Origin: Chiloscyllium plagiosum
Lineage: Eukaryota
Assembly: GCF_004010195.1 (NCBI RefSeq)
Contig: NC_057732.1
Coordinates: forward strand, 34,286,501 to 34,350,500
Length of the DNA: 64,000 nucleotides
Direction of reading: 5' to 3'
How positions within the stretch are numbered: the stretch's first letter is position 1; each line of letters starts with the position of its first letter. A program made the position numbers and the translations under genes. Shown piece by piece: positions 1 through 64,000 of the stretch. The notes below the pieces were generated by a model. The model was not told the DNA's origin and did not search any database. It saw only the letters and a program-made list of their open reading frames with translations.

Positions 1-766
1 GGGGGATGGAGGTGTATAGGGACTGGATGTCCATGGTGAAAATAAGGCATTGGGGGTCGGGGAAATGAAAATCATGGAGGAGGTGAAGGGCGAGGGTGGT
101 GTCCCGAACTTAGGTGGGGAGTTCTTGGACTAAGGGGGACAGGACCGTGTCGAGGTATGCAGAGATGAGTTCGGTGGGGCAGGAGCAGGCTGAGACAATG
201 GGTCAGCTGGGGCAGTCAGGTTTGTGAATTTTGGGCAGGAGGTAGAAACGGGCGGTGTGGGGTTGTGGGACCATGAGGTTGGAGGCGGTGGATGGGGGAT
301 CCCCTGAGGTGATGAGGTTCTGGATGGTCTGGGAGATGATGGTTTGGTGGTGGGAGGAGGGGTCATGGATGGTTTGGTGGTGGGAGCTGGGGTCATGGTC
401 AAGGGGGCAGTAGGAGGAAGTGTCTGCGAGCTGGCGTTTAGCCTCAGCAATGTAAAGATCGGTGCGCCAAACTACCACTGCGCCTCCCTTGTCTGCCGGT
501 TTGATGCTGAGATTGGGGTTGGAGCGAAGGGAGTGGAGGGCTGCATGTTGCGAGGTTGGAGTGGGTGAGAGGGGTGGACAGGTTGAGTCGGTCAATGTTG
601 CGGCGGCAGTTGGCTATGAAGAGTTCGAGGGCTTGGCACACCTTCCTCATTCCTGAAGAAGGGCTTATGCCTGAAACGTCGATTCTCCTGATCCTTGGAT
701 GCTGCCTGGCCTGCTGTGCTTTTCCAGCAACACATCTTTCAGCTCTGATCTCCTCACTTTCTCCTA
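1..766 (-). mobile_element. Penelope-like element: RT fragment (1 to about 640, -) with inverted pLTR piece (about 640-766, +)
   Basis: Translation LRSNPNLSIKPADKGGAVVVW...ARFYLLPKIHKPDCP is typical of PLE RT. Hammerhead-like core at 653-680. Confidence 0.85.
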
Positions 767-1041
767 CAAGCCTCTGGAGCCCTCCGTTTGTGGACTTCCA
801 ATACAGTGCACACATGGAGATTCAAATCAATTCAGCTGGAAACAATGGATGCACCATGGAATTATTTGTCTCACTGGAATGTGTTTTGATACTGAAAAGA
901 TTGGGAATTGCTAAGCGATATCAGGCGGACTGCAGCAGTAAGAGGCAGATCACTATCACATTCACAAAGGCAACGATGGATGGGTAACAACTATTTGTTT
1001 AATATTTATTCATAGGAAAAACCAAAAAGGAGTAATCACGT

Positions 1042-1182
1042 GTATAAGTTCGCTCACTGAGCTGGCAGATTTGTTTTCAGATGTTTCATCACCGTGACTA
1101 GGTAACATCATCAGTGAGAGTCTCTGGTGAAGTGTTGGTGGTATGTCCCGCCTCTCTTATTTATAGGTCTTAGTTTCTTAAA
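1042..1182 (-). mobile_element. PLE pLTR fragment inserted in the CR1
   Basis: Similar to the 3' end of the 5455-5932 element. Hammerhead core 1080-1114 (-). Flanked by a 16-bp duplication at 1026-1041 / 1180-1195 with 2 mismatches. Confidence 0.75.
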
Positions 1183-1329
1183 GGAATAATCATGTTGCTG
1201 GGAATATGCTACAGGCCTCCAGACAGCCAGAGAGGCCTGTAGCATATTCCCAGCAACATGATTATTCCTTTAAGAAACTAAGACCTATAAATAAGAGAGG
1301 CGGGACATACCACCAGCACTTCACCAGAG
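1122..1329. repeat. long inverted repeat, 98-bp arms, 12-nt loop
   Basis: 1122-1219 is the reverse complement of 1232-1329 with one mismatch. Confidence 0.95.
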
Positions 1330-4300
1330 CAGGTGTGTCGGCAAATTTCAGAGAAGTGTAAAATGGGTAGTGACAGTGGGGGATTTCAACTGTCCCAGAT
1401 TAACTGAAGGTAGTCATAGTGTGAAAGGTATGTATGAGGTTATAAATGAGAGAGGTGGTCCTGGACTTAATTTTAGGTAATAAAGCTGGTTAAGTGGTTG
1501 AAATATCAGTAGGGGAGCAATTTGTGGACAGTAACAATCGTTAGACACAAGATTGTTCTGGAAAAGGGCAGGGATGGCTTGAAATCAAAGTTCTACTCTG
1601 GGGAAAGGCTGATTTTAATAAAGTGAGTTAAGTAAATCTGTTTTAGAGCAATGGGAAGAATTCAAGAAGGAAATGTTCCAATAAGAAAAAAGATAGAATC
1701 AACAAAACCAGCAAACCCTGAATATCAAGGGATGTACAGGATTGGATAAAGACAAAGAAGAAGGCTACTGGCAAATACCAAGGACTCAAAACCCCAGAAG
1801 CCCAGAGGAGCATAGAATGTTCATGAGGGAATTTAAAAAGGAATTTAGGAGAGCAAAAAGGGGGCACGAAAGTTATTTTTAAAATACATTGAGGCTAAAA
1901 GGATAACTAAGGAAAGAGTTGGGTCCATTCAGTCTCACAGGGTTAATTTGTGTGAGGCGCTGGAAGACATAGATAGGGTTCTACATGAATACTTTGTGTC
2001 AGTGTTTACGAGTGAGAGGGATGATATCAAACAAAAAGTTTGTGATATAATTAAAGAAATTAGCATAGACAAAGCAGGGGTTCTGAGTGGTCTGGCAGGC
2101 TTAAAAGTAGATAAATATCGAGGGCCAAATTAAATGTATCACAGGAGCTTTTAAGGAATCAAAGGAGAGAATAGCAGGAGTAGGGCAATAGTTTTCAAAT
2201 TCTCTCTAGCCAATAGGAGCCGTGCCAGAGGACTGGAAGACAGTCAATGCCGTACTGTTATTCAAGAAGGGAACAAATGATAAACCAAGAAACTACAGGC
2301 CTGTCAGTTTAACCTCAGTGGTGGGGAAACTATTGGAAGCAATTCTGAGGAGCAGAATTAATTTGTACTTGGAGAAGGTAAGACTATTCAAAAACAGTCA
2401 GCATAGCGTGAAAAGGGGAAGGTTATGTCTGACCAACTTGATTGAATTTTCTGGAGAGGAAACCAGATGTGTAGAGAGGTCAATTCATGTATGTCTTCTT
2501 GGACTTCAGCAAGGCCTTTGATAAGGTCCTGCATGGAAGACTGATGGCAAAAGTAAAAGCCGATGGGATCAAAGGAAAGTTGACAAATTGGATCCAAAAT
2601 TGGGTGAGTGGCAGGAAGCAGGGGGTGATGGTCAGGAATGGGGGGTGGAGTGTTTTCATGATTGGAAGCCCATGTTGAGTGGGGTCCTGTGGGAATCAGT
2701 GTTGGGGCCCTCGATTTTTTGGAATGCATGAATGAGTTAGACTTGAATGTCGGAAGGTTGATCATTAAGTTTGCAGATGATATAAAAATTGGTGGGGAGA
2801 TAAATTCTGAGGAAGATACCCTGAGATTACAAGAGGATACAGATGGGCTGATCAGATGGGCTGATTACTGACAAATGAATTGAATCCAGATAATTATGAG
2901 GTGATGTCCTGGGCCAGGACAAACAAAGACAAGAGAATATGTGATAAATGGTAAGATACTGGAAGATCAGAGGGACTTGGTGTGCATTTCCAACAGTCCC
3001 TAAACATAACAGGACAGGATAAAATGGATAAAATTCTTAAGAAGACATATGGCATATTTGCCTTTGTTAGCCGAGGCATAGAGTTTAAGAGCAAGGAGCT
3101 TATAATGGAATTGTACAAAACTTTGGTTAGATCATAGATAGGGTATTGCAATCAGTTTTGGAATCTACATTATAGGAGAGATGTGACTGCACTGGAGGGC
3201 GTAAAGGAGATTTACTGGGATGTCACCTGGGCTGGAGAGTTGGTTATGAAGAGAGATTGGATAGGTTGAGGTTGTTTTCCTGGGAAGAGAGGAGACTGAG
3301 GTGGAACATGATTGAGATGTATAAGTTATGAGGGTCATAGACAGGGTTGACAGGAAGAGACTTTTCTGTTGCTGGAGGAATCAATGACCAAAGGGCATGG
3401 ATTTAAGAGGGTAGAAGATTTAGAAAGGATGTGGGGGAAAGATTTTTTTCACCTAGACGGTGGTGAGAATCTGGAACTAACCACCTGTTAAACTGGCATA
3501 AACTCTTGTAACATTTAAGGAATATTTAGATGTGCACTTGCGATATCAAGCCATACAAGCAATAGGCTAAACGATGGGAAATAGGATTAGAACATCATGA
3601 TTTGACTGTGCAGACTTGTTGGGCTGAGAGTCTTTTTCTGTACTGTAGACAGTATGACTCTACGATCTGGGCATCATTGGTTGGGTTAGCATTTATTCCC
3701 CATTCTTAATTCCCCAGAGGGTAGTTAAGCATAAACCACATTGCTGTGGGTTGGGAGCGACATGTAGGTCAGAGCAGATAGGATGGCAGATAGGATAGAT
3801 TTCCCTCCTTCAAGGCTGTTTAAAAAATCAGTTTGATTTTTAGCAAATTTAAAAGTGGCTACATGTTTGTCATTAGGCTTGTTTCGTAACCCATTGTTAT
3901 ATTGAATTCTAATTTCATCAGCTACCATGGTGAGATTAGAACCCAGAGCATTAGCCTGGGATTCTGCATGATCAGTGCAATGTCATTGCCATTCTGCTAC
4001 TTCCTCCCCTGAAATGCTGGCCTGGTTCAGCCTAGAATCCCAAACCCAATTAACGAATAAACAAAAGCAGATAGTTATACTGAAATGCATTTGCCAATTG
4101 TGCCCCATTCTGCACACATATTAATTTTTGTTGTATTATATTCAACTCAGTATTGACCGAATCCCCCAACTTGATGTAATTGTATTTTGAATTCACATCC
4201 AAATTATTAATGTACATCATGAACAACAGTGTTTGCAGCACCATTTCTTCTCAGCACCAGTTCCTACTTTTTCATCTGAATAAGTACTTTTAATCTCTGC

Positions 4301-4948
4301 TTTGTTTTCTGTTTTATAACCAGTTTGTGATCCATTACACTTCCTGGCTCCCATGTTCTAACATGAATCTCCTTTATGGTATCTTACTGAAGGCCTTTGG
4401 AAAATACAAATAAGTCACCTCTATTATATTACCCTCATCCTATTTTATGTGTTACTTCTTTGAATAATTCCGTTATGCTTATCGAGCAATACCCTTCCTT
4501 TTGAACGGTGTACTAATTTTATTATGTTTTTAATTTCGTAATATTCCTCTGTTAAATCTTTGATAAAGGATTCCATTATCTTTCAATCACTGCCAAGAAT
4601 CTAATCAACTTTATCTTTTTTCTAATCTGTCAGATAAACAATAGCCGCTTTTTGCACTAATTCCCTTTCCTAGTGAAAATTTATGTTCAGGTAATAATGT
4701 GTCTTATGTCTTCCACAACTTATTTTAATCTCTGCTAATGAAATCCATCCAGACTAACCTTTGGCTCACTTCTCAAATTCGTTTACATAGTTTTCTCTGA
4801 CCCCTTCTCCCCCTTCTGCAAATCGTTCCTTCGCATTATGCCCTTGCAGAGTGATTGAGACATTCATGTGCTTTGTCCCATTTCATATGAATTCTGTTTC
4901 TATGTTAATATTAATTATGTGTTTTTTCTCATGCCACATTATCTCTAA

Positions 4949-5167
4949 TTAAAAATCACACAACACCAGGTTATAGTCCAAAAGGTTTAATTGGAAGCAC
5001 ACTAGCTTTCGGAGCGACGCTCCTTCCTCAGGTGATTGTGATCACCTGATGAAGGAGCGATGCTCCGAAAGCTAGTGTGCTTCCAATTAAACCTGTTGGA
5101 CTATAACCTGGTGTTGTGTGATTTTTAACTTTGTACACCCCAGTCCAACACTGGCATCTCCGAATCA
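4949..5167 (+). mobile_element. palindromic PLE-derived short element with hammerhead motif
   Basis: 88-bp inverted arms 4949-5036 / 5041-5128. TSD tatctctaatta at 4940 / 5168. Confidence 0.85.
5043..5077 (+). ncRNA. minimal hammerhead ribozyme motif (AGCT stem III)
   Basis: cac CTGATGA A GGAGC gat GCTCC GAAA GCTA gtg. Confidence 0.7.
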
Positions 5168-5454
5168 TATCTCTAATTAGTTCAGCTGGCTACAGCATTT
5201 TCTTCCTTGTCTCTCTTTCTAAATGTGTGAAAGCCTGCAATATTTAACCACCAGTCCTATTTTTTATTAAACCATGGTTCAGTTTTCCCTGCACTTATAC
5301 ATCCTTACTGTAGATTATTGCCTCCAGCTGAGCCTTTCTTTGTGTGTTCTTTTCATTGTGATGTGTACAGTTACGTTTTCAAACTGCAAACTGTCTACTC
5401 TGTTAGAAGTAAATCATTTGGTCATTGGCTTAAAGTGATGAACAACAATAAACA

Positions 5455-5932
5455 CAAAAAAAAACACCATTTCGACTGGGACAACACATCTATCCTGGGA
5501 CAGGCTAAGCAAAGAAATGCCAGAGAAATCCAAGAGGCCTGGCACTCCAACCACAATGCCATTAACAAACACATAGATCTAGATCTGGGACAACACATCT
5601 ATCCTGGGACAGGCTAAGCAAAGAAATGCCAGAGAAATCCGAGAGGCCTGGCACTCCAACCACAACGCCATTAACAAACACATAGATCTAGATGCCATCT
5701 ATCAACCCCTCAGAAAACAAACAGGAAATGACATCACCACGAACCCCAGGAACCCATCCAGGAGAAAGATATAAATAGAAAGCAGGAGACAACAGCTTCG
5801 CTTCACTTGGAGGTCGCCACTGATGATGTTACCTAGCCAGGTAATGAAACGTCTGGATATCAAACCTACAGTTCAGCCAGCAAACCTACACCCTAAACCT
5901 CAACCTAAGCTCCAAAACCTTCACAAAACTTG
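5455..5932 (+). mobile_element. Penelope-like element 3' end (GIY-YIG C-terminus plus pLTR)
   Basis: HHFDWDNTSILGQAKQRNAREIQEAWHSNHNAINKHIDL. TSD caataaaca at 5446 / 5933. Internal 109-bp tandem duplication. Confidence 0.85.
5817..5856 (+). ncRNA. minimal hammerhead ribozyme motif (ACGT stem III)
   Basis: cca CTGATGA T GTTACC tagcca GGTAAT GAAA CGTC tgg. Confidence 0.72.
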
Positions 5933-6193
5933 CAATAAACATTATACTTATATCAACTTTAGCCTCCCAATTTAATGGAATATTCATACTTGAAATCGTT
6001 ATGAAACCATGCATAAGAAGAGATCTGAATATCAAACCTACAGTTCAGCCAGCAAACCTACACCCTAAACCTCAACCTAAGCTCCAAACCTTCACAAAAC
6101 TTGCAATAAACATTATACTTATATCAACTTTAGCCTCCCAATTTAATGGAATATTCATACTTGAAATCGTTATGAAACCATGCATAAGAAGAG
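5852..6193. repeat. tandem duplication of about 171 bp spanning the PLE end and its flank
   Basis: 5852-6022 is repeated at 6024-6193, nearly identical. Confidence 0.92.
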
Positions 6194-6379
6194 ACAGACA
6201 TACTCAGCCTGACCGCACAAAAACACGCTGATAGACACAAAATAGGCCGATACACACACAGAGCTCAAGATGGTGAACGGCTGTCTGTACTTTTTAGTAC
6301 GCAGTTGGAAGTGAGGTTATTAATAAGGTAAATCAACTGTGAGATGAAAGTGATATGGAGATAATTGATAAACTGCCCT

Positions 6380-6484
6380 CACAATCATTAACACACAATA
6401 TCGCTACAATCTAATGAAGAGTAAAAAGGTCACATTGTTGACCCTGAACATTGACCCTTACTCATCCGACAGAGAGCTATTTAA
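6380..6484 (+). promoter_or_regulatory. putative MIOX proximal promoter
   Basis: HNF1-like CACAATCATTAAC 6380-6392, nuclear-receptor half-sites 6427-6457 including DR1 TGAACA-T-TGACCC, TATA-like TATTTAA 6478-6484. Confidence 0.5.
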
Positions 6485-6527
6485 CTGCATGAGTTGAAGC
6501 TTGGACACACACATAATCTGCAGCACT

Positions 6528-6551
6528 ATGACGATTAGAGAACCACAGATG
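6528..6551 (+). CDS. MIOX: MIOX putative coding exon 1 (MTIREPQM)
   Basis: ATG at 6528, strong phase-0 donor ATG|GTGAGT at 6552 matching exon 2, TATA-like motif about 50 nt upstream. Little protein similarity, so inferred. Confidence 0.65.
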
Positions 6552-9500
6552 GTGAGTCTCTGGAGAAAACTGGGTTTTGAAACTTATAGTACAAATGCTG
6601 TGGTTGGGAGAGACAGAAAAACAGAGAGGACAAGTTAGAGACAGGGCAAGATAAAAAGAAAATGTGACAGATAGAGGGAGTAGGGCAAGGGAGAGAGATA
6701 GGAAGAGAGAAATAATCAGACAAGAAGAAATAGTAATTGAGAAAGCCCTAGATCTGTATGCAATACAGGCAGAGCCTTGGGTCCATCAGTCTCCTCTCTC
6801 TCTTGCTCTGCTATCATTCTAAATTTATTTGTCTCTCAGTTCTCTTGCTCCATCGCTGTTCTCCTTGTCTATCATCTCTTGTTCTCTCCTTCATCTCGAT
6901 AGCTCTCTTTATATTTCTCTCTCTCTCACTATGCCTCTCTTTTTCTGTTGCTTTCGTTCTGTATCTCATTCTCCACCTCTTGTTCTGTCACTCTCTCACT
7001 GTTGTTCGTATGCTTCCTGTATCTCTCAATCACTGCCACTCCATTTCTCACATCCTTTCCCTTTTGTTAATTTCAAAGCTCTTTTCTTTGCCATTTCTAA
7101 TTTTTCTGCCCATTTAAGCAACTTCAGCCTCCTGCCAAGAATTGTGTGAGGTCGGAATCAAGTAAGACCTGGAACAAGTGAAGATTGGGTAGGAATTAGT
7201 TTAGCCTGGAATCAGGTTAGATTAACAAAGGAATAAGCAATAATTGGGCAGAAATCCAGTGGAGCTGTGAACTAGACAAGAATCAGGCAGAGGATTAACT
7301 CCCTGACATCCCTCAGTTATTATTATATGACTAGGGAACATGGCACAAGTTTTGACAAAAACTGTTCCTAAAACAATTTAATAATTGATTCCCCTTTTGG
7401 GTATTTCTTGGTCTGTTTCTTTTATTGTAATTATTTTCAACCTCTGTGCTACTTGATCCTCAGATATGGGTTTACCCTTCAAATAATGGCTCGCTCCATG
7501 TTGTTCCAGACTGTGGGAGATAATGAACTCCCCCATGTTACAGGGCTCAGACTGTCAGAAAGACCAGCGTATTTAAAGAGGGGCTCCAACCTGTATCTCA
7601 AATTGATGTAAGAATCTGCAGCCACTAATGAAATGAGTTCTCCCCATGGTCCAAGCCATTAATTTTCCACCAAAAACAAAACACTTAAAATGTTATCTGG
7701 GTCACTTGTCTGGCTACTGTTTGCCAGATCCTGTTGCCACATTAACAAGTGAAATTCTTTGAATGTTAGCTGTTTTCTGAGAGATATGATCTGGTGTGAG
7801 ATAAATGAATCTTTCATTTGTATTCACTAACCAGTTGTTCATTGCAGAATTTAAAACTGACTGAGCCCTCAGGGCCGGTCCATGGCCTCACCGCAGCTTG
7901 GACCAACACTAAGAATCTGGCCACTTACAGGAACTTCAAGGTGAGTCCCAACATCATGGCAGATGGCACCAGGACAGAGAACAGAACTAGTGAGTGACAG
8001 GGAAGGGGAGGAGGGGGTGAGAGTTGGGGGCTGTTTGCTTCTGTGTGGGAATGGTACTGAGAGACCAGGGAGTCAATGGTATCAGGGTTTGGAGAAATGG
8101 GGCGGTGGACATAGTACCAGAAATCAGGTTTTGCAGGTCAGTATCTGGGTAAAAACAATGGCTGTAGATGCTGGAAACCAGATTCTGGATTAGTGGTGCT
8201 GGAAAAGCACAGCAGTTCCGGCAGCATCAAGGAGCAGTAAAATTGACGTTTCGAGCAAAAGCCCTTCATCAGGAATACAGGCAGAGCGCCTGAAAAGTGG
8301 AGAGAAAGTAGCATAGAGTACAATAGGTGAGTGGAGGAGGGGATGAAGGTGATAGGTTGGGGGCGAGGGGAAGGTGGAGTGGATAGGTGGAAAAGAAGAT
8401 AGGCAGGTAGGACAAGTCATGGGGACAGTGCTGAGCTGGAAGTTTGGAACTGGGGTGAGGTGGGGAAAGGGGAAATGAGGAAACTGTTGAAGTCCACATT
8501 GATGCCCAGGGGTTGAAGTGTTCCGAGGCGGAAGATGAGGCGATTTTACTGCTCCTTGGATGCTGCCTAAACTGTTGTGCTTTTCCAGCACCTCTCTAAT
8601 CCAGATCAATATCTAGGGCAATAGATTGTTACCGGGGAGAGTGTAGAAATACTGGGTAGGGGGCTGTTTGAATACTGGATGGGGGGGATCAAGAGTGTAG
8701 GAATATTGGGTAGAGGTATAGGAGAGAGGAGGGGAAGGAGGAGAGACAAATACCTGGGATTGATAAAGAGGCTGGAGGGATTGGAACAATACCTATGGGA
8801 AAAGAGCATTAATGGGAAGGGGGAGATGGCAATAATGGGAGGGGGAGGGGCAGTAACAGGAGGGGAGGGTCAGTAATGGGAGGGGGATATTGCAGTGTTG
8901 AGCAGGGATCAGTCATGGAGGGGGTGAGTGCAGTGTTGGGTAGGGCTCAGTCAGGGAGGGGAGATTGCAATGTTGGATTGGGAGCAGACCGGGAGAGGGT
9001 GAGTGCAGTGTTGGATAGGTTTCCTTCACGGAGGGGATGATTGCAGTGTTGGATTGGGATCAGTCAGGGAGGGGGAGATCGCAGTGTTGGTTAGGGCTCA
9101 GTCAGGGAGGGGGTAAGTGCAGTGTNNNNNNNNNNNNNNNNNNNNNNNNNNNNNNNNNNNNNNNNNNNNNNNNNNNNNNNNNNNNNNNNNNNNNNNNNNG
9201 GGAAGGGTCAGGAATGGGAGGGGGCATTAATGGGGAGGGGGGAGGCAGTAATGGGGAGGGGGGAGGCAGCACGAGCTGGAGCGTGGAGGAGTGATTAGAC
9301 GTTGCAGTGGTGGTGAGATGGGGTCAGATCCCAGCTTCCCTTCTGCAGGACGTATCTTCATGTGGAGAGGATTAAATGGCAAGTGTTTCCTCTTTGCCTT
9401 TGTTCAGTCTGGATTGCTCCAGGAACGGGTACTGAACACGTATCGGCTGATGCACACTAACCAGACAGTGGAATTTGTTACCAAGAAGGTGAGTGGTTCA

Positions 9501-12500
9501 TCAAGACCATCGAGATCCTGGGATCTCAGTCAATGTCATTTCAAATACACCTTAGAATTAGACAGCTCTGAAAGAAATCATTTAACACATGCATGTGCCA
9601 ACTCTTTAATAGAGCTATTCAATTAGTCCCGCTCCATGCTCTTTCCCCATTCCTGTAATTGTTTTTATTCAATTCGCTTTTGAAAATTACAATTAAATTG
9701 CTTCCACCACTTTTTCAAGTTGCGCATTCAACTTTATGCCTAAAATATACTTCCTGCTAAATTGCCCTTCCTTTAATTTTTGCTGTGTGGATCTCCAGCT
9801 CTGTGCATGGCTGTGACTTTCTGAACTGGAAGTCAATGGGCCCACATTCTTACTGACATACATTGACCCTCCAAGCAGCTGCGCAGACCTACGGCTTATA
9901 GCGAACATTGGTTATGTAGCCTCTGGTACTTTCACCAATCATTTCCTCTGGCTACTGACCCATTTGTTATTGGAAATAATTTATCCTCACAAACTACCAA
10001 AATTCTTCATGTCCTTGAATGCCTCTTTAAGTTCTCTTGGCAATCTTCTTTCTGGTAGGAGAACCAATGAGACAAGCACACAATTTCCATCATCCTTGCA
10101 GTAATGCTGAGTGATGAACCTGAAAAAATTCATAAATAGTTTTCAACCAAAATGTATCACCTAATAATTCTCTGAATTAAGATTAATGACTATGTGTGAT
10201 TTCATCAGTTAATTTAATCAGTTTATGACTGGTACCTCTGGTATTCTCTTCTTTGGTGTTTGCCACATTTGAATTCCATGCCATTTGCAAACTTAAGTTG
10301 TGCTTTGCATGTTCAAGGACAGGTCATTAATATAGATCAAAAAGACCATTAGTCCTAATATTTACCACTGTACACTTCACTCCAATCTCTCTGCTTTCTG
10401 TCCTTTAGACAATTTTGCACCCACAGCCACTGACCCTTGAATTACGTGGGCTTTAATTTTGCTAACAAGTCTATTTTGTGATGATTTTAACTGCATATGT
10501 CAACCCTCCCTCCTGTCATCATAAAATTTTGACCAAGTTAATAAATACACTTCGCCTTTTTCAAATCAATGCTGGCTTTCACTTTTTAGCCCATACTCTT
10601 CCAAGTGCCAATTAATTTTGTCCCAGATTATTGTCTCTAAATGTTTCCCCAAAATATTAATGTTATGTAGATGGTGTGCATTTACTGGGTTTTATCTCAC
10701 AGCCCTTTTTTGAACAAAGGCGTAGTGTTTTCAATTCTCCAGCCCTTTGGCACCAAGGCCTTAATGAAGAAAGTGTATTCAGAGCCTCTGGAATTTGTAA
10801 CCTTGGTCTCTTCAGTAATCAATTCAGATTAGATGACTTTGGCACTTTGAGTACAGCCAACTTTTTACACTTTTTCATACCATGAATCCAATATTGCTAT
10901 TTCCTTCCTCTTTGCTGCTGCACTGTCAATATTCTCTTAGGTGAAGATTGATCTAAAATAATTATTTACTGCATTTTCCTCCACAAAAAGATTTCCTTTT
11001 CAATCCCGAGTCAATCCCCACATTTATCCTTCCTTAGAATACCCTTTCACTACGTTTGTAAGACTTTGGAATTCCCTTCAATGTAACTCACTAATGTTTT
11101 CCTCACTTTGTCTCTCATTTCAGTTTTCAATTGCCCACTATATTTCGCTTCTCTACTGAATTATTATACATATAGGCAACAATTATTATAATTTATTATT
11201 TAATTTCGATCTCTCCACCCATAGTAATCCAGTGAGATCTAGCATTGGATGCCTTTCTTTTCTGCTTCATGTGAATGTGTTCAAACTTCCACCTTTTTGA
11301 AGTCTTCCCCTTTGCAATTTTTACCAGCTTTGATTCTAACGCACCTCAGCCAAATTCTTTATTATTTGAAACTTTTTGTCTTCATTCTTATTTTGATTCT
11401 TGATAAACCCTGATAGACAGGTGAACAATGGTTGGAAGGGGTGCTTAACTCAATGGCATTTGAGCTATTGAAGAACCAGCCAGATGGGATTGTGGGTGGT
11501 GTATCGGATCTATATGGGGGTTTGAGTGACTGAATAATGATGTTTGAATAATCAATTGAGCTGGTGTGTTGAGTTGTTTTTTGTTGCGTCTCATATTTTA
11601 GATTGCACGATGGGGCTCATGTTCACAGGCTCAGATGACAGTGATGGAAGCTCTTCAAGCACTTGATCAGATAGTGGATGAATCTGATCCTGATGTTGAT
11701 TTTCCAAATTCTTTCCATGCCTACCAAACAGCAGAAGAAATTCGGAAGGTCTATCCTGACCTGGGTAAACTATTTAACTCTTCTGAAGGAGAGGCTGCTG
11801 GGAATGAATGGAGAGTACAGACACATAACATACACAGGCACATCGCATACACAAATATGTAGAGAGAGGTAAGCACAAAAAAAAGGACTCATAGTCAAAC
11901 ACACATTGAAACATAAGTAGACAAACTCAGGAAGATACATACAGACAGTTAGAAACAAGATTCGGAGATGCCAGTGTTGGACTGGGGTGTACAAAGTTAA
12001 AAATCACACAACACCAGGTTATAGTCCAACAGGTTTAATTGGAAGCACGCTAGCTAATTTTGCTCCGAAAGCTAGTGTGCTTCCAATTAAACCTGTTGGA
12101 CTATAACCTGGTGTTGTGTGATTTTTAACGTTAGAAACAAGGACACAGACAGAAGTAAACACATGTAGGTGTGAAAGTGTGGTTCTGTAAAGTTTGGAGC
12201 ATCACATGACATAATGTTTGAATTGGCACTCCTTCAGCGCTTTTACAGTGCTGTCCTATGATGGTGCAGTTCTCAGCAGGTGCTGTTGGCTTAGTATGCC
12301 CTTAGTAGTCTCTCGAAAAATGTATCACTCCTTCCATTAAACTCCTCCTGCAGTGCTCCCTCATCACTGCCCACATCAAATCAAAGTACCTTCTCTGGTA
12401 TTGTCTCACAAAGTGCAACGCTCCCTCAATACTACCTGACAATGCAGCACAATGGTGGTGTGGATTGATGAAGTTTAGGGAATTATGAGATGCTGCAATT

Positions 12501-15500
12501 AATGTGTGTATGTTTATTTCTATTTTGTAGACTGGCTCCAGCTGGTTGGGTTGCTGCATGATATTGGGAAAATCCTCACTGTCTGGGGGGAGCCGCAGGT
12601 AAGGAGAGCAATCCTGAGCGTGGCAAGGCTCTTTAGGAGATCTCAATGATGATTGTTGCATTTATCTCCAACAGATTGTATCTGTTACACAAAGGGGCAC
12701 AACCATAGGAACATGAGGCCATTCTAGCCATTGTTATGGGGATGTTCCACCTTTCAACTAGATCAAGGCAGATCGTTATCTTACCCTATTGGTTACTTCA
12801 ACATCTAAACTAATAAAAAGTTATCAATTGACGTTCTGAAAATTTCAATTGATCCCCAGCAGCCACGGGCCTCTTGGTGATCAAGTTCCAGATTTACACT
12901 ACACTTTGAAGAAATGTTTACATCACGTTGAATCATCGAGTTCTAATTTTAAGGTTATACCCCCTTGTTGTAAGTTCCCCTGCCAGCAGGAATAGTATTT
13001 GTCTACCTTATCAATTATTTTAATCATTTCAAATACTCAAATTAGATTACCTCAAAACTTTCTTTACACAAGTCTCTCTGAAACACCATTGCCTGCATCC
13101 TCATACCAAGTCCTCTTCCCAAATCACCCTTCTTCCCCTGACTCAAGTTTGCTCCTCCACAGATACCAACTGTAATGCACACATTTCAAAACCGATTACA
13201 CCCTACTCCTCCAGTCTCCTGCACACACTTGAAACCTGAGTCCCAGATGTCCAGCTATTATGCGATGGCAATGCAACAGTGAGTGAGAACTCTGTGCTGA
13301 GTCAAGCCTGCTTTTTGGACTATAGATGTCGTTTTCATGCTTTAACAAATTGTGATTGCTTTCTGTTCTCAGTGGTGTGTGGTTGGAGACACCTACCCAG
13401 TTGGATGCAAGTTTCGGGATTCTATTGTTTACAGGGACTCAACATTTTCAGACAATCCAGATCTTAAGGACCCTAGATACAAGTAAGTGACACTGTCCAT
13501 TATATTTTTTACTCATTGAAGTCCCTGGAGGGTTTGAGTTTTCGGGAGAGGCTGAATAGGCTGGGGCTAATCCCCCTGGAATGTTGGAGGCTGTTCGGTG
13601 ACCTTATAAGGGGCTTATAAAATTATGAGGGGCTTGGATTGGGGTGAATAGACAAGGTCTTTTGTCCCAGGGTGGAGGAGTCCAAAACTAGAGGGGAAAG
13701 ATTTACAAAGGATCTGAGGGGTAACTTTCTCACGCAGAGGGTTGTGCTCTCTGTCCTTTATTGGTTATTCTAGTCTAGCTGAAACCTGCAGTACACGGTA
13801 ACATTCAGTTTTGTGGCACAGTGGTTAGCACTGCTGCCTCGCAGCACCAGAGACCCGGGTTCAATTCCCGACTCAGGCGACTGACTGTGTGGAGTTTGCA
13901 CGTTCTCCCCGTGTCTGCGTGGGTTTCCTCTGGGTGCTCCGGTTTCCTCCCACAGTCCAAAGATGTGCAGGTTAGGTGAATTGGCCATACTAAATTGCCC
14001 GTAGTGTTAGGTAAGGGGTAAATGTAGGGGTATGGGTGGGTTTCGCTTCGGCGGGTCGGTGTGGACTTGTTGGGCCGAAGGGCCTGTTTCCACACTGTAA
14101 TCTAATCTATTCTAATCTAAAAAAAAATGTAGGTCCGGACAATGCACGGGAACCTGACGACTGCCCCTAGGTTGCATAATTAATGGGCAGTAGCTTGTAT
14201 TTTACTCTATAACTTGTAACATTCTGTATTTCGTTGAAATTGCATCGGACTTTGTTCTGAACGAACTTATAATTCCCCATGGCCATTTAATAAAAGCGAA
14301 TTAATTGCTCAAAGTCTCTTAGAGTCATAGAGATGTACAGCACAGAAACAGGCCCTTTGGTCCAACTCGTCCATGCCGACCAGCTATCCCAACCCAATCT
14401 AGTCCCACCTGCCAGCACCTGGCCCATATCCCTCCAAACCCTTCCTATTCATATACCCATCCAGATGTCCTTTAAATGTTGCAATTGTACTAGCTTCCAC
14501 CACTTCCTCTAGCAGCTCATTCCGTACACGTACCACCCTCTGAGTGAAAACATTGCCCCTTAGGTCTCTTTTATATCTTTCCCCTCTCACCCTAAACCTA
14601 TGCCCTCTAGTTCAGGACTCCCCCACCCCAGGGAAAAGACTTTGCCTAGTTACCCTATCCATGCCCCTCCTGATTTTGTAAACCTCTATAAAGTCACCCC
14701 TCAGCCTCCGACGCTCCAGGGAAAACAGCCCCAGTCTGTTCAATTTCTCCCTGTAGCTCAAATCCTCCAACCCTGGCAACATCCTTGTAAATCTTTTGTG
14801 AACCCTTTCAAGTTTCACATCTTTCCGATAGGAAGGAGACCAGAATTGTACGCAATATTCCAACAGTGGCCTAACTAATGTCCTTTACAGCCACAACATG
14901 ACCTCCCAACTCCTGTACTCAATACTCTGACCAATAAAAGAAAGCATACCAAATGCCTTCTTCACTATCCTATCTACCTGCGACTCCACTTTCAAGGAGC
15001 TATGAACCTGAACTCCAAGGTCTCTTTGTTCAGCAACTCTCCCTAGGACCTTACCATTAAGTCCTGCTAAGATTTGCTTTCCCAAAATGCAGCACCTCAC
15101 ACTCTTTGTTTCCTCGTGCTGGATCGTCCCTTCTCGCAACTTCTAACCCTCACAAGAGGGAACTCTGGCTGGAAACTAGTCTTATGCACCAACATGTATT
15201 CATCTGCTAATTCTGCTGCCCTTCTTACTTTCTGTTCCTCCACATGAATTCTTATCATCTCTGGAAGTGAGTTTTAAACTCCTCCAGCAGAATAATCTTA
15301 AGAGCTTTATAGGTCCTACCTAGCTTTAAAGCCCGCCCATGTTTAAATCTACTAGGCTTTTTCATACCCCAAATCTACTAAACCTGGCCAAATCTCAGAG
15401 TGGATCTGTCCAAACGATTCAAATTGCAGATGAAAGGCCCCAAACTGTTATGACATGGGGTTAAACCCCTCTGCTAATTTAAACCAGCCACACAGAAAAG

Positions 15501-18500
15501 ATTCACCCAATGCTGTAATCTGTTAAAATTTGAGAGGCAAAGGCTTATCCCAGAGGTCCATATTTAAAGTAAAAATTAACAACTTTATTCTTTAAGTCCA
15601 ACAAAGAATATTAAAACCAACAACTATTTACAACTTCTTTCTCTTAAACTTATCTTTTATCTCCCACTCTATAATACTAGTCCGATAAAAAATCCCGATT
15701 GAGATTTACAAAAACAAATTCAACTTTCAAAACCAGCCAACTGTCGAATCTTCTCTTTGTATCTTCCTCTGCAGATTTTCCTCTGTTGTCTTTTCGATGT
15801 TCTGCTGCACAGACTCCTTATAGCCAGGTACCTTTCAGAGAGCTGTTCTGCAGGCAGTCTGTACTTGTTGGTGGCTTGGCAGTTCTCCTGACTTTTGTTT
15901 GAAACAATTTGGCACAAGATTAGATTTCCTACAGTATGGAAACAGGACCTTCGGCCAACAAATCCACACCGACCCTCCGAAGAGTAACCTCCCCAGACCC
16001 ATTCCTCATATTTACCCCTGACCAATGCACCTAACACTATGGGCAATTTAGCATGGCCAATTCACCTAAACTGCACATTGTTGGATTGTGGGAGGAAACT
16101 GGAGCACCTGGAGGAAACCCACCCTGACATCGGGAGAATATGCAAACTCCACACAGGCAGTTGCCCATGGCTGGAATCAAACCTGAGTCATTGGCGCTGT
16201 GAGGCAGCAGTGCTAACCACTGAGCCACTGTGCTGCCAAGGTTTTATTTTCCCTAACAGGTAACTTTTTTATGCAGAGGGTGGTGCATGTATGCTGCACA
16301 GTAAGTGGTGGAAGCAGGTACAATTCCAACATTTAAAAGGATCTGGACAGGTATATGAATAGGAAGAGTTTAGAGGGATATGGGCCAAATGGGACTAAAT
16401 CAGATTAGGATGTCTGGTCGGCGTGGACAAATTGGACTGAAGTGTTCGTTTCCATGCTGTATGATCTTATGAGTTAAATCTCGCCACCGTTAAGCACCAC
16501 TGAGGAAACCAGACAAGCATCTGATCTGACTCAGAACCATTTCACCCTCTGATCCATTATAGCCTGCAAGAAAATCAATGCACAGCAAAGTGATTGTCTT
16601 TTGACTGGCCTCTGAAATGACCAGCCCCTCAGCTGTACCAAAACCACTACAGAGAAGTCAAAACCAGATCAACTGTGGTTGTTAAGAGGAAGCAGCTCAT
16701 TACCATCTTCCCAAAGGCAATTAGGTATTGGTGACAGATGCTAGCCTTGTCAGCAATGCCCACATCCCACGAAATACTAAAACCAAAACTTTCACCCTCT
16801 CTTATTCCTTAACATATAACTCTACGACCACGTTTCATTTGTGTCCTAATCTCTTCTAATGTAGCTCTCAAGCAGCTAAAGATTAAATTAATAAAAATGA
16901 AGCCAAAGAGGGGTACTGATTGAAGACACATGTTTGGAGAGTTATGGTATTAACATCACCTATTGTTCTCTGTACACAATAATAAGACTTTTATAAGAAA
17001 TACACTTAACTCCAAGATCCAACAGTTGCTATGGAACAATGACAGGAAACATACCATATGGCATCTTCATGATATTCCTGTATTTTGGCAACATATTAAG
17101 CATGTCACCCTGTCCAGGTGGAAATGGACAAGGATTGATATGTCTTAGACGATGCTATCTGCTTTGTTACAAGTTCCCCAAATGATTTAGTTATGTATTT
17201 TTCAGCTCGCTTTATGGGATGTACGAACCTAACTGTGGGTTGGACAAAGTACTGATGTCATGGGGACATGATGGTAAGCAGCGATTGGGAGTCCAATGTT
17301 GTGACTGAAGATGGGAGATTTTTAAGGAAACTGCGTGCCTGTTTTACCACTTGAAAACTGAATGTAGAAGGGGCAATGTTCATGCTAACTCTGTAAGAAT
17401 ACAGATGGATAAGTGTCAAAGCATCAGAATTTATAGAGGTGATGCACATTGATCTAGGGGACTAAGCAGATTGTTGTACGTGGGAACGTAGGTCTTAGGA
17501 GCAGGCCATTTGGCTGAAAGTGAATTGTGGAACAGGCTCTAAAACCATAGGTGACCTAGTTATGGTCTCAGCTCCACTTTCCTGTCTGCATGCCATAACC
17601 TGGATTTGTCAAAATCCATCTGACGTAACCTTAAATAAACAGAAATATCCAGTGTCTTACTACCTTGTGGGGAAGAGAATACTATACTGTAATGACACAA
17701 AGAAAAAAATTCTCTTATCTATTTAAAGAAAGATCTTTTGCTTGTAATCTCTTTTCCATAGTATTAGTCTCCTGCATAAGAGGAACTATCCTCTGGATAT
17801 CCAATCTATCCAGCTCCCTCTCGACCTTAAATGCATCAATAATATCACTTTTCATTCTTCTAAACTCTAATGGGTACTGGCTTAAACTATTCAAACTGTC
17901 TTCACAAGATAAGGCCTTCATCCACGAAATGTGTTGAGTGAAACCTACCCAAACTATTTTTAATAATTATCTTTTTCTAAATTAGATTAAAAACTGTACA
18001 CTGAATTCCAGATATGGTCCCATCAAGACCATGTACAGCTGCAGTAAAACTTCCCCTTTGTGTTCCATTTCTCTTGTAATAAATACAGACATTCCCCTTG
18101 TTTTCTCTATCACTTGCTGTAACTGTATACTTACTTCATGCACCAAGACATGCAGATCCCCCAACAGCATAGGTCTGCAATTTTTCTCCATTTACATTGG
18201 ACATTGTTTTTCAGATATTTCTGCTAAAATTGCAAAGTTCACATTTATCTACATTATCTCTCTCCAAATTTTTGCCAGGTCTATATCCCTTTGTACATTC
18301 TCCACTTCCTCTTGACAACTTACTTTCCCAATTCTCAGGTGTCATCAGTAAATTTCAAATCCATACATTCAGTTCCATTATGCAAATCTTTGCAAAATAG
18401 TTCAGGATGCAGTACTAATTCCTCTTGCATTTTACTAGTTGCAGCTTGCTAATCTAAAAAAAAATTAATTTACCCCTATGGGTAGCTAACATAGAAGCTA

Positions 18501-20576
18501 AACGAAAGAAGTGTTTTTCATTGTGCAATAACTATAAAATATTTTGCAGTGGGAAACAATGAAATGGTCAGTGAATTAGTTAACAAGGGAGACACATTGA
18601 CAATTATCACCAGTCACTGAAACCCTTAATAGTTAGAGAAAAACAGAACTCTAACAGGGTCACAGTTTGAAGATTATCATTGGGGGGAAAGGATTAGTTA
18701 GGTTTTCAAAACAGAGGAGTATCAGCTGGAATGACTTACTGAAAGACTAACAACATTTAAAACAGTTTACATGATTTAATTGGATAAGGATTTCAGAAAG
18801 AAGGATATGAACAGATATGCTGCAGAACAGGAAAATGAGATTGGTAGGTAGTTCCAGCAGAGGGGGCTAGGATCATCACCATAAGCACAATGAGTCAGAG
18901 AATTTACAACCTTTAAGGAGGGGCTCTTCTGCCACATTGGTAGTGTCTCTACTTCCTCTGAGCTAGGAGGTCCTGTGTTCAACCTGGAGGTTTTTAATAA
19001 CATTTTTGAACAGATTGATTAGAAAATAGCCACAATCTTTGAGGCTGCTATGAGTTCACTCGAGTGGACCTTACCTTCAGTTACTGGTCTAAGAATCCAA
19101 AGAGGAAAACCTGGGACAAAATTTTGTTTTAAGGCTGTAATAACTGAAAGAAAATGAGTTTCCTGAAAGTGGGTTTGGCAAAGACTCAAAACAGGTGGAC
19201 TGTGTTGCACTCACCATCACACCTTAATATATTATGTGTTTGTAGGAGGGCAAGAAAGTGAGAAAAAAACAAATGAAACAAAAAAAACCTTTTTAAAACC
19301 TTGTTAAATGTGATGATCTGAGTTCCAGGGCTACTTCCTGAGATTTAACTTGGACCTTTCTCTTGTAGAATATCTGTACAATGTGCTGAAAACTAATGGG
19401 TGCAAACTTCCTGAAGAGGTAAGTCTAAAAGCCTTTGTATTTCTTCTCTGAGCTTAGATCTGGATCACTGCTCACCACAAATGCATGATCTTCCAGGCAG
19501 TCATAGCTCAGGGGTACAACAGTTATGTCATGGGTTTAAGTCTTATTGCAGTGACTTGAACACAAAATCCAGGATGAACTCCTGGGTGACAGTACAACGG
19601 GAGTGCCCCTCTGCTGGAATAGTAGTGTTGTAGGAGCATATGTTACAAAGGGCAGCACTGCCTGAGCAACTTTCAGAGGGGCAATGCTGGAGAAAGCACC
19701 AGTTGATGGGAAGGTGAAATTATAGGGAAGAAGTCAAGGGTAAAATCTAAAGATTATATTGGTATCAATAAACATTTGATGCTGTCTGTGCGTGTGTCTA
19801 TCTGTCCATGTTTGTATGTTTGGTGCAGGGACTGTATATGGTCCGCTTCCATTCATTCTACCCCTGGCACACAGAGGGAGATTACATGCATCTTTGTAAC
19901 AGCAAAGACCTGCAAATGCTTCAATGGGTTAAAGAATTTAAGTAAGTTCATTAAAAATTCTCAAGCTATTCTAATCAAAACTCTGTTAAACTTTCTTTGA
20001 AGTTTCAGTAAAACTTTTAATTCTGTGTCACACAATCAAAAGCATGGGGAACATAAATGTCTGAAGCAGGTTAAAAATCAGTAAACTAGGCTGTGTCAAT
20101 ACAACAAAGAGTCAATGGGAAAACTGTGGAAACCATTAGGGAATAACACTTTTGTCGATGTTGTAGCTACTGGAATATGTAACTGGTTTTAGTGCTCATG
20201 ACTGTTCCTGAGCTGAGTGTTCGAGGTTGTGTCACTATGGAAGTGACAGCATTGGGAACAACTTATGAAGATGGTTTGGTGATTTTCAACTGATGTTTAA
20301 AGTGGAAAATCAAAGAAAATGAGATATGGAGTAGTCTCCCAGAACAAAAACTAACTGGAACAATTCAAATGGGAGGGTTGTAATAGGAGAGACTGTTATT
20401 GGAAGGGGTGGATTTTCCATGTTGTTATGCTTGCTGCCAGCCTAACCACACCTTTCTGTGTTTGCAGCAAATTTGATCTGTACACCAAGTGTGATGACTT
20501 GCCTGATGTGAAGACATTGCAGCCCTACTATCAGAAACTAATTGATAAGTATTGTCCAGGGAAACTGCGCTGGTAA
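6528..20576 (+). CDS. MIOX: myo-inositol oxygenase, whole gene, 10 coding exons, 879 nt / 292 aa
   Basis: Exons 6528-6551, 7848-7940, 9408-9488, 11602-11764, 12531-12598, 13373-13482, 17206-17273, 19369-19418, 19829-19941, 20468-20576 splice in frame at GT-AG. The product has the MIOX motifs [50 protein letters not shown] and ends YCPGKLRW*. Confidence 0.96.
7848..7940 (+). CDS. MIOX: MIOX exon 2 (NLKLTEPS...[10 protein letters not shown])
   Basis: ttgcag acceptor, AAG|GTGAGT donor. YRNF corresponds to the conserved FRNY motif. Confidence 0.8.
8149..8605 (-). mobile_element. PLE 3' end with inverted pLTR piece, MIOX intron 2
   Basis: Minus strand encodes [17 protein letters not shown] (PLE GIY-YIG C-terminus). 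Hammerhead core 8245-8272 (-). Inverted arm 8541-8605. Degenerate TSD at 8138 / 8606. Confidence 0.85.
8800..9270. repeat. G-rich minisatellite (about 39-bp unit gcagtgttggattgggatcagtcagggaggggg) around an N gap
   Basis: Visible tandem copies at 8890-9125, gap 9126-9199. Confidence 0.8.
9408..9488 (+). CDS. MIOX: MIOX exon 3 ([27 protein letters not shown])
   Basis: ttcag acceptor, gtgagt donor, 81 nt, clear MIOX similarity. Confidence 0.95.
11602..11764 (+). CDS. MIOX: MIOX exon 4 ([17 protein letters not shown]...VYPDL)
   Basis: tttag acceptor, gtaaac donor, 163 nt, DESDPD motif. Confidence 0.96.
11960..12129 (-). mobile_element. palindromic PLE-derived short element (family of 4949), MIOX intron 4
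   Basis: 60-bp arms 11996-12055 / 12070-12129. Perfect 12-bp TSD gttagaaacaag at 11948 / 12130. Confidence 0.88.
12531..12598 (+). CDS. MIOX: MIOX exon 5 ([23 protein letters not shown])
   Basis: tgtag acceptor, gtaagg donor, 68 nt, HD metal-binding motif. Confidence 0.96.
13373..13482 (+). CDS. MIOX: MIOX exon 6 ([12 protein letters not shown]...DPRY)
   Basis: ctcag acceptor, gtaagt donor, 110 nt. Confidence 0.96.
13813..14120 (+). mobile_element. tRNA-derived SINE (HE1/V-SINE-like)
   Basis: A box tggcacagtggttagc, B box gggttcaattccc, central gtgtggagtttgcacgttctcccc core, (taatc)n tail. Confidence 0.85.
14320..15101 (-). mobile_element. CR1 LINE 3' fragment
   Basis: [15 protein letters not shown]...[15 protein letters not shown]. 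Confidence 0.9.
15920..16237 (-). mobile_element. tRNA-derived SINE (HE1-like)
   Basis: Reverse complement of the 13813 family. Confidence 0.85.
16255..16475 (+). mobile_element. CR1 3' tail
   Basis: Matches the 3' ends of the CR1 copies at 14320 and 29403. Confidence 0.75.
17206..17273 (+). CDS. MIOX: MIOX exon 7 ([22 protein letters not shown])
   Basis: ttcag acceptor, gtaagc donor, 68 nt. Confidence 0.96.
17480..18430 (-). mobile_element. old CR1 LINE 3' fragment
   Basis: [30 protein letters not shown]. Confidence 0.75.
19369..19418 (+). CDS. MIOX: MIOX exon 8 ([17 protein letters not shown])
   Basis: tgtag acceptor, gtaagt donor, 50 nt. Confidence 0.95.
19829..19941 (+). CDS. MIOX: MIOX exon 9 ([14 protein letters not shown]...WVKEF)
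   Basis: tgcag acceptor, gtaagt donor, 113 nt. Confidence 0.96.
20468..20576 (+). CDS. MIOX: MIOX exon 10 (KFDLYTK...CPGKLRW*)
   Basis: tgcag acceptor, TAA at 20574-20576. Confidence 0.96.
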
Positions 20577-21216
20577 CCAGCAGAATGTATTCAACATCAA
20601 ATCAGTGCCGTAGTCTTGGATCAACGGCTTCAGAACCAGAATAAGTTTTGCAAATTGGCTAAAATGATGACTTTCACTCAAAATAGCTGTTGAACCTGAA
20701 TCAAACACTTTACTATGTAAAGCTGGATTCCAACTTCAGGACAGGATCTATCGATTTAATCTGAGTATGAATTCTATGGATCAGACACACATCCCATTGA
20801 TCTATACGTTCTAATTTTAAATAACTGTTCTGTGCACCTGTAATCCATCCTGTGGAGTGTTCCAATGCTGTTGTAATAGAGAATGAATCACATCCAGTTA
20901 TTCTGTTTTTCACAACATCACTGCTGGACTCACTATCAAATCTTACACAAGCTTTTGGATGTGTTTGAGGCCTTGAAGTTAAATATATTTCATATTAGTA
21001 ATAGTGATTTAAAAAAAAAATCTGAATTTAGTGGGTTACAGTGGAGGAGTTGGATAAACTGGGGGTACACCACTTTGTCTCAGACAAATACCCCTGTTTT
21101 AAATAGTTTAGGTGAGCAAGTTACACCTGTTAACACTACAACAGTTGTTTAGGCAATGGGTCAACAGCCTTAGTCTGTGACTGCTACAGCCCAGGGAAAC
21201 ACAGACTCAAGACAGA

Positions 21217-21222
21217 AATAAA
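21217..21222 (+). terminator. candidate MIOX polyadenylation signal (alternative at 21490)
   Basis: First AATAAA I found downstream of the MIOX stop codon. Confidence 0.4.
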
Positions 21223-21410
21223 CACTTGAGTGAAGACTACAAGGATGTTTCCTGGTCTCCTTCAGTGTAGAGGAATTAGCAAGGGTAAAATGCAAACAGC
21301 TAGGGAACAAGCTTTAGAATAATTAACAGCAGGTGGAGAATAGGCCAATCCAGAGCAGAGGGTTAGAGGCAGTTTGCTAAACAGCAGTTCCAGTTTGACA
21401 GAACAAACTT

Positions 21411-21482
21411 CAACTATCCTGTTGTGTCTATGGGTATTGTAACAACTATCCTGTTGTGTCTATGGGTATTGTAACAACTATC
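21411..21482. repeat. 32-bp tandem repeat, about 2.2 copies
   Basis: caactatcctgttgtgtctatgggtattgtaa repeated exactly. Confidence 0.95.
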
Positions 21483-21889
21483 GTTAATCAATAAACACAA
21501 TAGTACTGAAATTAGGGCCACTTGCAGTTATTAATTTTAGTATCTTCACCAAAGTTTTGATTGTTACACAAAGCTTCTCGACAAATAGAATGTTGTATCA
21601 TTCCTTCATATCATAGATGTTGTGTCGCAGAGTATAAGGGAACGAGAAATTCATCATTGAAGTACTGATGCAATGTCATACTGTACATGACATTGAAGAT
21701 TCTGTCTTACACATTATTTCATTCAGCTTGAGCTCCTCAGTTTGATGCATGTTAGGATTCCAAACACCCAATATCTATTCTAGGAACTTGCACTCAAACT
21801 CTGTGTTTAAAGAAAATTTACATATAATATTGTACAAAACAAGAATCTATGGAGTTCCAACATCACTGGAATATTTTGAGCAGGGAAAT

Positions 21890-21895
21890 TTTATT
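21890..21895 (-). terminator. candidate LMF2 polyadenylation signal
   Basis: AATAAA on the minus strand about 1.2 kb past the LMF2 stop codon. Confidence 0.45.
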
Positions 21896-23083
21896 GCAGA
21901 AGTGAGAATTTTGACAATTCCTCTTAACACAGCATCATGGACAAATTACAAATTAAATTGGGACCAAGGCAACAGCAAGAGCCCATTAAATACCACAAAA
22001 GTTAAGCTACCATTTCACCAGGAATCAGCAGTTAAAAACTGTAACATGCTGACTCATAGTGGGTGCAGGGTGACACGTGGTTGGAATGAGGAGTGAGAAA
22101 CTTGCAAGTCCAGTCAGATGTGAGTGAGAATCCATGATTCGAACACCATGGAATCAGATGGGTTTTGTGGTGAGTTACTAACAACTAGAGGCAGAACTGC
22201 ATCACAGCAACCTTTCCTGAGCCAGACTGCTGGACATTTGGATACAGAATGTGATGTCACTTTGAAGCAGACATTGGTGAATTATCAATTCACAAAGGTT
22301 TAATAGTGGCCTGATAGAAGGACTAAAGCATAACTTTGGAATATATTAACACAATCCTTGTCAGTGGAAGGCTTGCAACCATGGACAAGAGAAGACATTG
22401 TCAAGATGGGAAGAGACTCTTAAAATCTCCTCAATATACAAAAAGCAGCCAGTTTACCAACCAAAGTACAGAAGGAGCTCTCAAGCATGAAATACTGAAC
22501 CCCATTACACACACTACCAGATCAGTGAAACTTGGGCACTTTGGATCCAATAACTCAAGGCATATCTGTACAATAATCTGTAGATTGTGCTAGTGAATTC
22601 TAGTGGTCACCAAGTTAAATACTTCAATTAAATACACAACTTAGTGTAAATAGATAATAAAGTTAGACACAGCACTTGTTAGCCCACAGTTGAAAACTAT
22701 GTGCAGTCTGGTTGTCCATTACAGAAAATACATTAAAGCCACAGAGCAAACAGTGTATATTCTTCATGATTTCAAGAATGTGAACTAAAGCTTTGAGGAG
22801 ATACTTGAAACTGGCACTGTTCCTAATGGAGCACAGAAGGCTCAGAGGAGATTTAGTAAAGTTTTCCTTTTAAATAACCAGTCTGCTTCTACCTCAGACA
22901 TTTAGATCCTAAGCAAGTGGCACCCTAGGATCAGATGGGATCATGTCCATCATTTGGCAGGTGTAACATGCAGTCTGGCAAAGAGCCTCTCTCATTCCCA
23001 AATGAGCCACAGCAGAAATGTGAGGGAGAGAGTTAGATATAATAGAAAAATATAAATCAGTTTTAAAAAAAAGACTCTTGTGA

Positions 23084-23413
23084 TTACTTTCTTCTGCGAA
23101 CATTCTCTAGTGGCTGTTCCTCAGCAGGTGGCCGCATTTTACCCTCTGATCGTCGAAATTCCTTCCACCTCCCATCAGCATCCACCTCCTCACCACCACT
23201 CACATTCTTTCCCTCGCGTCTCCTTGAACCTGGCTTCAATGGGCTCCCTTCGTCTTTGCGATTTGTCAGTGCCTTGAGCAAGGAGATGAACAACACAGCA
23301 AGATACAGTCCCCAAATCACCTGCTCCCCAGAGTAGGGCTCCACCTGTTCACGGGTTAGTTTCAGGATGGTTGGCAAAACATCCTTCACAGCCCGTTTGG
23401 GCTGCACTTTGTC
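23084..23413 (-). CDS. LMF2: LMF2 last exon (DKVQPKR...NVRRRK*)
   Basis: AG acceptor, one hydrophobic segment and a basic tail as in LMF2, stop at 23086-23084. Confidence 0.9.
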   Translation of the reverse strand, partial: DKVQPKRAVKDVLPTILKLTREQVEPYSGEQVIWGLYLAVLFISLLKALTNRKDEGSPLKPGSRRREGKNVSGGEEVDADGRWKEFRRSEGKMRPPAEEQPLENVRRRK

Positions 23414-26400
23414 CTGTGAGAAGAACAATAGTTACAAAAATGGAGGTGGCTGAAGCAGACAGATATGTGCAGCACATGACTATTGCATGAGTTGGCACGG
23501 ATGGAGGGAGCTTTACATCATGCCCAAGATCTGTGCTGTGTCAGACTCTCATCATTTCAGTCTGTTCTTTGACCATAAAAACTAATTCTTTTCAGTCTCA
23601 ACTCCATCTTATTTCCCCTATTGTCTGGTTACTTCTGGTGACATTCATCAATTGAATATATTCCAGATGCTAACTTGCCTCCATTCCAACATGGGTATCC
23701 AGTTCTTCTATCTCCTCCATCAGCATGCCCTGCCCTCAAATACCGTCACTCCTAGCAACTAGAGGACTGGCTGAGATGCTCACACTTCTTCCATGAAGTG
23801 AGGTACAAACAGTCTGCACCTTGCACCACCAGCTGAATGTGTTCTTATGCTGACCAGATTTACATTTGACCCCACTCCTTTCTAGTAAATAAGAGTTGTT
23901 GTTATGGGAACCTAACCAGATCTGTGTTTTTCACGGTGAGTGTGAACATTCATTCCTGTATGGCTCCGTTCTCTTCCTGCATTCTCATACTCTGAGGACT
24001 GCACTGGTGTCACTCTTGGCTGTCTATCCAAAATGAAAAATGTCTGATTTTGTTTCAAAATTCCAACCTTCCCTCCCTTAACCTTCATATGGCCCATCTT
24101 TAACTCTTTCCTCTTCGCGTTCTCAATCTACATTGCTGGTGAATGATCACCAATCAATATTCACCACAAGCCACAGATTCCTGAAATTATCTTGATCAGA
24201 TTTCTTTTCACCAGGTTTTCAGGTAATGACTCAATTCAATTCCATCAGCTTCTCCAACCTAATTGCATCTATTCTGATGATAATAACCCTTTCTTTAAAT
24301 GAGGACTCTGCTTTATTGTGGTTGACAGCCTCTTGACCTTACCTGCCCTACTCCCTGAACTTCTGTTCTCATCTCCTCCTATTCTTCCAGAGCCACAACA
24401 GGAATCTGGTGCCTTCCATGAACATCATGGTGTGAGCTTTACTCTACATCCAACCGATATTATACATACTCTGAACATGTTTTATAGCAAAGTGTAAAGG
24501 GAACTTAAATCTTAAGACCATAAGACATACGAGTGGAAGACAGACCATTCAGCCCATTGAATCCACTCCGCCAGTCAATCATGGCTGATGGGCATTTCAA
24601 CGCCACTTACCCGCACTCTCCCCGTTGCCCTTAATTTCTTGCTAGATCAAGAATTTATCAATCTCTACCTTGAAGACATTTAATGTCTCGTCCTCCACTG
24701 CGCTCTGTGGCAATTATTTCCACAGGCTCACCACTCTCTGGCTGAAGAAATGTCTCCTCATTTCTATTCTAAATTGACCCCCTCTAATTCTAAGACTGTG
24801 CCCACGGGTCCTAGTTTCCCCACCTGACAGAAACAAATTCCCAGTGTCCATCCTTTCTAAGCCATGCATTATCTTCTAAGTCTCTATTAGATCTCCCCTC
24901 AATCTTCTAAATTCTAATGAATACCATCCTGGGATCCTCAGCTGTTCATCATACGTTAGGCCTACCATTCCAGGGATCATCCATGTGAATCTCCGTTGGA
25001 CACGCTCCAGTGTCAGCATGTCCTTCCTGAGGTGTGGGCCCAAAATTGGACACTATTCTAAATTTGGCCTAACCAGAGCTTTATAAAGTCTCAGTAGCAC
25101 ATCAATGCTTTTACATTCAACCCTCTTGAGATAAATGCTTTCTTAATCATGGATTCAACCTGCAAGACAACCTTTAGAGAACCCTGGACCAGCACTCCCA
25201 GATTCCTTTGTACTTTGGCTTTATGAATTTTCTCATCGTTCAGAAAATACTCCATGCCAGTATTCTTTTTTCCAAAGTGCAAGACCTCGCATTTGCTCAC
25301 ATTGAATTTCATCAGCCATTTCCTGGACCACTCTCCTAAACTGTCTAAAACATTCTGCAGCCTCCCCACCTCCTCAGAACTACCTGCCTGTCCACCTAAC
25401 TTCGTATCATTGGCAAACTTCGCCAGAATGCCCCAGTCCCTTCATTCAAATCATTAATATATAAAGTGAACAGCTGCAGCCCCAACACTGAACCCTGCAG
25501 GACACCACTTGTCACTAGTTGCCATTCTGAAGAAGAACCTTTTATCCTAACTCTCTGCCTTCTGTCAGACAGCCAATCCTCAATCCATGCCAGTAGCTCA
25601 CCTTGAATAGCATGGGCCCTCATCTTATTCAGCAGCCTCCAGTGAGGCACCTTATCAAAGGCCTTTTGGAAGTCTAGGTAGATAACATCCACTGGGTTTC
25701 CCTGGTCTAACCTACTTGTTACCTCTTCAAAGGAATTCTAACAGGTTGTCAGGCAGGACCTGCCCTTACTAAATGCATGCTGGCTTGTTCTAATCTGACC
25801 CTACACTTCCAAAATTTAGAACTCTCATCCTTAACGATGGATTCTAGAATTTTACCTACAACCAACGTTAGGCTAATTGGCCTATAATTTTTCATCTTTT
25901 GTCTTGATCCTTTCTTGAACAAGGGGGTTACAACAGCGATTTTCCAATCATCTGGGACTTTCCCTGACTCCAGTGATTTTTGAAAGATTACAACACCTCC
26001 GCTATTTCCTCAGCCACCTCCTTCAGAACTCGAGGATATAGCCCATTGGGGCCAGGAGATTTATCAATTTTTTAGACTTTTTAGCACTTTCTTTTGTAAT
26101 GGCTACCATACCCAACTCTGCCCCTTGAACTCTAGTTAATTATTGGGGTATTACTCATGTCTTCCACAAGATGGACACAAGGTAAGTTCTTCAGCTTTTT
26201 CCTTATCTCCCATCACTAGATTTCCTGCATCAATTTGGAGTGGCCCAATCTCTACTTCTGCCTTTCGTTTGTTTCTTGGCTGTCTAATCACCACCACCCC
26301 CCACCCCCCCTGGCTAATCTTTCTTTTCTTTAGGATGAACCTCCGTACTATATCCTCAATTACACCCAGAAACTCCTGCCATTGTTGTTCTACTGTCTTC

Positions 26401-29400
26401 ACCACTAGCCTCTGCTTCAAATCGATTTTCTCTAGTACCCTTGTAATTACCTTTATTTAGCTGTAACACCATTACATCTTATTTTGCCTTTTCTCTTTCA
26501 AATTACAGACTGAACTCTACCATATAATGATCACTGCCTCCTAAGTGTCCCCTTATTTTAAGATACATTATAAAGTCTGACTAATTACATAGCACTAAGT
26601 CCAGAATAGCTTGCTCCCTTGTGGGTGCCATCACAAGCTGTTCCAAAAGCCATCCATAAGCATTCCATGAATTCCCTTTCTTTGGATCCACCGGCAACAT
26701 TATTCACCCAGTCCATTTTCATACTGAAGTCCCCCGTGATCACTGTGACCTTGCCTTTCTGACATCCCCTATCTATTTCCTGGTACATTTTAAATCTAAT
26801 TTGTGCCTCCATAGCAGTGTTTGACTGGATACTGTCAGCTACACAGATGTGCAGTCCTCACCTTGAAACCATGTTCACGTAACAGTGATTCCAAATTGGG
26901 GTCTCCTAATGATACCGAAGGGAAGAATTCTCCGATGTGTTCCCGAGCCCACCAATTATTGAATGACCTGTGGGCGGGAGGAGTGGACATAAACGGGAGA
27001 CCATGGAGGGGAAGGAAGAGTGAGGGCAGAACAAGGGGATAGTGGGAGTGGAGAAGACACGTATTAGAAAAAGGATATACGGCATGGTATCAAGCCATTT
27101 GTTTCAAACATCCTTACTGGTTTTTACCCACCATCTGATCAATCAGTCCCAAACACATTGGGCACTAGTCCTAGACCTCTTCATCCCCTTGTTCAATTCA
27201 ATCTCAAATGACAGCAGTTTACTTGCCCTCCAACAGCACATTTTCTCTCTCAATTCCCCTAACATAATGCTTTCTATGTGGCACAATTTCTCTTTCTAAC
27301 TCATCCCTCAATAATGCATCTGGTCTCACCCTCCCCAAGTGCAGCACTGCAATATCTCTCAGCTCAGCTCCACATATACTTTCCCCACAAGTCCAACACT
27401 GCTCAGTTGCTTGAACCCCTTTTCTCACCCACTGCGTCATTCCTCCTTTGCCCCAACCCCACACACACACCAACCACAACTTTAAGACCGTGTGTGATTT
27501 TCTCTTTCTGCTCCCACTTCACTTCAGTGAGTGTGCAGGCTTCACCCGGTCCTATCCAGTACCATGTGAAACTGAAAATAACAAATGCTGGAGATCACAA
27601 CAGGTCTGACGGCATCTACAAGAGACAGCAAGCCAACGTTTCGAGTCTAGATGACTCGTCATCAGAGCTTCAGCATTTGATGTTTTCAGTACAGGTTCCA
27701 GCGTCTGCAGTAATTTGCTCCTACCAGTACAATGTGAACGTTTTCTTTCTTTCCTATGCTTGCAACTGTGTCTGGGTTCTCTCTCAACATGATCCCCTTC
27801 CACCCAGAGAACCACTTAGGCTGTGTTTTCATCTTGCTCAGCAGCGAACACACACACACACACTTCATTCCCTACTCCTGAGCCACATTCTCCCTCTCGG
27901 GGAACGTATTTTACTCTAAAACTCCTACTTACCTGTGAGTCCCGTACACTGTAAACCAATACTTGTACAGCTGGGCTCGTATGTAAGTGGGGGGCTTGGT
28001 GCTGAAGGCATATTTTGTCTCATCCACTTGCACCAAGCGAATGACTAAAAGCAAAAACAAATGAGAAAATAAAGAAGTGATGACAAGCTGGATAAGTGTA
28101 ACTTTAACACTCTTTTACTGCAGAAGCACCATGTAACAGTGAGAAATACTGCGATTAGTGCAAGATGACAGCGTAAGATAGCACAACCAGCATAACGTAA
28201 CAGTGAGTTACTATAAGCAATTCAGTGCAACAATGAGATATACCACAACCAGTGCAGAGTGATAGTGAGAGAAACTACAGCCAGCTCCGTGCAATGGGCA
28301 CAAGATCCTCTGCACTCACCATTTCTCTTTCCCTGGAGAAGACGATGGATGAAGCTGGTGAACCAGGGACTGTGCCTGTGGTCACCCAGGGCAGCAAACC
28401 ACATCTGCCAATCGAGCCTGGGCTGGTGTGGGGCCACCATAGGAGGGGCTACGCTCAGGTTCCCTGGCTTATACATGAATTCAATTTCCTAAGAAAGAAA
28501 AAACACTCGGAATACGGGATCAGAAACAATAGAAGCAGCAGAATAAAGGACCAAGGTGGGAGAGTTAATGTCCTCATTCTTAGGACAAGAATCAATGGTG
28601 GCTATCTTGCTCAAAAAAGGCGATGATCAAGGGAGCCCTGTATTCCACACACAAGAATGAAGACTGAGGGTGACTGTACTCTACTGATGGGGCCATGACC
28701 AAAATAAAACTGTCATTTCTCACAAGGAATGAGGAGGGCTATATCCCATTCTCAGGAAAGAATGCTGGGGTGCTGAGTCAGAATATGACTCTCCAGGAAA
28801 ACTGCAAGCTGCCCCCTCTCATAGCTTGCATTCTCACCATCTTCACGGTTCACGAATCCTACCTTCCATTTCTGGCCATCGTAGCTTCCTTCCACCACAA
28901 CCTCTGGACGACCACCAACCCCTGTCATTCGACGGAATAGTCCATAGGAGTTGACTAGCTGGTAACGGTCGACCACATCATACAGCTGGCGAACCTCAGG
29001 CCTCAGGTTGGAGTTAGTTTCATACTCAATGAAGGTATATGGTACCTGGGGTGAAGGTAGGACATCAAACTATCAGTGCCCTGAACTCTCTCCCATCAAT
29101 CACTAATGCACTACATAATATTCATGACAGGTGAGGCTAGGTAAGAATTGTTGGTGGCTTAAATAGTAAGAGTATGGGAAAAGATGTAAAGAAAGGGGAT
29201 GCTGGAAGAGATTGCATGTGGACATTAGTAATTTATCTATCCAGCTAATTCGACTCCACGTCTTTGGTAATCAAAATTCCTCCATAGATCAGCATTTAAG
29301 AAGGAATGAGATAAACAATTTGAAATGAAGAACATGAATGATATGGATTGAATGGTTGGCTTCAGCTGCAGGTTTAGCAGAATTGCAGCTCGATTGGCAA

Positions 29401-32400
29401 AATAGAGTCATAGGGATATACAGCACGGAAACAGACCCTTCGGTCCAACTCGCCCATGCCGACCAGATATTCTAAATAAATCTAGATCCTATGCCAGCAT
29501 TTGGCCAATATCCTCTAAACCCTTCCTATTCATACACCCATTCAGATCCCTTTTAAATGCTATAACTGTACCAGCCTCCACCACTTCCTCTGGCAGCTCA
29601 TTCCATACACACACCACCATACCACGCATACCAAAAACCTTCTTCATATCCTACCTATCTACAACTCCACTTTCAAGGAACTATGAACCTGCACTTCAAG
29701 GTCTCTTTGTTCAGTAACACTCCCCAGGACCACACCATTAAGGGTCTAAGTCCTGCTCTGATTTGCCTTTCCAAAATGCAGCACCTCACATTTATGTAAA
29801 ACTCCTCGGCCCACTGGCCCATCTAATCAAGATCCCATTGTACTAGGAGGTTACCTACTTCGCTGTTCACTATGCCTCCAATTTTGGTGTCATCTGCAAA
29901 CTTACTGACCATACCTCCTATGCAAATCATGTGACCCTAAGAGAGAAAATTAATGGCACAGGAGGTGGCTATTTATCCCAATTTATCTGAGACAGCCAAC
30001 TAAAAGAGCAATTCACCTCATCTCACTTTCTAGCACTTGATTTGTTGCGCTACTGGTTACAAAAGTGCACACATAATTTTGTTTTAATCCGGTTAGGCCC
30101 TGAATCACATTCCAGGTAAACAGAAATTCTCGACTTTCCTCTAAAGCTTGTACCAATCATTCAATGCACTGGCTAGTGGAAAACCTTGGAGTCATATCTA
30201 AAAAGAAAGTCTGTGTGGTAGCTAATATCTAGGTCCCTTAATTACTGACCTCCCTGCTACTGGAATTAGATACTACCCATTCCATATAGATCTCTCAATT
30301 TTATACAACTGAATTAAATTACTCATCAGCTTCTAATGATTCAAAGAAGACAATTCTAGTCTATCTAATCTTCCCTCTTATTTAAAATGAATATTGTCGT
30401 TATTATCATGGATCAGAACTGTACACTGTAGACTAGCTGTGGAATAACAAAGCTCTGTGTTACATTGACTTTAATCTCTCACATATCTGTAATCACCACT
30501 AAACTGTGATTCAGAGGTGGCCTTGGCACACAAATCAATCTTGAGTATTCACCTATTTCTCTTTAAATATTTCCACTCTCCTCCTTGAGTCAGCTATTCC
30601 ATAGTCACTATCCTCCTTGAAGGAGAGTCTAACCATGTACTTCAGGAATTTATTCTAACCAAGAATATATTAACAAAGTTTATTCATTCTCTTAGATCAA
30701 CTGGATTAACCAACTTTCCTGACTTCTCACTGGAGTCCCTAATAACCAAATGACAATTTCAACCTAATTTCGCACTCTCCAAGTATCAACCTTAGTTCTT
30801 CAGTATCTGAATAATCTGGGAACAAACATGGCCCAGGCTGAAATAAGGTCATATTTGGGGGAATGAATCTGATTTGACTTCATTAATTTGAACTGTTATT
30901 AAAATATTAACTGTGGCTCTTTTTGTAGCAGACCTCTATCAAAAGAATGGGTGCTCAAGTTTCACGCCAGAGACATAAGTTCAAAACTCTTGTGTGAGAG
31001 AGTGCTGTACTGGAGGAAATGCTATCTTATAAGTGAGATTTTAAACCATGGTCCTCTCTGTTCTCTCAGGTGCACATTAAAGATTTCATGGTACGATTTT
31101 AAAGAGAAGTCTGGGATTTTGACCTGTCCAATATTTAGCTCTCATTCATCATTACAAAAACAAGTTATCTAAATTTTTTAAAAAATCTTACTATTGTTTG
31201 TAAGATATTGGCTACTATATCTTCAAAATTACAAGTTATTATATTAAAACGTTCTTAATTGGTTGTAGAACACTTATGAATACCTTACGGTTGTTAAAAC
31301 ACCATATGAATACAGTCTGTTACTTGAACTAGGACTCAAATTCTGGAGGGAGAGTCCCAGCTCCACCGTGTGCTCCTCACTCACCAGGCTCACGGCAAAC
31401 ATTGCAGCAGCAGCAACAGCAAACACAGCCCATTGAGAGGTAGCCCAGAGCTTGGCGATAAATCCTCTCACCATGAGGGAACTAGGAAAGAGAAATCGAT
31501 TTAATGTTAAAACCAGGGGTAGATAGTCAGTGCAACTTGAGGGGTTCATAAACCTAGGGGTTGTGGTTGTGGAGAATCGAGAAACTGTGGGATGGGGGAT
31601 TTGGGCAACGCGAGCCCATAAACTGAGCACATAACAAGTAAAACAGGAGTGAAAGGGTGCAAAGCAAACTGTACAAACTGGAAGAAGGGGATGCAGCAAG
31701 AAACCCCATATCTACAGGCTCAGAACATAATAAACCATGAATATGAAAAGTAAGCCCAGTGAGGAGTGGGAAAAGAATATGATGAATGTTTTCTGCAATT
31801 TTCTACTTGTGTGGACCCACTCAACTTAATGGGGACATTGATTAGGAAGAGCAGGATATTCTGGCTCATATTTATCCCTTAATCCACTTCACCAAAAAAC
31901 AGATTATTTGATTGTTTACTTCAGTCCTGTATATGGGAGCTTACTGTTTGCAAATTGATCAAAGTATTTCCATAAACTTCAAGGACATCCTGTATGATGT
32001 ATGGTTGGTTAAATTGCTTAGTTAGCAATTTAACGTGAATAGCAAGGGTTCAGCTAAGTCAGTCTTGGTGTCAGTCTCCTTGCTTTGTTGATAGCAGTGG
32101 CATTCAACCAACAAAAACAGCATCAGCACGCAATAGGTCAAGGACATGCCTTCAAGCAAAGCACTCATGAAGTAAGGAAGGAAAAATGATTCTAATTCCT
32201 CAGAGACACACCTGAGCAGTGATGAGAGTATCTCCCAGGTGAGGGACATAACACCAATCCAGATGGTAAGGGGAGTCACAGTCTTCAGCCATCGTGTAAA
32301 CTCATGGAAAGTGAAGCCTGGGAACCAAGATGAGGGATAGAGATTTGAGAATAGCCATGCTGTATCTGCTCTGGGAGCGTTTGCCTGCATAATGTAGAGG

Positions 32401-35400
32401 AATCTCTAATCTTTACCGAACCTATGCTGTGTATGGTCTGGAATGCTTGTTGATATAGCAGAGTGAGGTTTACCTTGATCCTGTGCTGTACCTGTCCTTG
32501 GACGTATTTAATACCAACAACTAGATTCTTCAAACTATAATTAGTTTCATTCATAAAATCATTTTTTCAAACAAAAGATTAGTCATTCTAGAATTAGCCT
32601 GTACTAATATTTTAGAAAAGCTATCCAATTCACCATTCTCTTGTCAAGCAACTCCCCCTTCAAGCAAGCATCCTATTCTCTGCTGAGTAGTATTACTGTA
32701 TCTTCTTCTATCACCCTCTGACATAATATATTCCAGACGCTTTACCGATATGTTAATAAAGTTAAAGGTCACGTGCTTTTGAAATAGCCTTCATGACTTT
32801 ACCTCCAAAGATTTGTGCACATACATCACCAGACTGATGATGCAAATCTTATTTTGTATTGCCTCTCTTCATTGTTCCTCCCAAAATATACGACAACTCT
32901 TTTCTACATCAAAATTATTTTGCCATGAGTCTGTTTGTTTTATCAATCCACGCCCTTCTGAAGCATGTTATTTTCCTCTTCAATGCTTATTACATTTCCA
33001 GTTTCTTAACTACAATTTTGAAAACCATTGTTAACATACACTATCACCTCTTTAGTCTGGAATGCTTGGGACAAAGACACTTCTGGATTTTAAAATTTTC
33101 TGAATTATAGAATGTCTAACAAACATATGAACTGGAAAATGTGGTGGATACAAATATTTATCTGAAGCATAAATCAGTGATGAAAATTTATAAAGTAGTA
33201 ATAAAAATTGTTTTATTTATCAAAATATTTCCAGATTTCCACTCCCTCAAAGTAACGTATGAAAGCAACACCGAGGATGCTTGGGTTTGGTCAAAAGGTT
33301 TTCAGACTACTGGTGTTTCCAAAGAATAGATTTCCACACTTGAGGGATTACATTATATAATAAAAAAGATAACACTAACTTCTGGGGACAATGTATACTT
33401 TCCTCCAGTCTCAGAAACAACACATTATTATTCGCTGTTGACTTGCATCCAACGCTCCTTTATGTCCCTACAATTTCAAAGGCTTTGATTTTGTTAATGA
33501 GTCATTTACATGGCACTTTGACACCCTATATTCACATCAGCTGTACTTATCAACCCTCTTTGTTGCCTTAAAGAACTCAATCAAGTTCAACAAATACTAT
33601 TTTTGTGCGACAAATCTATACTAGCTTTCATTTTTTGAAAAACATTATTTCAGGTGATGTGAATGCCATTGGCCATGGCAGCACTTACTGCCCATGCCTA
33701 ATTGTCCTTCAGAAGATGATGATGTAATGGTTTCTTGAACCACTACAATCCTTTGGGTGTGAGAATGCTCAACCTACTGTTTGGAAGGGATGTTCAGGAT
33801 TTTGACCCAGCAACACGGAAAGAACTATTAATATTTCCAAATTAAGATGGTGCGTCTTGGAGGGAAACTTACAGGTGGTGGTATTCCCACACATCTGCTG
33901 CCCTTGTCATTCTACGTGGTACGTTGCAGAATTGTAAGGTGCTGTCAATGGAGCCTTGGTGAGATCCTACATTTATTAGCCCCATACATTGAGATGCCAA
34001 GTAACTTTGACCTGGATTGTCATTTTTGAAAATTTCCCAACTACAGTTAGGCTACTGTCTCCTCTTTACTGTGACATTGGCAGTGAGGTCCTCTTTCATG
34101 AAGATGGATGAAAACATTTTGTATCTCAGTTATGCCCTCCAACCCTACAAGAGAATTTCCTCTCTTGGCTGGTTCAACGCTCACCCTTCCTTTCGCTATC
34201 TTTTAACTATTTCTATTTATTATTTTATTTCACTGTACCATTTTCCAGTACTCATATGAAGGGTGCACAAATATATCTGTAGAAGAGACGAACACAATTA
34301 AAATTTGTAAATGTAAGGAATCTTAAGTAACGAGAATCATGGAGAATGATGTCTGAAGTGCAACAACATCTGCTGGTTGGTTATGATGCAGGTTGACACT
34401 GAGATGGGCAAAGAACCTGAAGTTTGTGTTGCTTATACCTGTTTTGGATTCTATTATCCTTTTCTCCCAGTGGAGACTTAGTCCAAAGTAGTGAATCGTT
34501 CCATAAATCAATGTTACGTAAACCGCCAGCTCAGTGAGGCCAATGACAAAAGACTGTAGTGTCCGTAACCAACCCAATCCTATAGGGAAAAGAAGCAACA
34601 ATCACAGTTCAAATGTCAGAATCCAATTACTTTCTCCCTGGACATATATCACGGGATGCTGAGCCCAGGCATGCCGCAGGGACTCACCATGGGTATGACA
34701 TCAGTTATAAATACCCAGTGTGGATACGTCATCTGCCACAGTGTACCTCCCATTGGCCTTCCCCTCTCCTGCCTGATACTCACTCTGAGGGTTTTGTTTC
34801 TTGCCTCTCCTGATCCAATAGTGTATATGCTGATCGTCCAGTAGTGACAGTGCCAAAACAATGGAAAGTAGATTGAAGAAATTATAGTTACCAGTGACGA
34901 TAATTAATACCTGGAGCAAAATCTGCAGATACAAAAAAAATCGATCAGTGAGAAACGCAAATGGAGGCTGAGAGCACAAGCAGGACACCAACATCTTTTG
35001 CACAGTGACATGGGAGACTGCAAGTATGATTCAGACCAGAAAATGTCACCTTCCAGCTTATTCCAAACCCATCCCTACCCTCTAAACTACTTTTGCAATC
35101 TTCACCACTTTTTCAGTTCAGAAGTCAGTGAATAGCATGCTCCCCACAGCCCGGATAACAAAAGCATTAGGTGTTCTGTTTAACTCCAAGAACATCCTTC
35201 CGCCATTCAGGTTTGGACAGAACTTGGACCTCAAACAGCCACTGGAAAAATCTAAAGCCATGAACTGTACACTCTTGTCCTGTCCCAAGTGCGAGCATAA
35301 CCAGGACTCTCAGATTTGAACAACTCTTTGTGACATTTCCCAATTTTGGCCACACCATCTTTTGACTGTCTGATACTTCAGTCATGTATCAGAATTTGGT

Positions 35401-38400
35401 TTATTATCACACGTACTCAAGTACTGGAGCACAGTGAAGGATTTACACTATCGCCCCACATGGCGCCATCTTAAGTACAAAGTACCTCAGTACAAACCTT
35501 CAATACAAGATAGAGAAATAAAGAAAAAAAAGTTGCAATACCTTACCATTATTCATAGTATCAATTAGAAAAATAAGAAATTTAATTGAAAAAATAAACA
35601 TTCCAGTCTTTCTGTAAAGGGCAAGCAGTATTTCAGCGCCGGGGCTTCCATTTTTGGTCTGACTGATCAGTCCTTTTGATATCTGCAGAATCTGGGCTTA
35701 CCTGGGTGTAGAATGCAAATATCCTGAGGTGACGGATTGGAGCAAAGAACAACACAGGAACCACAATCTCCAGCACAAACACAATGACCACGCTGAGCTT
35801 GTGAAACCAAGATGGCAGTTGATGTGCAAACCAGGCAAGAGAGGTGGGGATGCACTGAGTCTCATAGTGGTATGTCAGAGCTGCAAGGAAATCAGGAACA
35901 TAAATTGAATGAATTCTGATGAAACATCACACCTGAAACACTTACTCTCTTCCTCTCTTCACAGATGCTTCAAGACCTGCTAAAGATTTCCAGCGTGGTT
36001 TATTAATTTCAGCGCACAGTTGTATACTTTGTAGTGTTTGCAATTGACATTGTCCTGGTTCACTATCAGCATCCAGGTGTGGGTACCATACCCAAAATCA
36101 GGAGCTCATAGTTTGTGCCTAGTATTAGTGCCATGATAAAAGAATGAAATCCCCATGAATGGATTGTACAGGCATATCTCCAATCTCCTTGAGGATCAAC
36201 TGCAGATTGCTATGAGAAAGGTTGTATGAAAACCAAGAAACATTTTATTTTACACAAAATACAGGACTGAAGAACAACCAGGTTTCGAAAAAATACTTAT
36301 CCAATCTCTACAGCTTCTCAAAATGCTAAATATTACAAATGACAAAAACATTGCCCAAGAATATCTGTACTTTTATAAGCTAACTTAACAATTTCTCCTT
36401 CTTCCTCCAGACCAAAGGGGTATCCATGGGCACACGTATGGGCCCCAGCTATGCCTGTCTCTTTGTTGGCTACATAGAACAGTTGATCTTCCGTAACTAC
36501 ATCGGCACCACTCCCCACCTCTTCCTCCACTACATTGATGACTGCTCTCGCGAGGAGGTTGAGCAACTCATCAACTTCACCAACACATTCCACCCTGACC
36601 TTAAATTTACCTGGACCATCTCTGACACCTCCCTCCCCTTCCTGGACCTCTCCATCTCCATTAATGACGACTGACTTGACACTGACATTTTTTACAAACC
36701 CACCAACTCCCACAGCTANNNNNNNNNNNNNNNNNNNNNNNNNNNNNNNNNNNNNNNNNNNNNNNNNNNNNNNNNNNNNNNNNNNNNNNNNNNNNNNNNN
36801 NNNNNNNNNNNNNNNNNNNNNNNNNNNNNNNNNNNNNNNNNNNNNNNNNNNNNNNNNNNNNNNNNNNNNNNNNNNNNNNNNNNNNNNNNNNNNNNNNNNN
36901 NNNNNNNNNNNNNNNNNNNNNNNNNNNNNNNNNNNNNNNNNNNNNNNNNNNNNNNNNNNNNNNNNNNNNNNNNNNNNNNNNNNNNNNNNNNNNNNNNNNN
37001 NNNNNNNNNNNNNNNNNNNNNNNNNNNNNNNNNNNNNNNNNNNNNNNNNNNNNNNNNNNNNNNNNNNNNNNNNNNNNNNNNNNNNNNNNNNNNNNNNNNN
37101 NNNNNNNNNNNNNNNNNNNNNNNNNNNNNNNNNNNNNNNNNNNNNNNNNNNNNNNNNNNNNNNNNNNNNNNNNNNNNNNNNNNNNNNNNNNNNNNNNNNN
37201 NNNNNNNNNNNNNNNNNNNNNNNNNNNNNNNNNNNNNNNNNNNNNNNNNNNNNNNNNNNNNNNNNNNNNNNNNNNNNNNNNNNNNNNNNNNNNNNNNNNN
37301 NNNNNNNNNNNNNNNNNNNNNNNNNNNNNNNNNNNNNNNNNNNNNNNNNNNNNNNNNNNNNNNNNNNNNNNNNNNNNNNNNNNNNNNNNNNNNNNNNNNN
37401 NNNNNNNNNNNNNNNNNNNNNNNNNNNNNNNNNNNNNNNNNNNNNNNNNNNNNNNNNGGTAAAAACAATGACTGCAGATGCTGGAAACCAGATTCTGGAT
37501 TAGTGGTGCTGGAAGAGCACAGCAGTTCAGGCAGCATCCAAGGAGCTTCGAAATCGACATTTCGGGCAAAAGCCCTTCATTTTATTCCTGATGAAGGGCT
37601 TTTGCCCGAAACATCGATTTCGAAGCTCCTTGTATGCTGCCTGAACTGCTGTGCTCTTCCAGCACCACTAATCCAGAATCTGGTTTCCAGCATCTGCAGT
37701 CATTGTTTTTACCTTGTCCATTAGCTGGACAACCTCACCTCACAGAAAAGTCCACAGAATAGGTAATTATTTTGCCGCTTCACTTCAGACACTGTGTTGC
37801 TTTATAACTGAATAGCAATACCAACAGTTCACCTCTGACCCCTGTCCCAGTTATAATTCAAGAAGGCATGAGAACCAACAAAACCCGAATGCTGCCCTCT
37901 TGGTTATGTGCTTTGTGTATCTGCCCCTTAAGATTGATTCCATAATTATATCATTCAAATATAATCACGTGTAAAACATGTCAATGTTCTCCTGAACCTT
38001 GATTGTCTCCAGCTGATGGGAGGCAAAGGAAACACTATTCCGAATATGTGTGTAAACGTGAACAGGATAACCTTTTTTTTGTAACAATATTGAATTAAGG
38101 TTGGGAGTGGCAGTCACCCAGTGGTACATTTAGTTGGGGTGGTACTGGTGGACATCTAACTGCAGTAACATTTACTCACCTGTTAGACCCCACCATGTGG
38201 GGCATCGACTGGTCAGTTTCACCACGCCTGATGCAAACATGAGCCTGAAAAAAAGCCACCGCACCAGCCAGAACATGACACCATCATGGTGCCGCATAGG
38301 GGCTGCACGCCATTTCTTTAAGTGTAGTGGTGCCACCATGATTGCCAGGAATCCAGACTCCAGTAGCAAACTATCCCTACAAAAATCAACGAGGTACTAG

Positions 38401-41400
38401 TTACTATATACAATTTACCTCTTTACACACTGTCCACTGTTTAGCCCTTGCATACTGTTCACACCTTTACACACTGTCCACTGCTTAGCCCTTGCATACT
38501 GTTCACACCTTTACACACTGCTCCCTCCTGACATATTGCCTCTCACCAATACACTTGCACACATTTTGGGAGAAGGTATTAGAGGAGATGGACTCACCAC
38601 TGAAAGTAGAGGAAAACTTGTCCAACCTGGAGAAATAAGAGATGAATCATTAACACTTACCCAGCGATTGCACCCTCACTGAACCTCTTCCCCCTCCCCT
38701 GTTAAAAGCTCAGGCCTGGAACCCATCCCCACAATTCAACTCCTTCCAAACCTTATCCCTTAGGATCAGCTTTTGCTGCACACAGTTTCTGAAATCTCTC
38801 TTACCAGAATTTGTTGCTCTAGGTTTTGCTGTCACCTCACTTTGGAATTTAGTCTTAAAGTCTCAAAAACCATTGGTTCCTGATCCAAGCTACTTGATAT
38901 ACCCTAACTTCTAATATGATGCAAACCTAACCTGTTCCATGTCCATCCCTGGAGTTGACAAAACACATGTTAACTAGCATGGGACAAGCATACAGATGTG
39001 GATGGGAAAAATACATAATGCCAATATACATGACACATACATGCTCCCACCAAATCTGTTGTGCCACAGTTGACTCTACTGCGGGGAGAGGAGGAATAAG
39101 TGCGAGAAGGCTATTGTAATAGGGAATTCAGTTGCAAAGGGATAAATGTCTTTGTGGTCGCAAACAAGATTCCAGAACAGCATGTTGCCCCACTGAGTGC
39201 TAAGAACAAGGTTTTCTTGGAGTGGCTACAGGCCATTCTGCAGTGAGAAGATGAGTAACCAGTGGTAACGGTATACATCAGTACAAACAACTTATCTAAG
39301 AAAGGGGATGAGGTCCTAAAAGTAGAATATAAGGAATGGGAAGTTAAAAAGTTGAACCTCAAAATTAGTGATCTTAGGAAAGCTACCACAGCAATGTATA
39401 ACTCGGAGTAGCAATAGCAGGATATATGAGATGAATATATGACTGGAATGATGGTGCAAGTGGAAGGGGTTCAGATTCCTATAGTATTGGAACTGGTTCT
39501 GTCAAACATGGGACCAGAACAAGCTGGATGAGTTGCACCTGGCAGGACTGGAACTGATGACCTTGGGGTATATTTGTTAACTTGGTTGGGGAGGGTTTAA
39601 ACTCAAATGGGAACCTATACAGGCTAACTGAAGAGAGGGAAACAAGTGTAAAAGCAAACGACAGAATCAGAAACAGGAAAAGTGATAGGTTGAGGATTCA
39701 AGCCACTATGCTAAATAATGTAAACAGGAATAAACATGTTAAGAAAACAAGATTTAAGGACTTGTGTCTTAATGCGTAGAGCATTCAAGCTCAAGTGGAT
39801 GGATTAGTTAAGCAAACAGATATAAATGGATACGTTATTGTGGATTTAGGGAGACTTGGCTGCAGGGTGACCAGGGATGGGAACTGAATATCCAGGGGCA
39901 TTCCATTTTTAGAGGAAGGAGGAAAGGTGGTGGGGTAGCATGACTAGTTACAGAGTATATTAATGCAATAGGAAGGATATTACCTCTGGTGCAGTGGGAT
40001 CTGTATGGGTGGAGCTTAGAAGTATTATGAGACAGAAACAATAGTGGTTTGTATATAGATCCCAATACTTTTGCAGTAATGTTGGGGGAAAGCATTAAAC
40101 ATGAAATTAGAGACACAAGCAATAAAGATACTGCTGTAATTATGAGCAACTTTAATCTGCATGTAGATTGGGCAAGTCAAATAAGTAACTATATCAGAGA
40201 AGAGGACTTCCTGGAGTCTGCACAAGATGGTTTTCTGGATATATACATTGAGGAACTAACTGGAAGCCAGACCATGCTAGACTGGGTATTTTGTCATGAA
40301 AAAAGGAATAATAGGCACTCCTTTGGAAAAGAGTGCTCATAATATGATGGAATTCTTCATTAAGATGGAGAGTGACATATTTGATTCTGAGCCTCGGGCC
40401 CTGAATCTAAATAGAGACAACTACCTTGGTACAAGGCGCAAGCCAGCTATGATAAATTGAGGAGCATTACTTAAAGGGATGGCAATGCATAGGCAAGGGC
40501 AAACATTTAAAAAATACATGAAGGAACTGCAACAATTCCACTTTCTTATCTGGCACAAAAACAAAACAAGAAAAATGGCGCTGTCATGGCTAAGAAGGGA
40601 AATCAAGAAGAGCATTCGATCCAAAGAAGGGGCTTAGAAATTGGCCAAAAAGAGCAACAGACCTGAAGATCAGGAGCAGTTTAGATTTCAGCAAAGGAGG
40701 AAAAGTGGAGTATGGGAGTAAATTTGCAGGGAATTTACAAACTAATTGTAAAAGCTTCTATAGGTTAGTAAAGAGAAAAAGATTAACAAAGGCAAATGTT
40801 AAGTCCTTTACAATCAGAAACAGGGGAAATTATAATGGAAAACAAAGAGATAACAAACCAATTAAGTACATATTTTAGTTCCATCTTCACAAAGGAGGAT
40901 ACAAATAATGTTTCAAAAATATTGGGAACACATGGTCTAATGAGAGAAAGGAACTGAAGGAATGTATGGGGGTCATTGATGGGATTAAAGGTCAATAAAG
41001 CCCCAGAGCCTGACAACCTTCACTCTAGCGTACTTAAGGATTTGGCCCTACAAATAGTGGATGCATTGATGGTCACCTTTCAAGATGCTAGACTCTGGAA
41101 CAGTTCCTATAGATTGGAGAGTATCTAATGTAATCCCACGATTTAAAAAAAGCAGGTAGAGAGAAGACAGGGAATTATAGAACAGTCAGTCTGGCATCAG
41201 TAGTAGGGAAAATGCTACAGTCCATTTAAAAAGATTTAATTGCAGAACATTTGGAAACAAAATGACAGGATTGGACAGAGTTGAAATGGATATAAGCAAG
41301 GAAAATTCAATTTGACAAATCTACTAGAATTCTTTTGTGATGAATTCTTTGAGAGTTGATAAGGGAAACCAGTGGATGCGGTCGACTGGAGTTTCAGAAG

Positions 41401-44400
41401 GTATTTAATAAGGTCCTACTTAAGCATGTAAAATCAAAACACTTAGGAATGGGGCTAGAGTGCTGACTCAATAGAGGACTGGCTGGCAGACAGGAAACAG
41501 GAGGAATAAAAGGGTCATTTTCTATGAGTGACGGCCAGTGAGTGACTAATCGGGTACTGCAGGGATCAATGTTTGGACCCCATCTATTCATTGTATAAAT
41601 GTAATATCTCCAAGTTTGGAGATGACAAAATTTGGTGGGTGAAATGTAAGGAGAATGTAGAAATGCTTTGGTGTGCTTTGGACAGTTTGAGTGAGTGGGG
41701 TATGGTAGATGAAGTGTACAATGCAGTTATCCACCTTATTAGCAAAAATTAGAGGGCGATTAGCTGATAGACTGTGAAAAGTTAAGTTGCAGTAAAACCT
41801 GGGAGCCCTTGTGTACCAGTCACTGAAAGTAAGCATGGAGGTGCAGTAGGTCGTGTAAAATGGTTTGTTGGCTTTCATAGCCAAGGGATTAGAGTACCGG
41901 AGCATGAATGTTGTGCTACAATTATACAGTGCATTGGTGGGACCACACCTGAGATATTGTGTGCTGTTTTGGTCTCCTTATCCTTCAGGATGTTCTAGCT
42001 AAGGAGGGAGTGCAACAAAGGTTTACCAGATTGATTCCTGGGATGGTAGGACTAACGTATGAAGATAGCCCTGATCAGTTAGGACTATAGTCACTGACAT
42101 TAAAAAGAATGAGGAAGAACTCAGAAACCAATAAAATTCTATCAGGACTACACAGGGTAAACACAGGAAGGATATTCCCAATGATTAGTGATTCCAGAAC
42201 CAGGGGTTACAGTCTAAGGATATGGAATAGGCCATTAGGACTGAGGTGAGGAGAAAGTTCTTCATTCAGAGTGGTGACTATTTGGAACTCTGCCACAGAA
42301 AGCGGTTAAGGCCAAACACTGAATGTTTTCAAGGAGATAGATATTGTTCTTAGGGCTAATGGGATCAAATTGTATGGGACAAAAACATAAAAAGACCACT
42401 GAGTAGGATGATTAGCCATGATCATATTGAATGTAAGGCTAGTTCAAAACGGCTAAATGGCCTACTCCTGTTCTTATTTTCTATGCCAGAAGTGACTTCA
42501 CCTGACAAAGTGTCAATGCTCTGAAAGCTGGTGATCTCAAATAAATCTATTGGATTATAACCTGCTGTCATCTGATTTCGGACCTCGTCCATCCCAGTCC
42601 AACACAGGCACCTCCACGTTATGCCTATCTTCTATGTTTCGATATGGACACCCACCTGGTAAATAGATAAGTAGAGGATCCAGAGGCATGCAAAGACGAA
42701 GCAGTCTCGGAAAGGTTTTGCCACCAGAGCGATGACGGACAGGCTGACCCCCAGTAAGCAAATGAACTCCATGCCTTGTTCAGTGTCAAGCCCAAGCCAG
42801 GGGCACAACCACAGTAATGTTGGAGAATCTGTCAGCTGCTCGACCAGTGGCTTTCCAGTGAAGGGCAGCATCCTGCGGACTGGTAGAATTCCTTCCTTTC
42901 CATAGAGTCCTGTCAGAAAAACAAAAGGTCACAATATTATTAATAATAGAAACAAGCATGGCTTGCACCATAGGAGCCCATTCAGTCCATCACAATTGTG
43001 TGAGCCAACAGAGTATTATCTGGTCTAATCTCAATTCTCAATTAAATCGCCCCTCAGCATTTTTTTGTTTCAAGCCACTTTAACTTATGAAAGTAAAATA
43101 AAGAGCTGTGAATGCTGGAGACCTGAAAAAGAAACTAAAACAGTCATTCTCTGAGAAACTCAGCAGGTCTGGTAGCATCTGTGGAGAGAAAACAAGAGTT
43201 AACATTTTGAGTCCAGTGACTCTTCTTCACAACTGCTAGCAGCTCTGAAAAAGTTGGTATTTATGCTGATGAAAGCATGGCTAATGGTGGAGGTGGTGAG
43301 CAGATAAGTGGAGACAGAGTCCAGAGAGATGAAACAAAAAAAAGATAGGCAGATAAAGTAAGCTGAGGAAGGCAAGCTAGATACATGGTAATGGGGGCTG
43401 TAAGTAGTAAAAAATGGATTGGCTGTGCTGGAAGCAACTAATTTCATGACAGAATCTGGGTTGGGTGTAGGTAATAGACATGTAAAATGCTAGATTAGAT
43501 TACTTACAGTGTGGAAACAGGCCCTTCGGTCCAACAAGTCTACACAGACCCGCCGAAACGCAACCCACCCAGACCCATTCCCCTACATTTACCCCTTCAC
43601 TAAGATTACGGGCAATTTAGCGCGGCCAATTCACCTGACCTGCACATCTTTGGAAACTGGAACACCCGGAGGAAACTCACGCAGACACGGGGAGAATGTG
43701 CAAACTCCACACAGTGTGTCACCTGAGGCGGGAATTGAACCCAGGTCTCTGGTGCTGTGAGGCAGCAGTGCTAACCACTGTGCCACCTTGCCGCCCATGT
43801 TGTTCATGCTCTGAAATTATTAAACTTGATATTGAGTCCTGATGGCTGTTACGTCCACAAATGGAAGATGTTGCTCCTACAAATTGCATTGAGCAATACT
43901 GGAGCACTACAGCAGGCCTGAGACAGAAATATTGGCCAGGGAACATTGTGGTATGTTGTAGTGGCAAGAAACTGAAAAGTTCAGGATGATTTTTACAGAC
44001 AGATACAGATGTTTTGCAAAGTGGTCATCTGGTCTGTTTCTCCTCTCCCTAATATAGACGAGATTGCTATGCAAGCGGCAAATACAGTAGATTAGATTGA
44101 GTGCAGTGCAGGTAAATCATTGCTCATATTGGCCGGTGTCTGGGGTCTTGGATAGCGAGGTAAACAGAAAAGTGTTGCACCTTCTGTGATTGTATAGGGA
44201 GAGGGTGTGGGGAGTGGGGGGAATTGAACCAGGTTGCCCTTGAGGGAATGGTTCCTGTGGAATGCTGATGAGAGTGATGGAGACGATGTGCCTGGTGGAG
44301 GTGGAAATGGTGGCTTATGATCCTTCTGATGTGGAGCTGGTGGAGTGGAATCTAAGGACCAGAGGGACACTATTGTAGCCGTGGGAGGGAAGAGATGGGG

Positions 44401-47400
44401 TGACGGCAGAAGTGTTGGAAATGGGTTGGACATGACTAAGGAATAGTAGTAGTGAATATTCAGTTAAGGAAAAAGGTGAACATTTGAGGTCCACCCTGTG
44501 AAAGGTGGCATCACAGAACAAATGTGATGGACAACTTGGATAATGGAATGAAGTCCTTACAGGAAACAGGGGTGAGGATATATAGTCAAGAAAAATGTGG
44601 GGTTCGGTGGGTTTGTAATGGATATTGATGGCCAACCTATCTTGAAGATGGAAACTGCGATGTCAAGGAGGGAACAAAGGAGTCACAAATGTATTCGTGG
44701 TGCTGCTTCCCTCTTTTGTCTGGAATTGGAAACATTTATCAATTTTGCTTCCAATTTCAGCTTGTCCAGTTCTGCCTCTTCTCTTCCATTCCTCAACATT
44801 TCTGGCCATTTACTTGTATTTCCTTGCCTTGTTAGGCTTCTCCAAATGCTTACCTCTCACCTGTCCACACGAATTCCACTTTCCACTTTTCTACCCACCT
44901 GATCAGTTCATCAATATGTTTCTGCAATCCACAGCTTTCGACTTGACTACTAACAACATGATTAGTCTTTGTATCAATGTAAATTTTTTACTCTAAATCA
45001 GTGATTTTTAACACAAAAGACAAGTAACAACAATAAACCCTGTCGGACACAGTTGGAAAAGGACTTCCAGTTACAAAAACAACATGGATAATCATCCTTT
45101 GTTTTCTGCCCTAAGTTAATTTTGGATCCAACTTTTTATTTGAATCTCATGGTTTTCACTTTTGTGGCCACTTTGCATTGTCAAAAACCTTCCCAAAATT
45201 AATCAGTTGTGCCACTTCCTCAAAAGAAAATTCAGTAAAGTTAGATAGATTTATCATTTCCTCAACACATCTCTGCTGACTGACTTAAATAAATGTGTCT
45301 TTTAAATGACAATTTATATTGTGCCTCAGAGATTTCCCTAATAAATTACCCAGCACTGAGTTTAGGATGACCTGCCTATAAGGACTTGATCAATTCTTTT
45401 CTCCCTTTTTAAACAATGGTGGAACCTTGGCACTCCTACGTTTATAACCAGAGATTAGAATTATTATGGCGAGATCCACCATAACTTTTTCAATTGCTTC
45501 TCTGAACAGCCTAAATGTACCTAATTTAGGCTCAGTGATTTACTGACTTTCAAAGATTACACACCTCTTGATATTTCCTCTCTATGTTTATTCTATTCAA
45601 TATTTTATATTCTGTAACTACTCAATCACTTCCCTTTTTGTGGAGGCGAATGCAAATTATTAATTAAGAACCATGCCCTTGACTTCAGCCTCTACACATT
45701 TTACACCTTTTTAGTCTCTAAACGGCCCTACTCTTTTGGCTATCTTTCTGACCAAAAATTGTTTTTTTTCAGCAATACTTTATATATTGACAAACTAGCC
45801 GTTAAAGTTCCTTCTGTTTGCTTTTCAAATGTCCTGTCTAGGTTTGCCTCTGACCTTGCAACAATTCTCCCAGTTACTGTGTTCTTGGGCTCTCCGTTTA
45901 ACATAAGCTTTCTTTTCTGCACGATTTCTGCCTTGCATGCTGTTTGTCATTTAGGACAGCCTGTACTTGTGAATTCTACCTCTGATTGGCACGGTGGCAC
46001 AGTGGTTAGCACTGCTGCCTCACAGCGCCAGAGACCCGGATTCAATTCCAGCCCCGGGCAATTGTCTGTGTGGAGTTTGCACATTCTCCCAGTGTCTGCG
46101 TGGGTTTCCTCCGGGTGCTCCGGTTTCCCTCCCACAGTCCAAAGATAATAGACAATAGGTGCAGGAGTAGGCCATTCAGCCCTTCTAGCCTGCACCGCCA
46201 TTCAATATGATCATGGCTGATCATTCCTAATTCCTCTTCCTGCCTTATCTCCATAACCATTGATTCCACTATCTTTGAGAGCTCTATCCAACTCTTTCTT
46301 AAATGAATCCAGAGACTGGGCCTCCACTGCCCTCTGGGGCAGAGCATTCCACACAGCCACCACTCTCTGGATGAAGACGTTTCTCCTCATCTCTGTCCTA
46401 AATGGTCTACCCCGTATTTTTAAGCTGTGTCCTCTGGTTCGGCACTCACCCATCAGTGGAAACATGTTTCCTGCTGCCACAGTGTCCAATCCTTTAATAA
46501 TCTTATATGTCTCAATCAGATCCCATCTCAATCTTCTAAACTCAAGGGTATACAAGCCCAGTCACTCCAGTCTTTCAGTGTAAGGTAATCCCACCATTCC
46601 AGGAATTGACCTCGTGAACCTACAATCACTTAGCTCTGTCTATCATTTGCTGTTTATACCATCTTGCATGCAAGTAGTTCTGTTTAGTGGCTTCACCAGG
46701 TTGACACCTCATTTTTAGCTATGCCTGGTGCTGCTCCTGGCATGCACTCCTAAGTCTCCATTGAACCAGGGTTGATCCCCTGGCTTGATGCTAATTGTTG
46801 AGTGGGGGATATGTCAGGCCATGAGGTTACAGACTGTGCTGGAGGACAATTCTGCTACTGTTGATGGCCCACAGCGCCTCATGGATGCCCAGTCTTGAGT
46901 TGCTAGATTGTTTCCAAGTCTGTCCCATTTAGCACGGTGATAGAGCCATAAAACATGATGGAGGGTATTCTCAATGTGAAGGTGGGAATTTGTCTTCACA
47001 AGGACTGTGCGGTGCTCATTTTTTACCGATACCATTATGGACAGATGTTCTACAGCTGGCAGATTATTAAGGATGAGGTCAAATATGTTTTTTCCTCTTG
47101 TTGCTTCCCTCACCACCACTGCAGACCAACTCTAGCAGTTATACCCTTTGCAACCTGACCAGCTCGATCAGTAGTGCTGTTGCTGAGCCACTCTTGGTGG
47201 TGGTGATTGAAACGTCCATCGAGAGTACATTTTGCACCTTTTCCACCCTCAATGCTTCCTCCGAGTGTTGTTCAACATGGTGGAGTACTGATGCATCAGC
47301 TGATGGAGGACGGTACATGGTAACCAGTAAGAGGTTTCCTTGCCCATGATTAACCTGAAGCCATGAAACTTCCAAGGGGGCCGGAGTCAATGTCAAGGAC

Positions 47401-50400
47401 TCCCAGGGCAACTCCCTCCCAACTGTATCCCACCGTGCCGCTACCTCTGCTGGGTTGTCCTGCTGGTGGGACAGAACATATTCAGGAATGTAATGGCGAT
47501 GGTATCTGAAGTGTTATCTGTGAGGTCTTCATAGACCGAATGATGGATCCACGATGTTGATGGGTTATAGATAGCACGTTTAGTGAAATGGCCATACCAC
47601 AGATGAGGATTGCTGAGGGAGAAAGGGAATGGGTGACCAAAAGGCAGAGACAGAGCAGGAAGGCAGTGCAGATGTGCCCTGTGGTTATCTCCCTCCAAAA
47701 CAGGTTTAGCATTTTGGATACGGTGAAGGGAGATGGCTCACCACGGGAAGGCAACAATAGCCAGGTTCATGGCACCGTGGCAGGCTCTGCTGTTCAAAAG
47801 GACGGGAATAAGAGTGGAAGGGCTAGAGTCATAGGGGATTCAATTGTAAGGGGAGTAGNNNNNNNNNNNNNNNNNNNNNNNNNNNNNNNNNNNNNNNNNN
47901 NNNNNNNNNNNNNNNNNNNNNNNNNNNNNNNNNNNNNNNNNNNNNNNNNNNNNNNNNNNNNNNNNNNNNNNNNNNNNNNNNNNNNNNNNNNNNNNNNNNN
48001 NNNNNNNNNNNNNNNNNNNNNNNNNNNNNNNNNNNNNNNNNNNNNNNNNNNNNNNNNNNNNNNNNNNNNNNNNNNNNNNNNNNNNNNNNNNNNNNNNNNN
48101 NNNNNNNNNNNNNNNNNNNNNNNNNNNNNNNNNNNNNNNNNNNNNNNNNNNNNNNNNNNNNNNNNNNNNNNNNNNNNNNNNNNNNNNNNNNNNNNNNNNN
48201 NNNNNNNNNNNNNNNNNNNNNNNNNNNNNNNNNNNNNNNNNNNNNNNNNNNNNNNNNNNNNNNNNNNNNNNNNNNNNNNNNNNNNNNNNNNNNNNNNNNN
48301 NNNNNNNNNNNNNNNNNNNNNNNNNNNNNNNNNNNNNNNNNNNNNNNNNNNNNNNNNNCTAAAAAAGCTTTTACTCTCCTCCTTTATATTATTGGCCAAT
48401 TTACGTTCGTACCTCATTTTTCCTCTGCGTATTTCCTTTTTTGTAATCCTCTGTTGCTCTTTAAAAGCTTCCCAGTCCTCCGTTTTCCCACTTATCTTTG
48501 CTATGTTATACTTTTTCTCTTTTAACTTTATATGTTTCTTAACTTCCCTCGTCAGCCACGGCCGCCCATGCCTCCTCCTGGGATCTTTCTTCCTTTTAGG
48601 AATGAACTGATCCTGCAACTTCTGCATTATACTCAGAAATATCCACCATTGTTCCTCCATGGTCATCCCTGCTAAGGTATTGCACCATTGAACTTTGGCC
48701 AGCTCCTCCCTCATAGCTCCATAGTTCCCTTTATTGAACAGAAGTACTGTTACTTCCGACTGTACCCTCTCCCTCTCAAATTGCAGATTGAAGCTTAATG
48801 TATTACGGTCACTACTTCCCAATGGCTCCTTCACTTCGAGGTCTCTGACCAATTCTGGTTCGTTACACAATACCAGATCCAGAATTGCCTTCTCCCTGGT
48901 CGGCTCCAGCACCAGTTGCTCTAAGAATCCATTTCTGAGGCACTCCACAAAGTCTCTTTCTTGAGGTCCAATACCATCCTGATTCTCCCAGTCTACCTGC
49001 ATGTTAAAATCCCCCATAACTGTAGTAACATCTTTGCGACAGGCCAATTTTAGCTCCTGATTCAACTTACATCCGACACCAGGACTATTGTTTGGGGGCC
49101 TGTAGATGACTCCCAAGAGGCTCTTTTTACCATAGTATTTCGCAGCTCTATCCACACTGACTCTACATCCCCTGACTCTAGGTCCCCCCGCGCAAGGGAC
49201 TGAATATCCTCCCTTACCAACAAGGCCACCCCACCCCCTCTGCCCGTCAGTCTGTCCTTACGATAGCACGTGTAGCCTTGAATATTCATTTCCCAGGCCC
49301 TGTCCACTTGAAGCCACGTCTCAGTTATCCCCACAATATCGTATCTGCCAATTTCCAAAAGAGCCTCAAGCTCATCCATCTTATATCTAATGCTTCGTGC
49401 ATTCATGCATAGTATTTTTAATTTGTTACTGCTCTCACCCTTCCCATCAACCCCTATTTCACTCAACCTTACAGCATGATGTGCAGGTTAGGTGAATTGG
49501 CCGTGCTAAATTGCTCGTAGTGTTAGGTGAAGGGGTAAATGTAGGGGAATGGGTCTGGTGGCGTTGCTCTTCGGAGGGTCGGTTTCCACACTCTAAGTAA
49601 TCTAATCTAATGTAATCTCTACCGGAGTGTATTTGTGCCAAATCCTCCATGTATACTTCTCACTGTTCTAAGACTGATTTATCCTTGAATAGCTGTTTCC
49701 AGTCTTTTGCCAAATCGCATCTTATGGCTTTTACTTTTATGGCCACTTTGCATTAGAAACTTGTCAAAAGCTTCCCCAAAATTAATAAATTGTAATACTT
49801 CCTCAAAAAATTCAGTGAAGCTAATAACTTTAATAAAATTGGCCTTAGGATAAGATCACAGAAGAATGTCAGTGTATGTGCATGTATTTCCAACAAGCAT
49901 TTCACCTCGTGACATTTTCCAGTGTACTCTGTGTAACCCTGTACATCATTCCCTTCCAAAATAATAAAATTTAATTCTTGAATATCTTGATTGAAACAGT
50001 CTCCACCACTCTCCTGGCAGTCCTTTGCAGACCCTTACAACTTGCTGTTTGCAAATGCTGTTCCCCATATTTTTCTTGTTTAACAATTACTTCAATCCGT
50101 GCCCTCTTTTTCTTTATCATTTCAAAAGGAGAAACAGTTTCTTCCTATCAATTCTGTTCAGATACCTCGCGATTTTGAATACCTTTATCAGATCTCCTCT
50201 TATCCTTCCCTTCTCCAAAGGAAGCAGTCCTAACTTCTTCAATCTGTCTTCATAACCAAAATTAATTGCAGTGGAATCAACCTCCTAAGGCTCAGAGTCT
50301 CCAATGCCTTCACATCCTCCCTCAAAAGTAAAATCACCATTGTCTTAGAGGACCATAGGACTGTTCTCTCATGAGAGAGACATGACTGGTCGTGAATTTA

Positions 50401-52738
50401 ACCTGAAGATCAACATGTCTCAGGCAAAGGGAGAGGTTGAGAAGCTGGTACCTTCACAGTAACCTTGCTTGTACGCAAATGAATCCACACTGGTGGGGTC
50501 ACACTGCATTGTAAGCCAGCCATCCAGCCAACTAAGCAAACCAACCCATTCTTCCTAAACCGCGACACCAGAAAATTGTCACAGTAATCCAACTGAGGCC
50601 AAACTAGTGCCTTATGCAAGTTCAATATAATCTCAAGTAAAAGTAAAATATTGATGCTGGAAATCTGAAACAAAAACAAAAGGGCTGAAGAAATAGAGTT
50701 AATACTTTCTAATCCATGAATCATATTGGACTCCAAATGTTTCTCTCTCCACAGATATGAATTTCACATTCTGACTTGTTTCAATATAATCTTTGCGCTC
50801 TTGCATTCTACGTCCCTATTAATAGCCTTTATCATCCCTACAATTGGCCAGTGACAAAAAAAAATTCCAAGAAAAGGCAAAGGACAACATGAGTACAGAA
50901 AATCACTGCTTTTCAGATCTGGCTGCTTGTTAATTGGCTGACGTGTTTCCTTTACCACAATGGTTATATTTTGAAAGTGCTTTGGGATATCTTGTCGATA
51001 GGAGCGGGACAAAGCCCTAGCTGACAGCCTAATCACAGACCCATACTGATCTCTCCCAATTACAGCTACTGTCTGATCAGAATGGAGTCCAAAGGATGCT
51101 ATGATTCAGAATCTTAACCTTGCAACTGATGAGAAGTACAACATTCTGACTGCTGATCCATTGTTCCCACTGGCAGCTGATTCAGGAAAACTACGCAATC
51201 AAATGAAAACTTCAAATTCTTAAGCACACCAGTTAAAAATTAGAGATAGAAATGATGTTGGGGTAAGGTTTCACACTCAAAAATCTTACAGCTGTCAGAG
51301 ATTGGAAATAGAAGTTGAAAGTGCTGAAGAAAATCAGCATGTCTGACATCATTTGTAGACAGTACGCTCTTCTCTCTCTATAGACACTGCCAGATCTGGT
51401 TTTCTTAGAGTCATGGCGATGTACAGCATGGAAACAGACACTTCAGTCCAACTCATCTATGCGGACCAGATATCCTAAATTAATTGAGTGCCATTTGCCA
51501 GCATTTGGCCTGTATCTCTCTAAACCCTTCTTGTCCATGTACTAGATACCTTTTAAATGTTGTAATTGTACCAGTTTCCAGCACTTCCTCTGGCAGCTCA
51601 TTTCATATACTCACCACCCTCTGCAAGAAAAAGTTGTCCTTTTGGACCCTTTTAAATCTTTCCCCCCTCACCTTAAACCTGTGCTAAATAATTTTGAACT
51701 TATCCAGTCTGGGGAAAATACCTTGGGTATGCATTCTATCCATGCCCCTCATGATTTTATAAACCCCTATAAGGTCAACCCTCAGCCTCTAACACTCCAG
51801 GGAAAGTAGACCCAGCCTCTCCCTCTTGCTCAAACCCTGGCAACATCCTTGTAAATCTTTTCTGAACCCTTTCAACACTTCTTGAGCAGTTTGTTTTTAT
51901 TTTGAAAGCTTGGGCTTCTCTTGAAAAGAGACGGAATGGAAGAATAAGGGGGAAGGCGGTGGGAGAGTGCACTCATGAGGTTCATGGACATGGGAAGAAA
52001 ATTGGCAGTGGGGGCTTCTTACTTAAGACAAACATTCATGGGATGCTGGTTTTACTAGCCTTTATTGCCCATTCCTGGTTGCCCTGGAGAAGATGGTCCT
52101 TTTTGGACCTCTGTAACGAATAGTGCACATAATGGAATGGCTTCAGTTGAATTCACTGCAACTGTCATTTCCAAAACATTATTCCCTGTGTACATACTGC
52201 ACATTTGGAGGTTCGCACCAACGTAGCCATAAGAGCCTGAAGAATAGTCACACCGGACTCGAAACGTTATCTCTATTCCTCTCCTCACATATGCTACCAG
52301 ACCCGAGTTTCTCCAGCATTCTGTGTTTGTTTTAGATGTTCAGTATCTGCAGTGTTTGCTGTGAACCACCAGACCAAAGTCTAAACTGTACCAGCTCATA
52401 AACACAGGGGACTACCCGGTCAACATGACGGCACCAACGCTTTCCAATCTCACAGCCAACATCGCCACATTCTTGATGTTGTTTCGGAGCTAAACCATTT
52501 ATTGCACTTCACTCGGTTTCCTTCCACTAACCACACCTCTGCCTTCTCCACGAGGCTCCTTCACCCACCCACCCGCCAACAAAGTACACCCTTCACCGAG
52601 ACAGACCTTTTAAAACCCACAGAATGACGGGTCACCACTGTTACCTGGGATTTGTACATAAAGTGAGGTGAATGCACACAAGTAAATAGCCACCATGCCC
52701 CAGAGGAAGGCTCCCCGCGCCAACCCGATCTCCCCCAT
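23084..52738 (-). CDS. LMF2: lipase maturation factor 2, whole gene, 14 coding exons, 2136 nt / 711 aa
   Basis: Minus-strand exons 52738-52645, 42909-42656, 38626-38598, 38376-38180, 35880-35702, 34922-34784, 34579-34439, 32317-32212, 31481-31385, 29045-28863, 28488-28320, 28044-27933, 26967-26862, 23413-23084 splice in frame. Motifs: [72 protein letters not shown]. Confidence 0.96.
24515..26800 (-). mobile_element. CR1 LINE ORF2 fragments, LMF2 intron 13
   Basis: [39 protein letters not shown]. Confidence 0.9.
26862..26967 (-). CDS. LMF2: LMF2 exon 13 ([23 protein letters not shown]...HGFK)
   Basis: AG/GTGAGG boundaries, 106 nt. Confidence 0.95.
27571..27723. mobile_element. fold-back PLE-derived short element, LMF2 intron 12
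   Basis: Inverted arms 27571-27591 / 27670-27690. 15-bp TSD ccagtac(c/a)atgtgaa at 27556 / 27724. Confidence 0.8.
27630..27670 (-). ncRNA. minimal hammerhead ribozyme motif, sense to the LMF2 pre-mRNA
   Basis: Minus strand reads aagct CTGATGA C GAGTC atcta GACTC GAAA CGTT ggctt. Confidence 0.75.
27933..28044 (-). CDS. LMF2: LMF2 exon 12 ([12 protein letters not shown]...YKYWFT)
   Basis: AG/GTAAGT boundaries, 112 nt. Confidence 0.95.
28320..28488 (-). CDS. LMF2: LMF2 exon 11 ([10 protein letters not shown]...LLQGKRN)
   Basis: AG/GTGAGT boundaries, 169 nt. Confidence 0.96.
28863..29045 (-). CDS. LMF2: LMF2 exon 10 (VPYTFIE...[11 protein letters not shown]...GQKWK)
   Basis: AG/GTAGGA boundaries, 183 nt. 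Confidence 0.96.
29403..29930 (-). mobile_element. CR1 LINE 3' fragment with internal deletion
   Basis: Near-colinear with 14320-15101. Confidence 0.85.
30930..31320 (+). mobile_element. old DeuSINE-like (SacSINE1/AmnSINE1-like) SINE remnant
   Basis: Recalled resemblance to the Deu-domain consensus. Related remnants at about 7590-7810, 31845-32000 and 50860-51000. Confidence 0.5.
31385..31481 (-). CDS. LMF2: LMF2 exon 9 ([12 protein letters not shown]...FAVSL)
   Basis: AG/GTGAGT boundaries, 97 nt. Confidence 0.93.
32212..32317 (-). CDS. LMF2: LMF2 exon 8 ([11 protein letters not shown]...SSLLR)
   Basis: AG/GTGTGT boundaries, 106 nt. Confidence 0.94.
34439..34579 (-). CDS. LMF2: LMF2 exon 7 (LGWLRTLQ...ELAVY...IESKT)
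   Basis: AG/GTATAA boundaries, 141 nt, phase consistent with neighbours. Confidence 0.92.
34784..34922 (-). CDS. LMF2: LMF2 exon 6 ([17 protein letters not shown]...)
   Basis: AG/GTGAGT boundaries, 139 nt. Confidence 0.95.
35702..35880 (-). CDS. LMF2: LMF2 exon 5 ([12 protein letters not shown]...FAFYTQ)
   Basis: AG/GTAAGC boundaries, 179 nt. Confidence 0.96.
36390..36718 (+). mobile_element. Penelope-like RT fragment
   Basis: [23 protein letters not shown]...FLHYIDDC...LKFTW...PFLDL. Ends at the gap 36719-37457. Confidence 0.9.
37458..37713. mobile_element. inverted pair of PLE pLTRs forming a palindrome with 123-bp arms
   Basis: 37458-37580 is the reverse complement of 37591-37713 with 3 mismatches. 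Hammerhead core at 37588-37615. Confidence 0.9.
38180..38376 (-). CDS. LMF2: LMF2 exon 4 ([10 protein letters not shown]...WWGLT)
   Basis: AG/GTGAGT boundaries, 197 nt. Confidence 0.96.
38421..38520. repeat. 44-bp tandem repeat, about 2.3 copies, in LMF2 intron 3
   Basis: ctttacacactgtccactg(t/c)ttagcccttgcatactgttcacac repeated. Confidence 0.93.
38598..38626 (-). CDS. LMF2: LMF2 exon 3, 29 nt ([10 protein letters not shown])
   Basis: AG/GTGAGT boundaries, highly conserved LMF motif. Confidence 0.95.
39040..42485 (+). mobile_element. long degenerate CR1 LINE (ORF1 end, EN, RT, 3' tail)
   Basis: LCLNA (EN start), [12 protein letters not shown], gggaattatagaacagtcagtctg (NYRPVSL-like), CR1 3' tail. 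Confidence 0.88.
42656..42909 (-). CDS. LMF2: LMF2 exon 2 ([10 protein letters not shown]...YLSIYQ)
   Basis: AG/GT boundaries, 254 nt. Confidence 0.95.
43104..44640 (-). mobile_element. older Penelope-like element 3' part, interrupted by a SINE
   Basis: [19 protein letters not shown]. pLTR with a decayed hammerhead at about 43200-43231. Confidence 0.7.
43490..43797 (-). mobile_element. tRNA-derived SINE (HE1-like)
   Basis: Full copy with (taatc)n tail, nested in the PLE. Confidence 0.87.
45988..46145 (+). mobile_element. tRNA-derived SINE, 5' half
   Basis: A and B boxes, truncated by a CR1 fragment. Confidence 0.85.
46146..46625 (-). mobile_element. young CR1 3' fragment
   Basis: [19 protein letters not shown]...RTRGHSLKI. 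Confidence 0.9.
46640..47535 (-). mobile_element. LINE fragment of a second family (APE endonuclease region)
   Basis: EVSWLQV...[24 protein letters not shown]. Confidence 0.75.
47575..47858 (+). mobile_element. CR1 ORF1 fragment (esterase-type)
   Basis: LQNRFSIL...VIGDSIVRG motif. Ends at the gap 47859-48358. Confidence 0.8.
48359..49470 (-). mobile_element. CR1 ORF2 endonuclease region, little decayed
   Basis: [42 protein letters not shown], with one frameshift. Confidence 0.92.
49478..49615 (+). mobile_element. SINE 3' half
   Basis: gatgtgcaggttaggtgaattggcc...(taatc)n. Confidence 0.8.
50634..50779. mobile_element. decayed PLE pLTR insertion
   Basis: gatgctggaaatctgaaacaaaaac motif. 13-bp TSD ttcaatataatct at 50621 / 50780. 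Confidence 0.6.
51405..51878 (-). mobile_element. CR1 3' fragment
   Basis: [14 protein letters not shown], same family as 14320. Confidence 0.87.
52237..52362 (+). mobile_element. PLE pLTR fragment with hammerhead-like core
   Basis: CTGAAGA A tAGTC acaccg GACTc GAAA CGTT at 52237-52268. Confidence 0.65.
52645..52738 (-). CDS. LMF2: LMF2 coding exon 1 ([14 protein letters not shown]...YVQIP)
   Basis: ATG at 52738, donor G|GTAAC, 94 nt, similar to the LMF2 N-terminus FASLYTQIPG. Confidence 0.9.
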
Positions 52739-53149
52739 CCTGAAGCTGCAGGCCTGGACACAACCACAGTCAACACTGCGGGGGGAATCATTAGGTTCAA
52801 TCCATATCCCTTCCATTATAATAACGCGCAATATAGCCCAGGCTGGGCCACGAGTTAATATAGTGACAACTATTTTAAACAAATAACCAGACTAGCCACG
52901 GTCTTCAGCTTTTTTGACTTTAAGAACTTTTAAAAAGTTTATCTTCCCTGTTCTCGCAATGGATTGCTCTAAATCGTCGCCGTCCTTCTGCATTTGCAGC
53001 TTGTACCATCAAATCGGGAGGGGAGATCATCCGTTACCATTTTAAAAAATAATCTACCAAAACAAAGTGGCAGTTTAAACAAATATTTAAAGTTTATCTG
53101 TCAGGTTTTATTTCGAAGGAAATTCTTTCATACTTTGTTTTTCTTTCCT

Positions 53150-53350
53150 CACCCATAGACGGGTAGTTGGGTTCGTGCCGCGCATGCGCCACCATGGGTT
53201 TGAACCTGCGCGGGTAAAATAAAAAATGGCGCGAGCCTCAAAAAAAGAAAAATAAGATTATCAAAGAGAGGAATATTCAGACAACAGGATTCACAATACT
53301 GGTATTTTAGGAGAGTGGAACGTATCTAGACACGGTTCTTCGGTGGGGGG
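53150..53350. promoter_or_regulatory. bidirectional LMF2/NCAPH2 promoter core
   Basis: Local CpG cluster. Perfect NRF1 palindrome GCGCATGCGC 53180-53189, CHR-like TTTGAA 53199-53204, YY1-like AAAATGGCG 53223-53231. Outward-facing splice donors at about 53152 (-) and 53350 (+). Confidence 0.7.
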
Positions 53351-53640
53351 TGAGTCTGAGCTTGTCAGTGTCAGTTCGAATCTCCTCTGCATTTTTTTCT
53401 GTTAATTATAATTTAATTTCTTCAGATTTCTGTGATTGTATTGATGTTCCTTTTAGTCTCTTTTGTTCTGGTTCAGTCACTTACTACTTTATTCCCTACA
53501 GTGTCTGATTGAACTATTCGTGTTTACTGCAGTTACTGGTTTACTTTATGGTGGCAACAGTCAGAGCCAATTTGTCTTTAATAATGCAATATAAGAGGAA
53601 AAATAAGCGATATGTCAGAATAGAATACAGTCATTTATTG

Positions 53641-53845
53641 AAAAATGTGTTGCTGGAAAAGCGCAGCAGGTCAGGCAGCATCCAAGGAGCAGGAGAATCG
53701 ACATTTCAGGAATTCCTGAAGAAGGGCTTATGCCCGAAACGTCGATTCTCCTGCTCCTTGGATGCTGCCTGACCTGCTGCGCTTTTCCAGCAACACATTT
53801 TTCAGCTCTGATCTCCAGCATCTGCCGTCCTCACTTTCTCCTACT
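53641..53845 (+). mobile_element. fold-back PLE-derived short element with intact hammerhead core (53716-53743)
   Basis: Arms about 53642-53707 / 53736-53801. TSD gtcatttattg at 53630 / 53846. Core CTGAAGA A GGGC ttat GCCC GAAA CGTC. Confidence 0.88.
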
Positions 53846-54339
53846 GTCATTTATTGCAAAGTGCGTGGTACGTACATATCGGGCAATTTCATTAAAGTTG
53901 GTGAGACCAAGTGTTGTGTACAGTTTGGTCACCTGAAGAAATAATGAAAGAGTAGAGAAGGTTCACTCAATTAATTCCTGAAATGATGAAAGTATGGGGT
54001 GCGGCTTATGTACTTTGGAGTTTAGAAGAATGAGAGGGGATCTTTGTTAAAATTTGTAAAATTCTGAATGATGAAAAGATGAGAGACTCTGACTAGGGAA
54101 CACAATTTAGATTAGATTAGATTAGATTACTTACAGTGTGGAAACAAAAGTAAAAGATTTCTCATTTAAAATGAAAATTGAGGAAATATTTTTCCTGAGC
54201 AGGTCATTAATTTGTGAAAGCAGTGGAGGTATGGTTATTGGATATTTTTAAGGCTGTGTTAAATATATTCTTGACTGCCCAAAAAAGTAAAGTTTTACAA
54301 GTAACTTGCTTGAACTTGAGAATTTGTGTGATGACATTG

Positions 54340-54890
54340 AATTAAATTTATTGTCACGTATACCGAGGCACAGTGAAAAGCTTTGCCTTGCTAGCAATAC
54401 AGGCAGATCACATATTTACTTATCTATGCTACTTAACTAGGTAACAGTGGCAAAACAAAAACACAGGTACAGGTGAATGTTAAGAGTTTGTGAGTCCATT
54501 CAGTATTCTAACAACAGTAGGATAGAAACTGTTACGAAACCGGCTCTGGTGCGTTATGTTCAGGCTTCTGTACCTTCTCCCCGATGGTAGAGATTGTAGA
54601 AAAGCATTGCCAGGAATCGATCTTTGACACTGCTGGTAGCATTTCCTTGATGGCGGGCCTGGTAGATGGATTCTATAGATGGGACATTGGTCTTTGTGAT
54701 TGTCTGGGCTGAGTTCACCACTCTCTGTAACCGTCTCCGATCTTGAATGATACAGTTGCCATACCAGGTAGTGTACATCCAGACAGAATGCTCTCGATGG
54801 CGGACTTATAAAAGTTGGCTAGGATATTTGCTGTCATGCCAAATTTCCTCAGCCGTCTGAGGAAGAAGAGACGTTGTTGGGCTTTTGGGC
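54340..54890 (-). mobile_element. Rex1/Babar-like LINE 3' fragment
   Basis: TTWYGNCIIQDRRRLQRVVNSAQTI...PSIESIY. Confidence 0.75.
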
Positions 54891-54894
54891 CTTG

Positions 54895-55280
54895 TAGTGA
54901 GATTCTGAATAGGTTGGAGTGTTGGATGCTGAGGTGTGGTCTCTTTCAGGTTTATAAATCACGAGGAGTGTGGTTAGGTAAATAACTAAAGTCTTTTCCC
55001 TAGGATGGGGCAGTCCAAAACTAGAGGGCATCAGTTTAAGGTGAGAGGGGAAAGATTTTAAAAAGGACCTGAGGGGTGACCATTTTGCAACGAGCATGTA
55101 TCGGATGAGCTGCCAGAGAAAGTGGTGGAGATGGGTTCAATTACAACATTTAAAAGGCATCTGGGTGGGTGCATGACTAGGAACAGTTTAGAGGGATATG
55201 GGCCAAGTGTTGTCAAATGGGACTTGGTCAGATTAGGATGTCAAGATGGCATGGACAAGTTGGACCGAAGAGTCTGTTTC
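54895..55280 (+). mobile_element. CR1 3' fragment
   Basis: Reverse complement of the 14320 family. Confidence 0.82.
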
Positions 55281-56150
55281 AGAACAGTATGACTCCATTA
55301 GTCAAACGGTGTAAGTGTAGATAGGAGCAGCTGCAAGGGGTGTTGAATGGCCCACTGCTCTTAATTTGAATGTCTGTGGAACAGCTCTTCAAGGTCAGAA
55401 TTCAGAACAGTCAGGAGGACTGATATCTCGCCAGAAACCAGGTTATTTAATTCTATCGTATAACCTTCATTGTTATTGTATTATTGGTGTCTGAATAATG
55501 TACTTGGATGACAGACTTTAACTTCAATAATGAGAATTTATTTAAGTGTTTAAAAGCTTCCCAATAGTCTTTTTGTATGCTATATAAACCATAAATGCAT
55601 TGGCAGTGGCAACAAATTACTGATTAATGTACTCCAGGAAAGGGGAAGGAACTGAATTGCATATTCCCTATGTATTCTTTGCATTTCTTCTGTTAGGATC
55701 TCTCCCTGGGGTAGTATTGGCTAGATGAAACAGTGTGAGATCTGTTTTAAATGTTTGAAATAACCTTATTTTTAACCTTTCTTTCTCAAAGATGTCTCTT
55801 CTCTCCTGGCACATTTGTTCACTTCTCTTGCTGCAGTAACGATTTCTAGGTTTGATGATTAGTAGTTTCTTGGCTTGTTCCATTATGCTTTGATTATGTA
55901 TTGTTTTTAAACAAACATCTTACCTCAAATAGGAGATGTTTGAAAAGTTCTTTTGAAGGTTTTTGCAAGCAGATTGTTTACTGTCTATTGCTGATGTCCT
56001 GGGGTTTGATTTGATTTATTATAGTCATGTACTTGGATACAGTGAAAAATATTGTTTTATGTACTACACAGGCAAATCGTACCTTTTATATAAGTACCTC
56101 AAGGTAATAGAACAGAATGCATAATATAGTGTTACAGCTACAGAAAAGCT

Positions 56151-56559
56151 TTAGGGTGTAGGTTTGCTCGCTGAGATGTAGGTTTGATATCCAGACATTT
56201 CATTACCTGGTTAGGTAACATCATCAGTGGCGACCTCCAAGTGAAGCGAAGCTGTTGTCTCCTGCTTTCTATTTATATCTTTCTCCTGGATGTCTGGGGT
56301 TTGTGGTGATGTCATTTCTTGTTCGTTTTCTGTGGGGTTGATAGATGGCATCGAGATCTATGTGTTTATTTATGGCATTGTGGTTGGAGTGCCAGGCCTC
56401 TAGGAATTCTCTGGCATGCCTTTGCTTAGCCTGTCCCAGGATAGATGTGTTGTCCCAGTCGAAATGGTGGCTTTTTTCATCTGTGTGTAGGGCTACGAGA
56501 GAGAGAGAGAGAATCGTGTCTTTTTGTGGCTAGCTGGTGTTCGTGTATCCTGGTGGCTA
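56151..56559 (-). mobile_element. Penelope-like element 3' end (family of 5455)
   Basis: High identity to the reverse complement of 5463-5900. Hammerhead at 56191-56230 (-). TSD acagaaaagct at 56140 / 56560. Confidence 0.88.
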
Positions 56560-57577
56560 ACAGAAAAGCTGTAGAGAAAGATCACCTTTAATATATGAAA
56601 GGTCCATTCAAAAGTCTGATAATGAATGATATCAGTTCATCCATAAGAACATGACAAAAAATGAGCAGGAATAGGCAACGATGCTGAAGTCTAGAAAATG
56701 AGAGATTGTGACTTGTCATTTTGCTTGTAGTTTGTGATCTTATCTCTGAACCTGTGCCCTGAAGATCCTGAAGGTGAGTCCAGTAACATCCATCCTTGAT
56801 ACTTGCTGAGACACACTTACCCAGTGATGTTTGGGAAAGGATGTCACATTCAGCTTATAGCAAACCTCCAGGAGTCAATAATGGAAATTGGGACCAAGTG
56901 CCCTGACTCTAAACCGTGGCAGAGTTTTGACTCTACACGTACTGGCAACCTGTACTTGGATACTGACCGACTACCACCAACTATCTGGAAGTTCCACCTT
57001 CATGATTCACCTAGGAAAGAAGTAGGAATTGCTTATGAAGCATCCCTGGATTTCAGAGTTTTCTTACGAAATCATGATTTGGATTAAAGTACTATTTGTG
57101 TAGAGGATAAACGCCAATAGAATTAACTGGATTAGATGGACCTGTTTGTGTTGTAATTCTGTATGGTTTATAGTTTGTGCTTTTCTAAGCACCTTCCAGT
57201 CAGGTACCTACCTACCTATACTCCTGTAGCAAATCTTTTTCATTACATTTTAATATTTGATATTACCAGTCCTGTTAGTTGCTTTTCTCATACACTGAAA
57301 GTTTTATCTTTTTCATTTTGTCAGGAAAGTGACAAACGAAAAGGAAATTGCTATTTTATATAGATGGAGATTCTTCTGTAAAATGAATTGTTACGTTCAA
57401 ATAGCTGTATCCCCCAACCCTGTGACACTATTGCAGATTCTCCATATTTCTAGTGTTCTGATGATGAAATATAATTGACCTGAAATATTAACTGTTTCTC
57501 TCCCACAGATGACTGCCTGATCTGCTGAGTACTTCTGTTTTAACTCCTTGCCTCAAGGGTTCTGTGCTTGGTCAAAG

Positions 57578-57685
57578 ATGGAGGATGTTGAGTCACGATT
57601 CACACATCTCCTTCAGCCCATTAGAGAGTTGACAAAGAACTGGGAGATTGATGTGGCATCTCAGCTGGGGGAATATCTAGAAGAG
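57578..57685 (+). CDS. NCAPH2: NCAPH2 first coding exon
   Basis: AAGATGG start context, GAG|GTGAC donor, 108 coding nt. Confidence 0.95.
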
Positions 57686-60600
57686 GTGACAACTTTGTAT
57701 GCTAAATTATTTGGTCTCTTGTGACATGATTAATTTCTCTTTGCTTATCTCCCTCTCACTAATTCTTTCTGGTTTGACCCAAAAAACCTGTGGTTGTAAG
57801 AGTTGTAAGGGGGAAGCAAAGATGCTTAATTGGGAATTGGAAAAAAGTGAAATGACCGGGCAAAAGTATGGCAGATGGTATGCAATGTGGGCAAATCTGA
57901 GAATGTGTCTGGGAAGAATAAAAATAGAGTAATTCTTGAACAATGGGAGGTTAGGAAGTGTTGGACCTCAAGTTATGTACTCTTGTTCAAATTAGCATGC
58001 ATGTACAATAAGCAATTAAGGTAAATGGTATGTTGACCTTTACTTCAAAATAATCTAAGTATAGAAGTACATGTCTTATTGAAATTATGTAGCACCTTGG
58101 TGAGACCACACTTGGAGTATTGTGTACAGTTTTGGTCTCCGGACCCAAACAAGGATGTACTTGCCATAAAGGAAATGCAGCAAAGCTTCACCACTAATTC
58201 TTAAATTGGAGGGATTGTCCACTGAGAAGAGATTAAATAAACTGAGCCTGTATTCTGTGGAGTGTTAAGGAATGATAGCGATTTATGAACATTATTCATC
58301 ACAGATATAAAATCGCAAATCCAACATTTCAAAATGTTCCCATTCTTAATTATTTTACCTCTTAAGTGATGAGGCATTTTTATCACAGACTTGTGGATTC
58401 AAAATACACTTTACCTCCCAGAGTTTATGTCTGTCAAACTATTTGACATATTCTTCAACAAATAACTCTGGAGGGAAAGTGTCATTGGTGTCTGTAGAAA
58501 TGTTACTCAAAAGGTGTACAGTCAATTTATTTAATTAAAAGATGTTTGAAATATGTAAACAATGATTTTATTTTATTTATTTTGTTGCAAATCTTGTTTT
58601 GAACTCCTGGCAATTTCAGTTAGTGATCAGCCAACTTCTTAGCTGTTAATTTTTGCTGCATTTATCTACGTTCTAATAATTTAAACATCTTTATCTGGAA
58701 TAGACCCCTGGAGTATCCCACTTCCAACTTTTGTTTGATAGAGCAGGCTCTAGGGATAAACAAAGTTCCAACTTTTGAGTTTTGTTCAGTTAACTGATTC
58801 CTGTTCCCTTTTTGTCAATCAACTTTCTATCCTTTTGGCTGCAGTTACATTGTGAAACCTTTGCGACAATCTCTTTCTCTCGGCGGGGCTCTTGTAATAT
58901 ATCGGCAGGGTCCATACCCCTGGTCCAGAAGACCCAAGCTTCGGCCACACGCAGCATATTTGACCAAGTTGATTAGAAAATATCTCTGTCTGTCTTTTCC
59001 AGTTGGACCAGATCTGCATTTCCTTCGATGATGGGAAGACAACAATGAACTTTGCAGAAGCTGCACTTTTGATCCAAGGCTCGGCATGTATTTACAGCAG
59101 GAAGGTCTGTTTTTTGCCATCCTCTGCTGAATGGGATGAAGGTCTGGTGTGGGCTGAGTGTACACGTGGCTGGGCCTGGTAGAGAAAAAGGGCAAATGGG
59201 TCTGGGGGATAATTGGGACAGGGTGATTGGTAGAAATTTGGTTTGAGGTGAAAAGCCTGGAAGCTGATCACTGCTCGTTTTAGATCCTTAATTATTCCAC
59301 TAAGATGACGAAACGTGCTCAAGAGGAAAAGAAAATCTTTCAAAATGTATGTAGTTACTGCAGAGTTTGGAAAGATATCAGACCTGGTTGTATGTGGATG
59401 TTTGTCTGATAACAGCTCAGGAATTTTCCAGACTGCTGCCAACTGACTTGTGGAATTGATGAGATTGAATAGTCTGAGGATGTTTTTCCTTTCTACACAG
59501 GTGGAATATCTGCATTCTCTGGTGTTCCAGGCGCTGGACCTGATCTCCAACAAGAAGTAAAGAATAAAACAAAACAACAAACTGTGAATCGGAAACAAAA
59601 ACAGAAATGGCTGGAAAACTCAGTAGATTTGGTAGCATCTGTGGAAATAAAGCAGAGTTAAGATTTTGGGTTCTGAAGAAGGGTCACTAACCTGAAATGT
59701 TAACTCTGCTTTTCTTCATAGGTGCTGCCAGACCTGTAGAATTTTGCCTGCAATTTCTGTTTTTGTAAAGAATCCTTGTAATAACTAAGCAAACACTGAC
59801 TGTGCTGAATGCCTTTAGAAACTTTATGCCAAGTACCCTGTATATATAAGATTACTACACTCAGTATTGCATGGTCTATTATATAATGTATACAACAAGA
59901 TTATGCTACTTGCCCGTGTGGGGCAGCATGGTAGCTTGGTGGTTAGCATTGCTGCCTCACAACATCAGGGACCCGGATTCGATTCTAGCCTCGGGCGACT
60001 GTCTGTGTAGAGTTTGCACATTCTCCCCGTGTCTGCGTGAGTTTCCGCCAGGTGCTCCGGTTTCCTCCCACAGTCCAGAGATGTGCAGGTTAGGTGAATT
60101 TGCCATGCTAAATTCCCCATAGTGTTCAGGGATGTGTAGATTAGGGGCAGTAGTTAGGGGAAATGTAGATTACTAGGGTAGGGGAATGGGTTTGGGTGGG
60201 ATACTCTTCAGAGGATCTGTGTGGACTTGATGGACCAAATGGTCTGTTTCCACACTGTAGGGATTCTATCATTCTAAAGTATTACACCTAGTGGAATATT
60301 GTTTGATAATAAACAAGCTAATTATACAGATGCCATACTCTGTTTTGTTGCAGGATTATCCAGCTAAGCAGTAAGTTACTGCAGGAGCATCGCACCCAGT
60401 GATGTACTAAATTATTACAGAAATGTTAAAATTCATAATAAAATCATTTCACACTAACTGAAGTACTGCACACGTTAAATAGATTGTGTGCTATAATGTG
60501 TATTACATCAGTACCTCTGTGGAACTGTAGCAACCAGTAACAGTCTGTGCTTTGGGGTGGCTCACTGGTTAGTACTGCTGCCTCACAGCACCAGAGAGCC

Positions 60601-63600
60601 AGGTTTGATTGTAGGCTTGGATAACTGTCTGTGTGGTCTCCCCATGTTGGCATAGGTTTCCTCCGGGTGCTCTGGTTTCCTCCTACAGATGTGCAAGTAA
60701 GGTGAATTGGCTGTGGTAAATTGCTCTTAGTGTCCAGGGATGTGCAGGCTAAGTGGATTAGCCAAATGAATTGCAGGAATAGGGTAGGGAATGGATTTGG
60801 GTGGGATGCCCTTTGATGGTTCAGTGTGGACTGGCTGGGCCAAATGGTCTGCTTCCACATTATTAGGAATCTATGGCGATGGCACTAAGTAATAGTCTGT
60901 GTTACTAAAAGACTGTAACAACAAGTAACAATTTGTGTTATCATTAGACAGAGGAGTAGATTTGTCAACTTTCTCCAAGTAAACCTGCTTTTATGGTACT
61001 TTTGTCAAAATGGTTGTAAAAGTCCTTTTTATGTTTGTTGTTATAGACGGAATCAAAAAGCTACATCCATTGCTGCGGATGGTACAGATAATGATGTGTC
61101 TTTGGCCAATGACAAGGATTGGGAAGTAAGGAACATTGACTCAGGACTTATTATTCATTAACACTGAAATTACTTAGATATGAACGATTGAACAAAATAA
61201 TAAGTTTTGTATTTGCATATTGCCAACTGTTGAGTAGATCCATATGCTGTGACTGTTATGTTGGCAAGCTGTTCCATAAGATCAAAACATTGGTGAAGGG
61301 GGACCAGGGATAAATGATGTTAAATTGAACCTGAAGCTGAAAGGAATTAATTACTTTGTATGGTCAAAATAAGCAAATAGTAAATTCCTGAAGTTGTTTA
61401 AGTCCGATACTATATACATATCCCTGGGAGTTATGTTGAGCCCTGTTTCAAGGATCATATAGCTCTGTGACATATATGTTCATGCCTGATGTACTTTCCC
61501 ATTCCAACATGATAACAGTCATTGCTCTGGTGTATGTTATTTGCTGTATAAACAATGTTTGAATTTTCTTAATTTCCATGTTAGATATCACTAACTGCTG
61601 TAATTCTTGCTTTTCAGTTTTTGTCTCTTGATGATATTGAGTGTCCATCAAAAATCAACATTGATTTGCAGGAGGGTCACAGTTCAAATGTACGTATTGT
61701 GTGCAGTTCTGATCTCCTTATTTGAGGAAGGATGTAAATATGTTGGAGACAATTTAGAGGAAGTTTACGAGATTGATATATGTTGTTTTATGAGAAATAG
61801 GTTGGACAAGCTGGGTATGGTTCCACTGGGGTAACCTGATTGAAGTGTATAAGATTCTGATTGGACTTGACAAGTTGGATGTGGAAAGAATGTTTTTATC
61901 TTGTGAGCTGGATGACACTGTTTTAAAAGAAGTGTTCTTACAGATGAAGCAACCCCCCGCCCCACCTCAGAAAATGGGGTCATTGAATATTTTTAACATC
62001 AAGTTGGATAGATTCTTGTGAGGAAGGGGACTTAAGGGTTATAGAGGATTGATAGGCATGTGGAATTGAAAATACATATAGATAATTCATGATCTTATTG
62101 AATGGTGGAGCAGGCTCAATGGCAGAATGGTCTACTTCTGCTCCTGTTTCGTATTTGTGTCTTTATTTGTGATTCCTTAGATTTTCAACAATGCAATGTG
62201 GTACTCCGGTTAACATAATCGGTTATCATTCTGTCCGCAGTGCTGCTCACTGCAATCTTAACGCTGAGTAAAGGCTGGAATTCAACATCAGGCATCATCA
62301 CAGAAATTAAAGATTTTGATAGTGTTGTGTTTGGACCAAAGAGATTTGGAATTAAAATTCAAAAGGAAGTTGATATCTGGATCCATAGATTGCTGGATAA
62401 TTTGCATGAGATAGAAAGTGATGATGACAATAAGCCAAAGACTTGAGGCCAGGCCAAGGCAATATGGGATAGCTAGGAATCGGCAAAGTGTAGCAGGGAG
62501 TCTTCAAAAAGTGATCAAGTAAAGAGCTGCAATGAGTAATGGAGGCTGGGAAGTGGTGATGGCAGAGATGGTATTTGGGTATTTCAGAGGAGCGGAGCTG
62601 TATTGAAAGTGGGGGAATACATTGAGGTCGCATTGGACTGAAGTGGCAGGAAGCTAAATTGGAAGAATGAGTTTTAGAAGCTAACTATGACTCTATAACT
62701 AATCTGACTGACTGCCCTTGCGGATTTACCTTGATGCTACAGGTTGTGAACATCATCCCATTAACACCGATGGCACTGGTACCGCTAGAAGAAATTGAGA
62801 AAAAGAACAACCCTCTCTTGAGGTATGGAATTTGCTGTATCACGCACACAGAAAAGAAAGGCAGGCACCTCGTCAGTGGGTGCAATACAGAGAGTGGAAG
62901 ACCCAGTCAATGTGCGCCAACAAACTAATTTGAAAGGCTGTTAGCTGCCAGCAACTTGGTTTTTGAAAACTTCAGTCAAATTTATTCAGGTTGCTGTGAA
63001 GGACTCAAATTGAGTAATGCTCTGTTACTCAATACTAACTTGGCGGGAGAAATGGAGGTGTCACAGTTCAAAGTACAGATATGCTTCTGAGTCTGGAGTT
63101 AGTTACTTGAGACTTGTTTTATATCTGACACATGCTAAAACTGTCCAGGAAATGTTTGGCAGGATTGCATAGACAGCTTTTCTTTGCATTCTATCTCAAG
63201 GGGATATTTGATCCTGACATTGAGTCCCAGCTTGAATCTTGCTTCATTTTCCAACACTGAAATGTTTCACTTCTTTGAGAACAGCAGCTTTCCCAGATTT
63301 GGGATGTGTTCATGTTGAATGTTTCATAGCCAGGTGAGCTATAATTATCAACACCATATAATTATCAAGAAGGTCTGAGGCTATATCCCAGAGTTTGGAG
63401 GCAGATGTTAACTAGTTATAAGTTAACTAGTGCAACACTGAGTAATGTGGAGTAGGAAGATTGCAGGTTACCTTCAATGATAAACTTTGTTGTCTATTCA
63501 AGTTAATGAAAAGCAGTAAGCATAATAAACCGACCTGGTGAACTGTACAAATACAAATGATGTTGGGTGATGCTTGGACTAGGATGAGGTTTTGGATTAG

Positions 63601-64000
63601 GTATCTTCCTATTTGGTTTTGGTGTTGATATTGTCTTGCCTTTCTCTCCATTCCAGAAGTAGAGAGACATTGGTGGTGGATGTGAATGTGGATTTCAAAA
63701 TACGCACACAGATCAACCATTATCTTATTGAATGGCAGAGTAGGTTTGAGAGGATGAATGGTCTATTTCTTCTATTTCATGCAAACTGGATCATGGCAGG
63801 GGCTTGGGCAAGGGAGGAGACACCAGTTAGAAGAAAATGCAAGTGTTCTGTCCTCAGTTACTAACCTAATTTGGTTTTTCATTTCACTGTAGCCGGAGAG
63901 GAGAGATCCTTGGCAGCCGCAAGGATTTCCGAATGAATACTTGTACCCCTCATGCCACAGGTGCATTCATGTTAGAGTTGGCCAGTGTGTCACCGATGAG
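57578..64000 (+). CDS. NCAPH2: condensin II kleisin subunit H2, 5' part truncated by the window end
   Basis: Exons 57578-57685, 59003-59104, 59501-59556, 61047-61125, 61618-61689, 62743-62822, 63893->64000 splice in frame: [36 protein letters not shown] / [34 protein letters not shown] / VEYLHSLV... Confidence 0.96.
57780..58300 (+). mobile_element. old CR1 fragment
   Basis: ttggtgagaccacacttggagtattgtgtacagttttggtctcc ([15 protein letters not shown]). Confidence 0.78.
59003..59104 (+). CDS. NCAPH2: NCAPH2 coding exon 2 (LDQICISF...YSRK)
   Basis: AG/GT boundaries, 102 nt. Confidence 0.96.
59501..59556 (+). CDS. NCAPH2: NCAPH2 coding exon 3 ([18 protein letters not shown])
   Basis: AG/GT boundaries, 56 nt. 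Confidence 0.95.
59566..59764. mobile_element. older fold-back PLE-derived element at an NCAPH2 splice donor
   Basis: Imperfect inverted arms around a decayed core CTGAAGA A GGGTCactaACCT GAAA TGTT (59673-59701). Duplication gtaaagaat at 59557 / 59765. Confidence 0.7.
59921..60275 (+). mobile_element. tRNA-derived SINE (HE1-like)
   Basis: Same family as 13813. Confidence 0.85.
60554..60875 (+). mobile_element. tRNA-derived SINE, older copy
   Basis: Same family, more diverged. Confidence 0.78.
61047..61125 (+). CDS. NCAPH2: NCAPH2 coding exon 4 ([12 protein letters not shown]...DWE)
   Basis: AG/GTAAGG boundaries, 79 nt, phase fits neighbours, weaker protein similarity. Confidence 0.85.
61618..61689 (+). 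CDS. NCAPH2: NCAPH2 coding exon 5 (FLSLDDIE...SSN)
   Basis: AG/GTACGT boundaries, 72 nt, FLSLDD motif. Confidence 0.92.
61695..62155 (+). mobile_element. old CR1 3' fragment starting just after an NCAPH2 donor
   Basis: tattgtgtgcagttctgatctcc...gaatggtggagcaggctc tail. Confidence 0.72.
62743..62822 (+). CDS. NCAPH2: NCAPH2 coding exon 6 ([14 protein letters not shown]...NNPLL)
   Basis: AG/GTATGG boundaries, 80 nt. Confidence 0.94.
63893..64000 (+). CDS. NCAPH2: NCAPH2 coding exon 7, partial ([28 protein letters not shown]...)
   Basis: AG acceptor, SRKDFRMN motif, runs off the window. Confidence 0.95.

What the first reader, a model, noticed from the sequence alone, without database searches (positions are those of the whole stretch)
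653..59701. Dispersed minimal hammerhead-ribozyme motifs in at least four Penelope-derived families, with covarying helices
Seen in sequence: the motif CTGA(T/A)GA-N-[stem II]-GAAA-NNTH recurs at 653(+), 1080(-), 5043(+), 5817(+), 8245(-), 27630(-), 37588(+), 52237(+), 53716(+), 56191(-) and 59673(+), with decayed traces near 35915, 42500, 43200 and 57458. Stem II differs between families yet pairs: GGGC/GCCC, GGAGC/GCTCC, GTTACC/GGTAAT, GAGTC/GACTC. Stem I pairs in three families: cac/gtg, cca/tgg, aagct/ggctt. All have one extra base between A9 and G10.1. Stem III is reduced to a loopless 4-nt palindrome, ACGT or AGCT. Established: PLE pLTRs carry minimal hammerheads thought to cleave as dimers. 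Inference: several parallel ribozyme-bearing retroelement families have littered this genome, at about one recognisable motif per 5 kb here.
Basis: partly seen in the sequence, partly recalled or inferred. Interest (0 to 1): 0.7.

Follow-up and report, generated by a model that had tools for sequence, protein, structure and literature searches.

The report
Shark Penelope stubs carrying minimal hammerheads
These motifs are the already described minimal hammerhead (a predicted self-cutting RNA) at the ends of several Penelope-like jumping-gene families in a likely shark genome, and many short copies begin at the motif's first letters rather than at its predicted cut, so they are likely copies of the uncut front end of the element's RNA.

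Summary
A strict descriptor finds 11 motifs in the window (mean 0.18 in 100 shuffles) and 105 in 117 evenly spaced 10-kb loci, about 3x10^5 genome-wide by extrapolation. Each named family lies at the 3' end of a Penelope-like (PLE) reading frame: three Neptune-type lineages and one Poseidon-type. Stems covary across families, and another family carries a U3-A8 core swap in 771 exact copies. Cervera and de la Pena (2014) already describe these motif features, so this is a new member of a known kind.

Added here:
- Family A 5' ends pile up at the motif's first bases (71 of 169), about 30 nt after a TATA-like box, not at the cut (6 of 169; 5.7 expected).
- Family B poly(A) reads end 28-32 nt after the cut.
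- Family C's frame starts inside the motif.

The stubs are therefore likely run-off cDNAs of uncleaved RNA, not independent ribozyme elements. Cleavage and the start site are untested. This scan noted the 5' pile-up before, on other pieces of this genome and in other genomes.

The parts
631..753 (+). Family A (Neptune-type) pLTR stub; hammerhead core 653-676, stem II GGGC/GCCT; 5' end 22 nt before C3
1045..1329 (-). Family C (Poseidon-type, older subfamily) pLTR stub; core 1114-1084; inverted repeat 1122-1329
4949..5168 (.). Family B head-to-head insertion: hammerheads at 5031-5007(-) and 5046-5070(+), 5' ends 9 and 5 nt before C3; 12-bp direct repeat (likely target duplication) at 4940-4951 and 5168-5179
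5457..5927 (+). Family C 3' end: GIY-YIG C-terminal remnant 5471-5782 (partly duplicated), hammerhead 5820-5849, tail
8148..8605 (-). Family A 3' end: GIY-YIG C-terminal remnant 8545-8456, hammerhead 8272-8249, short inverted piece 8542-8605
11953..12132 (.).
27571..27669 (-). Family D (older Neptune-type) stub; hammerhead 27665-27639; 5' end 4 nt before C3
35914..35994 (+). Decayed D/E-type stub; core letters at 35916-35938, stem II lost
   Evidence: 74% identity, E 6e-8
36474..37714 (+). Family A insertion: RT remnant 36474-36716, assembly gap 36719-37457, head-to-head arms 37458-37580(-) and 37583-37714(+); hammerhead 37588-37611, 5' end 5 nt before C3
42500..42616 (+). Decayed family B stub
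43131..44644 (-). Old Neptune-type copy: decayed RT-to-endonuclease frame 44644-43859, interrupted by another repeat at 43491-43801, decayed D/E hammerhead near 43230
52237..52353 (+). Decayed D/E-type stub; core 52237-52264 with G10.1 mutated
53639..53842 (.). Family A head-to-head insertion; hammerhead 53716-53739(+), 5' end 4 nt before C3; fully intact motif
56147..56560 (-). Family C 3' end: GIY-YIG remnant 56560-56287, hammerhead 56227-56198
57458..57485 (+). Core-like letters without stem II; no family alignment found; unassigned
59582..59766 (.). Family E (older) head-to-head insertion; hammerhead 59673-59697(+)

Best explanation
These are minimal type I hammerhead motifs in the pseudo-LTRs of several Penelope-like retroelement families, and the dispersed copies are short, truncated element ends that are likely run-off cDNAs of the uncleaved 5' end of the element's RNA. 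Shown: PLE linkage, stem covariation, two clustered 3' end sites, 5' ends clustered at the motif's first bases in families A and B, a TATA-like box about 30 nt upstream, and poly(A) reads ending just after the family B motif. Inferred: transcription starts at the motif's 5' edge; the element's endonuclease nicks AT-rich DNA; reverse transcription starts internally about 85 or 125 nt after C3 and runs off the RNA's 5' end; two such cDNAs often join head to head. The ribozyme is likely selected only in the master copy. There it would cut slowly, as a dimer or with help from the element's protein, and separate the cap (in family C the start codon too) or the poly(A) tail from the RNA.
For: PLE linkage. 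Family A: motif downstream of the RT thumb in 16 of 29 loci reported; RVT_1 E 1.7e-4 for L198 and GIY-YIG E 8.8e-5 for L201; longer homologues carry RVT_1, PF26215 and sometimes GIY-YIG. B: GIY-YIG frames upstream in L177 and L179. C: RT-to-GIY-YIG frames ending in the motif. D: tblastn hits upstream in 3 of 12 loci. Covariation: 34 of 36 stem cells pair across six families, reached by 2 of 720 partner permutations; stem I alone, not in the descriptor, 16 of 18, also 2 of 720. U3-A8 family: 771 exact copies, control 0. 5' ends: family A 71 of 169 at -6..+1 from C3 (27 of 78 among unique-flank copies); B 19 of 36 at -10..0, mode -8. At the cut: A 6 of 169 (5.7 expected), B 0 of 36. None of 23 unique-flank peak copies shared upstream sequence. 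TATA-like boxes sit at -34/-36 (A; 36 of 52 long copies), -40 (B), -35 (D, F). RNA reads from many copies have loose ends at the same A (154 reads). 3' ends are bimodal: A +85-95 and +125, B +85 and +120, like the PAc tail (PMC11167929). Family C's frame opens at the ATG made of A9, the extra U and G10.1 in 4 of the 29 loci with the N-terminal marker.
Against: No start site was mapped: the only raw RNA run that laid gave no pile of read starts. Family C shows no pile-up (11 of 15 copies extend more than 40 nt upstream, none at the predicted start). The cap-derived extra G is not significant in family A (8 of 20 versus 32 of 109, p 0.24); it appears only in B (4 of 5 versus 4 of 27, p 0.009). 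The peak window was chosen after seeing the data, alignment ends are uncertain by a few bases, and head-to-head arms count twice in the larger totals. In D. virilis Penelope the start lies 46 nt before a 75-nt intron (PMC2377424) whose end maps to helix I (PMC4209133), so the layout is not universal. Minimum-energy folds gave the hammerhead-like monomer fold clearly only for A3 and the stem III dimer only for A2 and A3, of 7 representatives. No cleavage was measured.
Confidence: 0.62

Rival explanations
1. The 5' pile-up comes from reverse transcriptase stalling or template switching at the folded or protein-bound hammerhead, or from endonuclease trimming or microhomology at ATT, not from a transcript start.
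For: PAc endonuclease prefers ATT near its own ORF-pLTR junction (PMC11167929), and family A ends begin at ATTC or TTC. Many inverted junctions use short palindromes. The extra-G test is negative in A.
Against: A second ATT just after the cut in family A collects few ends (9 at 0..+3). The family B mode (-8) moves with its TATA box, and 3 of those 5 copies have no ATT-like start. 27 of 78 unique-flank copies also pile up, without an inverted partner. A hairpin would be expected to stop the enzyme on its 3' side (general knowledge).
Confidence: 0.25
2. The stubs are a non-autonomous SINE- or retrozyme-like element that amplifies on its own through ribozyme cleavage and RNA circles.
For: Very high copy number. 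A circle model is proposed in PMC4209133, and PLE-derived tandem retrozymes are reported for one chondrichthyan genome (bioRxiv 10.64898/2026.07.22.740005).
Against: Ends are not enriched at the cut. Among 105 strict hits, the 7 same-strand same-family pairs were 1.5-6.7 kb apart and none formed a short tandem unit. Stub lengths vary continuously up to copies with RT frames. Short copies lack the TATA-like box.
Confidence: 0.08
3. The motif is a conserved RNA structure for protein binding or promoter function that no longer cleaves at a useful rate.
For: Low in vitro rates (PMC4209133). PAc insertion does not need cleavage, and no reads ended at the cut (PMC11167929). Family B RNA depth is flat across the predicted cut (1220 versus 1199).
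Against: The U3-A8 double change keeps exactly the pair needed for catalysis. U16.1 in 101 of 105 and H17 in 103 of 105 hits were not asked for by the descriptor. PAc's motif does cleave when protein is added (PMC11167929). A poly(A) library would lose cleaved products.
Confidence: 0.15

Closest known systems
[quoted passage not shown]
   Same: No helix III, palindromic 15.2-16.2, one extra base between 9 and 10.1, G10.1-C11.1, many covarying families per genome, mostly solo copies, opposite-strand pairs, and a U3-A8 variant.
   Different: The parts read name coelacanth (about 4,000) and Xenopus (about 9,000) but no shark; the estimate here is about 3x10^5. They do not report where the solo copies' ends lie. 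Supplements were not read and may list cartilaginous fishes.
PAc, Poseidon element of the green anole, Frangieh et al. 2024 (PMC11167929; parts 1-2 of 4 read)
   Same: Frame starts at stem II about 26 nt before the cut (family C: 28 nt from its ATG), two internal RT start sites making a 30-40 nt tail, AT-rich targets, uncleaved RNA as the template.
   Different: PAc was assayed biochemically; nothing was assayed here. The parts read do not link solo copies to a transcript start.
Neptune and Penelope/Poseidon clades of endonuclease-positive PLEs (PMC8557442, passages; PMC3846280, passages)
   Same: C-terminal GIY-YIG, CX2-5CxxC linker present in A and absent in C, 5' truncation, inverted 5' copies, tail; TATA plus initiator-like motif noted in a rotifer pLTR.
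   Different: Clade names here rest on linker motifs and peptide similarity, not on a tree with named references. Family B's linker was seen only in decayed form.
Non-LTR retrozymes (bioRxiv 10.64898/2026.07.22.740005; part 1 of 5 and passages)
   Same: Non-coding, PLE-related, type I hammerhead; reported in one chondrichthyan genome.
   Different: Defined there by tandem units; the copies here are solo or head-to-head.

Membership tests
PLE minimal hammerhead | CUGANGA and GAAA core with stem II closed by G10.1-C11.1 | tested here: met
   88 of 105 strict hits close with G-C and 15 with G-U; the closing pair was not fixed by the descriptor
PLE minimal hammerhead | One extra base between A9 and 10.1 | tested here: met
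   Both 0 and 1 extra base were allowed in the window scan; all 14 hits had 1
PLE minimal hammerhead | No helix III; palindromic 15.2-16.2, then U16.1 and H17 | tested here: met
   73 of 105 Watson-Crick at 15.2-16.2, 101 U16.1, 103 H17, 71 all three
PLE minimal hammerhead | Short stem I, covarying between families | tested here: met
   16 of 18 cells pair; 2 of 720 permutations reach it. In A1/A2 it is only 2 bp plus a U-U mismatch and 1 bp
PLE minimal hammerhead | Located in the pLTR of a PLE | tested here: met
   the U3-A8 family F was not linked to a frame
PLE minimal hammerhead | Self-cleavage as dimer or with protein help | not testable with these tools
   Folding is uninformative on catalysis; RNA reads show no end at the cut
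Endonuclease-positive PLE | Single frame, RT then C-terminal GIY-YIG | tested here: met
   L201, L154, L208, L209, L214, L216; no complete intact frame was recovered
Endonuclease-positive PLE | 5' truncation, inverted 5' copy and 30-40 nt optional tail | tested here: met
   94 of 198 A and 25 of 47 B copies have an inverted upstream arm; bimodal 3' ends
Neptune clade (A, B, D/E) | CX2-5CxxC linker before GIY-YIG | tested here: inconclusive
   Clear in A; decayed in B; D/E assigned only by 28-50% peptide identity to A
Penelope/Poseidon clade (C) | No linker zinc finger | tested here: met
   Frames of L208, L209, L214, L216
Neptune / Poseidon clades | Placement in an RT tree with named references | not tested
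Non-LTR retrozyme | Tandem repeats with a hammerhead in each unit | tested here: not met
   No tandem unit holds two motifs in the window or among 105 hits in 117 loci; arrays elsewhere in the genome were not searched

The most novel reading that the evidence does not exclude
The pLTR works like a retroviral U3-R-U5. A TATA promoter starts the RNA at the hammerhead's first bases, a poly(A) site about 65 nt later closes an R-like repeat holding the ribozyme, and target-primed reverse transcription starts downstream of it. The resulting strong-stop-like cDNA either integrates as a stub or jumps through R to the RNA's 3' end to copy the full element. The roughly 10^5 stubs would be failed jumps, and the hammerhead a switch that destroys R.
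Probability: 0.2. Interest if true: 0.78.

Novelty: new member of a known kind. Interest (0 to 1): 0.38.

Why it matters
The motif itself is ordinary for Penelope-like elements. What could matter is that the role of these hammerheads and the origin of the many solo copies are stated as unclear in the papers read (PMC8557442, PMC4209133). A genome with about 3x10^5 copies records where cDNAs start and stop. Here that record points to the transcript's likely 5' end, not the cut, and family B adds a used poly(A) site just past the cut. These give exact positions to test by cap mapping and in an in vitro PLE assay.

Tried and rejected
Rfam, E<=10: no hammerhead family matched; the microRNA hits are head-to-head stubs and other palindromes, all below gathering score.

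Pfam on 11 window frames: nothing at cut-off; short remnants score weakly.

The three longest family C 'frames' fetched were assembly gaps read as open, as were many family A ones. No intact full-length element was recovered.

Spike of 5' ends at the cut: not found (A 6 of 169, B 0 of 36, C 0 of 15). Five A ends lay exactly at the first base after the cut, against 0-3 at the six neighbouring positions, so a small contribution is not excluded.

Unrepresented subfamilies as the cause of the pile-up: rejected, 0 of 23 unique-flank copies shared upstream sequence.

Extra G from the cap: inconclusive.

Expression: no indexed holder is on record as RNA. X22 laid 0 reads. X21 reads on family A lie on both strands and show no start pile.

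A direct genome-wide count of the general motif was not obtained; the total is extrapolated from 1.135 Mb, all on chromosome-scale contigs.

Lunse et al. 2016 (dimer cleavage) was not held; it is known here only through the review PMC6765202 (passages).

Literature searches that showed no paper on shark PLE hammerheads or on strong-stop-like PLE stubs: (listings only). The library lacks most subscription papers, and Dfam/Repbase could not be checked.
Full report
1. Observation. All listed motifs are in the window. A strict descriptor gives 11 hits against mean 0.18 in 100 shuffles. The stem III palindrome is intact in 8 of 12 copies and CpG-decayed in 4. Three of the four decayed traces align to families; 57458 does not. 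Rfam has no matching model.

2. Setting. The window lies in G000 contig C23 of a 3.56-Gb assembly. The best named protein relatives of the elements are from carpet sharks, 86% identical in Chiloscyllium punctatum, so the host is likely a shark of that group. In the first 77 evenly spaced 10-kb loci there were 69 hits against 0-5 in five shuffled sets. In all 117 loci (1,135,019 non-N bases) there were 105 hits: 74 A, 19 B, 7 D/E, 3 C, 2 other. That is 1 per 10.8 kb, about 3.3x10^5 by extrapolation. 55 of 105 keep the closing G-C, palindrome, UH and at least 2 bp of stem I.

3. What carries them. Family C follows a GIY-YIG C-terminus at 5471-5782 and 56287-56560. Genome copies have RT-to-GIY-YIG frames without a linker zinc finger that stop in loop II. 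Family A follows RT, a CX4CxxC linker and GIY-YIG. Family B follows a more distant GIY-YIG frame, 27-38% identical to A. Family D has A-like frames upstream in 3 of 12 loci, and the old copy at 43131-44644 links the D/E type to such a frame in the window. By the linker rule in PMC8557442 (passages), A, B and D/E are Neptune-type and C is Poseidon-type; no tree was built. Inverted upstream arms occur in 94 of 198 A and 25 of 47 B copies, and 3' ends fall at two sites 35-40 nt apart. Both are known PLE traits.

4. Is the fold selected? Across six family representatives, core identity is 0.89-1.0 while stems and flanks are 0.27-0.37 (G10.1/C11.1 0.73). 34 of 36 stem cells pair; 2 of 720 permutations reach that. 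Stem I, not part of the descriptor, pairs in 16 of 18 cells. Representatives were single copies picked by hand, and families D, E and F are related, so these are not independent events. A family absent from the window has U3-A8: 1001 exact matches to the pattern with A8, 771 to the form with U3, controls 0. The same swap is reported in Schistosoma.

5. Where copies end. Copies were collected by alignment from loci not fetched for that family (1.49-1.68 Mb; identity at least 85% for A and B, 80% for C and D). For A, 213 copies were found, 15 dropped for gaps or edges, 27 extend more than 40 nt upstream, and 2 more were set aside. Of the remaining 169, 71 begin at -6..+1 from C3 and 6 within 1 nt of the cut (5.7 expected). 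Among unique-flank copies the figure is 27 of 78. For B, 11 of 47 are long; 19 of the other 36 begin at -10..0, mode -8, none at the cut. C shows no pile-up (11 of 15 long). D has 4 of 10 within -4..+2. A TATA-like box lies 30-32 nt before these modes in A and B, and at -35 in D and F. That it acts as a promoter is inferred; initiator-like readings of the start are from recall. The extra-G test is negative in A and positive in a very small B sample.

6. RNA. One single-cell poly(A) run of an organism with the same species label as the best DNA holders was laid (about 2% read). On family A, reads lie on both strands, and 154 have loose ends at the A at -4, which echoes the genomic pile-up. On family B, 3146 reads laid and are strongly one-stranded over the motif. 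484 and 403 carry poly(A) behind positions 1687 and 1691 of L177, 11-15 nt after ATTAAA and 28-32 nt after the predicted cut. The DNA there is not A-rich, and depth is flat across the cut. These may be host transcripts using a B copy's signal. No such signal is evident at the same place in A1, A2 or C (print-out). Both RT start sites of B lie beyond this poly(A) site.

7. Family C frame. In 4 of the 29 loci carrying the N-terminal marker, a hammerhead lies 526-533 nt upstream. The frame opened by the ATG at A9, extra U, G10.1 runs into the N-terminal domain in L238 and does so with frameshifts in L233, L243 and L244. This parallels PAc.

8. Mechanism. Shown: family structure, covariation, end positions, the poly(A) site. 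Inferred: start of transcription at the motif, internal priming after a nick, run-off at the RNA's 5' end, head-to-head joining. From the literature: slow dimer cleavage and protein-assisted cleavage that insertion does not need. Rivals are stalling or trimming at the motif, an autonomous retrozyme, and a non-cutting structure.

9. Comparison and verdict. The finding is real, correctly read, and a new member of a known kind. Five literature searches showed no paper on shark copies or on the run-off reading, within a limited library; supplements were not read. Unreviewed notes of this scan report the same pile-up in this and other genomes, seen after my; none matched the poly(A)/transfer wording. 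Interest 0.38.

Noticed in passing
L075:4825(+), L111:1410(-); G000 genome-wide: Family F hammerhead with a compensatory U3-A8 core, 4-bp stem I and TATA box at -35; 771 exact copies. Its reading frame was not looked for.
   Followed up: partly
L177:1671-1691: Family B pLTR holds a poly(A) signal that is used in RNA: 887 of 3146 laid reads end in poly(A) there. B insertions may donate 3' ends to host transcripts.
   Followed up: partly
window 12002-12122, 5006-5071, 53668-53775, 1176-1275, 59640-59719: Head-to-head PLE insertions form long perfect hairpins that score weakly as microRNA precursors in Rfam; a possible source of small RNAs or of false microRNA annotations.
   Followed up: no
window 4940-4951/5168-5179, about 11948-11959/12130-12141, about 53630-53640/53846-53856: Direct repeats of 11-12 bp, AT-rich, flank three head-to-head insertions; likely target-site duplications.
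   Followed up: partly
window 13813-14114, 15917-16243, 43491-43801, 45989-46146, 59921-60269, 60556-60874: A roughly 300-bp dispersed repeat family unrelated to the hammerheads, likely a SINE; one copy interrupts the old Neptune-type element.
   Followed up: no
window 14317-14811, 29403-29790, 51403-51875, 54915-55280: Another dispersed repeat family, 70-84% identical between copies; not identified.
   Followed up: no
window 5476-5693 and 5852-6194: Tandem duplications of 109 and 171 bp at both edges of the family C copy, possibly assembly artefacts or junction duplications.
   Followed up: no
L173, L179 upstream of the family B motif: Family B has a long CA-rich low-complexity tract between its endonuclease frame and the pLTR.
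   Followed up: no
proteins P0061-P0176: After carpet sharks, many named relatives of the family C frame are from flatworms (tapeworms and flukes, 40-55% identity). No tree was built, so nothing is concluded about transfer.
   Followed up: no
L004:2215-2995: Retrovirus-like protease/RT frames lie beside a family C stub; observed only.
   Followed up: no
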